In this document: positions 1-64,000 of the stretch, piece after piece
Numbering within the stretch: position 1 is the first letter of the stretch
Layout: each line of letters opens with the position of its first letter
DNA from: Bacteroidales bacterium
GTDB lineage: Bacteria; Bacteroidota; Bacteroidia; Bacteroidales; VadinHA17
Reading direction: 5' to 3'
Assembly: GCA_021371855.1 (NCBI GenBank)
Contig: JAJFVL010000061.1
Coordinates: 23,413-87,412 of the forward strand
DNA: 64,000 nt
The notes under the pieces: generated by a model
Told to the model about the DNA's origin: nothing
Database searches by the model: none
The model's input: only the letters and a program-made list of their open reading frames with translations
Position numbers and translations under genes: made by a program

Positions 1-1296
1 AAAAACAATGATACCTACAGCACACGGAAAAATGTATCCTCCATCCCTGATTATATTATTGTGAATAGTGATATTATTAGTGATTTCATTCTGGTCGGGA
101 CGGATAACTGTTTCTCCGATTTTAACGCCTCCGGCTCCAAGATCGTGCATATAGCACTGGTTTACAAGGCAGTTGCTGCATGCCCGTCTGAACCAGAAAG
201 CATAGTTGCCGGTGTGCGCAATTTCACAATTTTTGAATTCAATGTTATTGGCAAAGTCGAGTGTCATCACGGCATCGACAGGTGCAGCTGCCTGTGCCGG
301 CTCATTTCCCGCGGGAGGTGTCTGATAACCTGCAACTTCGAAAGTAAGGTTTTCAAACCGGATGTTCTCAACTCTTTTACCAGCCGACATATCACCCTGT
401 ACAACAATAAATTCCTTTATTACAGGAGCAACAAATGATGTGTTTTCAATTGTTTCGCCTTCCTTTGGTATATAATATAAATATCCCGACCTTTCAAGAA
501 ACCATTCACCGGGTGAATCAAGGGCAGCTTTATAATTATCAACATAATAACGGGTTTTGTTGTCCAGCGGGTTCCATGGTTTCATTCCGCCCCCGACAGT
601 AAAAATTGCAGAAGAATTCTCATCAAAACTGATAATACGTTTTCTTGTATTGTCCCACTTGTGATAAAAAGTCACCAGGGCGTCCTGAAAATCAGCGGAA
701 ATAAACGACTTAAAACATTTTGCATCAGTACTGTCAAGCCCAATTTTCTGAACCGCCAGTTCCGGAGATCTGCCTTCACCTTTTTTGAGGACTGTTTCGG
801 TTACATTTTTAATGAAGTAAAATCCTTCGTTCGGAGTTCTGGCTCTTACAGCCCTGCGACCATTAACATAAAGCTGTTCAAAATATGAGTTATAATATGC
901 AACCTGAGGTACAAATAACCTCCATAGTTTTTCATTGATTTTTTCGAATCCGTCAAGTTTTATGCCACCTCTGAAAACAGCCTTTGTTCCTTTTTCAGCT
1001 TTAAAAATCAAAGGAAAATCTGCAGTTCCTCCATCATCACTATTCAACATTAAAGGCTGAAGCATAAAATATTCTCCTTCAAGAGCAATGATTTCAACCG
1101 GTTTGCCAACCTGATTGCTCTTCCGGTACTCCCGGGCTCTGTCACGGGCTGCTGTCAAACTTGCAAGTGGTTTTTCGATTGTTCCGGGATTATTATCTTT
1201 TCCTGCCGGAGAAAGATAAAACTTCTGGGAAGAAGCCAGGTTCTGTCCGGAAACTAAAATTATAATTACCAGGCTTATAATCAATTGAGTTTTCAT
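1..1296 (-). CDS. Secreted right-handed parallel beta-helix repeat protein (N-terminal 432 codons; C-terminus runs off the left window edge)
   Basis: Absent from the ORF track because it has no stop in the window. Manual reverse translation from ATG (1296-1294) gives an uninterrupted frame: MKTQLIISLVIIILVSGQNLASSQKFYLSPAGKDNNPGTIEKPL...ENIRFENLTFEVAG...NNIEFKNCEIAHTG...NNITIHNNIIRDGGYIFPCAVGIIVF. It has a signal peptide plus beta-helix-type 'N-I-x-F/I-x-N' repeats. The + ORFs 61..438 and 661..888 are antisense shadows. Confidence 0.6.
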   Translation of the reverse strand, partial: MKTQLIISLVIIILVSGQNLASSQKFYLSPAGKDNNPGTIEKPLASLTAARDRAREYRKSNQVGKPVEIIALEGEYFMLQPLMLNSDDGGTADFPLIFKAEKGTKAVFRGGIKLDGFEKINEKLWRLFVPQVAYYNSYFEQLYVNGRRAVRARTPNEGFYFIKNVTETVLKKGEGRSPELAVQKIGLDSTDAKCFKSFISADFQDALVTFYHKWDNTRKRIISFDENSSAIFTVGGGMKPWNPLDNKTRYYVDNYKAALDSPGEWFLERSGYLYYIPKEGETIENTSFVAPVIKEFIVVQGDMSAGKRVENIRFENLTFEVAGYQTPPAGNEPAQAAAPVDAVMTLDFANNIEFKNCEIAHTGNYAFWFRRACSNCLVNQCYMHDLGAGGVKIGETVIRPDQNEITNNITIHNNIIRDGGYIFPCAVGIIVF

Positions 1297-1467
1297 GCTA
1301 TGTGTTTATATTTTTTTATAAGCTATTTAATTTACAAATGAAAAACAATAATTAAAGACTCTTTTAACAACACCTGACAAATGCAATACATTATCGGACA
1401 TATTTGAATTAGTATACACCCTGGAGATGAATTCAATCACACCCCGGATGACCTCCGGAATTGAATA

Positions 1468-2865
1468 TCAGTGCGAAGCAAACATTTCCTCATAATGTGG
1501 TATGGGATCAAAAATACCGCCGCCTGTTTTATAAAACTCATTATTAAGTTCATAAATTCCTTGTTTAATGTTCACCCAGGGAGCATCCTTACGCGGATAG
1601 TAGCCCTTCATTGTATTCCAGTTCTTATAATTCTGATGTCCATTGCTTTCCACAAGGCCAAGATTACCGATCCCGGGAAAAGAAGCAAGACGTGCTGCTA
1701 CATTTTTATTCCATTCTACCAATACCGGATTAACCGTCAGATCAGCACAGAAGCACGGGATATTATGTTCATAAGAGGCCTGAGCTATCTTCATGGTCAT
1801 ACTCAGGGTTTTAGCAATTGCTTTTAGTGCAACAGCTTTGTACCCCATCTGGATACGTTTTAAAGCATCTTCCACAGTATGAGCACTTTCATCAGCAGCT
1901 AAACGGACCGGAATATCATTCACATCAATCTCGACCTCTTCTGCAAACGGCTCTTCGATAATGGCAATCTGATCGAATGCACCAATTTTTCTGGCGTGAT
2001 CGAGTAGTTTGAGCAATGTTTCCTTTTTCTCATATCGCCCGTTAGCATCAAAATAATATGGCAGCTTCCCATTTCTAGTATAAGCAGTTTTTACATTGCC
2101 AATAGCATTATGGATAGAGGTCAGCCTTGCCTTATCTTTTTCGAGCATTTCCTCCTGCGTGCCCGGCTGACCAATTTTTATTTTCATAAAAAAGTAGCCC
2201 TGATCAGCAGCAGCCTTAATCTCTTCAATTGGAATGGCATAAGCCATCAGGGGGATACCTGCAATCTTATCATGTTTATGTGATAACGCAGGTTTGTAGG
2301 CTGAAGGAATAATATCATCGAATGTTGTGAGCCCATTCTCCTTTGCATATAAAAGCCAGGCTGCATTGTCAACACCAACGAGAGCATTCAGGGCAAAAGT
2401 TTTCCGGAGATTCGGGTTTGACGTGATTTTCTTACCATATTCATAAACCTCAGGATACAATGAATCAATTAATTCAACAGGTGTGACAAAGCTCTGACCA
2501 TTAATTATCTGCATAGCTTTTTCCGTCATGGCATACATAAGTGCATTGCCACCGCTTTCAGAATGAGTTGAAAATATCTGTGCATCTGACCAAAGTACGC
2601 TTTGGGTACATATTCCTATTGAATGTTTTCCAGAATCACTTTCGATATAAGAGGCTGACTGCCATATTTCACGCATATATCCACCTTTAAAGCCAAAAGG
2701 CCGGATAAGCGGTTCCCGTTCAAAATTAGTGCTTACTTTGGAAATCCTGATGGTTTTTAGTGTAACCGGTTTGCTCCCGGATGCAAGATAATCAAGAGGA
2801 CTGGCAATAACGGCTGCGCCAGCTGCAGCTACAGTTGAGATGAATTCACGTCTGTTATGCTTCAT
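1468..2865 (-). CDS. Enolase-superfamily enzyme (mandelate racemase/muconate lactonizing enzyme-like) with twin-arginine signal
   Basis: N-terminal 'NRREFISTVAAAGAAVIASPL' is a Tat-type signal. Barrel motifs occur in family order: 'FMKIKIG' (KxK), 'YYFDANGRY', 'IAIIEEPF', 'LAADES' (D/E/D metal-ligand pattern). Confidence 0.6.
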   Translation of the reverse strand: MKHNRREFISTVAAAGAAVIASPLDYLASGSKPVTLKTIRISKVSTNFEREPLIRPFGFKGGYMREIWQSASYIESDSGKHSIGICTQSVLWSDAQIFSTHSESGGNALMYAMTEKAMQIINGQSFVTPVELIDSLYPEVYEYGKKITSNPNLRKTFALNALVGVDNAAWLLYAKENGLTTFDDIIPSAYKPALSHKHDKIAGIPLMAYAIPIEEIKAAADQGYFFMKIKIGQPGTQEEMLEKDKARLTSIHNAIGNVKTAYTRNGKLPYYFDANGRYEKKETLLKLLDHARKIGAFDQIAIIEEPFAEEVEIDVNDIPVRLAADESAHTVEDALKRIQMGYKAVALKAIAKTLSMTMKIAQASYEHNIPCFCADLTVNPVLVEWNKNVAARLASFPGIGNLGLVESNGHQNYKNWNTMKGYYPRKDAPWVNIKQGIYELNNEFYKTGGGIFDPIPHYEEMFASH

Positions 2866-2876
2866 TTAAATATAAA

Positions 2877-4280
2877 TTAAAGTTTCCAGGGACTGCGGTA
2901 TTCATATTGAAGAAGTCTGTTAGCTGCCTCGCTGTTGGTAAATCTCTCCTTATCCGGATCCCAACGTAACCGTTCATGGGTTGCAAGAGCAATATTGGCA
3001 AGATGGGCAAATGAAGTGGAACGATGGCCGTCTTCAAGTGTGCAAAAAGGTTTTTGCCTCGATTTAATGCAGTCGAGAAAATTACGTATCAATCCCGAAG
3101 TACTGTCAGCGCTGCTTCCATCATCCAATGTCTGGTTCGGATTTTTGTATTCTTCTTCCTCAATCTGTTTCGACCATGATTGGAACTGTCCTTTTGAAGC
3201 AGGTACAATGCGGTATCCTTTTTCACTGGCATAAAGATTACCTTTTGTCCCCCGCAACTCAAGTTCCCCATATGGGAACAATTCGCCACTACAGGCTTCA
3301 TAAATGCAAAACGAAATAATCTTTTTTGAAGCAAACTCAAAGGTCACCTGCATTGTATCGGGGATATCTGCATCATGATCAAGTACATACTTGCCACCGG
3401 TTGCTGTAATGGCAACAGGAGCAACTTCCCCCATCATCCAGCGGATGGCATCCATGTAATGAACGCCCCAGTTCCCCATCTGGCTAGAGTAATCGCTCCA
3501 CCACCGGAACATATAAGGAGCGATATTATACTGATAAGGCCGATATGCGCGGGGCCCCAACCACATATCCCAGTTAAAATCCTTAGGAGGCTGTTCCGGT
3601 TTCAGTTTTCCGATACCGTCAGGAGCCATATTACTTATTCTGGCCGCACGGGCAACAGATATTTTTCCAATCTTGCCGGCAGGAATTTCCTTAGCCAGTT
3701 TCTGATATACTGTATTCCCGCGACGATTAAGTCCGACAGCTACAACCCTATCGCTGGCCTCCCATGCATTTACCATTTTACGCCCTTCAACCAGTGTATT
3801 TGTCAAAGGTTTTTCAACATAGACATCTTTTCCAGCCTTTATGGCATCGATCACCTGTATAGCATGCCAATGATCGGGAGTAGCAATACAAACTGCATCA
3901 ATATTCTTATTTTCAAGAAGTTTGCGAAAATCATTATACTTTGCAGGTTTTCCCGGAAAATTCTCGCCCATCTTTGGCACCTGCCCAGGCATGGTCTTAA
4001 GATAACGGGGATCAACCTTGCTGCGATCGCGCAACAGGTATGGTTCATAAATATCGCATAAAGCTGCAACTTCAATATCGGGTTGTTTCATAAACAGGTT
4101 TAAAAGTTGAGAGCCCCTGTTTCCTATTCCGATAAAGCCCATGTTGATTTTATCGTTGGCTCCAGGTATCCGTTTATAGCTTGCTGCGCTTAATGATGAA
4201 GCGCCAAGCGTCACTCCTGCTGTAACTATACCTGTTCTGGTTATAAACTCACGCCGGGTAGTTTTTACTTTACTATTCAT
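2877..4280 (-). CDS. Gfo/Idh/MocA-family oxidoreductase with twin-arginine signal (periplasmic sugar/glycoside dehydrogenase type)
   Basis: 'TTRREFITRTGIVTAGVTLGASS' Tat signal, 'MGFIGIGNRGSQ' Rossmann dinucleotide motif, and the 'VYVEKP' motif characteristic of the family. Confidence 0.85.
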   Translation of the reverse strand: MNSKVKTTRREFITRTGIVTAGVTLGASSLSAASYKRIPGANDKINMGFIGIGNRGSQLLNLFMKQPDIEVAALCDIYEPYLLRDRSKVDPRYLKTMPGQVPKMGENFPGKPAKYNDFRKLLENKNIDAVCIATPDHWHAIQVIDAIKAGKDVYVEKPLTNTLVEGRKMVNAWEASDRVVAVGLNRRGNTVYQKLAKEIPAGKIGKISVARAARISNMAPDGIGKLKPEQPPKDFNWDMWLGPRAYRPYQYNIAPYMFRWWSDYSSQMGNWGVHYMDAIRWMMGEVAPVAITATGGKYVLDHDADIPDTMQVTFEFASKKIISFCIYEACSGELFPYGELELRGTKGNLYASEKGYRIVPASKGQFQSWSKQIEEEEYKNPNQTLDDGSSADSTSGLIRNFLDCIKSRQKPFCTLEDGHRSTSFAHLANIALATHERLRWDPDKERFTNSEAANRLLQYEYRSPWKL

Positions 4281-4317
4281 AATAGAGGGAATTATCTAAA
4301 AGTTGAACATTACAATT

Positions 4318-5361
4318 TTACTTCACAATTGGTGTCAGTACAATATTCCGGTACTGAACCGTACCATGATCGCCCTGAAGATAAATCGGGCCTGCAGAGA
4401 ATACATCGGAAATGATAGCTCCACCTGTTGGTCCATATACCGGCTGATTATCAATGATTTTAACACCATTCAGAATTACGGTTATATGACGATCACATAA
4501 AGTAATATCAACTGACTGCCATGTACCAGCCGGTTTTTCAGCGCTTACAACAGGTTTAATCCTGCTATACACAGCTCCCATATTGTGCGAATCAAGTTCT
4601 TTTTTATAAGAGTCTAAAACCTGAATCTCATACATACCTCTCAGATAAATCCCGCTATTGCTCCCTTCAGGTACATTTACTTCAAGTTTAAGATTAAAAT
4701 CCTCAAAAACCTGTTCAGTCCTGAGGTTCCCATATCTTATATGCTCTGCACCTTCAACCTGTACAGGATTATTAGTCAATACTCCGTTTACTACTGAAAA
4801 ACCATTTTTATTCTTTTCATTGATCAGTTTCCATCCTGTTAGATCTTTGCCATTAAACAATGTTATCGGTGCTCCGAATTTAAGATTATTCATATCAGGT
4901 GCCGGAGGAGGTGCAGGCAGTTTTGTCCCGACCATGGATATGGAATCAACTCCTTTCCCATTTATGCGAGGATTAAGGAGATACCCTTTAATTTTATCTC
5001 CTTCTTTTGTTATTTCCAGCCAGTTGGTTATTGTTTGCGTGCGAACAGGATTATTGTTTCCATCAACAGAACGAACAACATTATTGTTACGGGAAACCAT
5101 CAAAATATGATCTTTTGCCAGAAAAACATTTGAGACAGGAAGCACGCTTCCTCCAACCCAAAGCAGGTCAGCATCGAGATAGTTTTTCTCCTGCCTGACC
5201 TCAAGCCAACCTACAGAGCCCCCCTGGATATCAATGGTCCATTGTCCAAAGAATTCAGAAATGTCAGTGTGCTTAACAGGTTCAGTTTTGCTTTCAACGT
5301 TACACGATGTGATTGATAAAGAAACTAAAACCATTGCTAAAATGGGAAGAGATGTTTTCAT
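4318..5361 (-). CDS. DUF1080 (3-keto-disaccharide hydrolase family) domain lipoprotein
   Basis: Lipobox 'SLSITSC'. The C-terminal half matches the DUF1080 pattern: 'LFNGKDLTGWK', 'FEDFNLKLEVNV', 'NSGIYLRGMYEIQVLDS', 'GAVYS', 'KPAGTWQSVDITL', 'ITVILNGVKI', 'IYLQGDHGTVQYRNI'. Confidence 0.7.
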   Translation of the reverse strand: MKTSLPILAMVLVSLSITSCNVESKTEPVKHTDISEFFGQWTIDIQGGSVGWLEVRQEKNYLDADLLWVGGSVLPVSNVFLAKDHILMVSRNNNVVRSVDGNNNPVRTQTITNWLEITKEGDKIKGYLLNPRINGKGVDSISMVGTKLPAPPPAPDMNNLKFGAPITLFNGKDLTGWKLINEKNKNGFSVVNGVLTNNPVQVEGAEHIRYGNLRTEQVFEDFNLKLEVNVPEGSNSGIYLRGMYEIQVLDSYKKELDSHNMGAVYSRIKPVVSAEKPAGTWQSVDITLCDRHITVILNGVKIIDNQPVYGPTGGAIISDVFSAGPIYLQGDHGTVQYRNIVLTPIVK

Positions 5362-5519
5362 AGTTCAGATTATTATGTATTAAAATCGATTATAAATAGT
5401 TTTTAAATTTAATGAAAAGTTTGAAGTGCCTAAAATTTAGAATACTTAAGTATTTTTTAAATCAAAATCACCATTTGCCGTTTTCCGGTCTCCGGTCTCC
5501 TGTTTCCGGTTCTCTTATA

Positions 5520-6554
5520 TTATTGTTCCTGCTGAGTTTTCAATACATCAGATTTATATTTTCTGTTCTCAAGGATCCTTGTATAGTTCAATCCCAGCTT
5601 ATTATTATAATCTTCATAAGATTTCTGGGCCCACTGTAACGCCGCATCCAGATCACCATTTATTTCATTGATAATAGCCATGTTATAACAAGCTCTCCCG
5701 GCAATCTTCATATTGGGATTATCTGTTTCTTTATCCCAGAGAGTTCCGGCTTCATCCCATTTCCCAAGCTGAGCTTTCCTTTTTGCTATTTTAAAATTAT
5801 TTGTTCCTTTAACATAGTAATCCCTCATAACTCTAATCTGGTATGGAAGTATTCTCAGTGCATATCCGTGACCGGCTTTGTTACTTACCTTGTTAACAGC
5901 CTCTTTTCTGCCAATAAGGGCTGCAGCAGCCAGTACGGGATTTATCCCCCTGCCTGAAAATCCTAATGACTCTTCATAAATGTATTCATCGAGAATTAAT
6001 TTGCCGACAGGATCATAAATTCTCCAGCCGGTCTTTACAATAGTTTGCATATCAGCCAGATGTTCTATGCCCGGAACTGATCCCAACGGCGTTTTTATGT
6101 CAACCTTTCTTGTAGAATAATTAATATGTGTATCCGTGTCAAATTTTTCCAGTGAAAAAAGAGCATCGGTACCTGTCTCCTTACATATCTGAGCTACAAT
6201 TTCCCAGGAGAGGGGATCAGGAAAGACCGTCAATTTAGATGTTCTGAAGTCGATGTCATTCAGCTCTTTAATTTTTGTAAACCTGCTGTTGCCCGACAAT
6301 TCGTCGGATAATCCTTTTACACTTTCGAGTGCTCCATCCTTATCGAGATCTGCACCTTCGAGCGACAGAGCCTTATCGATTACATCAATTGCCTTTGTTT
6401 TATCGGTAGGCATACTCCGGTTGATAACTCCTACACTTTTTATATAAGGCGGAATCGTGACCGGGGCCGGTTCAACAACATTAAGATATAGTTGCTGTGT
6501 TTTACAGGAGCCAAAAAAGAATGCTATTAACAGAACTAATGAATACTTCTTCAT
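5520..6554 (-). CDS. Putative lipoprotein of unknown function with TPR-like C-terminus
   Basis: Signal/lipobox 'LLIAFFFGSC'. The C-terminal helical segment 'AGRACYNMAIINEINGDLDAALQWAQKSYE' resembles a TPR. No catalytic motif recognised. Confidence 0.5.
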   Translation of the reverse strand: MKKYSLVLLIAFFFGSCKTQQLYLNVVEPAPVTIPPYIKSVGVINRSMPTDKTKAIDVIDKALSLEGADLDKDGALESVKGLSDELSGNSRFTKIKELNDIDFRTSKLTVFPDPLSWEIVAQICKETGTDALFSLEKFDTDTHINYSTRKVDIKTPLGSVPGIEHLADMQTIVKTGWRIYDPVGKLILDEYIYEESLGFSGRGINPVLAAAALIGRKEAVNKVSNKAGHGYALRILPYQIRVMRDYYVKGTNNFKIAKRKAQLGKWDEAGTLWDKETDNPNMKIAGRACYNMAIINEINGDLDAALQWAQKSYEDYNNKLGLNYTRILENRKYKSDVLKTQQEQ

Positions 6555-6645
6555 AATCTTATACCTTGTTTATTTTTATTGTGATTCATGGAATAAAAAA
6601 TAACGCTCAGGGTGTGAAGTAAAAAATAATTTGCGTGAGTCGTGT

Positions 6646-7329
6646 TCATCTTTCAATTCTTTTCACCCTGATATTCCTGATTGCTGCAATTGTTTTCCAT
6701 GAGGCTATACCGAATGGCCTTGACAGCTCAACTTCCGGACGTATTGATAATTTATGGTTCGCGGTCGGAAAAGTTATCACCTTGGCACTGTCTATCATTG
6801 CAACAATTTCTGTTTCTGATACAGAAAGACTAATACTATACCAATGGTTCTTCTCAAACTTCATCAAAGTTGTTGTACTGTTTTCCGATGCATCCTTGCC
6901 ATCGATACAGGAGAGACCAACAGTGCTTCCTCCCCAACCACCGACTATCAATGAACAGGGATCTTTTCCAACAGGAAAAGTCATTCCACAGAAGAAATCG
7001 TTTCCTTCGGTGTACATAGCTTCCAGAGTAACTTCATAGTCCATTACAGGGAAATCGCCTTTCCTGGTAATACCGGTACATCCGTCGCCCATCCCCAGGA
7101 TAATCTTATCACCAGAAACATAAACAGGACCCTGAGGACCGAAGTTGGTTATCTCCCAACCCTGAAGTGATTTTCCATCGAAAAGCAATCCGGTGTCACT
7201 CTTTACATACCTTTCAGGCTGAAAGGTTTTATGAGATGTTTGTCTGCCCGAACAGCTGATGAAAAAAATGGAACCAAGCATTATTAGTATCGGGAAGCAG
7301 ACACGCTGAAATTTAATAGATGAGGTCAT
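6646..7329 (-). CDS. DUF1080 (3-keto-disaccharide hydrolase family) domain lipoprotein
   Basis: Lipobox 'FFISCSG'. 'LFDGKSLQGWEITNFGPQGPVYVSGDKIILG' and a C-terminal '...RNIRVKRI' ending typical of DUF1080 jelly-roll proteins. Confidence 0.6.
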   Translation of the reverse strand: MTSSIKFQRVCFPILIMLGSIFFISCSGRQTSHKTFQPERYVKSDTGLLFDGKSLQGWEITNFGPQGPVYVSGDKIILGMGDGCTGITRKGDFPVMDYEVTLEAMYTEGNDFFCGMTFPVGKDPCSLIVGGWGGSTVGLSCIDGKDASENSTTTLMKFEKNHWYSISLSVSETEIVAMIDSAKVITFPTANHKLSIRPEVELSRPFGIASWKTIAAIRNIRVKRIER

Positions 7330-7347
7330 AAATAAATTATCAAATAA

Positions 7348-8622
7348 TTACTCCTCCGATTTCTTCAATTCGCGTACAGGTGTATCGAGGTTCTCAAAAT
7401 CGGGTAAAATGCTTTTATTGTCTGTTGCTTTCAATTGTTCAAGTTTTCTGCCGGCCGGCAATATCCGGCTCTCCCAAGAGCCTATTGCATCATTATAGCT
7501 TTTAAGTGCATTTTTTAATCCGTTCCCGACTTTACCGAGATGATCAGCAAAAACATTTACTCTTGTATAAAAATCCATTGCAGCATCCATGATCTGTAAT
7601 GCATTAGTGGTAATATTATGTTGCTGCCACGACATGGCCACAGATTTAAGAACCACAATCAATGTGGTTGGGGTAGCCAGAATTATTTTATTGTTTATAG
7701 CGTCTTGAAGCAAAGTTTTATCTACAGTCAGGGCTACATTTAACGCAGATTCCACTTCCATATACAATACGACAAAATCAGGGGTATTCTCAAACTGAGA
7801 CCAATATTGCTTTTTACTCAGCTTATTGATATGATCCCGCAGGTCCCTTGCATGCTTTGCAAAAAGCATATTTCTCGAATGTTCATCATCTGTTTCGAGG
7901 GCTTGCAGATATGCATCTAATGGCAACTTGGAATCAACAACAACGTGGCTGTTTCCTGGCAGGTTAATAATCATATCGGGTTTTAGAATAGAATCTTCTG
8001 ATTCGGTATAAACCTGTTCCACAAAATCACAATGTGCTGACAATCCGGAGAATTCAACAACACGTTTTAACCCGATTTCGCCCCATTTCCCTCTTACCCT
8101 GGGATTTCTAAGAGCATTGACAAGTGCACCTGTTTCTTTCTGCAGGCTTTTATTTGTGATCTGTATGTTTGACAACATTTCAGTTACCTGGCCAAAAGTT
8201 TTCTCGGAACCTTTCTCAAGTTCTTCAATCCTTTTCTTATAGCTGTCGATCGATTCTTTTACAGGTTTCAGCATCTCCTCAATAGCAGATTTTCTTTCAT
8301 CAAGATTTCCTTCAGCCTCTTTTACCTGAGTCTCAAGGTGAGTTTTTGCCAGATCTAAAAATTGTTTATTATTTATAGTCAATGCATCTGAGGCAGCCGA
8401 TTTGAAAGTATCGATCATTGCTTTTCGTACCTCTTCAAGACTATTTGCCTGTGCTTCAACCTTAGCCTGTAAAGAACTGTTCTGCCTGTTAAGTTCATTT
8501 ATCTCTTCAGCTTTCACTAATAATGCCTGCTGATGCAGGGTGTTTAAACCTGACTTTGTTAACAGATATGAAATTAAGGCTCCGGCTGATAAACCGACTA
8601 TTATGTAAATTATGATTTCCAT
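7348..8622 (-). CDS. rmuC: DNA recombination protein RmuC
   Basis: N-terminal TM helix, a long coiled-coil, then the conserved 'NPRVRGKWGEIGLKRVVEFSGL' and 'PDFVVLYM' nuclease-like core typical of RmuC. Confidence 0.85.
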   Translation of the reverse strand: MEIIIYIIVGLSAGALISYLLTKSGLNTLHQQALLVKAEEINELNRQNSSLQAKVEAQANSLEEVRKAMIDTFKSAASDALTINNKQFLDLAKTHLETQVKEAEGNLDERKSAIEEMLKPVKESIDSYKKRIEELEKGSEKTFGQVTEMLSNIQITNKSLQKETGALVNALRNPRVRGKWGEIGLKRVVEFSGLSAHCDFVEQVYTESEDSILKPDMIINLPGNSHVVVDSKLPLDAYLQALETDDEHSRNMLFAKHARDLRDHINKLSKKQYWSQFENTPDFVVLYMEVESALNVALTVDKTLLQDAINNKIILATPTTLIVVLKSVAMSWQQHNITTNALQIMDAAMDFYTRVNVFADHLGKVGNGLKNALKSYNDAIGSWESRILPAGRKLEQLKATDNKSILPDFENLDTPVRELKKSEE

Positions 8623-8731
8623 TTAAATATGCATCTATTGTCCTTCAAATTTAAAAGTTTTATGCGGAAAAGCGCGGATAAAAGTTTCATTTTACCAATT
8701 TTACTATCTTCGTAGTACATAAACATGCAAT

Positions 8732-10402
8732 ATGAAAAGGATAACGTCAGTAATTATTACAGTAATGGCCGGGACAATATTCTGGTCATGCACCTCAAAA
8801 CAGGAAAAGATGGAAAAGCGGATGAAAGAGTTTCTTTTAGTATATGAAACAAAGGTCGTACCACTTTATCGTGAATCAGCATTAACATCGTGGAATGCAA
8901 ATATCACCGGAACTGATGCCGACTGGGCATTAAGTGAAAAAAGCGCTTTTAAACTTGAGAAATGTTTTACCGACAGTAAAGCTTTTACAGAACTTAAGGA
9001 ACTGAAAGATTCAAAAGCAGTTCTCGATCCGATCCTTGCACGGCAGCTTGACCTGCTTTACAATGCCTATCTCGGAGGACAGGTAGATACTTTACTTATT
9101 GCAGAACGTATAAAGATGGAGACTGAAATAAGTAAGAAATATTCAAACTTCAGAGCAAAAATAAACAATAAAGAATTGTCCGACAATCAGATAGATGATA
9201 TCCTGAGAAACTCGACAAATAGTTCAGAACTTCAGGCAGCCTGGGAAGGACATAAAATGATCGGTCCTGTTGTTGCTGAAGATGTTATTAAACTTGTAAA
9301 ACACCGTAACCTGATAGCTCATAAACTCGGATTCGGCAATTTCCATGAGATGAGTCTGAAATTGTCAGGTCAGGACCCTGCCGAAGTGACTGCAATTTTT
9401 GATGAACTTGATAATCTTACAAGGGATAACTTTGCCCAACTGAAGAATGAAATCGATGAATATTTCTCAAAACGATACAAGATCGCACCAGCTGACATGC
9501 GTCCATGGCATTACCAGAACAGGTACTTTCAGGAAGCTCCTGAAATATATCCGGTCGATCTGGATAAATATTATTCCAAACAGGATCCTGTCAGACTCGC
9601 AGCTGCTTTTTACGATGGGATAGGATTGAATGTCGATAACATTCTTGCAAAAAGCGACCTGTATGAGAAACCGGGTAAAAACCAGCATGCGTTCAGCACC
9701 GATATTGACCGGTCAGGAGATGTCCGCACTCTTGATAATATCCGACCTGACTCCTACTGGATGAACACAATACTCCATGAGCTCGGACATGGTGTCTACT
9801 CATATTACAACGATATGACACTGCCTTTCACTCTGAGAGATGCAGCTCATACCTTTACCACTGAAGCCATTGCCGAGTTTTTTGGCAGGCTTGCAAAAGA
9901 TCCTCAATGGATGCTCAGTATGGGTATCATCGACTCTTCGGAATGTAAAAAAATATCCGATAATTGTAATAAATCACTCAGGCTTGAAATGCTTGTTTTC
10001 AGCCGATGGGCCCAGGTAATGTATCGTTTCGAAAAAGCAATGTATGAAAATCCTGATCAGGACCTGAATCAATTATGGTGGAATACAGTTGAAAAATACC
10101 AGTTGATAGCAAAACCTGAAGGACGCAATATGCCAGACTGGGCATCAAAAATTCATGTTGCCCTCTATCCTTGTTATTACCACAACTACCTTCTTGGGGA
10201 GCTGCTGGCTTCACAATTCCACAACTACATCACCACCAATATAACTAAAAACCAATCATTTGTCGGAGAAAAAGCTGTCGGGACATATTTCAGAAAAAAT
10301 GTATTTATGCCAGGTGCCAGGTTTTACTGGAATGATATGATCGAAAAGGCTACGGGGGAGAAGCTGACTGCAAAATACTATGCTAAACAGTTTGTCAAGT
10401 AA
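8732..10402 (+). CDS. M2-family (ACE-like) zinc peptidyl-dipeptidase, lipoprotein
   Basis: 'FWSC' lipobox and HExxH 'LHELGHGVY'. ACE-like N-terminal signatures 'SWNANITGTD' and 'ELQAAWEGHKMIG'. Confidence 0.6.
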   Translation: MKRITSVIITVMAGTIFWSCTSKQEKMEKRMKEFLLVYETKVVPLYRESALTSWNANITGTDADWALSEKSAFKLEKCFTDSKAFTELKELKDSKAVLDPILARQLDLLYNAYLGGQVDTLLIAERIKMETEISKKYSNFRAKINNKELSDNQIDDILRNSTNSSELQAAWEGHKMIGPVVAEDVIKLVKHRNLIAHKLGFGNFHEMSLKLSGQDPAEVTAIFDELDNLTRDNFAQLKNEIDEYFSKRYKIAPADMRPWHYQNRYFQEAPEIYPVDLDKYYSKQDPVRLAAAFYDGIGLNVDNILAKSDLYEKPGKNQHAFSTDIDRSGDVRTLDNIRPDSYWMNTILHELGHGVYSYYNDMTLPFTLRDAAHTFTTEAIAEFFGRLAKDPQWMLSMGIIDSSECKKISDNCNKSLRLEMLVFSRWAQVMYRFEKAMYENPDQDLNQLWWNTVEKYQLIAKPEGRNMPDWASKIHVALYPCYYHNYLLGELLASQFHNYITTNITKNQSFVGEKAVGTYFRKNVFMPGARFYWNDMIEKATGEKLTAKYYAKQFVK

Positions 10403-10508
10403 TTGTTGAAATGTTCAATGTATAAATGATTGTTGCATCAATGATTAACATTGGATATACTAATCAAGCTACTGAATTTCAATAATTTAATCTAATAAAT
10501 ATAAGAAA

Positions 10509-11396
10509 ATGAATAATCTGTCACGACGTTTGTTTATTCAAAGAAGCTTTGCTGCCGGTATAGGATTAACAGCCCTGAAAAACTTACCTGCCTGCTCAAA
10601 TACGCCAGGTACGGGGATGAAGCTTGGATTTTGTACCTATCTGTGGGGTCAAAGCTGGGACCTTCCAACATTGATTGCCAATTGTGAAAAAGCAGGATTT
10701 CTGGGTGTTGAACTTCGTACCCAGCATGCCCATGGTGTAGAGATCAGCCTGAATGCGGCACAACGCGCTGATGTTAAAAAACGGTTTGCCGACAGTCCGG
10801 TAACCTGTATCGGTTATGGCTCTAATTTTGAATACCATAGTCCTGATCCAGTCAAGCTCCGTGAAAATATTGATCAGACCAAAGAATATATTAAACTCTG
10901 CAAAGATATCGGGGCAAGTGGAATAAAAGTCAAGCCTAATGGCCTGCCGGCTGAAGTTGCAAAAGAGAAAACTATTGCCCAGATAGCTGCATCGATCAAT
11001 GAGGTTGGAAAGTTTGCACAGGATTACGGCCAACTGGTAAGAGTAGAAGTTCATGGTGCACTTACGCAGGAAATACCGGTCATGAAAGCAATCTTTGATC
11101 AGATAACAGAGCGAAATGTAAAAATGTGTTGGAACTGCAATGATCAGGATTTATTACCTCCGGGGCTTGAAGCCAATTTCAATTTGGTAAAAAAATGGTT
11201 TGGCGACACTGTCCATATCCGTGAATTAAATGATGGCAACTATCCATACCAACAACTCTTTAACATGTTCGCAGGTATTAATTATAAGGGATGGATCCTT
11301 CTGGAAGCCCGTACCGATCCCGGTGATAAAATTTCTGCCATGAAAGAGCAATTATCTCTGTTCAATCAAATGATAACCAATGCTGGTAAACGATAG
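10509..11396 (+). CDS. Xylose-isomerase-like TIM-barrel protein (sugar phosphate isomerase/epimerase family) with twin-arginine signal
   Basis: 'LSRRLFIQRSFAAGIGLTAL' Tat signal. 'GFLGVELR', 'VRVEVHG' and 'WILLEA' beta-strand/metal-ligand pattern of the AP-endonuclease-2/xylose isomerase-like fold. Confidence 0.7.
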   Translation: MNNLSRRLFIQRSFAAGIGLTALKNLPACSNTPGTGMKLGFCTYLWGQSWDLPTLIANCEKAGFLGVELRTQHAHGVEISLNAAQRADVKKRFADSPVTCIGYGSNFEYHSPDPVKLRENIDQTKEYIKLCKDIGASGIKVKPNGLPAEVAKEKTIAQIAASINEVGKFAQDYGQLVRVEVHGALTQEIPVMKAIFDQITERNVKMCWNCNDQDLLPPGLEANFNLVKKWFGDTVHIRELNDGNYPYQQLFNMFAGINYKGWILLEARTDPGDKISAMKEQLSLFNQMITNAGKR

Positions 11397-11425
11397 ATTA
11401 CATTCACAATAAGAATATTTTTCTG

Positions 11426-13474
11426 ATGAAAAAAATCATATTTCTAATTATCGCAGCTATGACCGCCTGCACGTCCCCTTCAACAAAAAAAGAGGTAAAT
11501 ACTTCAAAGTATATTAATAATGCTTTTATTAAAGCTGCAATTGACAGTGTGAAAAATGCACAACCGACAGCCGATGTTTTTCTCCTTGAAAAAGGGGTTA
11601 ATCATGCCTCCTCACTATGGAGAACCGAAGACGGCACTCCTGAAGATTTCGTTGCCTTCGTTAAGACAAATTATATATCGGATCCGGGAAAACGTAAAGC
11701 TGTTTTCGACAAAACCTGTGACTATCTGGAGTCGCTTTATGGAAATTATAATGAAATTACACTCGACCTCAGAAAGATAATTGATCTGTCAGCAGGTGAA
11801 ATAGATGAGATAGACAGGATGTTCGGAAACTATTCTGTTTACTCACACATTCAGGATGATTTTTATTCCAATAAGATAGCCTTTGTAATTGCACTCAATT
11901 TCCCGTATTTCACTCTTGCTGAGAAAGAAAAACTCGGCCCTCAATGGAGCCGCGAACAATGGGCTATGGCTCGTCTGGGTGATCAGTTTGTGTCTCGTGT
12001 ACCTGCCGAACTCAATCAGGCCCTTTCAACAGCTATTGGTAATGCCGAGATGTATATAGCTGAATATAACATACATATGGACCGCCTTCGCACTGACGAC
12101 AACCGTCAGATCTTTCCTGACGGCATGGTGCTTCTTTCCCACTGGAACCTCCGGGATGAATTAAAAGCTGACTACTCTGACAAGGAAAAAGGGCTTGAAA
12201 AACAAAAGATGATCTATAAAGTAATGGAAAGAATAATCCGTCAGGAAATTCCGAAGATGGTTATTAACAACCCTGACTATAATTGGGCCCCCTTTTCAAA
12301 TAAGGTAACACGAGGATCCGAGGCCGTTGAGCTGGTTTCTGAACCGGATACACGTTATTCACATGTAATTGACATCTTCAAGGCAAATAAAAAGATAGAT
12401 GCTTATAATCCTGAAATGAATACTGCCCTCCTCCGCAAGTTTTCGTGGGAAATGGAAATCTCGCAGAAAGAGGTTGAGTCTCTGTTCGATACATACCTAA
12501 GCTCTCCGCAATTAGCTGTATTGGGCAAACTTATAAAAGAGAAGCTTGGACGGGATCTGGAACCATTTGATATATGGTACGATGGCTTCAAATCGCGCAG
12601 TATAATCCCGGAAGATCTTCTGACATCAAAAACCTCAGCATTATACCCCAACACCGCTGCCTTTAAAGCCGGAACTCCTCTTATTCTGACAAAACTCGGG
12701 TGGTCCCCGGAAAGAGCCAGGTATATTACTGACAAGATCGATGTGGATCCTGCCAGAGGATCGGGGCATGCTGCAGGTGCTGCAATGAAAGGAGCTGATT
12801 CACATCTCCGGACACGTGTCTCTGCGAAAGGTATGGACTATAAAGGCTATAATATAGCAATACACGAATTCGGTCATAATGTTGAGCAGACCATCTCTCT
12901 TTATGATGTTGATAATTATATGATGTCGGGCGTACCAAACATAGCTTTTACCGAAGCTCTGGCATTCATCTTCCAGAGTCGCGATCTGATGCTTCTGGGT
13001 ATTAAACAGGAAAACAAGGATACGGAAAATATGCAGACTCTTGATGCAGCATGGTCGCTGATGGAAATAATGGGAGTTGGTATGGTCGAGATGAAGGTCT
13101 GGAAATGGCTTTATGATAATCCTGAAGCAACAGCATCGGATCTTAAAGAAACTACCGTAAATTTTGCTGTTGAAGTATGGAACAAATACTTTTCTCCTGT
13201 TTTAGGTGTAAAAGACTCCCCGATTCTTGCGATTTATTCACACATGATCGAAGTGCCTCTTTATCTTCCAAACTATGCATATGGCCAGATAATTGAATTT
13301 CAGATTGAAGACTATATAAAAGGAAAAAATTTTGCAAATGAGGTTGACCGGATTTTCAAACAAGGAAAACTTACTCCGCAGCAATGGATGAATGCGGCCA
13401 CCGGAACAAAAATATCGGCACAGCCAATCATTAAAGCATTAGATAAAGCCCTCAGCAGCCAGATAACCAAATAA
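11426..13474 (+). CDS. Putative zinc metallopeptidase lipoprotein (HExxH)
   Basis: Lipobox 'IAAMTAC'. Single HExxH 'IAIHEFGHNVEQ' late in the protein. Family not recognised beyond the zincin motif. Confidence 0.45.
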   Translation: MKKIIFLIIAAMTACTSPSTKKEVNTSKYINNAFIKAAIDSVKNAQPTADVFLLEKGVNHASSLWRTEDGTPEDFVAFVKTNYISDPGKRKAVFDKTCDYLESLYGNYNEITLDLRKIIDLSAGEIDEIDRMFGNYSVYSHIQDDFYSNKIAFVIALNFPYFTLAEKEKLGPQWSREQWAMARLGDQFVSRVPAELNQALSTAIGNAEMYIAEYNIHMDRLRTDDNRQIFPDGMVLLSHWNLRDELKADYSDKEKGLEKQKMIYKVMERIIRQEIPKMVINNPDYNWAPFSNKVTRGSEAVELVSEPDTRYSHVIDIFKANKKIDAYNPEMNTALLRKFSWEMEISQKEVESLFDTYLSSPQLAVLGKLIKEKLGRDLEPFDIWYDGFKSRSIIPEDLLTSKTSALYPNTAAFKAGTPLILTKLGWSPERARYITDKIDVDPARGSGHAAGAAMKGADSHLRTRVSAKGMDYKGYNIAIHEFGHNVEQTISLYDVDNYMMSGVPNIAFTEALAFIFQSRDLMLLGIKQENKDTENMQTLDAAWSLMEIMGVGMVEMKVWKWLYDNPEATASDLKETTVNFAVEVWNKYFSPVLGVKDSPILAIYSHMIEVPLYLPNYAYGQIIEFQIEDYIKGKNFANEVDRIFKQGKLTPQQWMNAATGTKISAQPIIKALDKALSSQITK

Positions 13475-13518
13475 CTTTATTATTAAGATCCTGATAACTT
13501 GAACTTAAACCTTTTATT

Positions 13519-14814
13519 ATGACACGTAAAATACTAATTCCATTCCTTCTCCTTATGGCATTTCAGGCAAATGCTCAAATTAAGTATACACCATCTCCTG
13601 AAAACCTGAAATCTCGTGAGTGGTTCCAGGATGCCCGCTTCGGATTGTTCATCCATTGGGGGGTATATAGCGTTCTTGGTGATGGCGAATGGGTGATGAA
13701 CAACCAGAATATCGATAAGGAAACTTATCAGAAGCTTCCGAATTTTTTCAATCCTGTAAACTATGACCCGAAAGAGTGGGTAGCGATGGCTAAAGCAGCA
13801 GGAATGAAATATATTACCATTACAAGCAAGCATCACGACGGGTTTGCCATGTTCGACTCAAAGCTTACTGACTGGGACATTGTTGATCGTACCCCTTACA
13901 AAAAAGATATCATTAAAATGCTTGCAGAAGAATGCAGGAAAGAAGGTATCAAACTATTCTTCTATCACTCTCACCTCGACTGGTATCAGGAAAACTATTT
14001 CCCCCTTGGAAGGACAGGACATTCATCAGGCCGTCCTGAAAAAGGCGACTGGTATAAGTACCTTGATTACATGGATGGGCAGCTGACTGAACTGCTGACC
14101 AACTATGGTGAAATAGGGGGAATATGGTTTGACGGTGACTGGGACAAACTGGATGCAGACTGGCGTCTCGAGAAAACATACAGCCTTATTCATAAACTAC
14201 AGCCGGCATGTATGGTGGGGAACAATCACCACCTCGCACCATTCCCTGGTGAAGATTTTCAGATGTTCGAAAAAGATCTGCCAGGTCACAATACGACAGG
14301 TTTCAGCGGAGATTCAAAAGTCGGTTCACTTCCTCTTGAAACGTGCGAGACAATGAATAATTCATGGGGATTTAACCTTCAGGATAAGCGTTATAAATCG
14401 ACAAAATCAATCATCCAGTATATCGTAAAAGCAGCCGGATATAATTCAAATTTCCTTCTGAATGTAGGTCCAATGCCCGATGGAAGAATACAACCGGAAT
14501 TCGTAAGCACCCTGAAAGAGGTTGGCAAATGGATGGAGAAATACGGTGAGACGATTTATGGTACCCGCGGCGGACCAGTGCCTCCGAAAAGCTGGGGTGT
14601 AACCACTTATAAGAACAACAAAGTTTATGTTCATGTCATGAATGCAGAAAACAGCAATTTACTTATTCCTGATTTTGGAAAGAAAGTAAAAGGTATTACT
14701 CTTTTTACAACATCCGAAAAGCTGAAATACAAACAGGATACTTTCGGAATAACTATCTCTCTGCCAAAGGACATTGCTGATGAGACAGACACTATTCTGG
14801 TAATTGAGATCTGA
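13519..14814 (+). CDS. Alpha-L-fucosidase (GH29)
   Basis: Signal peptide. 'ARFGLFIHWGVYS', 'MKYITITSKHHDGFAMFDS' and 'IWFDGDW' are GH29 hallmark blocks. Confidence 0.85.
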   Translation: MTRKILIPFLLLMAFQANAQIKYTPSPENLKSREWFQDARFGLFIHWGVYSVLGDGEWVMNNQNIDKETYQKLPNFFNPVNYDPKEWVAMAKAAGMKYITITSKHHDGFAMFDSKLTDWDIVDRTPYKKDIIKMLAEECRKEGIKLFFYHSHLDWYQENYFPLGRTGHSSGRPEKGDWYKYLDYMDGQLTELLTNYGEIGGIWFDGDWDKLDADWRLEKTYSLIHKLQPACMVGNNHHLAPFPGEDFQMFEKDLPGHNTTGFSGDSKVGSLPLETCETMNNSWGFNLQDKRYKSTKSIIQYIVKAAGYNSNFLLNVGPMPDGRIQPEFVSTLKEVGKWMEKYGETIYGTRGGPVPPKSWGVTTYKNNKVYVHVMNAENSNLLIPDFGKKVKGITLFTTSEKLKYKQDTFGITISLPKDIADETDTILVIEI

Positions 14815-14897
14815 GGAGGTTTGAGGTGTGAAGCGTGAGGTAACCGGCAACCATCAATCGGTAGTTAAGGATATTTGGCCATACATTATATATGAAA

Positions 14898-14930
14898 TAA
14901 AAAGGGGCTTTTTATACAGCCCCTTTTTTA
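14898..14930. terminator. Bidirectional rho-independent terminator between the convergent GH29 genes
   Basis: 'aaaaaggggct-ttttatac-agcccctttttt': GC stem ggggct/agcccc (14904-14909 / 14918-14923) flanked by an A-run and a T-run. Confidence 0.7.
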
Positions 14931-14940
14931 TTACATATAA

Positions 14941-16305
14941 TTACTTAAGATAAATCTCCAGTACCGGGATCTCAGTCTGAGGTTTCTGGACAGGAAGTTG
15001 AAGATTTACATCATTTTTGTTCTCATCTTTTCCAACAGTGAACTTAACCTCGGAGGCATCACTCAAAAGCTGTACATATTTAATCTTGTCAGCCATATTC
15101 TCAAGAGTAAGTCTTCCCATTGGATAGACCAATAAATGAACATATAATCTTTTAGTTACAGGATTATATGTTAAAAGAGTATTTGCAGGTGCAGTAAAAT
15201 CCGCAGGGGCTTCAGTACAACCATAGATCGAACGGCTGTTATATTTCATCCAGTCTCCCATTGATTTCAATCGGTCCTGTGCTCGATAATCAAATACGCC
15301 ACGGGCTGTAGGACCAACATTTAGGAGAAGATTGCCACCTTTACTGACCGATTCAATAAGCAACTCTAACAATTGTGCAGGACTCTTCCATGTATACTCG
15401 TCACGGTAATAGCCCCATGAGCCTGAGAAAGTCTGGCATGTTTCCCAAGGAACCCTTTTTCCATTATATTCCGGCCATTTTGTCACTTTTACCTGTTCAG
15501 GAGAAACAAAATCCCAGCCGCCTTCAACATCTTTCAGATCGAGACGGTCATCAATAATTATTCCGGGCTGAAGGCTGCGTGCAAGTTTTATAAGGTTCTG
15601 AGAATCCCAGTCATCACGTCCCTTTCCGTTTTTACCCGGGAAGGAAAAGTCGAACCAGATAATGCTTATTTCACCATAATTGGTAAGCAGTTCTCTTACC
15701 TGATTTTTAAGGTATTCCCTGTACTTACTCATATCTTTCCCTTTATTCAGCCTGGCATATGCAGTATCTGAATCCTGCCTTAATGGATGGCATCTGTCGA
15801 TGGTGTAATCGGGATGATGCCAGTCGATAAGTGAATAATAAAATCCAACTTTCAACCCTTCTGCTCTGAATGCTTCCACATATTCCTTTATCAGGTCTTT
15901 CCCATAAGGAGTATTAGGTGCCTTGTAATCAGTGAATTTTGAATCGAACAAACAGAAACCTTCATGGTGTTTTGCTGTAAGCACAACATATTTCATCCCT
16001 GCAGCCCTGGCCATTTTTGCCCATTCATGCGGATCGAACAGATCGGGATTAAACATCTCAAAGTATTTCTGATATTGCTCGTTAGTCAGTCTTTCGTAGT
16101 TTTTCACCCACTCATGTCTGGCAGGTAAAGCATATAACCCCCAGTGAATAAACATTCCGAAACGGGCATCGGTCCACCATTGCATTCTTTGAGTTTTTTG
16201 GGCTTCCGTCTCTTTGGGAAACTGTGCCGGAGCTAAGTGAGGAACAAGAAACAGGCACATCAGCATAATTGCTGTCATGAAGGTTTTGTTTTTCATATTT
16301 ATCAT
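14941..16305 (-). CDS. Alpha-L-fucosidase (GH29)
   Basis: Signal peptide. 'ARFGMFIHWGLYALP', 'MKYVVLTAKHHEGFCLFDS', 'IWFDFSF'. Paralogous to 13519..14814. Confidence 0.85.
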   Translation of the reverse strand: MINMKNKTFMTAIMLMCLFLVPHLAPAQFPKETEAQKTQRMQWWTDARFGMFIHWGLYALPARHEWVKNYERLTNEQYQKYFEMFNPDLFDPHEWAKMARAAGMKYVVLTAKHHEGFCLFDSKFTDYKAPNTPYGKDLIKEYVEAFRAEGLKVGFYYSLIDWHHPDYTIDRCHPLRQDSDTAYARLNKGKDMSKYREYLKNQVRELLTNYGEISIIWFDFSFPGKNGKGRDDWDSQNLIKLARSLQPGIIIDDRLDLKDVEGGWDFVSPEQVKVTKWPEYNGKRVPWETCQTFSGSWGYYRDEYTWKSPAQLLELLIESVSKGGNLLLNVGPTARGVFDYRAQDRLKSMGDWMKYNSRSIYGCTEAPADFTAPANTLLTYNPVTKRLYVHLLVYPMGRLTLENMADKIKYVQLLSDASEVKFTVGKDENKNDVNLQLPVQKPQTEIPVLEIYLK

Positions 16306-16849
16306 TTTTAGTTGTTAATTAATATTCAGGATTATCATATCATATTTCTTTGAATCAGTTTCATTTTTTGTATGGACCCGGTAACCAAACCTGACAAAAA
16401 AAGTAAAATCGAGAGGAGAACAGTTTCTGTTTCATATATAATGCTCAAAAATTATTTGTACACGATGCAAAGGATTCAAATAACAACGCGGGCTGATAAG
16501 TCATAATAATTATATGTAAAAATACTTTTTTAAGCGATTTATATACAAAAGTATTGTAAGTTGTTTGTAGTAATATTTGTTAATTTTGTTCATGTCCTTT
16601 AGATCATGCGCATCTGATATCAATTTAAAATACATAAGCCGGATTATTTTAGAAATTATTTAATGGTTCCTTTTTTTAAGAACTTAAATGTTGCGGGTCT
16701 GATGAATCAGACGATGGCAGCATACAGATGATATATACTTTTAATAATTGTGATGATCAGATATTTAGTGACTTGATATTTTCAGAGAACAAAAGTGCTT
16801 TTATTATGTTGTACAGCATCATATTATATTGAATAATTATAACTAAATT

Positions 16850-17821
16850 ATGAAAAAGACAGAGTTCTCCGGACAAAAAAGAAAGGTGGCAGTAGTCGGG
16901 GCAGGTTCAGTGGGTGCCACATATTGCTATGCACTGGCACAGAGCGGTCTTGCTGACGAAATAGCACTGATTGACATGAATGAGGACCTTTTGCACGGAC
17001 AGGTTCTTGACCTGGTACATGGCCAGGCTTTCTTCCCTACTGTTAATATCCATGCCGGATCTTCTGAAGATTATACAGATGCCCAGCTTGTGGTAATTAC
17101 GGCCGGAGCTGCCCAGCGGCCGGGAGAGACACGATTGCAACTTCTTAAGAAAAATGCAAATATTGTTGGAGGTATTGCAGAAGATATTTCCAGACATAAA
17201 TGCAAAGGGGTAATGCTCATAGTCAGTAATCCTGTGGATGTACTGACGTATGTTGCATTGAAACGATCAGGATGGGACAGAAACCATGTGATAGGATCAG
17301 GGACCGTTCTCGATAGTGCCAGATTCAGATACCTCATTAGTAACCACTGCGGTGTAGATATTCATAATGTTCATGCATATTTTCTTGGTGAACATGGCGA
17401 CAGTGAATTTGCAGCATGGTCTATGACTAATATAGCCGGTTTAAAAATGGAAGAGTATTGCCCGATATGCAATAACTGCTCCGACTGTAAAGAACAACGG
17501 TTACTAATAGAGAAACAGGTACGCGAATCAGCATACCAGATAATAAATTTCAAGGGATCGACCCATTTTGCAGTGGGGATGGCACTAGTAAGGATCACAG
17601 GCGCCATACTCCGTAAGCAGAACAGCGTTATGACTGTATCAGTCATGTTGAAAGGAGAGTTTGGAATCAATGATGTATGTCTCAGTGTTCAAAGTATTGT
17701 ATCCGAAACCGGCATAATCAGGATTATCGAAAATCCTCTCCCGGAAGAAGAAATGGCTTCGCTCTTACATTCTGCCTCTGTTCTCAGAGAAGCAATTGAT
17801 TCGCTGGAAGATAATGGCTGA
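16850..17821 (+). CDS. ldh: L-lactate dehydrogenase
   Basis: 'KVAVVGAGSVGA' Rossmann motif, 'AGAAQRPGETRLQLL' (Gln at the LDH-specificity position), 'GEHGDSE'. Confidence 0.85.
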   Translation: MKKTEFSGQKRKVAVVGAGSVGATYCYALAQSGLADEIALIDMNEDLLHGQVLDLVHGQAFFPTVNIHAGSSEDYTDAQLVVITAGAAQRPGETRLQLLKKNANIVGGIAEDISRHKCKGVMLIVSNPVDVLTYVALKRSGWDRNHVIGSGTVLDSARFRYLISNHCGVDIHNVHAYFLGEHGDSEFAAWSMTNIAGLKMEEYCPICNNCSDCKEQRLLIEKQVRESAYQIINFKGSTHFAVGMALVRITGAILRKQNSVMTVSVMLKGEFGINDVCLSVQSIVSETGIIRIIENPLPEEEMASLLHSASVLREAIDSLEDNG

Positions 17822-17928
17822 TGAAACAAAGAGGCAACACAAACTAAATATTTGTCTGTATTAATGGCATATCTTTAACTCACTATTTTGGTTAATCTGA
17901 TTTATACTTAATCTGTTCCATTGGATAA

Positions 17929-18540
17929 ATGATAAAAAAGTACAGGATATTATTATTGTTTTCGATTATACCGCTATCGATATTTTCTCAGAATATTGAC
18001 ATTCAGATCCTTCGTTCCCATAATTCTCAAAATATCCAATCGTCCGATGATTTTTTCAGATTTGCTTCCAACACTAATACCGGAATAGTTTTAGGAGTTC
18101 CCGTTACTATGGGAATTGCCGGACTTATTAAACATGATAATAAGTTGTTTAGAAATGCCTGCGTGGTTGCTGTCGCCAGTGGTATTAACATGGGATTTAC
18201 CAATGCTTTGAAATATTCGATTAATCGTAAACGCCCTTTTGAGACCTATCCGGACATCATGAAAAAATCGGATGTAAAAGATCCTTCCTTCCCTTCCGGT
18301 CATACTTCCAGCGCCTTTGCTACAGCTACATCGCTGAGCCTGGCTTATCCCAAATGGTATATCATTGCCCCATCATATCTGTGGGCAGGTACAGTCGGAT
18401 ATTCAAGAATGCATCTCGGGGTACATTATCCAAGTGATGTTCTGGGGGGCATGATTGCAGGCTCCGGAAGCGCCTATCTTACGTACAAAGCAAATAAATG
18501 GCTGAATAACTGTAATTGGAAAAGACATGGACACCAGTAG
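17929..18540 (+). CDS. PAP2-family phosphatase (membrane)
   Basis: Three PAP2 motifs: 'KYSINRKRP', 'PSGH', 'SRMHLGVHYPSD'. Confidence 0.8.
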   Translation: MIKKYRILLLFSIIPLSIFSQNIDIQILRSHNSQNIQSSDDFFRFASNTNTGIVLGVPVTMGIAGLIKHDNKLFRNACVVAVASGINMGFTNALKYSINRKRPFETYPDIMKKSDVKDPSFPSGHTSSAFATATSLSLAYPKWYIIAPSYLWAGTVGYSRMHLGVHYPSDVLGGMIAGSGSAYLTYKANKWLNNCNWKRHGHQ

Positions 18541-18635
18541 AAATTGCTGGTCTGGCCAATCATTTGCTTTCAGACTAAAACCAATTATGAGGATCCCCTA
18601 TCCTCATGGCGGATTATTTGACCTGACAGGTCAAC

Positions 18636-18665
18636 AAAAAGCTGATTTCTTTAGCCGGCTTTTTA
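18636..18665. terminator. Possible shared terminator hairpin between convergent PAP2 and FISUMP genes
   Basis: 'aaaagc' (18637-18642) pairs with 'gctttt' (18658-18663). The loop contains the palindrome agccggct, and a T-run follows on the + strand. An 8-bp hairpin atgaggat/atcctcat lies upstream in the same gap. Confidence 0.3.
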
Positions 18666-18691
18666 TCTCAGATAGGCTGGACGGGTATAAG

Positions 18692-19504
18692 CTATTTCCT
18701 GAGGCAACGAACTGATTCTCCACGTTGCTTGGGACTGCTGCTCCTGGATAAACTTCCACTCAGGGCAAGATAGTGGTCAAAGGAGTTTAGAGTATTGCTT
18801 TCTGTTGAAGTCCACCAAATACCAATACTGCCGAGGTTGAGAAATGTCCCATTCTCAACACGATAACCTCCCGGGAGACCTATAAAACCGGTTTCATTGG
18901 TCCCATTGTTACCATCACTCCATCCACTGGTGCTTTTCAATTTTTTGCCGGCCCCTTGTCCACCTAAATAATAAATCAACGTTGCCCAATCAGCATCGTT
19001 GGACAAAGTCCAGCCTACCGGAGCTAACCCTCTTGGGTCGTTCACTGCATACCAGTTGTATAGTTTGCCGTACTTCAGACCGTTTTTAGGATCGTTATTA
19101 TAGTGACACCATGCAGGCTTTCCTGACTCACCAGCTGTTACCCATTCTTTGTTGGTTCTCGCTTCAGGAATTGAATCGCCATTTCGAAATTTGCTTACAT
19201 TCAGGTTTGCTACTGCCCAGGTTTGTGTACCAATCCTTACTATTCCTATAACTTTGCTCTTATTATCTGATGCAGGTTTTGAACTCTTCTGGATGGATTT
19301 TGATTTCGTCTGTGCAGATTTTGAGCCAGTCTGGGCAGATTTCGAACCCGTTTGTGCAGATTTTGTTTTTGTCTGAACAGATTTTAAGCTTGTCTGGTCA
19401 GAATCTGATCCACCCTGAAAATGGATATTACCCGACATATTTCCATAAGAAAACAGAAAAATAAAAGTACAGGTTATTATGATAATGGTCTTTGCTTTTT
19501 TCAT
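18692..19504 (-). CDS. FISUMP (Fibrobacter succinogenes major paralogous) domain protein with low-complexity K/S/Q/T repeat linker
   Basis: Signal peptide. C-terminal 'TQTWAVANLNV..FRNGDSIPE..AWCHYNNDP..YGKLYNWYAV..GLAPVGW.L..DADW..L..YLGG...AGKKLKS..GW...G.N.TGF.GLPGGYR' matches the FISUMP domain pattern. Confidence 0.75.
   Translation of the reverse strand: MKKAKTIIIITCTFIFLFSYGNMSGNIHFQGGSDSDQTSLKSVQTKTKSAQTGSKSAQTGSKSAQTKSKSIQKSSKPASDNKSKVIGIVRIGTQTWAVANLNVSKFRNGDSIPEARTNKEWVTAGESGKPAWCHYNNDPKNGLKYGKLYNWYAVNDPRGLAPVGWTLSNDADWATLIYYLGGQGAGKKLKSTSGWSDGNNGTNETGFIGLPGGYRVENGTFLNLGSIGIWWTSTESNTLNSFDHYLALSGSLSRSSSPKQRGESVRCLRK
19290..19415. repeat. Six imperfect tandem copies of a 21-bp unit inside the FISUMP gene
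   Basis: + strand units tggatggattttgatttcgtc / tgtgcagattttgagccagtc / tgggcagatttcgaacccgtt / tgtgcagattttgtttttgtc / tgaacagattttaagcttgtc / tggtcagaatctgatccaccc. They encode the heptad '(T/S)KSAQTG' array. Confidence 0.8.
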
Positions 19505-20042
19505 ATCTGTCTCCTTTAAATTAATGGTAATGTTTTGTTATTCTCAAGGAAAATGGTGAAGATATAATCACCATAATTGAGCCCATCCTTAACGGATGAT
19601 AAATGGATATCATCTAACAGATCACTTTTCTTTTATGAAAGAACTTAAGCTTTCCTATCGCAAAGCATCAGATATTAAACGCATCTGAAATAATTTTATT
19701 ATGCGGGTCAAGAAAAGAAAACTGTAGCCGAATTTTCTGCGGACTGTAATAGACTCTCTAAGCCGCAGTCATTACAAAATCATTTAGTTGAAATGGCTAT
19801 ACTTCTCATATTACCGGGCTTAAGTACCGGTTCAGGTTCCTATAATAATGAAAAATAAATCAAACAGCGTAATTAAATGTGCTCATTTTCGCTTCGATAA
19901 TTAATTGAATAAAGAATAATTTTATAGAATCCAGAGAGATCAAAATCCTTTATAATTGTCGACTTACAATTGTTTAGCCGCCGAAAACAAACATGAATGC
20001 AGTCAGGCATATCATTGTTTTTTAACTTGTTTCATTTTTGAA

Positions 20043-20954
20043 TCAGAATAAACCGTCGGTCGATAAGTACCTTTCGCCTGTGTCATAGCAAAAAGTCAGA
20101 ATTTTTGCTCCTTTAGCGAAATCACCTGATTTCTGATTCACTGCGGCCAATGATGCTCCTGATGATATTCCTATGAATATTCCTTCTTCTTTACCAGCTC
20201 TTCTGGTAAAGGTATATGCTTCTTCTTTGCTGATTTTTATTACACCATCGAGGAGATCTGTTCTTAAAATGGAAGGTATAAATCCGGCACCTATCCCCTG
20301 TAAAGGATGGGGAGCAGGTAATCCTCCGCTCAGCACAGGTGATAGTTCAGGTTCGACAGCATATACTTTCAGTTTTGGAAATTTCTTTTTCAGTACTTCC
20401 GCGCAACCGGTTAAATGTCCGCCTGTACCAACGCCTGCAAAAAGATAATCGATACCTTCAGGAAAATCATTAAGGATCTCCATTGCAGTGGTATTCCGGT
20501 GAATTTCGGTGTTTGCCGGATTATCAAACTGCATAGGGATCCATGAGTCGGGTATCTCTGAATGCAATTGTTCTGCACGTTCAATAGCACCTTTCATCCC
20601 TTTTTCCCATGGAGTCAAGTCAAATTCGGCTCCATAAGCGCTCATTATTTTTCTTCTTTCAAGGGACATTGATTCGGGCATTACCAGGATAATTTTATAT
20701 CCTTTCACTGCTGCCACCATTGCCAATCCTATCCCTGTGTTGCCTGAGGTTGGCTCAATAATTACACTTTGTGGTTTAAGAAGTCCCTTTTCCTCCGCAT
20801 CGTTAATCATCGATAGGGCAATACGGTCCTTTATGCTGGCACCCGGATTGACTTTCTCAAGTTTAATCCATACAGATATACCCGGATTAAAAAGCTTGTT
20901 GATTTTAACATGAGGAGTATTACCTATTGTTTCAAGTATTGAATTTGCTTTCAT
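20043..20954 (-). CDS. cysK: Cysteine synthase A (O-acetylserine sulfhydrylase)
   Basis: '[11 protein letters not shown]' PLP-lysine motif, '[12 protein letters not shown]', '[10 protein letters not shown]'. Confidence 0.85.
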
Positions 20955-21283
20955 GATTTAGTAATTTATTTAAGTCGTTCAGATAACAAAGTTAATAGGT
21001 TCCTGAAATTTATTCTGGTTGCGTTCTACTACTTCACCTTTATAATATTGTAATATAATATTTATAATAGCAGAAATAATAGAAAAGGTGTCTGTTTTGA
21101 CATCAATCCACATGGTGGTCTCCTGGAGACTCATGATATGATTCATCCCTGAAATATAAACTGGAAGGTGTTTAAAACTGAGTTGCACTGTTTTACTATT
21201 CCGTGTTTTTAGACCGTGCTGCGGCCTCGGCGGCCGGAAGAAACTTTGTGCCACTCCGTGGTAAAAGGGAAAAGTGCAGGTCA

Positions 21284-22450
21284 CTAACTCAGTTTCAGAT
21301 GATGGCGTTTGAAGATTACACCTCCTATCAAAAAGTATATTATTGTAAGTACAAGGATGGATATTACCTCAGGTATTATGCTAAGGACATTCATATCCAT
21401 TATGAGTGTTTTGTTCAGTGCTGAGATGGCATGTGTCGGTGTCATCAGTCCCTGAATATTTATTGGGTAACCTGCTATTGTGAATAACGCATCATTGTGC
21501 AGGGGGAAGGCTGCCCCGGTAAAGAACATGAACAAGAACATCGGGAAGTTGCCGACAACAAGTACCTCATTGGCTGATTTTGTTACAGCTGCTATAATGA
21601 GACTGAATGAAATGATCGAGAGGCTGGTCAGCCCGGCAATGAGGATCATTATTGTAAGTGACCCTGAATAATTAAATCCCAGCAGGATCGCTGTCAGAAG
21701 TGTAAGCAGAACTGAAGCTATGCCGACCAGAAGCTGAACGAAGGATATCCCGCTCAGAAATTCCAAGGCAGTAAGTTTTGAAAGTTTCAGCCTCATAATT
21801 GTCTTATTCTCAACCTCCGACACAAAAGCTATACTTGCAGTGAACATGAGCATGATAAGTGAAACAATGAGTATTCCCGGCACAATCAAATCAAAACCGG
21901 TTGCAGTGGCTGAAGTGCCAAGTGCTGTTTCCTTAACTCCAATAATCCGTTTACTGCCGGTTACCAGCAGGGCATATTCATTCACTATCTCATTTGCCCA
22001 TACAGCACTTACCAGGTAACCTGTGCTTGTGAGATCACCAATGAATTCAATACCGGATACTGCTACCGTATCATTTGATTTTTTTCGCTGCAATGTCTGA
22101 GAAAAGGAAACATCGATTACTATCAGGGCATCGGCCTTTTTGTTCTTTACAGCTTCAACAGCTGCGATCCGGTCATCTGATTGATGGATAACCAGAGGAA
22201 TTGCAATTGTATCATTCTTAATGCTGTTGAAAAAAGAGATCAGGCTGTCGCCGTAATTGATTGTATAACCATCACCTGACAGGCCTTTGTCGTTGTTAAC
22301 CATTAGCAGGGTATACTTTGGTTCAGATGTCTCCATTATAAGGAAATAGACGAAAATAAAGAATGGCCCCATGGACAATGAGAGGAGAAGCACCCAGTAG
22401 CTTCGTAATTGTTCTTTCAGACTTTTGCGGATTACACTTATAATTCTCAT
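21284..22450 (-). CDS. ABC-2 type transporter permease
   Basis: One N-terminal TM helix, a large extracytoplasmic loop, then five to six C-terminal TM helices. A 4-bp overlap with the upstream ATPase gene indicates an operon. Confidence 0.75.
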   Translation of the reverse strand: MRIISVIRKSLKEQLRSYWVLLLSLSMGPFFIFVYFLIMETSEPKYTLLMVNNDKGLSGDGYTINYGDSLISFFNSIKNDTIAIPLVIHQSDDRIAAVEAVKNKKADALIVIDVSFSQTLQRKKSNDTVAVSGIEFIGDLTSTGYLVSAVWANEIVNEYALLVTGSKRIIGVKETALGTSATATGFDLIVPGILIVSLIMLMFTASIAFVSEVENKTIMRLKLSKLTALEFLSGISFVQLLVGIASVLLTLLTAILLGFNYSGSLTIMILIAGLTSLSIISFSLIIAAVTKSANEVLVVGNFPMFLFMFFTGAAFPLHNDALFTIAGYPINIQGLMTPTHAISALNKTLIMDMNVLSIIPEVISILVLTIIYFLIGGVIFKRHHLKLS

Positions 22451-23367
22451 TGTCTCAGATTTCTTCCTGTTAGATGAATAAATACATCTTCGAGAGTGTT
22501 TTCACGGAGTTTTATCTCAGAAACATTCAGACCGGCACTCTCAGCCATATCCTTAATTGCAGGAAGGTGTTCCACAATATTTGAGTACTTTATCAGGACC
22601 GATCCGGAACTTATCTTTACATTCAAGGAAAGGGACGAGACATTTCCGGCAAACCGGCTTAATGCAGCTTCATTGCCGTTTTCCAGAACAAGTTCAAGGA
22701 TATCACCTTCACCTACAGAGCTTTTCAGTTTCTGCGGAGTATCGATCATCAGCAGTTTTCCATGATCGATAATCGCAACCCTGTCAGCCATGCGATCTGC
22801 TTCATCCATATTATGAGTAGTGAGGACAACTGTTTTCTTCCTGGCGAAAGCTTTAATAAAATCACGAACCATTATCCGGCTCTGCGGATCGAGGCCTGCT
22901 TCAGGTTCATCAAGAATAAGTATCTCAGGATCATGAATTAAAGCAAGGCAGATATTCAGCCGTCGTTTCATGCCACCTGACAGGTTGCTTGCAAGTACAT
23001 GTGATTTTCCCTTCAGCCCCAGAAGATCAAGAATTTCTTCAGCTCTTGATCGTACATACTTTGACGATAGTTCGTACATGTGACCAATGAAGAGTAATTG
23101 CTCTATGCAGGTCAACCTGGGATAGTAGATATTATCCTGGGGGCAGTAACCGATCAGGGATTTCCGGTCTTTAGCGCTTGACTCCTCAAAAATGATCTGT
23201 CCTTCTGAAGGAGACAACAATCCGCAGATCATGCTAATTGTGGTTGTCTTACCGGCTCCGTTGGGACCCAATAAGCCGAATATTTCATTTCGTAAAATAT
23301 CAAAATTCAGTCCGTCGACAGCAGTTAATTCGCCGAATCTCTTTTTCAAACCTTCAATTTTTATCAT
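22447..23367 (-). CDS. ABC transporter ATP-binding protein
   Basis: Walker A 'GPNGAGKTT', signature 'LSGGMKRRL', Walker B 'ILILDEP'. Confidence 0.9.
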   Translation of the reverse strand: MIKIEGLKKRFGELTAVDGLNFDILRNEIFGLLGPNGAGKTTTISMICGLLSPSEGQIIFEESSAKDRKSLIGYCPQDNIYYPRLTCIEQLLFIGHMYELSSKYVRSRAEEILDLLGLKGKSHVLASNLSGGMKRRLNICLALIHDPEILILDEPEAGLDPQSRIMVRDFIKAFARKKTVVLTTHNMDEADRMADRVAIIDHGKLLMIDTPQKLKSSVGEGDILELVLENGNEAALSRFAGNVSSLSLNVKISSGSVLIKYSNIVEHLPAIKDMAESAGLNVSEIKLRENTLEDVFIHLTGRNLRQ

Positions 23368-23530
23368 AGATCAGAAAGATTAACCTGGTTTCTTAATGAT
23401 CGGGCAGAGATGAATGCCTCAAGCGGGATTAAAGGTAAGAAATTCATTCAGTGAATCTCCCAATGGAGAAAGTAATTGCTATTGATTTACCCTATAACGC
23501 CTCTTTGAGCAAGCTCAGAGGCTTCAAAAC

Positions 23531-23557
23531 AAAAAAGCCCTGCAGTTTTGCTGCAAG
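23531..23557 (-). terminator. Rho-independent terminator after tRNA-Met
   Basis: Minus-strand reading: cttgcag-caaaa-ctgcagg followed by gctttttt. It starts 12 nt after the tRNA 3' end. Confidence 0.65.
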
Positions 23558-23568
23558 ACTTTTCGTAG

Positions 23569-23642
23569 TAGCGAGAGAGAGAATTGAACTCTCGACCTCA
23601 TGATTATGAATCATGCGCTCTAACCAACTGAGCTATCTCGCC
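23569..23642 (-). tRNA. tRNA-Met (anticodon CAT), elongator type
   Basis: Reverse complement GGCGAGATAGCTCAGTTGGTTAGAGCGCATGATTCATAATCATGAGGTCGAGAGTTCAATTCTCTCTCTCGCTA folds as a cloverleaf. Acceptor is GGCGAGA/TCTCGCT with a G1-U72 wobble, the anticodon loop is TTCATAA and the T-loop is TTCAATT. The anticodon stem is not initiator-like. An Ile2 (lysidine) identity cannot be excluded by eye. CCA is not encoded. Confidence 0.85.
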
Positions 23643-23777
23643 TTCATAATTTTCAAATACCACCCTTTTTGCGGGTGCAAATATAAACAGTTTGTTACAA
23701 TTTAGCAATAAGGTTTTTTAGTTTCAATATTTTTTCTATATTGCAGAAAAAGTAATGCAAAAGAATTAATTTTTATT

Positions 23778-24158
23778 ATGAGGTTGAAGTTCGAATTGGA
23801 ATATACCCTAAACTGTTCACCAAAAGTACTTTTTTCTCGCCTTAGTACACCTGACGGATTAGGTGAATGGTTTGCTGAACGAGTGGATGTGGATGGCGAT
23901 CTTTTTTCTTTTTACTGGAATAATTCCGAATCGAAAGCCCGACTATCAGCCCTGAAAGAAAATAAACTCGTAAGATTTGAATGGGTTGGTATGGAAGATG
24001 AAGAATCAAATTATTTTGAGTTCAGGATTAACGTTGAAGAACTTTCAGGCTCTCTTGCACTGATAATAACCGATTTCTCTGAACCGGAAGAAAAAGAAGA
24101 TGCAATCTATCTCTGGGATTCACAGATCACTGATCTGAAAAGGTTGTTAGGCACATGA
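23778..24158 (+). CDS. Small START/SRPBCC-like domain protein
   Basis: 126 aa. 'YTLNCSPKVLFSRLSTPDGLGEWFA' resembles the N-terminus of AHSA1/START-like ligand-binding folds. No catalytic motif. Confidence 0.45.
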   Translation: MRLKFELEYTLNCSPKVLFSRLSTPDGLGEWFAERVDVDGDLFSFYWNNSESKARLSALKENKLVRFEWVGMEDEESNYFEFRINVEELSGSLALIITDFSEPEEKEDAIYLWDSQITDLKRLLGT

Positions 24159-24290
24159 TTGACTGCTTTTTGTCAGGATTCAAAGAATGCGATCACCATT
24201 TATTACAAATCCCTATATAATTATATATGATTATTAAAATACAATATTTGACAAAAATCAAGTAGTTTTGCCATTTAATCCAGATATTAG

Positions 24291-25787
24291 GTGAAGAAGC
24301 TTGACAGATTTGTATTAAGATCATTTATAGGCCCGTTAATTTTTACATTTTTCCTCGTGCTTATTATTCTCATCCTGCAGTTCCTTTGGATGTATGTTGA
24401 CGAACTTGCAGGAAAAGGTCTTGATTTTAAAGTACTTGGAGAGCTGCTATATCACTTTTCACTTACATTTGTACCAATGGCTTTGCCTCTGGCTATTCTG
24501 CTTGCCGCCCTTATGACATTCGGTAACATGGGAGAATTCAGCGAACTCACTGCACTGAAGTCCTCTGGGATTCCTCTTCGCAGGATAATGCAGCCATTAA
24601 TTATTCTTATTGCCGTAATTTCGATCGTGTCATTCTTCTTTTCTAATAATGTCCTGCCTTATTCGACTACAAAAGCCAGAACCCTTCTCAGTGATATCCG
24701 CCGTAAAAAGCCTGATATAAATATCCAGTCCGGTTCATTTTATAACGGAGTTCCTGATTTCAGTATAAAAATTACAACTAAAGACCCTGTGACAAATCGC
24801 CTCGACAATCTTATAATATATGATCATCGCAGCAGAAATGGCAACACCTCTGTTACAGTGGCTGATTCGGGTTATATGAAAACGACACCTGACGGGACCG
24901 GTCTTGTCATGACTCTTTATAACGGCTTTTCTTTTAATGAGATATCTGAGAAAAACGTAACCACCTCCGCCAAAAAATATCCGTCAAGGAAAGATTATTT
25001 TAAGGAAGAACAAATAGTGATCCCCCTTACGGGATTTGATCTGGAACGAAGCGAAGGTGGCTTGTACAAATCTAATGCGGCCATGCTGAATATCTCACAA
25101 TTAACTTTTTACATTGACTCGCTCAACAAAAGATATAATGGAAAACAAACCGATCAGTACCAGGAATTCCATGATACAAAAATCTATTCCATGATGTCTC
25201 AGTCATACTTCAACAGTGATTATCATAACACTATTGATACAATAAATAAGCTTAAGGCATCTGATATAAAAACCCTGTATGATTCATTATCAATAAGTGA
25301 TAAAAGAATTGTTCTTTTAAAAGCTATTGAAAACGTTAAAAATGCAAGCAGTTACCTTGCTGAAAAAAATGAATCGATGCATTACGAAATAAAGCTCATC
25401 AAACGTTATGAGGTGGAATGGAATAAGAAATTTACATTGTCATTTGCATGTCTTGTATTCTTCTTTATCGGAGCTCCTTTGGGTGCCATTATCAGGAAAG
25501 GAGGTTTTGGAACACCTGCTGTCATTTCGGTCTTTTTCTTTGTTGTTTATTATATAATATCAATCTCAGGACAAAAGCTTGTAGAAGAGGATGTCGTTGG
25601 TACATTCGCAGGAATGTGGGCAGCTTCATATATTCTTTTACCCATTGGCATTTTCCTTACATACAAAGCTACTACCGATTCATCAATTATGAATATCGAT
25701 ACATATCTCCAATTTTTCAAAAAGACCAAGGATTTCCTTTACAGAATTTATATGAATCAGAAAAACAGTGAACCTGAAAAGGATTAA
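24291..25787 (+). CDS. LptF/LptG-family (YjgP/YjgQ) LPS export permease
   Basis: GTG start. 'MKKLDRFVLRSFIGPLIFTFFLVLIILILQFLW' is the typical N-terminus, followed by three TM helices, a large periplasmic domain and three TM helices. Confidence 0.8.
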   Translation: MKKLDRFVLRSFIGPLIFTFFLVLIILILQFLWMYVDELAGKGLDFKVLGELLYHFSLTFVPMALPLAILLAALMTFGNMGEFSELTALKSSGIPLRRIMQPLIILIAVISIVSFFFSNNVLPYSTTKARTLLSDIRRKKPDINIQSGSFYNGVPDFSIKITTKDPVTNRLDNLIIYDHRSRNGNTSVTVADSGYMKTTPDGTGLVMTLYNGFSFNEISEKNVTTSAKKYPSRKDYFKEEQIVIPLTGFDLERSEGGLYKSNAAMLNISQLTFYIDSLNKRYNGKQTDQYQEFHDTKIYSMMSQSYFNSDYHNTIDTINKLKASDIKTLYDSLSISDKRIVLLKAIENVKNASSYLAEKNESMHYEIKLIKRYEVEWNKKFTLSFACLVFFFIGAPLGAIIRKGGFGTPAVISVFFFVVYYIISISGQKLVEEDVVGTFAGMWAASYILLPIGIFLTYKATTDSSIMNIDTYLQFFKKTKDFLYRIYMNQKNSEPEKD

Positions 25788-25799
25788 ATATTATTTAAA

Positions 25800-27032
25800 A
25801 TGAATGAAATTAAACTGAACACAATTGAAGAAGCTCTTGAAGATATTAAGAGGGGAAAGCTTTTAATTGTAGTTGATGATGAAGACCGTGAAAATGAAGG
25901 TGACTTCATCTGCTCTGCAGAACTTATTACGCCCGAAATCGTCAACTTCATGACAAAACATGGCAGAGGACTTATCTGTACCGCACTGCCTGAAGACAGA
26001 TGTGAAGAGCTTGATCTGCATCTTATGGTTGGAAGGAATACTTCACTGCATGAGACACAGTTCACAGTTTCTGTCGATTTAATTAACGAAGAAACGACTA
26101 CAGGTATATCAGCCAAAGACAGGGCACTCACAATAAGAGCTCTTGTAAATCCTGAAACTAAACCATCAGATCTTGGGCGACCAGGGCATATATTTCCCCT
26201 TAAAGCAAAAGCAAAAGGGGTATTGAGAAGAGCCGGACACACTGAAGCAGTTGTTGATCTTACACGTCTTGCCGGTTTAACACCCGGTGGAGTACTTGTA
26301 GAAATCATGAACGACGATGGTACAATGGCCCGATTAAATGATCTGATAGAGATCGGCAAGAAATTCGATATCAAGATAATAGCCATTAAAGACCTCATTA
26401 CTTATAAACTCGAAAGAGATTCAATCATTGAAAAAGGTGATAGAGTCTCATTGCCGACAGAAGTGGGTAATTTTGAATTCATCGCCTTCCGCCAGACGAG
26501 TAACGGACTTGAACATGCTGCTCTCGTAAAAGGCACCTGGACAAAGGATGAACCTGTTCTTGTCAGACTTCATTCCTCCTGTTTCACAGGCGATATTTTC
26601 GGATCACTCAGATGCGACTGCGGCCCACAGCTTCATAAAGCTATGGAGATGGTTGAAGCTGAAGGAAAAGGTGTGGTCATTTATCTCAGTCAGGAAGGAA
26701 GAGGCATAGGCCTCTTAAATAAGATAAAAGCATATAAGCTCCAGGATGGAGGAATGGACACAGTTCAGGCCAACCTTCAGCTCGGATTCGGAGTAGATGA
26801 AAGAGACTATGGTGTGGGCGCCAGCATTATGAGAGAACTTGGACTGGGAAAAGTACGTCTGATTTCAAATAATCCGGTAAAAAGAGTTGGACTCGAAGGT
26901 TACGGGATCAAAATTGTTGAGACAATTCCTCTTGTGATCGAACCAAATAAATACAATAAATTTTATCTCGAAACCAAGGCAAACAAGATGGGACATGACC
27001 TTATATGCTATAAGCATATTGTTAAGGAGTAA
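25800..27032 (+). CDS. ribBA: Bifunctional 3,4-dihydroxy-2-butanone-4-phosphate synthase / GTP cyclohydrolase II
   Basis: '[10 protein letters not shown]' (RibB) and '[23 protein letters not shown]' (RibA zinc site). Confidence 0.9.
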
Positions 27033-27067
27033 TATTTTTTATAGGTTTACGTGATAAATAACCATTT

Positions 27068-28033
27068 ATGAAGAATCTCAGGATAGTATTCATGGGAACA
27101 CCTGAGTTTGCAGTAGCGACTCTTGGTTCACTTCTTATGAATGGTTTTAATGTCGTCGGAGTTGTAACAATACCTGATAAACCGGCTGGAAGGGGCAGAA
27201 AGATGACAAAATCTGCAGTCAAAGAATTTGCAGAATACAGTTCTCTTCCTGTAATGCAGCCAGGGAGTCTTAAAGACCCTGAATTCATTGACAAACTGAG
27301 ATCCCTTAACGCAGACCTCTTTATTGTAGTTGCTTTTCGTATGCTTCCTGAAGTTATCTGGAAGATGCCTGCATTAGGCACTATAAATCTTCATGCATCG
27401 CTTCTGCCACAATACCGGGGAGCTGCTCCTATTAATCATGCTATTATAAACGGAGAAACAGTAACCGGAGTTACAACATTCTTCATTGATGATAAAATCG
27501 ATACAGGGAAGATTCTTCTAAGGGATGAAGTGCAGATTTTTCCTTTCGAAAATGCAGGAGATGTTCACGACAGACTGATGAGGCAGGGAGCCAGACTTGT
27601 AATCAGGACTATTGAAGGCATTGCTGAAAACACTTTAAAAGCACAACTTCAGTCTCATTATATAAACCCCGATGAACCGCCAAAACTTGCACCAAAAATT
27701 TACCCGGATGATTGTATCATAGACTGGCATGATGATCCTGTGAAAATTCACAATTTTGTAAGGGGACTCTCTCCTTATCCTTGTGCAAGATCATTTCTCA
27801 GCAACGATTCTTCTACTCATTCATTTAAAGTCTACGAAACCCAGCCTGAAATTGCAGAACATATATATGAGCCCGGGCAGATCATCTCCGACGGAAAACA
27901 TTTTATTAAAGTCGCTTGCACGGATGGATTTATAAGTATTGCCAGCCTCCAGCTTGAAGGGAAAAAAAGGATGAGTACACCTGAATTTCTCAGAGGATTT
28001 AAAATATCCGACTATGTCATCCCTGTCCGTTGA
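27068..28033 (+). CDS. fmt: Methionyl-tRNA formyltransferase
   Basis: 'RIVFMGTPEFAV', 'INLHASLLPQYRGAAPI' (SLLP motif). Confidence 0.9.
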   Translation: MKNLRIVFMGTPEFAVATLGSLLMNGFNVVGVVTIPDKPAGRGRKMTKSAVKEFAEYSSLPVMQPGSLKDPEFIDKLRSLNADLFIVVAFRMLPEVIWKMPALGTINLHASLLPQYRGAAPINHAIINGETVTGVTTFFIDDKIDTGKILLRDEVQIFPFENAGDVHDRLMRQGARLVIRTIEGIAENTLKAQLQSHYINPDEPPKLAPKIYPDDCIIDWHDDPVKIHNFVRGLSPYPCARSFLSNDSSTHSFKVYETQPEIAEHIYEPGQIISDGKHFIKVACTDGFISIASLQLEGKKRMSTPEFLRGFKISDYVIPVR

Positions 28034-29123
28034 CAGGCTTCATGTTTCTCAACCAGATCTTTTTGCCGGCTTCAGGTTCGGTGCCATTTTCCATTCTGTT
28101 AAACTCGTACAATTTTTTAAGTTTTACTCCGTAAAGCTGCGATATTAGATACATAGTCTCCCCTTCTGCAACATTGTGATATTCTTTCCCCGGCTCAGCT
28201 TTCTCCCTTTTTGGCTGAAGATACAGGATCTGCCCTGGAACAAGCTTAAAATCATCTTTAAGCTCATTAAATTTTAACAGTTCCCATTTTAACAGCTGAA
28301 ACTCATTTTCAAGTTTCTCCTTTGTATCTCCATCTTTTACAATAATATATTGTATTCCGTTGTTTTCCTTAACTCTCTGAACTTTGGCTGCTACTGCAAC
28401 ATTATCATTTTTAAAAGTCACAGGTTTTATATTATCATTATCCTTAACGGGAAAGGACTCTTTTTGAACAGTTGTCTTTTGTTTAATGATTCTTATGTTA
28501 TCAGTATCCGGAGAGGGAACAGACTCTTTTATTACATATGTCTTTTGTTTGGTTTTATTGTCTGCTTTATACTCTTTGTCATAATACCAGAGATGATTCT
28601 CTTCAATATTTCTAATCAGCATTTTTGCATAGTCAGGATTAGTGGCATAACCAGCTTTCTTCAATCCATATGCCCATTCTTTGTAATTGGTATGATCAAT
28701 ATTAAAGAGGAAACCATATCGTGAACCTGATTTCAGAAAATCAGAATGATCATAAAACGAGTCTTCTACTTTGGGATATTTTCTGAAACAATCGTTCTTT
28801 TTGTCATCATCATGTGTGATTGTGGGGCCAGTCCAGCCATTGTGACATTTTATGCCGAAATGGTTATTCGCCTCACGAGCCAGGCTGCTTCGCCCACAAT
28901 CTGACTCAATCATGCCCTGAGCAAGTGTAATACTGGCAGGGATCCCCGTCCTTTTCATCTCATTTACGGCAATATCTTTATAGGTGCTTATATAGTCTTC
29001 TGCCGGAATTCCTGAACGTGGTACTGAAACAGCTGTTTTTGAAACAACCGGTTTTGATACCTTGCATGAAAACATACAGGAAATCAAAGCCAGCTGAAGA
29101 ACATAAAATAACTTATTGCGCAT
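28017..29123 (-). CDS. Peptidoglycan hydrolase: N-acetylglucosaminidase (GH73-like) domain plus two LysM domains
   Basis: 'IPASITLAQGMIESDCGRSSLAREANNHFGIK' glucosaminidase catalytic region. C-terminal LysM-like 'YIIVKDGDTKEKLENEF' and 'YHNVAEGETMYLISQLYGVKLKKLYEFN'. The 3' end overlaps fmt by 17 bp (convergent). Confidence 0.8.
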   Translation of the reverse strand: MRNKLFYVLQLALISCMFSCKVSKPVVSKTAVSVPRSGIPAEDYISTYKDIAVNEMKRTGIPASITLAQGMIESDCGRSSLAREANNHFGIKCHNGWTGPTITHDDDKKNDCFRKYPKVEDSFYDHSDFLKSGSRYGFLFNIDHTNYKEWAYGLKKAGYATNPDYAKMLIRNIEENHLWYYDKEYKADNKTKQKTYVIKESVPSPDTDNIRIIKQKTTVQKESFPVKDNDNIKPVTFKNDNVAVAAKVQRVKENNGIQYIIVKDGDTKEKLENEFQLLKWELLKFNELKDDFKLVPGQILYLQPKREKAEPGKEYHNVAEGETMYLISQLYGVKLKKLYEFNRMENGTEPEAGKKIWLRNMKPVNGQG

Positions 29124-29320
29124 ATCCCATTTTTTGTTTGTGACAAAAATAGAAAAAATACATGTCTGAAGTGTCTGGTATGTCTGAAGATGTGAGAAAC
29201 ATTAATCCTGACTATTTTTGGTTTCTTTTTCATGAACAGATTTACAACTAATTGAGAGAGGATAACCTGATTTCTATCCAATTTTTATTAAATTTGTAAC
29301 TCTTACTCTATAAGAGTGTT

Positions 29321-29818
29321 ATGATACGAATAAATAATATCTCATTTTCATATCAGGAATTTGATATGGATAATGAATTAAATCCTGGCGACAGAGAACT
29401 TGTCTCTGTGGCAAGAGAAGCTGTTTTACATGCTTATGCTCCCTATTCAAAATTCAGAGTGGGGGCAGCAATTAGGCTTGAGAGTGGCACAATAGTTCGT
29501 GGCACAAACGTTGAAAATGCCGCATCCCCATCCGGAATTTGTGCAGAAAGGAATGCACTTTCAAACGCTATTTCAAATCACAGCAATGACAAACCTGTAG
29601 CCATAGCTATTGCTGCTATGGCCGAAGAAGAACTGACAGACAACCCCATACCTCCGTGTGGAAATTGTCGTCAGGTAATTGCAGAAGAGGAATCAAGAAC
29701 AGGAAATCATATAAGGATAATCCTCTCGGGAAAAAAGAAAACATTTGTTATAGAAAGCATAAGCGGGCTTCTTCCTTTACAATTCAACCTGAACAATTTT
29801 AAAACTAATCTTCCCTGA
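29321..29818 (+). CDS. cdd: Cytidine deaminase
   Basis: 'AYAPYSKFRVGAA', zinc ligands 'CAERNA' and 'PCGNCRQ'. Confidence 0.85.
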   Translation: MIRINNISFSYQEFDMDNELNPGDRELVSVAREAVLHAYAPYSKFRVGAAIRLESGTIVRGTNVENAASPSGICAERNALSNAISNHSNDKPVAIAIAAMAEEELTDNPIPPCGNCRQVIAEEESRTGNHIRIILSGKKKTFVIESISGLLPLQFNLNNFKTNLP

Positions 29819-30500
29819 CAATCAGCTGAAATCCGGCACCGTGTATATTCTTAATGTTCAGGTCAGGATCAACAGATAAAAGCTTTCTTAACTTCGTGAT
29901 ATACACATCCATACTTCTGGCTGTAAAGTAGTCGTCAGATCCCCATATTTTTTTCAAAGCCATCTCCCTGTTAATTAATGCATTAGCATTAACAACAAGA
30001 AGTTCAAGCAATTGCGCCTCTTTAGGTGAGAGTTTCTTTTCATCGCCACCAATGGTCAATGTCCTTAGTTTTGAGTTGAAAATAAATTTGCCAATCTCAT
30101 AGATATCTTTGGTCTCCGACTGAAAATCACGTCTCGAAAGAATAGCTTTTATTTTTGCCAGAAGTATATCTGTGTCAAATGGTTTCGTAATATAGTCATC
30201 CCCCCCTACTCCATAGCCTTTCAGAACATCTTCCTTCATCTTTTTTGCCGTCAGGAATATTATCGGGACCTCAGTGTTAATCTTCCTTATTTCATTCGCT
30301 ATTGTAAATCCATCGACATGAGGAAGCATTATATCGAGAATGCATATATTAAAAAAACCTTTTCTGAAATGCTCCAGTGCATGCTTACCATCATCAATCC
30401 ACTCAACAGAGTAGTCGTTAATTTCAAGATATGACTTAAGAACTGATCCAAAACTCAGGTCATCCTCAACAAGGAATATTTTAATGCTTTTAGTGCTCAT
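29805..30500 (-). CDS. OmpR/PhoB-type response regulator
   Basis: The ORF in the track extends to 30608, but the receiver domain starts at 'MSTKSIKIFLVEDD' (ATG at 30500), 1 nt after the kinase stop. C-terminal winged-helix 'LSPKEAQLLELL...VYITKLRKLL'. Confidence 0.85.
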   Translation of the reverse strand: MSTKSIKIFLVEDDLSFGSVLKSYLEINDYSVEWIDDGKHALEHFRKGFFNICILDIMLPHVDGFTIANEIRKINTEVPIIFLTAKKMKEDVLKGYGVGGDDYITKPFDTDILLAKIKAILSRRDFQSETKDIYEIGKFIFNSKLRTLTIGGDEKKLSPKEAQLLELLVVNANALINREMALKKIWGSDDYFTARSMDVYITKLRKLLSVDPDLNIKNIHGAGFQLIVRED

Positions 30501-30501
30501 T

Positions 30502-32163
30502 TTAGTTCTCCCAATTAAATGGTAAAAATATTTCAAACCGGCTTCCCTTACCCGGTTCACTGAATACTTTAACAATGCCCCTGTGAGCATCGATAATCGC
30601 TTTGGCATAGTTCAGTCCCAGACCGAATCCCTTAACATCATGTATGTTACCTGAACTCTGCCGGTAGAACCTTTCAAATATTTTACTTTGAACCGACTTG
30701 GTCATGCCAACACCCTTGTCCTCAACAGAAAAGAAAATTCCTTTATCGTCATTCCATGTCTTAACGGTTATTTCCGGCGATTCAGGTGAGTATTTCAGAG
30801 CATTGTCAAGAAGAATATTCACCAGATTCATCAGATGTTCATTATCACCATAAACAACAGGTTCCGAAGCATCCAGTTTAAGACTGAGCTCTCCTTTTCG
30901 CTGCTGAACCTGAATATCCATAGTATCAGCCGCATGTTCTATAATTGTATGCAATGATACATTTTCATTTTTGAACTCAATTTCTTTTTTATCGAGTGAA
31001 GCAATCTGTAATATTGTCTCAACCTTTTTATTCATCCGGCTGTTTTCTTTTTTGATCATACTGATAAAATGCCTTATACTGTTTTCATCATTAATGACTT
31101 TCGGATTTATGATAGTATCTGCAGCGAGGGATATTGTTGCAATAGGAGTCTTAAACTCATGTGTCATATTGTTCAGGAAATCCGATTTCATTTCCGTAAT
31201 TTTCTTCTGCCTGATAATTAAATAAAGACTAAGGGCAAATGTTGCCAGTATAAAAAGAGAAAAGAGCATTGAACCTCCAAGTATCAATGCCATTGAACCC
31301 AGAACATAATTTGTCCGTTCCGGGAAAATAACCGATAGGATAAGGTCCTGTTTAATGATATTGTCAGGGAATAATCTGACCATATAATGGCTTTTCAGAA
31401 AGTCATTTTTCCCGGCCTTTTTAAATGTCCCGTTCTGGACTATCCCGTTTTTAATAATTGCAAATTCGAATGGTGTTTCAATTCCGGCAAATGAAAACGC
31501 CTGTTTAAGGGAATAGTCGATCTCTTTATTATCAAGTTCCATGGTCTTCTCCCACTGGTAGATCTCTGAAATCATCTGTTCGCTCATATTCTGGAACTCG
31601 CTTGACCTCTTTTTAACCCAGTTCAGAAATTCATTTTCCCTTACATATACAGCCTTTGAATTGGCATTTCCGGCTTCACCTCTCTTTACAATACTTATCT
31701 TTCCCGATCCATCCTGAGCCGCAACAATATAAGAAGCGGAGTCGGAAACAACAGTGGACGAGTCGCCGTCAAATGTATAAGATTTGTTTACTGTTGTCAC
31801 TATTCCTTTATCGCTGCCTCCGGAATACGATTGATTGGTTATCCTGACACTGATATTGTTCCCGTTACCGGAGGAATAATTTCCGATGCTTAAAAATCCG
31901 TTGATATCGTCAGATGAGTCGCTAAACGAAAGCGGATCTGAAAGCATGAAATTATTAAAGAAATTCATCTTCCTGGATGATTCAATGGAATTTTCAGCAG
32001 TATTAAGACTTACGATCACTGCATTGTTGAAGTTTTCGTTCCTTATATTGATTGCATTCCTTATCCATATTATCTGAACCCAGATAATACCAATTATGGA
32101 TAACAGCATCATAATTATCAGGCCGGTAAATTTCATTCTGCTCATTACGCAAAAATAAAGCAT
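30502..32163 (-). CDS. Sensor histidine kinase
   Basis: H-box 'MTHEFKTPIATI', N/G boxes 'LLDNALKY', 'DKGVGM', 'GFGLGL', and two TM segments around a periplasmic domain. The true start may be the internal 'MSRMKF' (about 32145). Confidence 0.85.
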   Translation of the reverse strand: MLYFCVMSRMKFTGLIIMMLLSIIGIIWVQIIWIRNAINIRNENFNNAVIVSLNTAENSIESSRKMNFFNNFMLSDPLSFSDSSDDINGFLSIGNYSSGNGNNISVRITNQSYSGGSDKGIVTTVNKSYTFDGDSSTVVSDSASYIVAAQDGSGKISIVKRGEAGNANSKAVYVRENEFLNWVKKRSSEFQNMSEQMISEIYQWEKTMELDNKEIDYSLKQAFSFAGIETPFEFAIIKNGIVQNGTFKKAGKNDFLKSHYMVRLFPDNIIKQDLILSVIFPERTNYVLGSMALILGGSMLFSLFILATFALSLYLIIRQKKITEMKSDFLNNMTHEFKTPIATISLAADTIINPKVINDENSIRHFISMIKKENSRMNKKVETILQIASLDKKEIEFKNENVSLHTIIEHAADTMDIQVQQRKGELSLKLDASEPVVYGDNEHLMNLVNILLDNALKYSPESPEITVKTWNDDKGIFFSVEDKGVGMTKSVQSKIFERFYRQSSGNIHDVKGFGLGLNYAKAIIDAHRGIVKVFSEPGKGSRFEIFLPFNWEN

Positions 32164-32387
32164 AAAATCATCACTAAAACAGTATTTAACTTTTCCTTAA
32201 CTCTAATTAATAAGATTTTAACGAGGCCTCTCAAGTAAATAAGAAACAATATGAGTTAAAAGAATCGTTTAAATAAAATCATTGATTTTTACTTTGTTCT
32301 GCACCTGTTTCAGTTTGTAAAGTAAAAACAGAAATTTAAAAAAACACTGAAAGCAATATAATGCTTCAATAGAAGTTCTGAAGATGT

Positions 32388-32462
32388 TGGTAGCGCGTAG
32401 CAGAATCGAACTGCTATTCTCGGATTGAGAATCCGATTTCCTAACCGTTAGAAGAACGCGCC
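32388..32462 (-). tRNA. tRNA-Glu (anticodon CTC), CCA encoded
   Basis: Reverse complement GGCGCGTTCTTCTAACGGTTAGGAAATCGGATTCTCAATCCGAGAATAGCAGTTCGATTCTGCTACGCGCTACCA. Anticodon stem TCGGA/TCCGA with loop TTCTCAA, T-arm AGCAG-TTCGATT-CTGCT, acceptor GGCGCGT/ACGCGCT (G1-U72 wobble). Confidence 0.85.
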
Positions 32463-32736
32463 GTTACTTGAATTTACGCGTGCAAATTTATATTATTTCC
32501 TGATTTTTTTACTATACGAATAAAAGTTTTCCAAAAAATTATGGCAAATGAAAATCAGGTTTGCTGTTTTCTACAACAGATCATGTAATATATTGCGGAT
32601 TGGAATTATTTTCTGCAATCCTGTAAAGGTTAGCCCGCCAAACCACATTTTAGCCGGATGAGTTATCCTGGTATACATAGCTGTTATTACTATTAATATG
32701 AATGTTGCCAGAGACAAAGGTAAAGTCAGTAACATT

Positions 32737-34326
32737 TTAATGCAAAACAATCATTTTCGTTGATTTTGCAGAACCACCAAATTGTATTCGACAGATATAT
32801 ATTCCATCAGGTTGATTACTGCCGTTCCAGTAAAGTAAATGGTCCCCACCGGGCAACTGATTATTTAGAAGTATATCAATTACCTTGCCGTTATTATTAA
32901 GTATATCTACATAGGCATTCCCGCTTTCCGGAATATGAAAGGATATTGAGGTTTGCAGCCGAACAGGGTTTGGAAAGTTTTGCCGGATATAAAACCCGGT
33001 GGAGTCATTCAAACCCGTTCTGTTGTAATCATAGGTCTCATTAACCATATGCCAATAAGGTTCTTCCTGCCCAAAGTAATTTTTCTGTAAATATAGGGTT
33101 TTAAGGGAATATCGCTGAAAGCCAGCAAGGTTGCCAGATGTAGCACCTGTTGAAGTATTCCATTCATAAACAGGAATATCTGTCGGATTTATGGCAGAAA
33201 TCATACCGCGCTCCATAGCCATATGAAAGAGTCCGAAATTACCTGGCTCATGTCCACCAAGATAGTGTCCGATAATATCCACATAAAACTGATTCCGTCC
33301 AAAAATTATATAATTTGTCATGAAATCTGAAGCCAGGTCTCCTGTGTCAGGCCCATCCATAAAATTGCCGTCTCTTCCATATATTCCTTCAATGATATGC
33401 AGACCTGCAAAAGTCACAGAATTGTTATCGAGGCACCTTGTGGCCCATGTCTCCTGCCAGAGCCCTCCGTTGGTACCTGGCTTATCCCAGCGCGGAATAC
33501 CTTCCTGTACATGCCGGTAATAATTGGCAAGGATATCTGCATTTGCTGTAGAACTTATATGATCAGCATTGACCCCAACCATACCCCTGCCATATGAAGT
33601 ACAATGTGCCTGATAATTCATGGCGATCGTACCTTGCAGGTTTTTGGCACAAAGTGTAAGACCCATAGAGTGTGCCTTAAACTTTGAAATATTAAGTAGA
33701 AGTGTGTCGGGAGCATTAACCGGCCACAAATAAGGTATTTTTTTAAACCACACCCCTTCAGGCACATCCATCCATTGAATACTTTCAGGAGGGAGCTCAT
33801 TGGCAGGTGTATCAATTCCCTTCAGGTCGATTCCGGTACGTTCAGCCATACTAATGTAACCACCATCTTCAAAATCGTCAGGGCAGTTGACTTCACGAAT
33901 ATAAAACTGTCCGGAAGAAATACCAAGTTCCTTTAAGCTTTCAATAATACCTTCAACAAAAAAGGCATCAGTCACAATACCCATAGATCTCTCAATAGTA
34001 TATTTGCTACTGCTTCTTGAACGGCAGGTAAGATTTGGCTTAATGACAACCTTATGGGTCAAAGGTATGCCTTCCGCTGTATTATCCGTTAATCCAAATA
34101 CTGAACGTCCAAAATCCAGTCCGACTGCTTTGATTGCAGCTGAACTGGTTTTATCAGCCACATTTGTTTTCATAATAAACACAGCGTCAGGATTTTGGAG
34201 AACAAATGGATGTACTCCAAACAAGGTAAATGACGATTGATTTCTGAAGCTTGTCAAAGGAGCAAGTATCAGACCTGCACTTGTAAGAAGTGACGACTGA
34301 ACAAATTGTCTTCTGGTTATGGCCAT
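32737..34326 (-). CDS. DUF362-domain protein with N-terminal twin-arginine signal and C-terminal T9SS type-A sorting domain
   Basis: 'MAITRRQFVQSSLLTSAGLILAP' (Tat), 'VVIKPNLT' DUF362-type core, and a C-terminus 'QNFPNPVRLQTSISFHIPESGNAYVDILNNNGKVIDILLNN..GDHLLYWNG..PDGIYICRIQFGG..STKMIVLH' that matches the Por secretion tail pattern. Confidence 0.7.
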   Translation of the reverse strand: MAITRRQFVQSSLLTSAGLILAPLTSFRNQSSFTLFGVHPFVLQNPDAVFIMKTNVADKTSSAAIKAVGLDFGRSVFGLTDNTAEGIPLTHKVVIKPNLTCRSRSSSKYTIERSMGIVTDAFFVEGIIESLKELGISSGQFYIREVNCPDDFEDGGYISMAERTGIDLKGIDTPANELPPESIQWMDVPEGVWFKKIPYLWPVNAPDTLLLNISKFKAHSMGLTLCAKNLQGTIAMNYQAHCTSYGRGMVGVNADHISSTANADILANYYRHVQEGIPRWDKPGTNGGLWQETWATRCLDNNSVTFAGLHIIEGIYGRDGNFMDGPDTGDLASDFMTNYIIFGRNQFYVDIIGHYLGGHEPGNFGLFHMAMERGMISAINPTDIPVYEWNTSTGATSGNLAGFQRYSLKTLYLQKNYFGQEEPYWHMVNETYDYNRTGLNDSTGFYIRQNFPNPVRLQTSISFHIPESGNAYVDILNNNGKVIDILLNNQLPGGDHLLYWNGSNQPDGIYICRIQFGGSAKSTKMIVLH

Positions 34327-34400
34327 CTGTTTACCGATATAAGTGAAACAGTACGCAAAGCAAGTTTAACAAACTATCCTTACAGAACCCGGATACCCGA

Positions 34401-35087
34401 TCATTTCTGTGCTACGGAATCCATAAATACCGGCCAGATATCACCCTCAGGAAAATGAGCCGTAATGGTTATCTTTTCTTTCCTGACAGGATGAATAAAT
34501 TCAAGACTGCGGGCAAAAAGGCTTATGCTGCCATCTTCGTTCGATCGGGGAAAACCATATTTCAGATCACCTTTAATAGGACACCCTATTTTGGCCAATT
34601 GGGCACGTATCTGGTGGTGTCTGCCCGAATGGAGCTCGACCTCAAGCAGATAATAGCTTTCAGATCTTCCTTTCAACTTATAGGTTAATGTTGCCTCTTT
34701 TGACCCTTTCACCTCATTGTCATACACATAACTTTTGTTCTGTTTCTCATTCTTCTTAAGAAAATGGGTAATTGTAGCTTCATCTTCAGGAGGTCTCTCC
34801 CTGACGATTGCCAGGTAGATCTTCTTAACCTGCTTGGTTCTGAACATCTCATTAAGTCTCTGGAGCGCCTTGGATGTACGGGCATACAGGATAACACCAC
34901 TTACCGGACGATCAAGTCTGTGGACAACACCAAGAAACACCTCCCCTGGCTTTTTGTACTTCTCTGCAATATATTTTTTTATTTCCTCGTCAATGGAACT
35001 ATCCCCACTCTTATCACCCTGCGACAGATCAGAAGATCTCTTGTAAACAGCAATAATATGGTTGTCCTCGTAAAGTATCTCAGCCAT
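34401..35087 (-). CDS. RluA-family pseudouridine synthase
   Basis: Catalytic 'HRLDRPVSGV' motif and 'GRHHQIR' motif. Confidence 0.85.
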   Translation of the reverse strand: MAEILYEDNHIIAVYKRSSDLSQGDKSGDSSIDEEIKKYIAEKYKKPGEVFLGVVHRLDRPVSGVILYARTSKALQRLNEMFRTKQVKKIYLAIVRERPPEDEATITHFLKKNEKQNKSYVYDNEVKGSKEATLTYKLKGRSESYYLLEVELHSGRHHQIRAQLAKIGCPIKGDLKYGFPRSNEDGSISLFARSLEFIHPVRKEKITITAHFPEGDIWPVFMDSVAQK

Positions 35088-35098
35088 TTCAGATTAAA

Positions 35099-35914
35099 TT
35101 AATACTGTTCCTTTTCACTTGGAAAGTCCTGTGATCGCACATCAGTAATATAATTCTCTACGGCTCCTTTTATTTCGGCATACAGGTTATGGTATCGTCG
35201 TAGAAAACGGGGAGAGAACTCCTGTGTAATGCCAAGCATATCGTGAAGTACCAGCACCTGTCCATCAACCTTGCCACCAGCCCCGATACCTATTACAGGT
35301 ATCTTCAGACTCATAGTAACCTCTTCTGCAAGCCTGGCCGGAATTTTTTCAAGCACTATCGAAAAGCAACCGGTCTTTTCAAGCAGCTTTGCATCTTCAA
35401 TCAGTTGTTTAGCTTCTTCTTCTTCCCTTGCCCTTACAACAAAGGTCCCAAACTTATGAATTGCCTGAGGTGTAAGGCCAAGATGACCCATTACTGGAAT
35501 CCCGGCCGATAATATTCTTTCAACAGATTCAACCACCTGTTTCCCCCCTTCAAGCTTAACAGCACTTGCCCCTGTTTCTTTCATGATCCTGATTGACGAA
35601 GCCAGTGCTTCTTTTGAATTGCCCTGATATGTGCCAAAAGGAAGATCTACAACTACAAGAGCTCTCTTAACACCTCTCACAACCGAAGCAGCATGATAAA
35701 TCATGTTATCGAGTGTAATAGGTAAAGTTGTTTCAAAACCGGCCATCACATTCGATGCAGAGTCTCCTACCAATATGACATCAATTTTAGCTTCATCAAG
35801 TATCTTTGCAGTGGAATAATCGTAAGCAGTCAACATAGCAATCTTTTCACCTTTGAGCTTCATCTCATTAAGAACATGAGTTGTAACCTTCTTAACAGAT
35901 TTTTGATCCGACAT
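35099..35914 (-). CDS. panB: 3-methyl-2-oxobutanoate hydroxymethyltransferase
   Basis: 'MLTAYDY', 'ILVGDS', 'VKLEGG', 'GHLGLTPQ' conserved blocks. Confidence 0.9.
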
Positions 35915-36330
35915 AATATTTAATTTTTAATTTCAGGAAACAAAGTTACAGATTTGTACCGGATGAAGCACCTTCACAATTGTATCTTTTTAATATTGGC
36001 AGCCTTGTGCTAATTCCTGTCGTTTTGTCACAATTGAAGTTTTCATTGAAACAGACAGCTCTCTTCTTTCGTTTACCCTCTGTCTTCTTTGATGATTAAC
36101 TTATGAATATTACAATATATCAATCTGATTAAACGATATTTATCATATCTTTCCTGTAATGTGATAATTTCGGGAAATCAATTTCAATAATGCCAATAAC
36201 GATATTTTACTTATGACATGGTTCTGGATTTACGGTGCCATATTTACATAAAACTTAGCCGGAAACTTTAATGGCATAATCCTTGCTTTATGGATATTGT
36301 TAAAATGAAATTTTAAAAAATCAGTATAAA

Positions 36331-38256
36331 ATGGGAAAAATAATTGGCATCGATCTGGGAACAACAAATTCGTGCGTTGCAGTAATGGAAGGTAATGAAC
36401 CTGTTGTTATCCCTAACAGTGAGGGAAAAAGGACAACCCCTTCAATAGTTGCTTTTGTTGAAAATGGTGAGCGTAAAGTAGGCGATCCTGCAAAACGGCA
36501 GGCTATCACCAACTCAAAGAAAACCATTTTCTCAATAAAAAGGTTCATGGGTGAAACATATGATAAGGTCGGAAAAGAGATAAAGAGAGTATCTTATACC
36601 GTCGTCAAAGGTGATAATAATACCCCAAGGGTGCAAATAGATAACCGCCAATATTCTCCTCAGGAGATTTCAGCAATGATTCTTCAGAAAATGAAAAAAA
36701 CTGCAGAGGATTATCTGGGACAGGAGGTCACTGATGCAGTTATTACAGTTCCTGCCTATTTCAGCGACTCACAACGTCAGGCAACAAAAGAGGCCGGAGA
36801 AATAGCAGGCTTAAATGTTAAAAGGATCATAAACGAACCTACTGCTGCTTCACTGGCTTACGGTCTGGATAAAAAGTCACAGGATCTCAAAATAGCGGTA
36901 TTCGACCTTGGCGGAGGAACATTCGATATTTCAATTCTTGAACTTGGAGATGGAGTATTTGAAGTTAAATCAACCAATGGCGACACCCATCTTGGAGGTG
37001 ACGACTTTGACCATATGATCATTGACTGGATGGCTGAAGAGTTCCTAAAAGAAGAAGGTGTTGATCTCCGTAAAGATCCAATGGCACTGCAGCGTCTTAA
37101 AGAAGCTGCTGAAAAGGCAAAAATCGAACTTTCGAGTGCAACTACCACTGAGATCAATCTTCCTTATATTATGCCTGTCAACGGGATTCCAAAGCATCTT
37201 GTAAAAACTCTTACACGCGCTAATTTTGAGAAGATCTGTGATAAACTGATTCAGGCTTGTATTGAACCATGTAAACTTGCACTTAAAGACTCAGGCCTTT
37301 CAGTATCAGAAATTGATGAAGTTCTTCTGGTTGGAGGTTCGACACGAATACCTGCTATACAACAGCTTGTTGAAAAATTCTTCGGACGTGTACCTTCAAA
37401 AGGAGTTAATCCTGATGAAGTTGTAGCAGTCGGAGCCGCAATACAGGGAGGCGTTCTTACCGGAGAGGTAAAAGATGTTCTACTTCTTGATGTTACACCT
37501 TTGTCGCTGGGCATCGAAACTATGGGTGGTGTTATGACAAAACTGATTGAGTCAAACACTACAATACCGACAAAAAAGACAGAAGTATTTACAACCGCTG
37601 CAGACAGCCAGCCCTCAGTTGAAATCCATGTACTTCAGGGAGAAAGGCCAATGGCATCAGGCAATAAAACTATAGGACGATTCCACCTTGATGGCTTGCC
37701 GCCTGCCCCAAGAGGTGTACCTCAGATTGAAGTCAGCTTTGATATTGATGCAAACGGTATTTTACATGTAACTGCCAAAGACAGAGGTACAGGTAAAGAA
37801 CAAAGTATACGAATTGAAGCATCCTCCGGATTAAGCGAAGATGAAATCAAAAGAATGAGGGAAGAAGCCAAAGCCAATGCTGAAGCCGATAGCAAAGCAA
37901 AAGAAAAAGTTGAGAAGATCAATACTGCCGACAGCATGATCTTTACAACCGAGAAACAACTTAAGGAATTTGGAGACAAACTTCCTGCAGATAAAAAACC
38001 GGCAATCGAGAGCGCTCTTGCAAAACTTAAAGAAGCCCATAAATCGCAGGATATTGAAGCAATCGACAAAGCTCTTGCCGAATTGAATTCAGTATGGCAG
38101 GTTGCATCGGAAGAGATGTATAAAACAGCACAGAACACAACAGGTCAGCCAACAGGTCAGCCCACATCGGAACCTGGTCCGCAACAACCAGGCGGGAATA
38201 ACGCAAAATCAGGGAATGATGAAGTTACCGATGTTGACTTCGAAGAAGTAAAGTAA
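36331..38256 (+). CDS. dnaK: Molecular chaperone DnaK (Hsp70)
   Basis: '[14 protein letters not shown]', '[10 protein letters not shown]', '[11 protein letters not shown]'. Full length, with an acidic C-terminal tail. Confidence 0.97.
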
Positions 38257-38287
38257 ACTCGAAAAACAAGGATTAAAATCCATATTC

Positions 38288-38325
38288 AAACCGCTGTAAG
38301 CAATTAGTTTACAGCGGTTTTTTAT
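38288..38325 (+). terminator. Rho-independent terminator of dnaK
   Basis: aaaccgctgtaa (38288-38299) / ttacagcggttt (38309-38320), a 12-bp stem followed by a T-run. Confidence 0.8.
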
Positions 38326-38579
38326 TTCGTCTTTATTGATTATTAATTATTCTGTATCATTTTTTCAGCATATTTGCAATGTCAGATACCCCTGTATATG
38401 TCAAATTTAAAAGTAATTAGTTATGTTTTCGTCAAAGGTTTTGGCTCAAAATAATAGAGAAACCAAATGGAGTTAAAACGAAAAGTAAGAATAATAAGCT
38501 GCCCGAAATATCGTTATCCTAAAGTACTGTATCGCAAAGGAGTACAAACAGAATGGTTATAATCAATAAAAAAGAAAAT

Positions 38580-38858
38580 ATGAATCTTAAAAAGTGCATG
38601 CCCGTATTGTTCGTTAAAGACGCCGGAATATCAAAAAAATTTTATACCGAACTTCTTAGGTTTACGGTAGTAATGGACAATGGCGGAACAAATTTAACTT
38701 TTAAAGAAGGTTTCGCTGTTTGGCAAATTTGGCCCGATAATATTATTCCTAAAACACTGGGCGCTGAAAATATTACAAATCAGAACAACACAAGCCGTTT
38801 TGAATTGTGTTTTGAAACTGATGAAATAGATCAAATTTACCGGACACCAGTGACTTAA
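38580..38858 (+). pseudogene. Truncated VOC (glyoxalase/bleomycin-resistance fold) gene fragment
   Basis: 'MNLKKCMPVLFVKDAGISKKFYTELLRFTVVMDNGG' is a typical VOC N-terminal module. The ORF stops where the second beta-alpha-beta-beta-beta half would continue, and no frame downstream continues it. Confidence 0.35.
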
Positions 38859-38973
38859 AATGATAAATGCTTAAATGTCCAATCAGCTCTTAAGAATTAT
38901 ATTGAGGAAGGAAGTAATCCTTTAATAAAATGGCAAACACACATTTTTAAATAACGGGTAATTTTTAGTAAAA

Positions 38974-39459
38974 ATGAATATCAGACGAGCAAGAATCAGT
39001 GATGCAAATGCAATTGTTGAAATATATAATTGGTATATAGCAAATACTGCTATTACATTTGAAACCGATACGGTATCTGTTGAAGAAATGGAAATGAGAA
39101 TTAAAGAAAAACTTGACCAATATGATTGGTTGGTAGCTGAAACAGATGGTATTCTGATTGGTTATGCTTATTACGGATCCTTTAGACCAAGAACTGCTTA
39201 TCAACATACTGTAGAATCAACCATATATTTATCTGGCGAATTTAAAGGGAAAGGAATGGGTATTAGTTTATATAAAGAATTAATTAATTCAGCAAAAGAT
39301 AAATATTTTCGGGAAATGATTGCGGTTGTTGCTTTACCAAATCCGGAAAGCATCAGCTTCCATAAAAAAATAGAATTTCGGGAGGTTGGGATAATGAAAA
39401 AAAAAGGCTACAAGTTTGATAACTATTTAGATGTTATGTTTTTACAAAAGAGTTTATAA
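38974..39459 (+). CDS. GNAT-family N-acetyltransferase (phosphinothricin acetyltransferase-like)
   Basis: 'IRRARISDANAIVEIYNWYIANTAITFE' and 'KGKGMGISLYKELI' (acetyl-CoA binding motif A). Confidence 0.8.
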   Translation: MNIRRARISDANAIVEIYNWYIANTAITFETDTVSVEEMEMRIKEKLDQYDWLVAETDGILIGYAYYGSFRPRTAYQHTVESTIYLSGEFKGKGMGISLYKELINSAKDKYFREMIAVVALPNPESISFHKKIEFREVGIMKKKGYKFDNYLDVMFLQKSL

Positions 39460-39561
39460 AATTATTTTATATAGAGAACCTGCCTTAAAACACATATTCT
39501 TTTATACAAACTGATCACAGGAGTTTTTTTCGTACTTTTATCCCAATTTAGGGACTTTTAA

Positions 39562-40350
39562 ATGAATATAAGAATAATCTCAACAACTTGTCTTTTACTT
39601 ATTTCTGTTGCATCAATATGTCAGCTTGGAACAGAGATAAATAAGACAGATCCTCAGGGAAGAAAACAGGGACACTGGATAAAAAAATATCCTGATCAAA
39701 GTATAATGTACGATGGTTTTTTCAAGGATAATCATCCAACAGGAGAGTTTAAAAGATATGACGAAAATCAGACCCTGAAATCAGTTCTTGTTTTCAACAA
39801 TGAAGGCAGTGAAGCACTTGCAACAATCTATCATCCGAATGGATATATTGCTTCAAAAGGAAAATACATCAACCAACAGAAAGAGGGGAAATGGCAATTT
39901 TTCTCCGGATCAATTAGCGGCTACCTGATCTGCGAAGAGTACTATTCAAAAAACAAGAAAAACGGGCAGTCTGTCAAATTCTATCCTGACAGTACTGTTG
40001 CCGAAAGAATAACATACATTGACGATATCAAACAGGGGGAATGGATACAGTATCATCGTAACGGAGCTGTCAGCCTGAAATCAAATTATCTGGATGGAAA
40101 GATCAATGGCAGGTTTGAAGTCTGGTTTGATAACGGACAGATTGAATTTTCGGGTCAATATAAAGACGATACAAGAGATGGGCTCTGGTATATATACAAA
40201 AAGGACGGGGCACTAAAATACAAGTTAGAATACGTATCCGGTGTAACTAATGACCGCCAGATGGATATCGATGAGTCGGATTATCTGGACTCACTTGAAA
40301 AGAACAAAGGAAAAACTGCAGATCCGGAAAAAAACGGAGTAATATGGTAG
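39562..40350 (+). CDS. MORN-repeat-variant (YwqK-like) secreted protein
   Basis: Signal peptide, then repeated 'G.W..Y..NG......Y..G...G' units (for example 'QGEWIQYHRNGAVSLKSNYLDGKINGRFEVWFDNGQ'). Confidence 0.65.
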   Translation: MNIRIISTTCLLLISVASICQLGTEINKTDPQGRKQGHWIKKYPDQSIMYDGFFKDNHPTGEFKRYDENQTLKSVLVFNNEGSEALATIYHPNGYIASKGKYINQQKEGKWQFFSGSISGYLICEEYYSKNKKNGQSVKFYPDSTVAERITYIDDIKQGEWIQYHRNGAVSLKSNYLDGKINGRFEVWFDNGQIEFSGQYKDDTRDGLWYIYKKDGALKYKLEYVSGVTNDRQMDIDESDYLDSLEKNKGKTADPEKNGVIW

Positions 40351-40385
40351 AAGCTTACAATATCATTTCAGGAAAATAGCTTATT

Positions 40386-41762
40386 ATGGCTGAAAAAATA
40401 TCCTTAACTGAATTACAGCTGATCATACGTGATTCCCTCTATCTGGCTTTACCTGATTTTTATTGGGTGGTCGCTGAAATATCTGAGCTTAAGGAAAATT
40501 ATGCAGGTCATTGTTATCTTGAACTAATTGAAAAACATTCTGATGAAAAGAATGTAAGCGCCAGGGCAAAAGGAATAATATGGAATAACCGTTACAGATT
40601 TCTCAAATCATTTTTTGAGAATATAACCGGAGAGTCACTCAGAGAGGGTTTAAAAATCCTTGTAAAAGTAAAAATTGAATATCATGAGCTCTATGGACTG
40701 AGTCTTGTCATTACTGACATCGATCCGTCATTTACTGTTGGCGAAATGACATTAAAACGCCAGATGATCATCAAAAGGCTTGAGGAAGAAGGAGTATTTT
40801 CAATGAACAAAGAACTTGACTTTCCTGCCGTTCCTCAAAGAATTGCGGTTATTTCTTCGAAGAATGCAGCAGGATACTCTGATTTCATCAATCATCTTAC
40901 CGGTAATCCGTCGGGCTATATCTTTTACACTTCGCTTACAGAAAGTGCGATGCAAGGTTCTGAAACTGAACAGGGTATTATAAGCGCTCTTGATAAAATT
41001 GCCATGAATTCCCATTTATTCGACCTTGTAGTGATAATCAGAGGCGGGGGATCACAGACTGATCTCAGCTGGTTCGACAGTTACAACATTGCTTATTACG
41101 TTACACAATTTCCATTACCTGTAATAACCGGCATCGGACATGATAAAGATATGTCTGTCACCGATATGGTAGCATACAAGTCTCTGAAAACCCCTACAGC
41201 TGTGGCCGATTTCCTTGTCGACAGCATGGGCTTGACTGAAAATCACCTTATAGAGATCAGTTCTGAGATCAAAGAGGCTTCACAGAAAATAATCGAAAAG
41301 AACAGGACCCGGATTGAAACCCTTAAAACGGAAATGCTGCCTCTTGCCCGTTTAATGATGTCTGATTTAAAGAATAAACTATCAGGAAAAATTACGGAAA
41401 TCGTCGCTGTTGGCAAAGAATATGCTTTAAAATCAGTCATTATCACTGCAAATCAGCAATCAAGACTTATTTCAGCAACAAAATCTTTCTCATCAGGCAA
41501 ATTTAAATTCATTGAAAATATACGGCAGAATCTTATTGACTGTACGCTGAGTTCTTTGTCCGGAAATTATACCAGGTTAGAAGGTTCAGAGAAAACATTG
41601 AATATTCTTAACCCTGACAATGTGCTTCAAAGAGGGTACACGATAACTTCACTGAATGGCAAAATATTAAAAAAGAGGGACAAAATAATGAATGGCGATC
41701 TTATTGATACACTATTCAGTGATGGTTCGGTCAGGAGCAAAGTTGTTGAGAAGAAAGGATGA
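40386..41762 (+). CDS. xseA: Exodeoxyribonuclease VII large subunit
   Basis: N-terminal OB-fold 'YWVVAEISELKENYAGHCYLELIEK', 'IAVISSKNAAGYSDF', 'VIIRGGGS', 'PVITGIGHDKD'. Confidence 0.9.
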   Translation: MAEKISLTELQLIIRDSLYLALPDFYWVVAEISELKENYAGHCYLELIEKHSDEKNVSARAKGIIWNNRYRFLKSFFENITGESLREGLKILVKVKIEYHELYGLSLVITDIDPSFTVGEMTLKRQMIIKRLEEEGVFSMNKELDFPAVPQRIAVISSKNAAGYSDFINHLTGNPSGYIFYTSLTESAMQGSETEQGIISALDKIAMNSHLFDLVVIIRGGGSQTDLSWFDSYNIAYYVTQFPLPVITGIGHDKDMSVTDMVAYKSLKTPTAVADFLVDSMGLTENHLIEISSEIKEASQKIIEKNRTRIETLKTEMLPLARLMMSDLKNKLSGKITEIVAVGKEYALKSVIITANQQSRLISATKSFSSGKFKFIENIRQNLIDCTLSSLSGNYTRLEGSEKTLNILNPDNVLQRGYTITSLNGKILKKRDKIMNGDLIDTLFSDGSVRSKVVEKKG

Positions 41763-41886
41763 AGATGAGAATGGGTGATTGGGAGAAGATGCGAAAGGGA
41801 AAAGGAACCCGGGGTGGTTTAAATCAAAGAAATACCTATGAATTATTGAACTATTAATGCTTTTATGACTCTTAAAACTTTATAAT

Positions 41887-42084
41887 ATGACAAAGAAGGA
41901 ATTTTCATTTAATGAAGCGATAAAGGAGATTGAAAATATTCTCCGGAACATTGAAAGCGGAGATCTTGATGTTGATAAGTTATCAGTAGAAGTAAAGCGT
42001 GCTTCAGAGCTGATAAAACAATGTCAGAAAAAATTAAGATCGACAGAGGAAGAAATCAACGGTATATTTAAGGATCTGGTATAA
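41887..42084 (+). CDS. xseB: Exodeoxyribonuclease VII small subunit
   Basis: 65-aa helical protein, 'FNEAIKEIENILRNIESGDLDVDKL', immediately downstream of xseA. Confidence 0.8.
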   Translation: MTKKEFSFNEAIKEIENILRNIESGDLDVDKLSVEVKRASELIKQCQKKLRSTEEEINGIFKDLV

Positions 42085-42087
42085 AAT

Positions 42088-42112
42088 AAATCAGGACCTA
42101 AGTCCTGATTTA
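42088..42112 (+). terminator. Hairpin terminator after xseB
   Basis: aaatcaggac-ctaa-gtcctgattt: a 10-bp stem 4 nt after the stop, with a short T tract. Confidence 0.6.
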
Positions 42113-42380
42113 CTACATTACTACCCTAAACCTAAACCCATGAAAAAAAAACCTTAACTTATGTTCCTACCTTCGATTTATTAAACGCATAACAGATATA
42201 AAAAGTTGCATTATTTTTCAGAATATTATACAAGAATATTGTTTTTTTGACAAACGATCTGTTTTTCTACACCAAGTGCATCCATAAACGCACTAATAAT
42301 TCCCTTTGTTTGGTTCCATCACAATCTTTATCCCATGAATCCGTGAATATTATTATTTAATGAAAATTGGGTATTAATTG

Positions 42381-42388
42381 TAACTTTG
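42381..42388 (+). promoter_or_regulatory. Bacteroidota-type -7 promoter box (TAnnTTTG)
   Basis: 'TAACTTTG' lies 34 nt upstream of the ATG at 42422. Only a degenerate TTTA lies about 21 nt upstream as a -33 element. Confidence 0.4.
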
Positions 42389-42421
42389 TCATGAATACTT
42401 AACAAATTGCATTATCTATTT

Positions 42422-43846
42422 ATGAATATATGTCTGAATGACAAGATTTTTAACATACTTTCTTCTGTAGTTACGTCAGAAAATGTGAGAGCATATGTTA
42501 TCGGAGGTTGGGTAAGAGATTGTCTTCTTAAAAGAGATCACCCCGATAAGGATATTGATATTGTTGTGATAGGAAACGGAATTGAGTTTGCTAAAAAAGC
42601 TGCAAGGAAAATAAAACCAGGAACCAAAGTCAGTGTTTTTAAAACCTTCGGAACAGCGATGTTCAAAAGCGAAGGATATGAAATCGAGTTTGTAGGAGCA
42701 CGGAAGGAATCATATAACAGAGATTCGAGAAAGCCTGTTGTCGAAGACGGGACTCTGGAAGATGATCAGAAAAGAAGAGATTTCACAATTAATGCTCTGG
42801 CAATAAGCCTTAATAAGGATACTTTCGGTGAACTACTTGATCCATTTGACGGTATTGAAGACCTCCGGAAGAAGATTATCCGAACCCCTCTTGATCCTGA
42901 TAAGACTTTTTCTGATGATCCTCTGCGGATGATGAGAGCAATAAGATTTGCGGCACAGCTTGATTTTACGATCGAAGCAAGAACAATTAATTCAATAAAA
43001 GAAAACGCGGAGAGGATCCGTATTGTTTCTTATGAAAGAATTGTCACTGAACTGAATAAAATAATTATGTGCAAGCATCCTTCAAAAGGCTTTCTACTTC
43101 TTGAAAGGACAGGTTTGCTTAAAATTATTTTTCCGGAGCTTGATAATCTGAAAGGCGTTGAAACAAAAGAAGGTAAATCACACAAAGATAACTTTCAGCA
43201 CTCGATAAAAGTACTTGATAATATATGCAAAAATACTGATAATCTTTGGCTTAGATGGGCGGCGCTTCTTCACGATATTGCAAAACCCGCGACAAAGAAA
43301 TATCTTCCCGGCACAGGTTGGTCATTCCATGGGCATGAATATATTGGTTCAAAAATGATCCCCGATATATTCAGAAAGCTAAAACTTCCTCTCAACGAAA
43401 AGATGAAATACGTTCAGAAAATAGTGGATCTGCACCTTCGTCCGATTGTATTGTCGCAAGAGATTGTTACTGATTCTGCAATCAGAAGATTACTATTTGA
43501 AGCAGGAGATGACATAGATGATCTGATGATTTTGTGCGAAGCTGATATAACATCAAGAAACGAAGCAAAAAAAACAAAGCATCTTGAAAATTTCAAACTC
43601 GTCAGGAATAAATTGAGAGAGATTGAAGAAAAGGACGCAATAAGAAATTTTCAACCTCCCGTTAATGGAAGTGAAATTATCACAACATTTGGAATAAGAC
43701 CAGGGAAGGAAGTCGGAGTTATTAAAAACGCAATCAGGGAAGCAATAATTGAAGGGATAATCCCAAATGACCATGAAGCTGCCTTAAAACTGATGCTTGA
43801 AAAAGGAAAAGAGATCGGGCTTACTCCTGTTGATCCTGCAGTCTGA
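42422..43846 (+). CDS. CCA-adding tRNA nucleotidyltransferase / poly(A) polymerase family protein with HD domain
   Basis: '[12 protein letters not shown]...DKDIDIVV' nucleotidyltransferase motif, '[15 protein letters not shown]', HD region 'HDIAKP'. The track ORF starts at TTG 42407, but the ATG '[10 protein letters not shown]' at 42422 is more likely. Confidence 0.8.
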
Positions 43847-44870
43847 TTTTAAGATCCAACATTACCGGAAGATGATCACTGTATCCGCCCTGGTATCTGT
43901 AACCACGATATGTTGAATAGGGACTGAATCCTGGATATTTAGGATCTTTTTTAAGAAGAAACCTGGGTTTGAAAATGGTGACCATTTCTGAACCGGTATA
44001 CAGTCCATTTTTGCATGTTATTAGCATCTCTGATACTATAATCTGGTCAATCAGTTCCCATGTTCCCATATACCTATATGTCCCGAGTCCTTTATCAGAC
44101 AGATATTCTGACAGATTCTTCAGAATGATCCCCGAATCTGACGGAAGAATAAGAGATTTAATTTCCCGGTCATCAGGAGTGCTGTTAAAGTCTCCAAGGA
44201 TAATAATTTTTGCTTCAACCGGACTACTCCTGATAATTGAATCTGCTTTCTCTCTTACCATTGATGCGATATTCACCCTTAACCCCTCCCCTGCCAGTAC
44301 ACCTCCTCTTCGTGAAGGCCAGTGGTTGACAATCAGATGAATCGTATCAGACTTGATTAAGAATTTAACATAAAGAATACTTCTTGAGGTAAAGTCTTCA
44401 CGCTTAACATCCGACGGTATCCAGTACCTGTAATCAATAACTTCTGCACAATCTTTTCGATAGATCAAACATACATCAATACCTCTCTGGTCAGGAGAAT
44501 CTTCATGAACGATTCCATATTTAAATTTTGATAAATAAGTTCCGGAAACCAGGTCTGCAAGCACTTTCCTGTTTTCTATTTCAGAAAAGGCTACAATATC
44601 AGGAGTGTCCCACTCACCGGCCGCAACCAGTGTTTTATATAACAGGTCTATTTTTCTATTATATCTTGTAAGGTTCCATCTTTTTGTTCCACCGGGAAGA
44701 AATTCATCATCATCTTTTAGGGTATCATCATAAATGTCGAAAAGATTTTCTACATTATAGAACATCAGCCTTACAGGGTGAGATCCGGTATCCTGAGAAT
44801 ATACCCTGTTTAACAATATTATCAAAAACAAAAATGTAATAATCGGCCCCGAAATGATAGACTTATTCAT
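43821..44870 (-). CDS. Endonuclease/exonuclease/phosphatase (EEP) family protein, secreted
   Basis: Signal peptide. '[12 protein letters not shown]', 'IVAFSEIEN', 'LGDFNS', 'SDHLPV' are the EEP catalytic blocks. Confidence 0.8.
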
Positions 44871-45025
44871 CTGTCTTAAGAAATTTGCAAAGCATTACTT
44901 CCAAAGCAGCAAGTTCTCTGATTCAATAAAATTATTAAACATCAGGGCCATTTTTTGTTTATGATGTTTATTAAAAAAAATCAGTAGTGTTTTTGTTTGC
45001 AATCAATCATGTAGGTTTCCGAATT

Positions 45026-46021
45026 TCAAAATGCATTTAGCCAACGGTATCTTCTGGCACTTTCTCCGAATTTAACAGCCAATGTAAGTTCGTGACTTCC
45101 AAAACTTTGACTCCGGATGTCGGTTAAAGTAAAATCATATGCATAAGCAAAATAGAATCTGTCATACTTTAAACCCAACAAAAGAATAATTGCGTCATTT
45201 GTTCTCCATGATACCCCGGCCCAATAGTCATCCTTAAAGTAGGCTCTTGCAGTAATATCGGCCTGAATAGATTTAAAAAGCATGTCGGATGATTTAATGA
45301 ACGCAGAGGGTTCAACTTTCCAATCAGAATTCAATACAAACTTAACGCCTCCTGTAAGAAAAAAGTGGCCAAGTTCATTTCTGCCAGTTTCTGAAGTATC
45401 GGCAAATATTAACGAACCTCTGAGCAAATTGGACATTGAAAACCCTACATAGTACTTCGAAGTAGTAAAGCTTGCCCCAAAATTAAAATCAGGAATAAAG
45501 ACTGATCTGTCGTATGAATTCAATAATGGGTCATCAGTGTTATAAATCAATCCGTCGGTATTAATTGCATATTGGTAAGCTGTCAATGCCAAACCGAAAG
45601 AAAGATTATTAGGGAATCCATCGGTTTGACCCATCGAAATATGATAAGCATATACTCCCTGGATTCCTGTACGGTGCATTATTCCGTTATTGTCGTTGAA
45701 TATGTAACCACCAAGACCTACTTTGCTTCCTTTTGTTGGCTTTGTAATATTCTTTCGTACGGTAGTTGATTTTGATATATAGCTGTTTCTAAGAAGGCGT
45801 GTTTGAAAACTGGCAGCATATGTGCTCGGAGCTCCTTCCATTCCAATCCATTGTTCTCTGACAGTAAGATTAACTGTAGTATAACCATCGCGCCCTGCCA
45901 ATGATGGATTTATCAAAAATCCATTCATTGTGTACTGGCTGTACATCGGCACTTGCTGAGCAATTGCTGCTCCAAAGACAAAGCTCAGAACAACCGTTGA
46001 TATATATCTGAAATACCTCAT
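45026..46021 (-). CDS. PorP/SprF-family type IX secretion system outer-membrane protein
   Basis: 'AAIAQQVPMYSQYTMNGFLINPSLAGRDGYTTVNLTVREQWIGMEGAPSTYAASFQ' is the family's N-terminal signature, followed by beta-barrel-like alternation to a C-terminal 'F'. The gene starts 28 bp downstream of the giant type-B cargo gene. Confidence 0.9.
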   Translation of the reverse strand: MRYFRYISTVVLSFVFGAAIAQQVPMYSQYTMNGFLINPSLAGRDGYTTVNLTVREQWIGMEGAPSTYAASFQTRLLRNSYISKSTTVRKNITKPTKGSKVGLGGYIFNDNNGIMHRTGIQGVYAYHISMGQTDGFPNNLSFGLALTAYQYAINTDGLIYNTDDPLLNSYDRSVFIPDFNFGASFTTSKYYVGFSMSNLLRGSLIFADTSETGRNELGHFFLTGGVKFVLNSDWKVEPSAFIKSSDMLFKSIQADITARAYFKDDYWAGVSWRTNDAIILLLGLKYDRFYFAYAYDFTLTDIRSQSFGSHELTLAVKFGESARRYRWLNAF

Positions 46022-46049
46022 ATACTTTATCTGAGAAGAGTTTAAATTA

Positions 46050-49000
46050 TTATCTTATAATACTTATAACACCTGATCGTGGTTCGGATCCATTATTGAG
46101 ATGAAGAACATAATGATATGAATCTGTCGGTAAAAGTTTCCCTTTAAAAGTTCCATCCCATTCATTTGCTGAAATATTTTTTGTTTTGAATACTAATTTA
46201 CCCCATCTGTTAAAGACAAGAACTTCAGCATTGGGGAACAACCCAATATTCTTAATCTTCCAGGTATCATTGAATCCATCATTATTTGGAGTGATAATCT
46301 CAGATACTTCAAGGCAATTTTCCGAACCAACAAAACCAACTACAATATTCAGAGACGCTGCACATCCATTTTTGTCAGTAACGATCACGCTATATGCACC
46401 ATCAGGAATATTCTTTCTGTTCGGAGTTACTATTCCATCAGACCAGATTACATTATAAGGATTTGTCCCTCCCGTAATCGTAAGTGTAATGCTTCCATCA
46501 GCTTCACCCGGACAAGAAGCATCTTCCACCGTATGTGCAATTGAAAGCACTGGAGGTTCTGTGATAACTTCAGATACATTTATTACACAATTATTTGCAT
46601 CGCGGACAGTAATTATGTGTGTACCAGCTCCAAGATTACCAAATACACCAGAGGTCTGATATGCACCTCCATTCAGGCTATACTCATAAGGATAAGTGCC
46701 TCCGTCACCAAGTACCGATACAGATCCATTGGCTGATCCGGAACATGATGCATTATTCTTTGCAACAACTCTTCCTGTTAAGGCTGCTGTTGGTTGAGAA
46801 ATAGTAACTGTCATATCGAACGGGCAAAGATTTGCATCCTGAACCGTTATTAAATATGTTCCTGCAACCAGCGATTCAAATGTACCGGAAACCTGATATG
46901 ATCCTGACCCAAGCTTATAAGAGTATGGAGGTGTTCCTCCCGACCCGTTAACAGTAACTTTTCCTGTATTACTTCCATAACAAAGAATATTGGTCTGAGA
47001 AACGACTTCTCCTCCAACAACTGACAATGGTTGAGTTATTGTGACACTTACATCAGATGTTTTAAGAGTAGCATCCCTGATCGTAATAGTGTAATCTCCT
47101 GCAGCCAGTAAACCGAATATGCCCGATGACTGATATGTTGTCGCATCCAGACTGTACTCATAAGGTGCATAACCGCCCGAACCCTCTATGGTGAAACTTC
47201 CTGTTGCAGTACCAAAACAGGAAACATTGGTTTGTGAAGTAATGCTGCCTGTAAGTGCAAGTGGTGGGGTTACAGTTACCGTAAAGTTGCATATTGCTGA
47301 ATTACCTGCTGCGTCATAAACAATATATGAAACAGTTGTTACACCAGTGTTAAAAACATATGTCCCAACCTGATTAACCCCCGTAGCCGGCGATACGGCT
47401 GTCGTTGCTCCGGTCATTACCCACGTAAGAGTATTAACAACACAATTATCAGTAATAGTTGCATCAGGAACCTTAATTGTTGTATAACTAAATCCGGCAT
47501 CTTCAATTTGAGAAATATTAGCAGGGCATGTTATTGCAGGTGACTCATTATCAATCACAACTACATTAAAACTGCAGGTGGTTATTTTTCCGCAGTTATC
47601 TGTAGCAGTATACGACACAGGAGTTGTTCCTGTTGTAAAGAATTCACCTGAATTATGGGAACTTACGACACTCAATAATCCGCAATTATCCGTCACAGTA
47701 GGAAGAGTCCAGGTTACTAATGCACCACAACTACCGGGATTGTTATTTACTGTAATATCTACAGGACAACCGTTAATTACAGGGGCAGTCGTATCTGCTA
47801 TGTTTATGGTTTGACTTACATTTACACTATTACCATGAGCATCTGTTACTGTATATGTTCTTGTTATTACCAAAGGACAGGTTCCTGTTGAAACATCACT
47901 GCTTGTCACCATTAGTGCCACATCATTCGTACATGCATCTGTTATGGTTATGCCTCCTGGCAGAGCTTCCAATTCCGCAACGGAAGTTACAGCTGCCGGA
48001 GCAACACTTAAGGTACAACCTTCTATCGTTGCCTCTGTTAAAGAGCCAGCAACAACGGGTGATGAATTGTCACTTATAATTACATTCTGTGTCTGGATAG
48101 TTGTGTTGCCATTCCCATCATCATATGTCCATTTGACCACTGTCGTACCCTGTGTAGTGATCGGTAATACAGCATCACTCGTTACTGTTACCATACCAGC
48201 ACAGTTATCAGTTGCAGTAGGTTGCATTAAGGCAGTAACTGAGCAATCAGCAGTTACATCCGGTAAAGTAGTCAGATCAGGAACAGGATCAGTAATATCA
48301 GTTATTACTACATTCTGCGTCTGGGTAGCAATGTTGCCATTCCCATCATCGTATGTCCATGTGACTATTGTTGTACCTTGTTTGGTTATTGGTAATGCAG
48401 CATCGCTGGTTACAGTTACAGTGCCTGTACAGTTATCTGTTGCTGTTGGCTGCACCAATGCCGTTATTGAACACTCGGCTGTTATATCCGGCAAAGTAGC
48501 AAGATCCGGAACAGGAGCAATAAAATCATCTACAGTTACTGTGGTCGATGAAGAAGTTGCCTCCAGACATGCTCCGTTCTGTACAACTGCCCTGAATTGT
48601 GTTGTAGATACCAATACTCCTGAGATATATGTATCAGCCGTATTTATTATGTCGGTCCAGGTAGTACCATCCGGTGAGGACTGCCACTTAGTAACCGTTC
48701 CGGTATAGCCTGTTAATGTCATTATAGCACTCGTGCTTCCGGCACAGATAGATGTTCCTCCAGTTACTGTTCCACCTACACTGGCCACAGCTACAGTTAT
48801 TGTACCAGTCGAGGTCACGTTTCCACAACCTCCTGTCAATGTTACAGTGTATGGGAATGACCCGGAGACTGTCGGTGTGCCAGTTATCGTTACTACATTA
48901 CCAGCCCATGAACCAATTACACCTGCAGGTAAGCCTGTTATCGTTGCCCCGGTAGCTCCCGTTGAAGCAAAAGTGATGTCCGTCATAGCAGTGTTGATAC

Positions 49001-52000
49001 ATAAGGTCTGGTTATTTGTTCCTGCACCGGAGCTTAATGTGATCGTATTGTCTGACGTAACTGTTATAATACCTGATGAGGTAACTGTTCCGCAACCGCC
49101 TGTCAGTGTTACTGTGTATGGGAATGACCCGGAGGTTGTTGGTGTGCCACTTATCGTGACCACATTACCAGCCCATGAACCGCTTACACCTGAAGGTAAC
49201 CCTGTTACAGTTGCTCCGGTAGCTCCGGTTGTTGTAAACGTGATGCTTGTCATCGCTGTATTAATACAAAAGGTCTGGTTATTTGTTCCTGCTCCGGAGC
49301 TTAGTGCTATTGTATTGTCTGGCATCACTGTTATAATACCTGTCGAGGTAACTGTTCCACAACCGCCTGTCAGTGTTGCTGTGTATGGGAATGACCCGGA
49401 GGCTGTTGGTGTGCCACTTATCGTGACTACATTACCAGCCCATGAACCTGTTACACCTGAAGGTAACCCTGTTACCGTTGCTCCGGTAGCTCCGGTTGTT
49501 GTAAACGTGATGCTTGGCATCGCTGTATTAATACATAAGGTCTGGTTATTTGTTCCTGCTCCGGAGCTTAGTGCTATTGTATTGTCTGGTGTTACCGTGA
49601 TCTTACCTGTAACTATAGCCAGAGCGCATGTACCTGTTGAGGTTACTGTATAATTGAATGTACCCGAAGCTGAAGGTGTACCGTTTATTGTAAAAACCCC
49701 TGCATTATATGTACCAGTAACTCCTGCCGGTAAGCCGGTCACTCCTGCTCCTGTTCCTCCACCTGTTACGGAGTATGTAATATTAGTGATCGCTGTATTG
49801 ATACATTTAGTCTGTGCGTCAGTACCTGAGGCTGAATTCAACGATATGGCAGCATCAGGATTAACTGTAATTGTTCCATTTGTTGTTACTGTTCCACAAC
49901 CTCCGTTCAATGTTACCAGGTAATTAAATATACCTGAAACTGTCGGAGTGCCACTAATCGTTATAGAATTGGACAGCCAGTTACCTGTTACTCCAGAAGG
50001 TAATCCGGTGACAGTAGCGCTGATGGCTCCTGTTGTTGAATAAGTGATAGTCGTAAGAGGGGTGTTAATACATTTCGTCTGTGCATTGGTACCAACTGCC
50101 GAGGTTAATAATATTGTATTGACAGGGGTGACAGTAATTACACCGTTTACTGCAACAATACCGCAACCTCCTGTTAGAGTTATTGTATAGTTATAAGTAC
50201 CTGAAACTGTTGGAGTACCACTTATCGTCACTACATTCGATGCCCAAACACCAGATACTCCCAATGGTAAGCCATTGAAGGTAGCACCGGTGGCTCCGGT
50301 GGTCGCATACTTTATATCTGTGATCGCTGTATTAATGCATTTCGTTTGTGAATCCGTACCTCCTGCTGAAGTGAGTGTTATGGCATTTTTGGGCGAAACT
50401 ATGATCGTACCTGTCGAGGTAACCGTTCCGCAACCACCAGTCAATGTTACTGTGTATGGGAATGACCCTGAAGCTGTCGGTGTTCCACCTATCGTTACTA
50501 AATTACCAGTCCATGAACCTGTTACACCTGCCGGTAAACCTGTGACTGTCGCACCAGTTGCACCTGTCGTTGCAAACGTGATAACAGTCATTGCCGAGTT
50601 GATACATAAAGTCTGGTTATTTGTTCCTGCACCGGAGCTTAGTATGATGGTATTGTCTGGACTTACTGTTACATTGGCTGAAGCTGTAATTGAACCACAT
50701 CCACCAACCGGTATTGTTGTATAAGTAACAGTATAGTTTCCTGCAGTACTTGTACCAGGAGTAATCGCTCCAGTGGCTATGTCTATTGTCAATCCTGCCG
50801 GAGTCGCTGAGTAAGTCCCTCCTGTGTAAGCTCCTGTCCCTGTTAATGTCACATTCTGCACTCCTGCAGTGGTACACCATGATGAACCTACATATGAAAT
50901 TATTGCTGTAGGAAGTGGTGTAACAGTAGTCTTGATACCTGCAGAGGTCGAGGTACATCCACTTGCATTTGTAATTATTACATCTACTATCTGCCCATTT
51001 GTAAGTGAGGTTGTAGTATATGTTGCAGAACTGCTGTTTTGCACAATAGTCCCATTTACCCTGAACTCATAATTGGTTCCGCCACCTGCAGTGAAAGTGA
51101 CACTGCTCCCATCACATATAACATTGTCCGCATCTGAACTCGAAATTGTAGCTGAAGGTAAAGCGAAAACAGTATTGGTAATACCAGCAGATTGTGCACT
51201 GCAACTGCTTGCATTGGTAACTACCACATCAACTACCTGACCGTTGGTAAGTGCCGTAGTTGTAAATGAAGGGGATAAACCACTTTGTATACTTACTCCG
51301 TTAATCCGGAAGTTATATGTCGTTCCTCCACTTGCTGTAAATGTAACACTTGTGCCTGCACAGAAAGAGTTGTCTGCATCAGAACTTACTAAACCTGGAA
51401 CTGGTAAGGCAACTACTGTATTGGCAATACCAGCAGAAGTAGTACTGCACCCGCTTGCATTGGAAACAATCACATCAACTACCTGTCCGTTGGTAAGTGT
51501 TGATGTGGTATAGATTGGCGCTCCGCTGTTCTGAACACTTATTCCATCAATCCTGAAATCAAAGTTAGTTCCACCGCTTGCAGTGAAAACAACAGTTGTT
51601 CCTAAACAGAATGTATTGTCTGCGTCTGAACTGACCAGAGTTGCTGTCGGATATGCAATAACTGTGTTAGTTATCCCAGCTGAAGTAGCACTGCATCCGT
51701 TAATATTTGTTACTATCACATCAACTACCTGTCCGTTGGTAAAAGAAGAAGTAGTATAAGTTGCAGACGCGCCGTTCTGCACGCTTGATCCATTTACCCT
51801 GAAGTTATAGTTATTCCCCCCAATTGCAGTAAAAGTGACACTTGTTCCGGCGCAGAAAGTATTGTCAGCCTCAGAGCTGGACAGAGTTGGTACGGGCAAG
51901 GAATTTATAGTTACTGCTGTTGAGGTTGCGCCTGTACATCCGCTTCCATTTGTTACTGTAACTGATACATTACCGGTTGGTCCGGACCCCCATGTGACTG

Positions 52001-55000
52001 TTACATAATTATCGGTTGAGGCTCCTCCACCTGTGATATTACCACCTGTAACTGACCAACTGTGAGATGAATAAGTACTTGAGAGTGAATATGTGGAGAC
52101 AGATCCTGAACAAACTGATAAAGGTTCAACGCTAAATACAGGTGTTGGAAGTGCATTGATTGTTACTGTGTTCTCAACAGAAGACCCACATGTATTCCCC
52201 ATGAGATCAGTTTTTGTAACAGTTCCTACTACCAGACCCGAAGTGGCTCCAACATCCCATCTGACAGTGACTGTGTTGGTGTTGGTCGGAGAAAGGAATG
52301 TCCCGTTAGTAACATTCCAGGAATATGTTGCACCTGATGAAACAGTAACATTGTATATTTTCGTATCCCCGTCACAGGCATTTGAATTAACCTTTGTTAC
52401 ATTGTTAAATGCAAATCCACTCTTGTTCAATACAAACTGTGATGTAGCAGTACAACCATTTCCATCAGTCACAGTCAATCGGATATTGTACACTCCGTCA
52501 GGCATCAGGTTATTGAAGAATGGAGTTGCTGATGTACTTGTATTACTAAAGTGTATGAACGGGAAAATACCATTAAAGTATACAAAAGGATATGCACCGG
52601 CTTCAATAACACCCCAAAGATAAGTATATGATCCACTGCCACCTGAAACAGAGGCTTTATATGATGCAAAAGGAGAAGCAAGGTCGCAAGAGGATAACGA
52701 CATAGCATCAATTTTAAGTGTCGAGGAAACAGTTATCTGCACACTTTTTGACCTGGAATTTCCATGAGAATCCAAAGCAGTCAAAATGACGGTCCTTGTT
52801 CCCATATCTCCGCAATTGAATGTGCTGGGAGAAACAGAAAGAGTAACAGATCCACAATTATCGAATGAACCGTTATCAACATCTGATGGCAGTAAAGCTC
52901 CCGTGCCTGTTGGACCAAGAACAAGGTTAAATGTTTTGACATTTACAACAGGTTTGACAGTATCAAGAACTGTAACCAGTGATGTACAAGTCGATGAATT
53001 CGATGATGCATCAGTTCCGGTAAGAGTAACTGAAACAGGGGTTCCGATATCAGAACAGCTGAAAGCAGTCCTGTTTAGTGAAAAGTTAAGGACTGAAGTA
53101 CAATTATCAGTGGACCCATTATTAACTGCAGAGGCATTTAATATCCCGGTTCCTGATCCATCAAGATATAGGTTTACATCTTTGCATAAAACCACAGGAG
53201 GTGTTACATCCTGAGTTATAAAGAGTACCGTAACACTTTCTTTGTTGCCGCTTTCATCTGTGGCTTCAATAAGGATATTTGTCGAAGCAGCTCCGGTGAT
53301 AATTGAACCTGCAGCAGGAGTTTGTGTTTTTGTCATTGCCCCCGGAACAGTACAGTTATCTGATACAGTTAATGATGCAAGGAAATCAGGAACCAGAGCC
53401 TGACAGTTGTTATCAAGATTTTGAGTTTTATTGGCCGGAGTAGTTATAACCGGTTTTGCAGCATCTAAAACAGTCACATCAATATCGGAGCTTGAGCTGT
53501 TCCCTGCAATATCCGTAGCTGTTAAAGTTACCGTAGTTATACCAAGACCTACCATCGTACCGGCAGCAGGTGTCTGGGTGACAACAATGCTTCCAAGAGG
53601 AGTGCAGTTATCTGAGAATGTTGCAGCTATTGGAGGGATTGCAGCCTGACATCCGGCTCCGGAATTTATTACCGGAGGCGTGGGAAGGGTTATTACAGGG
53701 CCTTCGTTATCAGTAACAGTTACTGTAAATGAGCATGTTGCTGTATTTCCGCTTCCATCTGTAACAAGGAAGGTGTTTGTAGTGGTACCAACCGGAAAGA
53801 CTGATCCGCTTGCAAATCCTGTAGTCTGGGATGTGGTACTCCCGGAACAATTATCAATACCTACAGGTGTGGCATAATTTACTACTGCTCCGCAAACTCC
53901 GGGGTCTGTAAAGGTATTCCAATTCCCCGGACAAGTTATCACCGGCAAAGTATTATCGGCAACAGTTACAACTGATGTGCATGTCGAGCTCTTACCTGCG
54001 TTATCAGTAACAGTCAATATTACATTATTAGGTCCTATATCAATACACGAGAAATTATCAGGAGATACAGACAGGCTTGCAATTCCGTCAGGATCATTCG
54101 ATCCGTTATCTATATCTGCTCCGTTAATAGAAACAGTACCGGCAGAATTAAGACTAACAGTTATGTTTTTACAAATAGCTACCGGAGGATTATTATCAAT
54201 AACTGTAACTACTGCAATGCATGTAGAAATATTTCCACTATTATCAGTAATTGTCAGTGTAACATTATTGGGTCCTATATTGGAACTGTTGAAAGTATTC
54301 GGGGCAACAGATGCCGATGCAATACCGCAATTGTCAGTTGATCCGTTATCTACCTGGGCAGCAGTTATTGTTGCTGCTCCAAAGGCATCAAGGATTACTG
54401 ATATATTCTTGCATAGAGCAACAGGAGGCTCAGATTCATTTACAGTTATTGTAAAACTACAGGTAGATGTATTACCTGAAATATCGGTAAATGTGTAACT
54501 GACAGTCGTTACCCCTTGATTAAAATTACTGCCAGGAGCATTTGACCGTGTAGTATATGTCATTGCACCACCACAATTATCTATTGCTGTTGGTTCAGAC
54601 CAGGAGACTGCAGCAGAGCAGAGACTCGGGTCGCTGGATATAACAATATTCGCAGGACAATCAGATATAACCGGTGCAATTGCATCACCGATCTGGACAA
54701 TATAATCCGGAGTAGTATAAGAACATCCTGTTAATGTAACTGTTTCGGTAACAGCAACAGTTCCGGGACCAGCAGCTCCCCAATTTACCTGAATACTATT
54801 TCCCGAACCAATAAGGGTGCCACCAGTCACAGTCCAGTTATACGTATTACCCGGGACTAAAGGTGTCGAATAAATTACACCTGCAGCATTAGGACACACA
54901 CTATTATTCCCTGATATTGAAGGTGTTGGTGAAGTACCCAATATAATAGCCTGAGAACCTGCCATGTTATTGGTACAGGAAGTCGTAGTATTTGTTGCCA

Positions 55001-56501
55001 CAACAGTATAAACGCCAAATGTCTTATTATCCCATGTCAGTGATGATCCGGTGCCGGCGACAGGGGCATCTTCATCGATCCCATCATGCTTCAGCTGATA
55101 GTTAACGCCTGTTTCCGAACCACTCAGAGTTATGGTAACTCCAGGTCCGCTGCAATATGCATTAGATGAAGCACCTACATTGTAAGATGCAGGTAAAGGG
55201 TCAATTGTAATTACGGGAGAACCGCTCATGGTTTCTGTACACGTGAAAGCTGCAATTGAAGCGACAACTGAATATGTCCCAGCGGTTTTGTTATTCCATG
55301 TTAAAGATGAACCGGTGCCTGATACAGGATCCCCGTCATCAGAACCGTCAACCTTTAGCTGGTAATTAACACCTGTTTCTGAACCACTCAGGGTAATATC
55401 CACACCCGTGCTGCCGGAACAGTAAGAATTGGATGAAGCTGCTACATTGAAAATGGCAGGTTTACTGACCGTTGTCTGAATAGTTTTCTGATTTGAACAG
55501 GAGGTTGATGGATCAGTATAGGAATAAATGATATTGTGAGTTCCGACTCCGGCAGATGAAGGAGTAAATGTATTACCACTGATACCAGGGCCGCTGAATA
55601 CTCCACCTGTGGGACTTCCTGTAAGTGTCACAGGAGCATCATCGAGACAATAGTCAGAATTAAGTCCGCTGAAGTCAACGATTGGCAAAGGATAAATATC
55701 TACATATAGCTTACTGGAATCTGAAAGTCCGCAAGCAGGTACCTCCTCAACGCTTACTATTCCAGTAACACCGCCAGGAAGATCCCATGTAACATCCAGA
55801 TTATTTGTACCTCCGGTTACTCTTGTTGGTGTACCATAATGGACAATCCAGTTATAAGTTGAACCAGGGTGATCATCTACGGAATAATTAATTGTTGTGC
55901 CGGCACATACTTCAGAAGCAGAGGGAAGTATAGGAGAAGTTACCGCAGGAGGACAAGAAACACATGAAATGTTTGCAGCCCAGCCTGGCCTGTTAAACAA
56001 AGGATTAGATTTGAAATTAAAAGTTAAACAGGTACCGGAAGATGTAATTGAGAAGTCAGCAATAATCCCTCCCGTGTAAGAGCCAACAAGAGCAGAAGAT
56101 GTGTTTGGTCCGTCATATACAGATAATACATCTCCTGATCTTATGTCAACATTGGTAAAATTGAACCTTAAGTTTTCACCACTTAGAGAACAGAACGTAA
56201 CGGTATAATCCTTATTGTTTTCATACTCTCCAGTTGGACCGCCGCTGTCATAAAAGACTCCGCTGCATGTACTGACTGTCTGCCCGTTATAGTCCTTAAT
56301 ATTGTAATCTTGCGAAAAAAGATTTAACCCCAAAAATAAAAAGAATATAGAAATATTCAATTTTCTATATGATGCAGAAGTCCTTTCAATTTTAAAATAT
56401 CTACCAGGTATTGCATCTTTTAAAAAAAGCAAAAAATAGTCAAGAAAAATAAATATTGCTTTAGATACCAGGTTTCTAGGTTTCATATCTTTCAGGTTCA
56501 A
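46050..56501 (-). CDS. Giant (3483 aa) cell-surface adhesin with T9SS type-B ('gliding motility-associated') C-terminal domain; SprB-like
   Basis: The C-terminal 88 aa (46053-46316) 'EIITPNNDGFNDTWKIKNIGLFPNAEVLVFNRWGKLVFKT...WDGTFKGKLLPTDSYHYVL' match the type-B CTD. Four SprB repeats (about 46320-47265) follow the pattern 'C.G...G..T..GSGG..PYEYSL'. There are multiple HYR-like modules ('CPANIVISSDPSLCSAAVSWSEPTAIDNCGG...TCSFTITV') and many Ig-like repeats. The N-terminus has a CUB-like module ('TCSGVFYDSGGPTGEYENNKDYTVTF...GDVLSVYDGPN'). An alternative TTG start at 56361 gives a canonical signal peptide MNISIFFLFLGLNLFSQ. Confidence 0.9.
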   Translation of the reverse strand: MNLKDMKPRNLVSKAIFIFLDYFLLFLKDAIPGRYFKIERTSASYRKLNISIFFLFLGLNLFSQDYNIKDYNGQTVSTCSGVFYDSGGPTGEYENNKDYTVTFCSLSGENLRFNFTNVDIRSGDVLSVYDGPNTSSALVGSYTGGIIADFSITSSGTCLTFNFKSNPLFNRPGWAANISCVSCPPAVTSPILPSASEVCAGTTINYSVDDHPGSTYNWIVHYGTPTRVTGGTNNLDVTWDLPGGVTGIVSVEEVPACGLSDSSKLYVDIYPLPIVDFSGLNSDYCLDDAPVTLTGSPTGGVFSGPGISGNTFTPSSAGVGTHNIIYSYTDPSTSCSNQKTIQTTVSKPAIFNVAASSNSYCSGSTGVDITLSGSETGVNYQLKVDGSDDGDPVSGTGSSLTWNNKTAGTYSVVASIAAFTCTETMSGSPVITIDPLPASYNVGASSNAYCSGPGVTITLSGSETGVNYQLKHDGIDEDAPVAGTGSSLTWDNKTFGVYTVVATNTTTSCTNNMAGSQAIILGTSPTPSISGNNSVCPNAAGVIYSTPLVPGNTYNWTVTGGTLIGSGNSIQVNWGAAGPGTVAVTETVTLTGCSYTTPDYIVQIGDAIAPVISDCPANIVISSDPSLCSAAVSWSEPTAIDNCGGAMTYTTRSNAPGSNFNQGVTTVSYTFTDISGNTSTCSFTITVNESEPPVALCKNISVILDAFGAATITAAQVDNGSTDNCGIASASVAPNTFNSSNIGPNNVTLTITDNSGNISTCIAVVTVIDNNPPVAICKNITVSLNSAGTVSINGADIDNGSNDPDGIASLSVSPDNFSCIDIGPNNVILTVTDNAGKSSTCTSVVTVADNTLPVITCPGNWNTFTDPGVCGAVVNYATPVGIDNCSGSTTSQTTGFASGSVFPVGTTTNTFLVTDGSGNTATCSFTVTVTDNEGPVITLPTPPVINSGAGCQAAIPPIAATFSDNCTPLGSIVVTQTPAAGTMVGLGITTVTLTATDIAGNSSSSDIDVTVLDAAKPVITTPANKTQNLDNNCQALVPDFLASLTVSDNCTVPGAMTKTQTPAAGSIITGAASTNILIEATDESGNKESVTVLFITQDVTPPVVLCKDVNLYLDGSGTGILNASAVNNGSTDNCTSVLNFSLNRTAFSCSDIGTPVSVTLTGTDASSNSSTCTSLVTVLDTVKPVVNVKTFNLVLGPTGTGALLPSDVDNGSFDNCGSVTLSVSPSTFNCGDMGTRTVILTALDSHGNSRSKSVQITVSSTLKIDAMSLSSCDLASPFASYKASVSGGSGSYTYLWGVIEAGAYPFVYFNGIFPFIHFSNTSTSATPFFNNLMPDGVYNIRLTVTDGNGCTATSQFVLNKSGFAFNNVTKVNSNACDGDTKIYNVTVSSGATYSWNVTNGTFLSPTNTNTVTVRWDVGATSGLVVGTVTKTDLMGNTCGSSVENTVTINALPTPVFSVEPLSVCSGSVSTYSLSSTYSSHSWSVTGGNITGGGASTDNYVTVTWGSGPTGNVSVTVTNGSGCTGATSTAVTINSLPVPTLSSSEADNTFCAGTSVTFTAIGGNNYNFRVNGSSVQNGASATYTTSSFTNGQVVDVIVTNINGCSATSAGITNTVIAYPTATLVSSDADNTFCLGTTVVFTASGGTNFDFRIDGISVQNSGAPIYTTSTLTNGQVVDVIVSNASGCSTTSAGIANTVVALPVPGLVSSDADNSFCAGTSVTFTASGGTTYNFRINGVSIQSGLSPSFTTTALTNGQVVDVVVTNASSCSAQSAGITNTVFALPSATISSSDADNVICDGSSVTFTAGGGTNYEFRVNGTIVQNSSSATYTTTSLTNGQIVDVIITNASGCTSTSAGIKTTVTPLPTAIISYVGSSWCTTAGVQNVTLTGTGAYTGGTYSATPAGLTIDIATGAITPGTSTAGNYTVTYTTIPVGGCGSITASANVTVSPDNTIILSSGAGTNNQTLCINSAMTVITFATTGATGATVTGLPAGVTGSWTGNLVTIGGTPTASGSFPYTVTLTGGCGTVTSTGTIIVSPKNAITLTSAGGTDSQTKCINTAITDIKYATTGATGATFNGLPLGVSGVWASNVVTISGTPTVSGTYNYTITLTGGCGIVAVNGVITVTPVNTILLTSAVGTNAQTKCINTPLTTITYSTTGAISATVTGLPSGVTGNWLSNSITISGTPTVSGIFNYLVTLNGGCGTVTTNGTITVNPDAAISLNSASGTDAQTKCINTAITNITYSVTGGGTGAGVTGLPAGVTGTYNAGVFTINGTPSASGTFNYTVTSTGTCALAIVTGKITVTPDNTIALSSGAGTNNQTLCINTAMPSITFTTTGATGATVTGLPSGVTGSWAGNVVTISGTPTASGSFPYTATLTGGCGTVTSTGIITVMPDNTIALSSGAGTNNQTFCINTAMTSITFTTTGATGATVTGLPSGVSGSWAGNVVTISGTPTTSGSFPYTVTLTGGCGTVTSSGIITVTSDNTITLSSGAGTNNQTLCINTAMTDITFASTGATGATITGLPAGVIGSWAGNVVTITGTPTVSGSFPYTVTLTGGCGNVTSTGTITVAVASVGGTVTGGTSICAGSTSAIMTLTGYTGTVTKWQSSPDGTTWTDIINTADTYISGVLVSTTQFRAVVQNGACLEATSSSTTVTVDDFIAPVPDLATLPDITAECSITALVQPTATDNCTGTVTVTSDAALPITKQGTTIVTWTYDDGNGNIATQTQNVVITDITDPVPDLTTLPDVTADCSVTALMQPTATDNCAGMVTVTSDAVLPITTQGTTVVKWTYDDGNGNTTIQTQNVIISDNSSPVVAGSLTEATIEGCTLSVAPAAVTSVAELEALPGGITITDACTNDVALMVTSSDVSTGTCPLVITRTYTVTDAHGNSVNVSQTINIADTTAPVINGCPVDITVNNNPGSCGALVTWTLPTVTDNCGLLSVVSSHNSGEFFTTGTTPVSYTATDNCGKITTCSFNVVVIDNESPAITCPANISQIEDAGFSYTTIKVPDATITDNCVVNTLTWVMTGATTAVSPATGVNQVGTYVFNTGVTTVSYIVYDAAGNSAICNFTVTVTPPLALTGSITSQTNVSCFGTATGSFTIEGSGGYAPYEYSLDATTYQSSGIFGLLAAGDYTITIRDATLKTSDVSVTITQPLSVVGGEVVSQTNILCYGSNTGKVTVNGSGGTPPYSYKLGSGSYQVSGTFESLVAGTYLITVQDANLCPFDMTVTISQPTAALTGRVVAKNNASCSGSANGSVSVLGDGGTYPYEYSLNGGAYQTSGVFGNLGAGTHIITVRDANNCVINVSEVITEPPVLSIAHTVEDASCPGEADGSITLTITGGTNPYNVIWSDGIVTPNRKNIPDGAYSVIVTDKNGCAASLNIVVGFVGSENCLEVSEIITPNNDGFNDTWKIKNIGLFPNAEVLVFNRWGKLVFKTKNISANEWDGTFKGKLLPTDSYHYVLHLNNGSEPRSGVISIIR
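48790..50670. repeat. Seven tandem ~276-bp (about 92-aa) coding repeats inside the 3483-aa gene
   Basis: Protein units follow '(S/T)PDNTI.LSSGAGTNNQTLCINTAM..ITF.TTGATGATVTGLP.GV.GSW.GN.VTI.GTPT.SGSFPYT.TLTGGCG.VTS.G.I.V'. Units 1, 5, 6 and 7 are near-identical and units 2-4 are diverged. The periodicity is mirrored in the antisense ORFs 48733..49653 and 50275..50724. Boundaries are approximate. Confidence 0.8.
50925..51905. repeat. Four tandem ~243-bp (81-aa) coding repeats inside the 3483-aa gene
   Basis: Units follow 'LP.P.L.SSDADN.FC.GTSVTFTA.GG.NY.FR.NG.S.QN......YTT..LTNGQVVDV.VTN..GCS.TSAGI.NTV'. Boundaries are approximate. Confidence 0.75.
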
Positions 56502-56513
56502 TTATTTTAGGGC

Positions 56514-56542
56514 AAATATAATCCTCAATGTGTCAAACAAAT
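56514..56542 (-). promoter_or_regulatory. Candidate Bacteroidota-type promoter for the giant adhesin gene
   Basis: Minus-strand TATATTTG (56521 to 56514) fits TAnnTTTG. TTTG (56542 to 56539) lies 17 nt upstream, slightly short of the usual 19-21 spacing. The box is only 13 nt upstream of ATG 56501. Confidence 0.3.
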
Positions 56543-56893
56543 ATAAAGCAGAAAACTAAATTTGTCAGATATCGGCTAACTCTAAACTTCTTATGATAGC
56601 GAATGTAATCATTTTTTGTTCACCTGCAATACATATAACATATACAATTTTAAGTTCATTTTCAACATATTAATATGACATTTTATAACCATCATTGGTT
56701 GCTTTATGATCTTTACATTAAGACTATAAGAAATCGCCGTAAGTTGCATATACCTTTTGCAAAACAAGGCTATAAAATATTCTTTTTTGACTAAACATCA
56801 TTTTTATACTTTGACCAGTGAGTTATCTGTGACAAAATGCAGTACTAATCACTTTCGATTTAATCTTAATCAGGTAAAAAGTTAAATTATTTC

Positions 56894-57029
56894 TTCTTTG
56901 ACAGGTTAATGAAGTTATTATTTTTCAGCTTTTTTTACCCCGATCCTAAAGGGTGAAAAGCTGAAATATCAACATGTTCTCTTTGGGATTAAGGGTAAAA
57001 ACATGTTGATTTTTCAATCTGTCAAAGAA
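56894..57029. repeat. Nested inverted-repeat element (outer 11-bp stem enclosing two long hairpins)
   Basis: Outer stem: ttctttgacag (56894-56904) / ctgtcaaagaa (57019-57029). Hairpin A: tttcagctttt (56923-56933) / aaaagctgaaa (56956-56966), with an inner extension taccc/gggtg. Hairpin B: atcaacatgtt (56968-56978) / aacatgttgat (57000-57010). All three 11-bp pairings are perfect. Confidence 0.7.
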
Positions 57030-57073
57030 TTATCCCTGTAAAAACATCTTAAATATTTATTTTACCATAATTC

Positions 57074-57104
57074 TTTGCAAAAAAGAAAATGTAATCTATA
57101 TTTG
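57074..57104 (+). promoter_or_regulatory. Bacteroidota-type promoter of tRNA-Val (TTTG-N19-TAnnTTTG)
   Basis: TTTG at 57074-57077 and TATATTTG at 57097-57104, spaced 19 nt apart. The tRNA starts 14 nt after the -7 box. Confidence 0.6.
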
Positions 57105-57117
57105 CACTCTCTTTTTA

Positions 57118-57192
57118 GGGCGATTAGCTCAGCTGGTTCAGAGCATCTGCCTTACAAGCAGAGGGTCGGGGGTTCGAATCCCTCATCGCCCA
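57118..57192 (+). tRNA. tRNA-Val (anticodon TAC)
   Basis: GGGCGATTAGCTCAGCTGGTTCAGAGCATCTGCCTTACAAGCAGAGGGTCGGGGGTTCGAATCCCTCATCGCCCA. Acceptor GGGCGAT/ATCGCCC, anticodon stem TCTGC/GCAGA with loop CTTACAA, T-loop TTCGAAT. CCA is not encoded. Confidence 0.9.
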
Positions 57193-57200
57193 CAACCTAA

Positions 57201-57238
57201 AGAGGCCGTCTCATAACATAATTGAGACGGCTTTTTTA
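57201..57238 (+). terminator. Rho-independent terminator after tRNA-Val
   Basis: gccgtctca (57205-57213) / tgagacggc (57223-57231) followed by tttttt. Confidence 0.8.
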
Positions 57239-57371
57239 TTTGAGTTTTTCTATAGTTTTTTTAAAACAGCTGATTTCGGATCAAGTCAAAAAGGCGGTTG
57301 ACAGGCAGAATTTTCATGCAAAAAGTTTTTCGAGTCTGTATATGAAAAATGAAATATCCCTTACTCCTCGG

Positions 57372-57519
57372 AGATTCCTCACTCCACTGCGTTTCGTTCG
57401 GAATGACAATACACTTTACATTATAGTGATGGGTCAGTGTGGGCGGCATGGCCGCCCACACTGACCCATCACGCTATCCTGCTATCAGCAGCTGTCATTC
57501 CAACCGACGGGAGGAATCT
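57372..57519. repeat. About 148-bp imperfect palindromic element with a perfect 22-bp-arm GC-rich core hairpin
   Basis: Core: gtgatgggtcagtgtgggcggc (57426-57447), loop atg, gccgcccacactgacccatcac (57451-57472). It is flanked by inverted conserved blocks: agattcctc (57372-57380) and ggaatgaca (57400-57408) on the left, tgtcattcc (57493-57501) and gaggaatct (57511-57519) on the right. Confidence 0.75.
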
Positions 57520-57710
57520 TTAAGGTAAAAGTAGCTGATGATACTCAACATAAATTATAGACTATAAGTGAGCCTGCAAAGAATAATATCAATGCAAAAA
57601 AATACTATGTGACGAGCGCACCACTTTCTCTACTACTCAACCACTCTCTTTTGCCTAGTATGCCAGCAAAGCAACTCTGTCTTGTTGTAGCAATTTATCT
57701 CTCTACGGGT

Positions 57711-57742
57711 ACTTTTCCCGGGTTAATAAACCCAGGAAAAGT
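57711..57742 (-). terminator. Possible terminator hairpin downstream of the second PorP/SprF gene
   Basis: acttttcccggg (57711-57722) / cccaggaaaagt (57731-57742): a 12-bp stem with one C-A mismatch and an 8-nt loop. No clear U-tract. Confidence 0.3.
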
Positions 57743-57816
57743 TCCAACTCTATTTTAATTGGTTAAATATTTTAATGTCCCCAAACTATTTAGTTATTTC
57801 CATCTTTATCTCAATC

Positions 57817-58728
57817 TTATTTTTCATTTCTGACTATTTTCATAATATCAAAAAGTCTCAATCCCAGTGATATCTGGTGACTGCCAAATGTGTTTAATGC
57901 AACATTAGAGCTCAGGTTATAAGAATAATTCAAAAGAACTCCTTTGTAAATCTCTCCCCCGAAGCCAAGCCCGTATATACCGCCGGTTCTAAAGACTAAT
58001 GTTCCCCAGAAACGATTTTCCCATATTACTGCAGGAGCTATCTCCAGCTGTGACGGGACATGCTCTCCACCCCTGAAAATAAGTGTCGGTATAACCGACC
58101 ATTGTTTATTTATATCATAGGTATACGAGGCATGAATAAGATAGTTTTTGAATGGTCTGTATGAAAGATCTGTATCGCGATACTTTGCTGTTCCAAACAT
58201 TATATTTGAGAATAAAACTCCTGCTTCCACCTGTTTGTACCTGTAAAGTACACTTACATCAGTGGCAAATTTGATCTTCGATTTCTCTTTGCCATATCTC
58301 AAAACGGCATCATCCACATAATCAGGATCGTTGTAATATTTTGAAAGGTCGATAGAATTCCGGAAAAATCCAGCAGAAAGCCCAAAATTCAATAAATGGT
58401 CCGTACCCGGTTTTACTTCATAAGTATATGTTCCAAGGATAAGAGTCTGTTTAAAGATATCTGTTTTATCGTATACAAACCGTCCTCCGACACCGACTTT
58501 TTCCTTATACCTGTCGCTGTAACTCATCTGGATTGTCGATGGACCACCTTCAATTCCAGTCCAATCGGACCTGTAATCCAAAAACAAAGTTTTGCTGTTG
58601 TATATTCCTGCATATGCAGGCGATAAACTGAAACGATTTACATTGTATCCTTCCATGAAAGGAAATTGCTGTGCATTTATTGTTCCTGTTATCATCAGTA
58701 ACAATGCAAAATATATTGACTTCTTCAT
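57817..58728 (-). CDS. PorP/SprF-family type IX secretion system outer-membrane protein (second copy)
   Basis: 'MKKSIYFALLLMITGTINAQQFPFMEGYNVNRFSLSPAYAGIYNSKTLFLDYRSDWTGIEGGPSTIQMSYS' is the family signature. The track ORF extends to 58776, but the signal peptide begins at the Met encoded at 58728. Confidence 0.85.
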   Translation of the reverse strand: MKKSIYFALLLMITGTINAQQFPFMEGYNVNRFSLSPAYAGIYNSKTLFLDYRSDWTGIEGGPSTIQMSYSDRYKEKVGVGGRFVYDKTDIFKQTLILGTYTYEVKPGTDHLLNFGLSAGFFRNSIDLSKYYNDPDYVDDAVLRYGKEKSKIKFATDVSVLYRYKQVEAGVLFSNIMFGTAKYRDTDLSYRPFKNYLIHASYTYDINKQWSVIPTLIFRGGEHVPSQLEIAPAVIWENRFWGTLVFRTGGIYGLGFGGEIYKGVLLNYSYNLSSNVALNTFGSHQISLGLRLFDIMKIVRNEK

Positions 58729-58823
58729 TTCTTTGTAATTTTTTTTCACTTTATTCTCTTTTCTTAATGAATTCATCAGATTTTATTCCTCCACACTAAT
58801 TCACAGGAGGGAGAAAAAATCAT

Positions 58824-61800
58824 CTACCTTACTATGTTCACTACCCCATTGATGGTCCCCCGTTTTTCTGATTTAATAATATAATAGTACGAAGCAGATG
58901 GAAGTAAGTTACCTTTCCAGGTACCATCCCAGTCGTTCTTATAGCTGCGCGATTCATAAACCTTTTTGCCAAAACGATTGTATATAGTGACCGATATATT
59001 ACCATACTCTTCTATATCCGGTATGTACCAGTAGTCGTTCATGCCATCGCTATTAGGTGTGAATAACGACATTATATTGTCAAAGGTAGGCTTCGATTCT
59101 GCAGTCAATGTCACTTCTGTTGCAGGATTCCAGTTTTGATCACCATTCTGGCTGGCAGTAATTGTAAAATCACCCTCTCTTTTGATTGAGAGAACATCGT
59201 TATTTATGATGCAAATCGAAGGATCTGATGCTTCAAAACTTACTGTAAGTCCACTTGAGGCTGTTGCTACCAACATGTAATCCTGGGTAGCTCTTAAGTT
59301 ATCGGGCAATGATTCGAACCTGATAAACTGGTCAGCTTTATTTATTATTAGATCACCCTCAATATACTTAAAGTCGTAATTTTCATCTTCTGCACCGGAA
59401 ACCATAATATAATAAGTGCCTGCATTCGAACCTTTCAAAGCATCAGTTTGTGCCACAGGTTGAATATTAAGAGCACCCTGATCCTGGCCTAGAACGAAAC
59501 CTGAATACGATACTGTCAAAACCGGATTATCATTACCATAAGTCTTACTTTTATCATCGGCAGTTATAGTAAGCAACGCTTTTTTAACTTCAAAATTCCC
59601 GTTAACAATAATTAAATCATAATTGTTATCCGATCCGCCATTTAAGACAACAGGATAATTGCCTACATTGCTGCTTAACACGACACCAGTAGAAGCTACA
59701 ACAGCTTCATCAAGAACCGATGCATCTTCCGAATTCCTGAATCCATTATATGAAATAGTCAGATCAGGATTCTCAGAACCATATACCTTGGTTTTGTCAT
59801 CAGCCTTTACTGTCAGGGCAGTTTTGGTTACAGTCATATCTGCAGGTATATAGTTAAAAGAGTAATTTTCATCCGCTCCTTCTGAAACAGTTATAGCGTT
59901 TACATATATATTAGCCGGACTTGTAAGTGTAACTGTTGTACCTGCTTTAGGCAGAGTTGTCAATACTGATTCATTTTCATTATTCTCCCATCCGCTGTAG
60001 GTGAATGTCAGCTCAGGATCAGGAGCGCCATATTCTTTCGTCTTACTATCAGCTGTTACAGTCAATACTTTTTTGGAGATATCCAGGCTTCCATCAATAA
60101 AACTTATGTCATAGTTTACCGAGGTTACACCACTGACGGTAATGACATAACCTGTTCCTGCATTGACTGCTGATGCTGCTGTTCCGCTATATGCCAATGC
60201 TCCACCGAGAACACTCTCAGTTTCGCTGTTTACAAACCCACTGTATGTTACCGTGAAAGAAGTGTAAACAACTCCGTCATACGTCTTGCTCTTGTTCTCT
60301 GCTGTTATTGTCAACGGAGCCTTGCTGATATCAAGTGTGCCGTTATTAAATGTAATTGAATAGTTGTCTGATGTCAGACCTTCCGGTGTAATAACATAAC
60401 CAGTGCCTGCATTGACTGCTGATGCTGCTGTACCGCTATATGCCAATGCACCATCAAGAACACTCTCTGTTTCGCTGTTTACAAACCCACTGTATGTTAC
60501 CGTGAAAGGAGTGTAAACAACTCCGTCATACGTCTTGCTCTTGTTCTCTGCAGTTATTGTCAACGGAGCCTTGTTAACCGTAAATTCATTCTGAACATCC
60601 GATGCTGCAAAATAAGTATCATTTCCAGCCTGTGAAGCTGTTATAAAAGAAGTTCCTGCTCCGACAATTGTGACCATGTTGCCTGATACTGTAGCTGCAC
60701 TGGGATTAGAACTCGAATAAGTAACAGGAAGGCCGGATGTTGACGATGCTGTCAGATAGAAGGCATCATCTCCGTATGTTTTGTCTCCCAGAATGTCAAA
60801 AGTAATAGTCTGGTCAAGCTTTGTTGTTGTTACTGCAGTAGAAGATGAGTAAAAGCTAACACCTTCGGGAAGGAGAGCACGGAAACGGTAAAAATATTGC
60901 GTAACAGGATCAAGGCCTGAAACGATGAATGCAGTAACATTATCTACATCTTTATTATTATATCCTGAAACAATATTTGCAAAAGAATTATCTGTTGCAA
61001 CATCAAGGAAATATTTTGTTGCACCAGAAACTGTATTCCAATTTGCTCTGAAAGAAGTCCCTGATATGTCTGTTGCTGCTGTTGTTGAAGGCACAGAAAA
61101 AGTAACTGTAACGTCGTCAGACACATCCGGCACCGGGTCTCCAGCCATACCTCCATATTCAACCACATAACCGTCGAGGATATTCGAAGAACTAAGATCA
61201 TTCCATTTACCGTTTGTTAAGAACTGCGCATAATCTTCATTTCCCCCTGAATTATTAGGTTCGCCGGTGTTCCAGTTGGTATACGAGAGTACGCTGCCAT
61301 TTTCAGGTCCTTCGATCCATTTCCATGTACCCTCTGAAGCTTCATCACTTGCACCTAACCAACCCTGTCCAAGCAATTTTGACAAGCAGAATGCACTTTC
61401 TTCTTCAGAAGTTATAGTTACCAGATAACCCTGCAAACCAAAGTACTTTCTATTAGCTGCTATTGTTTTAGCCTCCGGCCATGTAATGCCCGGATTAGTC
61501 ACATACTCATAGTAGTGCCCGTTACCGGAAAACGGCAATGCAGTGTTCAGACTGATTTTAATATTTCGGGAAGAAGCATTTGGAATAGCCTCAGTGTTAG
61601 AATAGGTTACTTTTCTTATTATTGCCTGGTATGTTGCCACATCAGCTGATCCGGTAATGGATAATATTCCTGTTGAAGGGCTAAAAGAATATGAAATAGT
61701 GCCAATGGTCCCGCTGGCAGATCCATCTATACCAAGTATATCCTGACCAGAGACATAATTACCGTTTATTGAAACATAAGCGCCTTCTAAGGCAGAACCA

Positions 61801-63392
61801 GTTACCGTAGCATTAGAGGCTATATAGACAAGCGCATTAGGTGCAACTGTTGTTCCTCCGTTACTGCCTGAAATAGTAGTAGATATAGTTGTAAAAGATA
61901 ATTCGTTTCCATAACCTGTGCCCACAGAATTTGTAGCATAAGCTCTTACATAATAGGTCGTACCTTCTGACAGATCTGTTAATGAGCTTGTAAATGAACC
62001 TGTTCCTGAACCATCAGCAGAATGACTTCCTGAGACTGTCGGATTTGATGAAGTACTCCAGCAGACTCCTCTTGCAATCACCGATTGTCCACCATCATCA
62101 CTCACACTTCCCCCTGATGTTGCAGTATTAGTTGAGATATTTGTCACTGTTCCGGTGGAAAGTACCGGTACAGTGTATGCATTTGTAGTAAATTGAACCT
62201 TTGCAATAGATGAAAACTCAGGAGTCGCGTCTTCTGAAACAAAATAGAGATCATATGATGTTCCTGCTGTAAGATTTGTAAGGCTGAATTGCTTCTCCAC
62301 ATTTGCTGACATTAAACCTGAACCAGAGCTTATTACAACTACAGAGCCATAATTAACCCCGTTCTTTATTTCAGATGCTGTTGGTGCAGTTGAGTTACGG
62401 GGAACAACCATCCAATAACCTGTACCTGCAGTTGTAGTTTTAGCTTTGAAAGTTGCGGTAGTATAAGTTATATCGCTGACAGCTCCGCTTGCAGCTGCAA
62501 CATCGGCAATAATCGTTTCAAGGTCAGCCAGTTTACCGGCAGCATAATACCAACAAAACTCATCACTTTCTCCACTGGCCAGATCATTCATCCTGACATA
62601 AAAACCATACGAGCCATCATTTGTCAGTTCAATACTACTTGTCTGGGGATTCTGGTTGGTAACATTGGTCCAGTAACAGCAAGAATTTATAATATTATTC
62701 CCTTTTGAGGAATTTGTATAAAACAAGACACCTTCATCTGCAGTGGATATTCTTAATGCCAGAGCCCTGTCAGCTGCATTCGTCAGCTTGACAAACGCAC
62801 CATCAACCAGGTTTCCCTTCTCTTTTTTGGGTGCATCAGTTCCACCCACATAATCATCTCTGGTACCGACCCAATATCTCACATTATTTATTGTACTTCC
62901 GCTTGTGTTCTTAACATTTGTGGTAATCTTAATAAAAGACTTATCTTGTCCAAGTTCATAGGTATTTTTAATTTCCAGTGTTAAACTGTTTATTGTGATA
63001 GTTCCGGTAGAAATAATTGTTCCATACCCATTCGGACTTGTTGTTGTAATATAACCAGATAAATCAATAACCTGCCCAGTCATTGTAGGATTGTTGGAAA
63101 GAGATCCATTGAGGTTCCATTCATTTGTTCCATCACCATCTATAGCAAAAGTGTTGTCAAGAGGATAAGAAGAATAAGTAAGCTTTCGCCAGAGAGCTAA
63201 AGTGGAGTTATAATAGAAAGGTTGCTGCATGTTTCCATTAGAATTGATGGAATTTTCAGATCCGTTTCCAGAGCGTATAAGATTATTATTAAGAACAGTC
63301 TGACCTAAAATATCTTGAGTAAAATAGATAAGGCCACATAAAATTAATGCAGATAGTAAAACACACCTGAATTTGTTCATAAGATATTTCAT
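58824..63392 (-). CDS. Large (1522 aa) cell-surface protein with C-type lectin-like domain, Fn3/Ig-like modules, five MBG-type repeats and T9SS type-B C-terminal domain
   Basis: CTD (58827-59072): 'LFTPNSDGMNDYWYIPDIEEYGNISVTIYNRFGKKVYES...WDGTWKGNLLPSASYYYII'. Lectin block: 'GHYYEYVTNPGITWPEAK...GYLVTITSEEE..F...GWLGASDEASEGTWKWIEGPE......YTNWNTGEPNN...EDYAQFL.NGKWNDL'. Five 'K..LT(I/V)TA..K.K.Y(G/D)......T..YSGF...E..SVL' repeats. Signal peptide 'VLLSALILCGLIYF'. Confidence 0.9.
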   Translation of the reverse strand: MKYLMNKFRCVLLSALILCGLIYFTQDILGQTVLNNNLIRSGNGSENSINSNGNMQQPFYYNSTLALWRKLTYSSYPLDNTFAIDGDGTNEWNLNGSLSNNPTMTGQVIDLSGYITTTSPNGYGTIISTGTITINSLTLEIKNTYELGQDKSFIKITTNVKNTSGSTINNVRYWVGTRDDYVGGTDAPKKEKGNLVDGAFVKLTNAADRALALRISTADEGVLFYTNSSKGNNIINSCCYWTNVTNQNPQTSSIELTNDGSYGFYVRMNDLASGESDEFCWYYAAGKLADLETIIADVAAASGAVSDITYTTATFKAKTTTAGTGYWMVVPRNSTAPTASEIKNGVNYGSVVVISSGSGLMSANVEKQFSLTNLTAGTSYDLYFVSEDATPEFSSIAKVQFTTNAYTVPVLSTGTVTNISTNTATSGGSVSDDGGQSVIARGVCWSTSSNPTVSGSHSADGSGTGSFTSSLTDLSEGTTYYVRAYATNSVGTGYGNELSFTTISTTISGSNGGTTVAPNALVYIASNATVTGSALEGAYVSINGNYVSGQDILGIDGSASGTIGTISYSFSPSTGILSITGSADVATYQAIIRKVTYSNTEAIPNASSRNIKISLNTALPFSGNGHYYEYVTNPGITWPEAKTIAANRKYFGLQGYLVTITSEEESAFCLSKLLGQGWLGASDEASEGTWKWIEGPENGSVLSYTNWNTGEPNNSGGNEDYAQFLTNGKWNDLSSSNILDGYVVEYGGMAGDPVPDVSDDVTVTFSVPSTTAATDISGTSFRANWNTVSGATKYFLDVATDNSFANIVSGYNNKDVDNVTAFIVSGLDPVTQYFYRFRALLPEGVSFYSSSTAVTTTKLDQTITFDILGDKTYGDDAFYLTASSTSGLPVTYSSSNPSAATVSGNMVTIVGAGTSFITASQAGNDTYFAASDVQNEFTVNKAPLTITAENKSKTYDGVVYTPFTVTYSGFVNSETESVLDGALAYSGTAASAVNAGTGYVITPEGLTSDNYSITFNNGTLDISKAPLTITAENKSKTYDGVVYTSFTVTYSGFVNSETESVLGGALAYSGTAASAVNAGTGYVITVSGVTSVNYDISFIDGSLDISKKVLTVTADSKTKEYGAPDPELTFTYSGWENNENESVLTTLPKAGTTVTLTSPANIYVNAITVSEGADENYSFNYIPADMTVTKTALTVKADDKTKVYGSENPDLTISYNGFRNSEDASVLDEAVVASTGVVLSSNVGNYPVVLNGGSDNNYDLIIVNGNFEVKKALLTITADDKSKTYGNDNPVLTVSYSGFVLGQDQGALNIQPVAQTDALKGSNAGTYYIMVSGAEDENYDFKYIEGDLIINKADQFIRFESLPDNLRATQDYMLVATASSGLTVSFEASDPSICIINNDVLSIKREGDFTITASQNGDQNWNPATEVTLTAESKPTFDNIMSLFTPNSDGMNDYWYIPDIEEYGNISVTIYNRFGKKVYESRSYKNDWDGTWKGNLLPSASYYYIIKSEKRGTINGVVNIVR
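59340..60580. repeat. Five tandem ~249-bp (83-aa) MBG-like coding repeats; the first two (60141-60575) are near-identical at DNA level
   Basis: cattgactgctgatgctgctgt...caacggagcctt occurs at 60161 and again at 60410 (offset 249 bp), with about ten scattered substitutions. Confidence 0.8.
61150..61525 (-). other. C-type lectin-like domain region of the 1522-aa protein (EPN at 61254-61262, WND at 61197-61205)
   Basis: EPN is encoded by attaggttc (reverse complement GAA CCT AAT). WND is encoded by atcattcca (reverse complement TGG AAT GAT). The surrounding 'WIGL-like' 'GWLGASD' and 'EGTWKW' blocks are in canonical CTLD order. Confidence 0.7.
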
Positions 63393-63835
63393 AATCTACC
63401 TCCCTGAATTTTAGTATCTGTAACATTCCACGCATCACCTGATTTTTGGAGTTCAAGAATTACTCTTTGGGTAGCAATATAACCTGAAACAGGATAATGA
63501 TACACAAAGTCAACTTTAGCTGAGTTTTGTTCGATATTAAGTTCCCAAAACAGAAAATAATTATTTATAGTACCTGATGCAAGCTGGTCTTTATTAATAA
63601 ACTGTACTCTCATCCCTGACTTATAAGCTTCTGTATTAGCAGGGAATGAAACACCGTGTTGCAGAACATAAATTCCGGAAAAGCTCCCATTGGAATTTCG
63701 TGGAATATATTGCTGTAATTCAGGCAGATCAATGCATTTCTGCAGAATTTTAGCCATGTCACCGGAATTTTGAGCATTTACTTTAATTGTAAAGCCCAGA
63801 ATCACCAAAAAAATCAGAGTAAAAAGTTTTTTCAT
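63389..63835 (-). CDS. Small secreted protein of unknown function, translationally coupled to the 1522-aa adhesin gene
   Basis: 148 aa with signal peptide 'MKKLFTLIFLVILGFTIKVNAQ'. Its stop overlaps the adhesin start (4-bp ATGA-type overlap at 63389-63392). No recognisable family. Confidence 0.6.
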   Translation of the reverse strand: MKKLFTLIFLVILGFTIKVNAQNSGDMAKILQKCIDLPELQQYIPRNSNGSFSGIYVLQHGVSFPANTEAYKSGMRVQFINKDQLASGTINNYFLFWELNIEQNSAKVDFVYHYPVSGYIATQRVILELQKSGDAWNVTDTKIQGGRL

Positions 63836-64000
63836 AGGTTCACTTTGTCAATTATTAATTAATATTTTTTATATCGTATGTTCATATTGTTTTAGACAAT
63901 GAGGACTTTGAACTACTGCCAGCTACTCATGGATATTATCCAAAACATCATATGTAACCATGTTTCAACTTATTTTGACTCACATTAGCAAAAATACAGA

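Follow-up and report, generated by a model that had tools for sequence, protein, structure and literature searches.

Do two very large surface-protein genes lying in tandem in a Bacteroidales genome, each followed by a PorP/SprF-family gene, represent separate pairs of a T9SS type-B cargo and its own carrier, a gliding system, or the products of a duplication? We addressed this question in one stretch of 64,000 nucleotides (GCA_021371855.1 JAJFVL010000061.1:23413-87412), hereafter the window. The cognate type-B cargo/carrier arrangement is established (Kulkarni 2019, Gorasia 2022, Paillat 2025, Liu 2025) and already well described in Flavobacterium. PMC12618676, citing Kulkarni 2019, describes cognate pairs as needed for secretion and carrier genes as immediately downstream. 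Type-B substrates are each anchored by a carrier of their own (PMC12635249), and SprB has been found in complex with SprF, as has PG1035 with PorP (PMC9143113). The first-pass annotation had drawn the SprB/SprF parallel for this locus, in agreement with these three papers.

The answer that we favor, with a probability of about 0.85, is that two independent operons of this known kind have become neighbors by chance in the genome of an uncultured environmental Bacteroidales. Since the cargo/cognate-carrier arrangement is established, both modules would therefore be further examples of it, and ordinary ones.

Two cargo-carrier modules

All four ORFs lie on the minus strand where the first-pass annotation had placed them (Table 1). 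The longest ORF of giant 1 (46050..56501, 3483 aa) begins with a TTG at 56501; the ATG at 56486 is most likely the true start, because that methionine is kept in five homologues. A profile check of the C-termini confirmed that both giants end in a C-terminal domain (CTD) of type B. TIGR04131, with a curated cut-off of 35 bits, scored 75.1 bits in giant 1 (residues 3398-3483) and 73.1 bits in cargo 2 (residues 1440-1522), and both matches reach the last residue. CHU_C (PF13585) matched giant 1 at E 2.2e-23 in one profile search and at E 2.6e-24 in another, and cargo 2 at E 1.5e-22.

Table 1. Features of the two modules and their surroundings (positions in the window)
Feature	Position	Strand	Remarks
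Secreted endonuclease/exonuclease/phosphatase-family (nuclease-like) gene	43821..44870	-	349 aa, signal peptide
PorP1, PorP/SprF-family outer-membrane carrier	45026..46021	-	331 aa, signal peptide
Giant type-B cargo 1	46050..56486	-	~3478 aa counted from ATG 56486
Giant 1 conserved C-terminal block	46053..47294	-	residues ~3070-3483
Giant 1 type-B CTD	46053-46310	-	TIGR04131 / CHU_C
Giant 1 four SprB repeats	~46332-47249	-	PF13573
Nested inverted-repeat element (two hairpins inside a closing outer stem)	~56894..57029	.	between giant 1 and tRNA-Val
tRNA-Val(TAC)	57118..57193	+	ARAGORN; Rfam 73.5 bits
Long composite palindrome, REP/MITE-like	~57365..57520	.	downstream of PorP2
PorP2, PorP/SprF-family carrier	57817..58728	-	303 aa from ATG 58728, no cysteine
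Type-B cargo 2 (giant 2)	58824..63392	-	1522 aa
Cargo 2 type-B CTD	58827-59075	-	
Cargo 2 YDG/MBG_2 x5 stalk	59103-60323	-	
Cargo 2 fn3 domain	60837-61094	-	
Cargo 2 C-type lectin domain	61185-61436	-	
Small secreted protein	63389..63835	-	148 aa, signal peptide

Giant 1 consists of a long leader/signal, a CUB domain, a PKD-like/HYR region, unannotated Ig-like repeat arrays, HYR, four SprB repeats and the CTD, in this order. Its N-terminus carries an unusual conserved extension of ~45 aa before the hydrophobic core; judged by eye, hydrophobic segments ending ...SQ/GQ can be made out at the cargo N-termini, as candidate signal peptides. The SprB repeats (residues ~3085-3390, E 4.4e-34, 116 bits) adjoin the CTD, and the gene contains tandem DNA repeats at 48070-48528 and 48796-49610. 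Cargo 2 starts with an unannotated region, followed by the C-type lectin, fn3, MBG_2 stalk and CTD, and the profile search found no SprB repeats (PF13573) in it.

The proposed PorP/SprF identity of the downstream genes also held. PorP1 matched PF11751 at E 1.9e-70 and TIGR03519 at 232 bits, and the longest ORF of PorP2 (57817..58776, 319 aa) matched them at E 2.1e-39 and 157.6 bits; the curated TIGR03519 cut-off is 90.55 bits and both matches span nearly the whole 292-position profile. The PorP2 start given in Table 1 agrees with an NCBI protein (P0001; 303 aa, 100% identical). The measured gaps between cargo and carrier are 28 bp in module 1 and 95 bp in module 2, as annotated.

No PDB chain was matched by sequence. 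PorP1 was modelled by AF2 with 14 long antiparallel strands, at only moderate confidence (pLDDT 65, pTM 0.66). A Foldseek search of the PDB returned 120 matches at E<=0.001, and the 50 listed are all outer-membrane barrels. The leading one is 8gl6_F (E 4.9e-8), which belongs to the substrate-bound T9SS complex 8gl6 and is presumably PorV; next come the 14-strand barrels OmpG and FadL. Like PorV, the PorP1 model is a 14-stranded FadL-like outer-membrane barrel, and both types of protein collect substrate at the translocon. PorV is a general carrier for all type-A cargo, being recycled or abundant; a PorP/SprF carrier is linked to its cargo and remains attached to it (PMC12618676).

The first-pass annotation did not mention the ORF of 148 aa that lies within its range and overlaps the start of cargo 2 by 4 bp. 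Its product has no Pfam or NCBIfam match and belongs to an uncharacterised family of 38 proteins. The AF2 model (pLDDT 86) gave weak, NTF2/cystatin-like structure matches. In two related loci (L113 and L136) a homologue precedes an MBG_2 cargo and a PorP gene in the same position. We assign this conserved small protein to module 2, together with the lectin/MBG_2 cargo and PorP2.

Pairing of CTD class and carrier class

The first-pass annotation had read the modules as cargo-specific pairs rather than a recent duplication, with completely different passengers and clearly diverged carriers. Comparison supports this reading. PorP1 and PorP2 share 24% identity, and the giants align over the CTD only (42% over 88 aa). 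The carriers fall into separate large orthologous groups (68-85% identity for PorP1, 59-78% for PorP2). Moreover, the co-occurrence check that had been suggested found each carrier type always preceded by its own CTD class: the classes match in 124/124 related loci, with 0 nearest-neighbor mismatches. CTD identity is 70% and 75% within the two classes and 36% between them. The cargo gene precedes the carrier gene, at comparably short distances, in every related locus with sequence upstream of the carrier; these number up to 80 genome loci of PorP1 type and 53 loci of PorP2 type.

Conservation of the cargos is concentrated at the C-terminus. In class 1, C-anchored BLASTP of 56 loci gave a conserved block with a median of 414 aa (IQR 409-426) and 50-67% identity; outside these last ~414 aa the sequence is variable, and passengers range from ~1,200 to >7,500 aa. 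At PorP2-type loci the C-terminal ~530-600 aa of the cargo are conserved (median of the block, 554 aa) and the N-terminal heads differ. Module 2 would belong to a family of its own, with diverse carbohydrate-binding heads carried by a constant MBG_2 stalk and CTD.

One or both PorP genes might instead be general T9SS core components, with their adjacency to the cargos incidental. The model for this is P. gingivalis PorP, an essential component of the system whose gene lies with porKLMN. A single PorP serves P. gingivalis (PMC12618676, PMC9143113), one F. johnsoniae carrier can serve several orphan cargos (PMC12618676), and PorP1 is highly conserved and matched by a family-level HMM only. The locus does resemble P. 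gingivalis PG1035-PorP-PorE in combining a type-B CTD protein with a PorP-family barrel, which there holds PG1035 at the surface (PMC9143113). Unlike P. gingivalis, however, it has at least two diverged, cargo-linked carriers, each close behind a different CTD class, and porK/L/M/N are adjacent to neither. Cargo and carrier are also linked in every related locus with sequence upstream of the carrier gene, which makes a core role very unlikely. The window encodes a type-A CTD cargo (32737..34326), and a T9SS is therefore implied to be present. None of the core genes sprA/sov, gldK/L/M/N or porK/L/M/N, porV and porU was found among the ~40 window ORFs, and no PorK/L/M/N-like domains were found in the flanking genes, whether in the window or in related loci L001-L007.

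Recent tandem duplication, or a single functional super-operon, would account for two adjacent modules of common architecture on the same strand, and two PorP1-type modules do stand in tandem in some relatives (L032 and L035). The low identities of carriers and CTDs, the unrelated passengers and the 1.3-kb separation, in which a divergent tRNA-Val and the terminator of that tRNA are located, leave either reading scarcely credible. In addition, adjacency of modules 1 and 2 is conserved in no related locus that could be checked: in L001, L002 and L004 the PorP2-type module is flanked by different genes, and in 20 PorP1-type loci bordered upstream by tRNA-Val no PorP2-type gene was detected within the stretch covered.

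From gene order and CTD/carrier pairing, we infer that each cargo depends on its neighboring carrier for secretion. The co-segregation could also stem from whole operons being passed on vertically, instead of from functional specificity, and cross-talk between cargo/carrier pairs is documented in F. johnsoniae (PMC12618676). By extension from work on F. johnsoniae and P. gingivalis, each large adhesin-like cargo would be exported to the periplasm by Sec, and the 14-stranded barrel encoded immediately 3' would recognise its type-B CTD at the T9SS translocon. The carrier would then pull the cargo off the translocon and remain bound, keeping the putative adhesin on the cell surface.

Module 1 compared with SprB/SprF

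Module 1 shares with F. johnsoniae SprB-SprF a giant repetitive surface cargo, SprB repeats directly before a TIGR04131 CTD, and a PorP/SprF gene immediately 3'. It might therefore be the organism's true SprB/SprF gliding pair, whose giant would be moved on the GldJ/K/N track and drive gliding. As in SprB, the cargo is conserved beyond the ~85-aa CTD. SprB secretion needs >200 aa of the C-terminus, and the 448-aa tail of SprB that has served as a mobile reporter (PMC12618676, PMC12635249) is similar in length to the conserved tail of module-1 cargos. The operon has no PorE-like gene, as is the case for 'dynamic' substrates (PMC12618676), and conservation of PorP1 approaches that of a housekeeping gene (74.8% vs 80.4% for the CCA enzyme).

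The carrier tail points the other way. In SprF, a C-terminal Cys-X-Cys motif, invariant in close SprF homologues, forms a disulfide with GldK that couples SprF to the gliding track, and the motif is needed for sustained track movement (PMC12635249). Compared with this published motif, PorP1 has no such tail and indeed no cysteine; Cys-X-Cys is absent from PorP1, PorP2 and all 240 listed homologues (120 each), and any cysteine in the last 40 aa occurs in 0/120 listed PorP1 homologues and 1/120 listed PorP2 homologues. The C-tail of PorP1, KFGESARRYRWLNAF, is conserved among homologues, and the periplasmic tail of PorP1-type carriers is near-invariant and basic/aromatic, KFGESARRYRW(I/L)NA(Y/F). 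Unlike the SprB-SprF locus, there are no sprC/sprD-like genes upstream of giant 1, which is preceded by non-coding DNA and the divergent tRNA-Val, nor any in module 2, where the 148-aa protein precedes cargo 2. No gld gene was seen in the window, an ABC ATPase (22447..23367) scoring under the GldA cut-off. The passenger also differs from that of SprB, being made of CUB, HYR, PKD and Ig-like arrays. We consider a gliding pair possible but unlikely.

The locus also resembles Fjoh_3952/Fjoh_3951/Fjoh_3950 of F. johnsoniae, in which a non-SprB adhesin-like type-B cargo has a dedicated downstream carrier. Fjoh_3952 is a static type-B adhesin, Fjoh_3951 its cognate carrier and Fjoh_3950 a PorE-like anchor, and CTD-carrier specificity was shown for this system (PMC12618676). 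Unlike that operon, neither carrier here is followed by a PorE-like (OmpA_C) gene, which is absent from both operons: PorP2 is followed by non-coding DNA and PorP1 by the endonuclease/exonuclease/phosphatase-family gene. Since both carriers also lack the Cys-X-Cys tail, the cargos may end up mobile, static or released. The product of the latter matches Exo_endo_phos_3 (PF19580, E 3.2e-83), and such a gene lies directly 3' of the PorP1-type gene on the same strand in 80/80 loci. It is a conserved neighbor of PorP1 and a putative member of the module.

Under the favored reading of two independent cargo-carrier operons, giant 1 and PorP1 would form a SprB-like unit whose place in the chromosome is fixed, between tRNA-Val and the secreted nuclease-like gene. 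Related genomes would keep the carrier and the final ~414 aa of the cargo while freely exchanging the passenger. A bolder proposal starts from the PorP1-type carriers, which are cysteine-free and ~75% identical throughout a family of environmental Bacteroidales. These carriers may mark out a SprB-like adhesin system with a disulfide-independent envelope link, to the gliding track or another anchor, and the locus may be a fixed 'adhesin cassette' site; we regard this as quite unlikely. If it is true, a conserved leader/CUB head and a conserved tail, made up of four SprB repeats and the CTD, would frame interchangeable passengers of ~1,200 to >7,500 aa.

Non-coding elements between the modules

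Downstream of PorP2, 1.3 kb of DNA carries no gene other than the tRNA. The tRNA-Val and the two structured repeats that had been annotated within the block were recovered, the palindromes with z values between -7 and -9.6 on both strands. The tRNA-Val, which is divergent from giant 1, forms the conserved upstream border of the module-1 locus, and it lies upstream of the giant in 20/34 related loci (those with a full 10-kb flank). The nested inverted-repeat element (z -7.1 and -7.5 on its two strands) is single-copy within the window and was not found in related loci. The long palindrome (z -9.4 and -9.6) has a perfect 22-bp hairpin (57426-57472) within outer arms and matched no Rfam family at threshold. 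One of its arms recurs downstream of the PorP2-type gene in another related locus (L121).

Cargo and carrier genes of the two modules

The first-pass annotation described two tandem modules, each joining a giant T9SS type-B cargo to a dedicated PorP/SprF-family outer-membrane protein (the carrier). Our analysis confirms this observation and supports its interpretation as cargo-specific pairs. All four ORFs, two giants and two downstream PorP/SprF genes, lie where they had been placed. Profile searches assigned both carriers to PorP/SprF and located a type-B sorting domain (CTD) at the very C-terminus of both giants, all above the curated cut-offs of TIGR03519 (90.55 bits) and TIGR04131 (35 bits). 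The carriers are diverged, as proposed (PorP1 and PorP2, 24% identity), and the passengers differ, with giant 1 and giant 2 aligning solely over 88 aa of the CTD at 42%.

Two details needed revision. The giant 1 ORF stands but its start probably moves: conservation of the Met in five homologues makes the ATG at 56486 the most likely start. The four ORFs of the modules were correctly listed, but a 148-aa signal-peptide ORF within the range had gone unmentioned; we place it in module 2 with giant 2 and PorP2, and giant 1 and PorP1 form module 1. For PorP2, a start at 58728 yields 303 aa, the length of a 100%-identical NCBI protein (P0001).

Features of the two modules, the intergenic region and related loci (window positions unless a locus number is given)
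Feature	Position	Strand	Details
PorP1	45026..46021	-	331 aa; PF11751 E 1.9e-70; TIGR03519 232 bits
Giant 1	46050..56501	-	3483 aa from TTG; CHU_C PF13585 E 2.2e-23; TIGR04131 75.1 bits
Nested inverted repeat	56894-57029		
tRNA-Val(TAC)	57118..57193	+	
Composite palindrome	~57365-57520		perfect 22-bp hairpin
PorP2	57817..58776	-	longest ORF; PF11751 E 2.1e-39; TIGR03519 157.6 bits
Giant 2	58824..63392	-	1522 aa; CHU_C PF13585 E 1.5e-22; TIGR04131 73.1 bits
148-aa signal-peptide ORF	63389..63835	-	4-bp overlap with giant 2 start
Regulator genes upstream of PorP2-type module	L001 1-2289		
Regulator genes upstream of PorP2-type module	L004 760-4019		
Regulator genes upstream of PorP2-type module	L136 4495-7659		

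The giant 1 passenger contains CUB, PKD-like, HYR and unannotated Ig-like arrays, and its DNA carries tandem repeats of 228 and 267 bp. Matches to PKD_6 and Ig_7 surfaced only when the protein was scanned as 700-aa pieces; the full-length Pfam scan (3483 aa) also missed four SprB repeats, which a separate scan of the C-terminal 430 aa recovered at 116 bits. Giant 2 comprises Lectin_C, fn3, YDG, five MBG_2 repeats and CHU_C. A conserved N-terminal extension of ~45 aa (MKxRN..KAI...; 56310..56486(-)) precedes the signal-peptide hydrophobic core in giant 1 and its homologues; it resembles the extended signal regions found in certain very large secreted proteins.

PorP1 was modelled as a barrel of 14 strands. 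Its top structural match in the PDB was a chain of 8gl6, a substrate-bound T9SS complex, with OmpG and FadL next; the modelled fold is consistent with a carrier role. A sequence search of PorP1 and PorP2 against PDB chains gave no match. A scan of ~40 window ORFs detected neither a T9SS core gene nor a gld gene, and a GldA/GldF hypothesis for an ABC transporter (21284..23367; ATPase 22447..23367) was rejected on the GldA score, 200 bits against a cut-off of 402.6 bits. The sole other direct sign of T9SS in the window is a 529-aa DUF362 protein (32737..34326(-)) with a type-A CTD (Por_Secre_tail 31.1 bits versus 27; TIGR04183 31.4 versus 23). This predicted type-A cargo implies that a T9SS is present.

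The module 1 locus and its variable passenger

PorP1 belongs to a very large and tight group of orthologues. Its database homologues are 74-85% identical over their full length and nearly always 332 aa long, and a genome scan recovered 80 loci at 68-82% identity. PorP1-type carriers share the near-invariant tail KFGESARRYRW(I/L)NA(Y/F). The MAGs that bear these loci are labelled Bacteroidales, Rikenellaceae, Bacteroidia or Bacteroidota, with one exception: the contig of locus L076 (JBLNAO010000098.1; 70% identity) is assigned to a Chloroflexota MAG. This label is most likely a binning error, because to our knowledge the PorP/SprF family has been described only in T9SS-bearing Bacteroidota and relatives.

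The locus is syntenic: a divergent tRNA-Val, the giant, the PorP gene, a signal-peptide endonuclease/exonuclease/phosphatase-family (EEP) gene, a CCA-adding enzyme, thioredoxin and ExoVII. Where enough upstream sequence is available, a large ORF ends just before the PorP1-type carrier, mostly by 19-30 bp and at times by up to ~260 bp. Among the 34 loci with a full 10-kb flank, 20 have tRNA-Val upstream of the giant, at 4.1-9.4 kb from the PorP gene versus 11.1 kb in the window; other relatives encode giants of 4705 and 7503 aa. In 80/80 related loci (within L006-L087), the EEP gene (Exo_endo_phos_3, ExeM/NucH-like; 43821..44870(-) in the window) comes directly 3' of the PorP1-type gene and shares its strand, with a median gap of ~100 bp. 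Either co-transcription with the adhesin module or mere synteny may account for this placement.

BLASTP against the upstream ORFs separated giant 1 into two parts. Its last ~414 aa are conserved at 50-67% identity (IQR 409-426, n=56), whereas the rest is covered in 6-49% of loci only, and the N-terminal ~475 aa are common to only a subset of loci. A scan of the conserved tail by itself showed four SprB repeats (PF13573, E 4.4e-34) and, after them, CHU_C. Across the same 71 genomes, conservation was 74.8% for PorP1, 80.4% for the CCA-adding enzyme and 61.8% for the EEP protein. In module 1, the carrier and the cargo tail therefore evolve as core genes do, whereas the passenger is subject to turnover.

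Many short-read MAG contigs (within loci L008-L087) break off within the repetitive giant gene, 1-5 kb 5' of the PorP1-type gene, and long-read MAGs show apparent frameshift fragments in the giant gene instead. Public assemblies therefore systematically truncate or fragment giant adhesin genes of this type.

Module 2 and the pairing of cargo with carrier

PorP2 homologues (59-78% identity) always lie 3' of a CHU_C cargo with MBG_2/YDG repeats. The N-terminal heads of these cargos vary (C-type lectin, F5/8 type C or laminin-G), and the block conserved at their C-terminus spans a median of 554 aa.

The 148-aa protein (locus tag LLG13_17510) is a member of a 38-protein family without a Pfam domain, which occupies the same place upstream of an MBG_2 type-B cargo in related loci L113 (3790-4242) and L136 (7741-8184). 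Its AF2 model is confident (pLDDT 86) and alpha+beta; a fold search with this model gave weak NTF2/cystatin-like matches, none at E<=0.001. Other PorP2-type loci have in its place a different signal-peptide protein of ~150 aa with a DUF4347 match. In relatives, genes for a HisKA_3 hybrid kinase and a GerE response regulator often lie just upstream of the PorP2-type module, frequently accompanied by a single-domain receiver gene, and this placement suggests dedicated regulation of these modules. The window ends in 165 bp of non-coding sequence, and the region matching the relatives' regulator genes falls beyond its end.

The proposal of cargo-specific pairs was addressed with the last 90 aa of 81 cargos linked to PorP1-type and 43 linked to PorP2-type carriers. 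CTD identity was 70% and 75% within the two classes and 36% between them, and the nearest neighbour of a CTD belonged to the other class in 0/124 cargos. This agreement of CTD and carrier class is what cognate pairing would predict; vertical inheritance of intact operons could also produce it.

The side-by-side placing of modules 1 and 2 is not conserved in related loci. In L001, L002 and L004, the PorP2-type modules sit among different neighbours, and no PorP2-type gene was detected in any PorP1-type locus, including the loci reaching 2-6 kb past tRNA-Val. Two PorP1-type modules occur in tandem in L032 (1198-2199 and 10001-10996) and L035 (44-1045 and 10001-10999). In the PorP2-type locus L002 (1-9970), two consecutive CHU_C cargos precede a single carrier, suggesting that one carrier can be shared between cargos.

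Relation to known type-B systems and the surrounding sequence

The arrangement of a cargo with a cognate carrier is already described in the literature. One article (PMC12618676, citing Kulkarni et al. 2019) states that most type-B cargo genes of F. johnsoniae lie immediately upstream of a porP/sprF-like gene, that secretion of CTD fusions there requires the co-expressed cognate carrier, that type-B signals need 150-235 aa, and that cargo/carrier pairs are specific with some cross-talk. Our main result is a confirmation: the F. johnsoniae rule also holds in uncultured environmental Bacteroidales. Natural variation delimits the part of the cargo that travels with its carrier, ~414 aa (four SprB repeats and CTD) in module 1 versus ~550 aa in module 2, and these extents fit the experimental need for extended type-B CTDs.

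The reported binding of SprB to SprF, and of PG1035 to PorP and PorE, suggests anchorage via the carrier (PMC9143113). Two features are currently used to predict cargo destination: the Cys-X-Cys C-tail of SprF, required for disulfide coupling to GldK and sustained movement along the track (PMC12635249), and a PorE-like gene, which marks "static" operons (PMC12618676). In contrast to SprF, PorP1 and PorP2 contain no cysteine, and the C-X-C motif is absent among the 240 PorP1/PorP2 homologues listed. Unlike static operons, those of modules 1 and 2 contain no PorE-like gene. Both carrier families lack these markers and are therefore candidates for a possible third mode. Neither the tail extents nor the missing markers are surprising on present knowledge. 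The most useful additions are the fixed locus and variable passenger of module 1, the conserved tail extents of both modules, the small accessory protein of module 2 and the absence of destination markers.

The two structured repeats noted between the modules are real (folding z -7 to -9.6, both strands). A role as regulatory RNAs of these operons was rejected, since both elements fold equally well on either strand, are single-copy in the window and were not found conserved at this position in relatives; we interpret the two as palindromic DNA repeats. In the second element, one arm (57371-57408) reappears 3' of a PorP2-type gene in L121 (4375-4412), and this element therefore looks like a dispersed REP/MITE-like repeat. 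In an Rfam scan of the intergenic region, the tRNA alone passed threshold and neither element matched a family; sub-threshold miRNA-precursor matches were dismissed as a mere reflection of the perfect hairpin. Scans for sigma-70 promoters and terminators gave counts near the shuffled expectation.

Elsewhere in the window, a carbohydrate-related cluster unrelated to the modules (1468..16305) encodes two GH29 alpha-L-fucosidases, two 3-keto-disaccharide hydrolase-family proteins, a GFO/IDH/MocA oxidoreductase and a xylose-isomerase-like TIM-barrel protein.

Follow-up and report, generated by a model that had tools for sequence, protein, structure and literature searches.

The sugar-binding CRDs of the animal proteins MBP-A/C (mannose-binding proteins), CD23, DC-SIGN and langerin belong to the Pfam family Lectin_C (PF00059) and occur within collectins or type II receptors. 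In vertebrates, the EPN motif is a reliable predictor of the type of sugar, while it is less so elsewhere. In Proteobacteria, PEP-CTERM-anchored proteins of 190 amino acids are already covered by Pfam, and NCBI and JGI call them 'lectin-like' or 'Lectin C-type domain' proteins. These consist of a single domain and are sorted by PEP-CTERM/exosortase. No experimental characterisation of them was found in the literature, and one protein of this type has been reported only for its very high transcription in a Methyloprofundus biofilm (PMC8788690). A full-text literature search identified neither an experimental study of a bacterial Pfam-Lectin_C domain nor any biochemistry or structure for the cysteine-free bacterial clade of C-type lectin-like domains (CTLDs) considered here. 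The 'bacterial C-type lectin' of one paper is LecB, whose fold is different.

RemA of Flavobacterium johnsoniae is a T9SS-secreted surface lectin adhesin and a precedent for the protein described below; its lectin domain is of a kind other than C-type, and its C-terminal domain is of type A, whereas a type-B domain is present here. In the SprB-SprF system of F. johnsoniae, a type-B C-terminal domain is combined with a cognate PorP/SprF gene directly downstream, and experiments have shown that cognate PorP-like proteins anchor type-B cargo (PMC9143113, PMC12618676). In the giant RTX adhesins MpIBP and MhLap, the PA14-type domains represent in principle the same kind of device, namely a calcium-dependent lectin cassette for vicinal sugar hydroxyls, located distally in a long adhesin built of repeats (PMC8092209, PMC6650083). 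However, these adhesins use a PA14 beta-sandwich instead of a CTLD and T1SS instead of T9SS, and they come from another phylum.

The stretch of 64,000 nucleotides analysed here, called the window, derives from a metagenome-assembled genome (MAG) of an uncultured Bacteroidales bacterium. One of its genes codes for a protein which exactly matches MCE5348065.1, 'gliding motility-associated C-terminal domain-containing protein [Bacteroidales bacterium]' (library entry P0133). The name in the public record reflects the secretion tail only. This window protein is probably a T9SS adhesin with a cysteine-free CTLD cassette in its outward half, by which it would attach to a glycan surface in a calcium-dependent manner. 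The gene and its domains were assigned as follows:

58824..63392, minus strand: adhesin gene, a 1522-aa ORF for a predicted multidomain T9SS type-B cargo and putative adhesin (ORF list, Pfam and NCBIfam scans)
63300..63392, minus strand: putative Sec signal peptide, aa 1-31 MKYLMNKFRCVLLSALILCGLIYFTQDILGQ, read by eye
62478..63299, minus strand: N-terminal 'head' domain, aa about 32-305, a predicted beta-supersandwich
61869..62183, minus strand: Ig/FN3-like domain, aa 404-508, resembling the N-terminal region of the BT0360 arabinanase (NCBIfam NF049889)
61521..61868, minus strand: beta-rich module immediately N-terminal to the CTLD, aa 509-624 (...ILSITGSADVATYQAIIRKVTYSN...), from sequence comparison
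61152..61520, minus strand: C-type lectin-like domain of the cysteine-free bacterial type, aa 625-747 (Pfam, phmmer, AF2 model, Foldseek)
60837..61094, minus strand: fibronectin type III domain, aa 767-852 (Pfam fn3, E 9e-10, 39.1 bits)
59352..60563, minus strand: five tandem MBG_2 (YGX-type) adhesin stalk repeats, aa 944-1347 (Pfam MBG_2)
58827..59075, minus strand: T9SS type-B C-terminal sorting domain, aa 1440-1522 (TIGR04131 and CHU_C)

By inspection, the N-terminus consists of a basic n-region followed by the hydrophobic core LLSALILCGLIYF. The head is widespread, with 342 matches; Pfam and NCBIfam scans gave no annotation for it, and a predicted model of aa 31-410, which includes it, reached a pLDDT of 92.9. 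The match of aa 404-508 to NF049889 is partial (E 1.7e-10) and lies far under the family cut-off, so that the similarity holds only on the level of the domain. The beta-rich module is 63% identical to that of the related protein L002, and its pairing with the CTLD recurs in several metagenomic adhesin fragments (P0001, P0004, P0008). For the MBG_2 repeats, Pfam gave an E value of 4e-80 over 5 stretches, and their boundaries were set by an iterated HMM.

The initial annotation had placed the CTLD at 61150-61525, which is right to within a few bases: the segment GHYYEYV...GYVVEYG corresponds to aa 625-747 (61152-61520), and all the residues it had quoted occur in that order within the minus-strand ORF 58824..63392. 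No strand was named in it; the plus strand of the CTLD stretch is full of stops. It had further proposed a Lectin_C scan and a structure prediction with superposition on a mannose-binding protein, and both agreed with the assignment, the superposition on the level of the global fold. On Pfam Lectin_C, aa 653-736 scored 40.4 bits (E 5.4e-10) at a gathering score of 22.6 bits, and the orthologous CTLD of L002 scored 42.4 bits; the NCBIfam scan contained no model covering the CTLD or the head. A phmmer search of the PDB sequences resulted in 118 matches, the best being CD23 and MBP (E about 1e-12), and the top ones comprised the sugar-binding CRDs of CD23, MBP-A/C, DC-SIGN and langerin (E 1e-12 to 1e-9), at 24-30% identity and with the same fold. 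The AF2 model of the CTLD (pLDDT 92.8, pTM 0.87) showed the alpha/beta fold of CTLDs, with the elements E16-25, H27-36, E42-46, H52-61, E66-71, E110-113, E119-122 and E128-135. Foldseek identified 429 matches in the PDB at E<=1e-3, and all of the 50 that were listed are animal C-type lectin domains. To MBP-C (1rdi with a fucoside, 1kza with Man-a1,3-Man), the TM score was 0.92, with an rmsd of 1.7 A over 122 columns. These matches go far beyond what chance would give, and judged by sequence and predicted model, the segment is a genuine CTLD of the cysteine-free bacterial clade.

Like the animal CRDs, the window CTLD contains a WIGL-like motif, WLGA, and by alignment all calcium ligands of sites 1 and 2. 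The relevant stretches are:

61332..61346, minus strand: D683 to E687 (in WLGASDEASEG), by alignment at the positions of D161 and E165 in rat MBP-A, which are ligands of calcium site 1
61233..61262, minus strand: aa 711-720, from E711-N713 (EPN) through D720, in ungapped alignment to MBP-C, human MBP and CD23
61254-61262, minus strand: EPN, aa 711-713, from the ORF translation
61197..61205, minus strand: WND, aa 730-732, from the ORF translation and alignment

The numbering of D161 and E165 in rat MBP-A is that of Weis et al. 1992. From the alignment to mannose-binding proteins, D683, E687, N714 and D720 are predicted to form site 1, and E711, N713, E719, N731 and D732 site 2. A 29-residue stretch of the site aligns to MBP-C free of gaps, as do the site-2 motifs to human MBP and CD23, and the spacing EPN-x5-E-x10-WND is the same in the window CTLD and in animal CRDs. 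Thus, the motif described before as intact is indeed so, with EPN, E and WND aligning to the MBPs gap-free. Among 97 bacterial homologues, the EPN residues are conserved in 96 (E), 97 (P) and 95 (N), E719 in 94, and the WND residues in 97 (W), 91 (N) and 96 (D). For site 1, D683 is conserved in 81/97 and E687 in 72/97; most positions other than those of the ligands are variable in the same set.

The block order of the domain had also been called canonical. The EPN and WND motifs, the block order and the fold are indeed so, but both disulfides are absent, and the lack of the cysteines had gone unmentioned. Unlike animal CRDs, the window CTLD is devoid of all four canonical cysteines by sequence and alignment, and hence of disulfides. 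The position of Cys2 is occupied by Y721, next after D720, and that of Cys3 by S735 (C195 and C209 in MBP-A), while the C4 region reads YVVEY. The lone cysteine of the domain is located in helix 2 at a non-canonical position, and 73 of the 97 homologues contain no cysteine at all. Because the canonical cysteines are missing, the CTLD was assigned to the bacterial cysteine-free clade and not to the metazoan groups. For the same reason, its stability and loop geometry are purely predicted properties.

Calcium-dependent binding of mannose-, GlcNAc- or fucose-type sugars is the best prediction for the function of the CTLD from sequence and model. Proteins, lipids or inorganic surfaces are the ligands of many CTLDs (compare Zelensky & Gready 2005, cited in PMC8092209), and a domain with this fold and bound calcium might instead recognise a protein, a mineral or something ice-like, or serve as a calcium-rigidified spacer of the stalk. 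Such a role would agree with the profile scans, in which no sugar-related genes adjoin the adhesin gene, and with the composition of the relatives: the CTLD is present in L002 and absent from L001, the closest full-length relative, and it is therefore dispensable to the protein family. By the same comparison it appears to be a portable module. However, CTLDs that do not bind sugar typically lose the EPN and WND calcium ligands, whereas all of them are kept here and are nearly invariant in the 97 homologues. Moreover, the best matches in sequence and fold are sugar-binding CRDs, several of which were solved with sugar. A non-sugar ligand is rather unlikely on this evidence, and the binding of sugar is the preferred reading.

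The window CTLD is a member of a bacterial clade of very large size, whose signature is GHYYE...EPNN...WND...GYVVEYGG and in which EPN and WND are nearly invariant; bacterial surface proteins with this cysteine-free module number in the thousands. The GHYYEY signature on the N-terminal side and GYVVEYGG on the C-terminal side are clade-specific and distinguish the bacterial domains from animal CRDs. The PEP-CTERM lectin-like proteins of Proteobacteria are of the same clade, with 40-55% identity, the shared cysteine-free signature and invariant EPN and WND; the window CTLD differs from them in being a single cassette within a T9SS type-B protein of 1522 aa. When the window protein was compared to L002, the CTLD was 77% identical, the other domains compared 36-63% and a 19-residue linker 74%, so that among the passenger domains compared the CTLD is conserved best. 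A home-made HMM identified the type-B C-terminal domain in only 3 of the top 150 CTLD proteins, including the window protein; this list is skewed to multi-copy proteins and metagenomic fragments, and the count is therefore no estimate of frequency. The window CTLD is an ordinary member of a kind already recognised, reveals no new kind of system and is much less unusual than the initial annotation implied.

It is highly improbable that the CTLD is foreign, whether acquired recently from an animal, brought into the assembly by eukaryotic contamination or serving as a target of a diversity-generating retroelement (DGR) of the CLec type. The nearest solved structures are all from animals among the matches listed, and DGR targets have CLec folds (PMC11661182). 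Contamination and recent animal transfer were rejected because the domain is in frame within a bacterial ORF which also carries a T9SS C-terminal domain, and because it is far closer to bacterial CTLDs, with an identity of 45-77% to many bacterial domains compared to 19-30% to the animal structures listed. The features GHYYE, absence of the canonical cysteines and GYVVEYGG are also common to the window CTLD and the bacterial domains. A DGR target was ruled out, since a blastn search of the window with the CTLD DNA gave the self-match only, with neither a template repeat nor a second CTLD copy, and no reverse transcriptase was present among the window ORFs scanned. For the GHYYE...EPNN...WND...GYVVEYGG clade as a whole, it is tentatively suggested, at somewhat less than even chances, that its members are true calcium-dependent lectins which fold without the disulfides thought essential in animal C-type lectins. 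They would form a portable glycan-binding cassette used in unrelated surface-display systems, namely T9SS type-A and type-B, PEP-CTERM/exosortase and Gram-positive wall proteins. Rather than having been acquired recently from animals, they could represent an ancient lineage that is sister to the metazoan C-type lectins or gave rise to them.

The window protein had been described as a T9SS type-B surface protein, and the profile scores point to the same. TIGR04131 matched aa 1440-1521 with 73.1 bits (cut-off 35) and CHU_C the protein with 79.9 bits (cut-off 27), by which it is classified as predicted type-B cargo. The adjacent gene strengthens this assignment:

57817..58776, minus strand: cognate PorP/SprF-family outer-membrane protein of 319 aa (TIGR03519, 157.6 bits, cut-off 90.55)

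It is located 47 nt downstream of the adhesin gene, an arrangement like that of SprB-SprF, and the gene order adhesin to PorP/SprF is also present in L001 and L002. The window showed no gliding genes. In the proposed mechanism, the window protein would be exported by Sec, and its type-B C-terminal domain would direct it across the outer membrane via the type IX secretion system, after which the PorP/SprF-like protein may hold it on the surface. The stalk, composed of the five MBG repeats and several Ig/FN3 domains, would present the N-terminal head and the CTLD. The CTLD is expected to bind two calcium ions, one each at sites 1 and 2, and the calcium at site 2 would coordinate a pair of neighbouring equatorial hydroxyls on a sugar of the mannose, GlcNAc, glucose or fucose type, as in the mannose-binding proteins. 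This would result in a low-affinity, avidity-driven and calcium-dependent grip on glycans, which may be those of an exopolysaccharide matrix, of other cells, or of a plant or host.

The location of the CTLD in a genome region encoding fucosidases had been taken as support for a lectin role. Two such genes were identified in the window:

13519-14814 and 14941-16305, partly on the strand opposite to the adhesin gene: two GH29 fucosidase genes (ORF annotation)

They are the nearest glycoside hydrolase genes and lie at least 42 kb from the adhesin gene, from which they are separated by the housekeeping genes mdh, ribBA, fmt, dnaK, panB and xseA and that for the CCA-adding enzyme, as well as by three tRNAs and by a second adhesin cassette. 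Being distant and unlinked, they were discarded as support. They would otherwise favour a role of the CTLD as a carbohydrate-binding module for glycan foraging, which would tether a polysaccharide, for instance a fucosylated one, to the cell for degradation by enzymes such as these fucosidases. The resemblance of aa 404-508 to an arabinanase N-terminus is in line with this role, as is the predicted beta-supersandwich fold of the head, which is known in non-catalytic domains of glycoside hydrolases and phosphorylases. However, the fold matches of the head are weak, at a TM of about 0.4; they comprise the P1 domain of YidC and non-catalytic beta-sandwich domains from enzymes of GH38 and GH94. 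In addition, the Pfam and NCBIfam scans identified no catalytic domain within or adjoining the window protein, and among the ORFs annotated, which were the larger ones (about 40), no SusC/D-type locus was seen and no PUL adjoins the gene. A foraging module is thus quite improbable, more so than a non-sugar ligand. Within the adhesin neighbourhood nothing indicates a particular glycan.

If the CTLD does bind sugar, as is favoured here, environmental Bacteroidales and other bacteria would possess an animal-style, calcium-dependent hold on mannose-, GlcNAc- and fucose-type glycans, with the biofilm matrix, other cells and host surfaces as targets. A disulfide-free CTLD would suit bacterial expression as a scaffold, and a bacterial CTLD would help on the origin of the C-type lectins. 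For the window locus, the main gain is a better annotation of a protein so far named after its tail.

The adhesin gene is further surrounded by a small upstream ORF and, in addition to the PorP/SprF gene, by a tRNA-Val and the second adhesin cassette:

63389..63835, minus strand: small upstream ORF of 148 aa with a signal-peptide-like N-terminus (ORF list)

The stop codon of this ORF overlaps the start codon of the adhesin gene by 4 nt. Its product matched no family in the profile scans, and a 49% identical counterpart is present at the same position in L001.

The residues that the initial annotation had assigned to a C-type lectin-like domain (CTLD) were found complete and in the correct order in a 1522-aa open reading frame on the minus strand (58824..63392). 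Here, the stretch GHYYEYV...GYVVEYG corresponds to aa 625-747, with EPN at aa 711-713 and WND at aa 730-732; the plus strand across 61152-61520 is packed with stop codons. The protein is deposited as MCE5348065.1, its public name being only 'gliding motility-associated C-terminal domain-containing protein [Bacteroidales bacterium]'.

Domains of the adhesin and adjoining genes
63389-63835 (-), 148-aa ORF with a signal-peptide-like N-terminus, upstream, with a 4-nt overlap with the adhesin start codon
aa 1-31 (-), putative signal peptide
aa 32-305 (window 62478-63299, -), head, a predicted, unannotated beta-supersandwich
aa about 310-403 (-), FN3-like domain
aa 404-508 (-), Ig/FN3-like domain, similar to the BT0360 N-terminus
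aa 509-624 (-), beta-rich module
aa 625-747 (window 61152-61520, -), CTLD
aa 767-852 (-), FN3
aa 862-932 (-), weakly MBG-like segment
aa 944-1347 (-), five MBG_2 repeats
[quoted passage not shown]
57817-58776 (-), PorP/SprF-family gene, 47 nt downstream of the adhesin (TIGR03519, 157.6 bits against 90.55)

Region aa 625-747 is a CTLD according to three independent tests. Pfam Lectin_C matched aa 653-736 with 40.4 bits (gathering score 22.6, E 5.4e-10). A phmmer search against all PDB sequences gave 118 matches, headed by the sugar-binding animal domains of CD23, human mannose-binding protein (MBP), rat MBP-C, DC-SIGN/DC-SIGNR and langerin (E 1e-12 to 1e-9). The AlphaFold2 model for aa 612-760, based on 96 homologues (mean pLDDT 92.8, pTM 0.87), has the element order beta-alpha-beta-alpha-beta...beta expected for a CTLD. 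With Foldseek, 429 PDB matches were obtained for this model at E<=1e-3, the 50 listed all being animal C-type lectin domains, and it was superimposed with a TM of 0.92 and an rmsd of 1.7 A on MBP-C with methyl fucoside (1rdi) and with Man-a1,3-Man (1kza).

The proposed retention of EPN and WND was borne out by a 29-residue stretch that aligns without gaps to MBP-C, and in the same way to human MBP and CD23. In the rat MBP-A numbering of Weis et al. 1992, the site-2 ligands E185, N187, E193, N205 and D206 align with E711, N713, E719, N731 and D732 of the window protein, and the site-1 ligands D161, E165, D188 and D194 with D683, E687, N714 and D720. The D188 position is also Asn in MBP-C and human MBP. 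Among 97 sequences (the window CTLD and 96 bacterial homologues), EPN is conserved with E in 96, P in 97 and N in 95, E719 is kept in 94, and WND is found with W in 97, N in 91 and D in 96. The near-invariance of these positions, against a mean column identity of only 16% across the CTLD alignment, indicates selection on the predicted calcium/sugar site. A ligand other than a sugar, or a purely structural role of the domain, is unlikely given the invariance of the EPN/E/WND set. Within the reach of computation, the reading of a CTLD with an intact predicted calcium/sugar site on a T9SS type-B protein holds.

None of the four canonical cysteines, on which both characteristic disulfides of animal CTLDs are built, is present in the window domain: Y721 stands at C2, S735 at C3, and the C4 region has the sequence YVVEY. 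Its sole cysteine lies in helix 2. In 73 of the 97 homologues the CTLD is devoid of any cysteine, and the absence is a feature of the clade. Because the cysteines are absent and the N-terminal GHYYE and C-terminal GYVVEYGG signatures are common to the homologues, we place the domain, which has the Pfam Lectin_C assignment and the CTLD fold, in a bacterial cysteine-free clade outside any metazoan group. Contamination, recent transfer from an animal, or a role as target of a diversity-generating retroelement were effectively excluded: the CTLD shares a reading frame with bacterial domains, its identity is 45-77% to bacterial domains versus 19-30% to the animal structures listed, no template repeat was identified in the window, and no reverse transcriptase was found among the ORFs scanned.

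The window CTLD adds to a large bacterial clade already recognised by databases. When 1.84 billion representative proteins were searched exhaustively with phmmer, 22,683 matches were obtained at E<=1e-3, 6,724 at E<=1e-10 and 582 at E<=1e-30, totals that take in animal proteins. The closest CTLDs (57-69% identity) reside in diverse bacterial surface proteins, with Ig_7 (CHU_C-associated), FN3, GEVED, cadherins, Big_9, Cu_amine_oxidN1, DUF11 or a type-A T9SS tail as partners; a type-B C-terminal domain is present in 3 of the best 150 proteins, the window protein included. A word-indexed search yielded Lectin_C proteins of about 190 aa, many PEP-CTERM-anchored, the named ones from Proteobacteria and labelled in some sources 'lectin-like protein' or 'Lectin C-type domain', as well as metagenomic adhesin fragments with the identical pairing of beta-module and CTLD. 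Full-text literature searches turned up no work on the structure or biochemistry of a bacterial Pfam Lectin_C domain. In a Methyloprofundus biofilm transcriptome, a protein with the label 'C-type lectin domain' was very highly expressed (PMC8788690). As functional analogues, the calcium-dependent sugar-binding PA14 domains of RTX adhesins have been studied (PMC8092209, PMC6650083), and RemA of Flavobacterium johnsoniae is a type-A T9SS lectin adhesin. The remaining interest lies in the clade as a whole, with its lack of disulfides and its evolutionary origin, rather than in the window locus.

The proposed T9SS type-B surface protein is supported by the TIGR04131 domain and the adjoining PorP/SprF gene. 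Type-B cargo binds a cognate PorP/SprF-like protein, on which secretion and surface anchoring depend (PMC9143113, PMC12618676). The cassette may have a third component in the 148-aa upstream ORF, for which no family match was found.

A CTLD module is inserted in this type-B adhesin of the Bacteroidales lineage. Scanning one genome per species identified 30 related loci, all from uncultured Bacteroidales or related metagenome-assembled genomes, and only one, L002, contains a CTLD. In its 2284-aa protein with 14 MBG repeats, the CTLD retains all ligands and is the most conserved passenger domain (77% identity to that of the window, versus 36-63% for the other domains compared); a 19-residue linker is 74% identical. 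The L002 CTLD (L002 6904-7350) shares the helix-2 cysteine; a further cysteine occupies the canonical C2 position (NEDC), and C3 has none. The closest full-length relative, L001, is 70% identical over aa 1-503, and an Ig_7 domain takes the position of the block formed by beta-module, CTLD and FN3. The CTLD is a shuffled cassette, and L001 6001-10233 versus window 58824-63392 a clean example of adhesin-internal cassette exchange. The L001 gene appears split over two ORFs (6001-9120 and 9604-10233), suggestive of a frameshift or an error in assembly. The 148-aa ORF is 49% identical to its positional counterpart in L001 and only 20% to that in L002.

The head domain belongs to no Pfam or NCBIfam family. 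Among 8,000 candidates scored, 342 proteins match it at E<=1e-3, including marine Flavobacteriaceae proteins of about 433 aa and others with SprB, HYR, IPTL-CTERM, OmpA-like or InlB-repeat partners; invariant residues include W, G, T, D, D, G, D and P. Its confident AlphaFold2 model (pLDDT 92.9) resembles non-catalytic domains of GH38 and GH94 enzymes and YidC P1 at a TM of only about 0.4-0.6. The head may represent an undescribed ligand-binding domain family.

Fucosidases had been noted in the same region, and two GH29 alpha-L-fucosidases are indeed encoded in the window; they are, however, at least 42 kb from the adhesin.

13519-14814 (+), GH29 alpha-L-fucosidase
14941-16305 (-), GH29 alpha-L-fucosidase

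Between them and the adhesin lie genes for malate dehydrogenase, ABC transporters, LptF/G, RibBA, Fmt, a two-component system, PanB, DnaK, XseA and the CCA-adding enzyme, three tRNAs and a second adhesin cassette, and no SusC/D-type locus was seen. The fucosidases say nothing on the ligand of the CTLD, and a foraging role linked to them is weakly supported and improbable.

The second T9SS type-B cassette adjoins the adhesin. Its cargo gene (46050-56501, minus strand) encodes a protein of about 3480 aa that combines a CUB domain and several HYR domains with a CHU_C tail, and a PorP/SprF gene of its own (45026-46021, minus strand, 238 bits) comes next. Like the CTLD, both CUB and HYR are known above all from extracellular proteins of animals. 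A tRNA-Val (anticodon TAC) occupies part of the 1.3 kb separating the two cassettes, on the opposite strand (57118-57193, plus strand). At the far end of the window, a sugar-metabolism cluster (1468-7329 and 13519-16305) comprises two 3-keto-disaccharide-hydrolase-family proteins, a GFO/IDH/MocA oxidoreductase, an enolase-superfamily protein, a xylose-isomerase-like TIM-barrel protein, a DUF6340 protein and the two convergent fucosidases. A 682-aa ORF at 11426-13474 gave no family match, and a 270-aa protein with a Fib_succ_major domain is encoded at 18692-19504 (minus strand). At 32737-34326 (minus strand), a DUF362 protein carries a type-A T9SS tail (Por_Secre_tail), so that T9SS cargo of both types, A and B, is encoded in the window.
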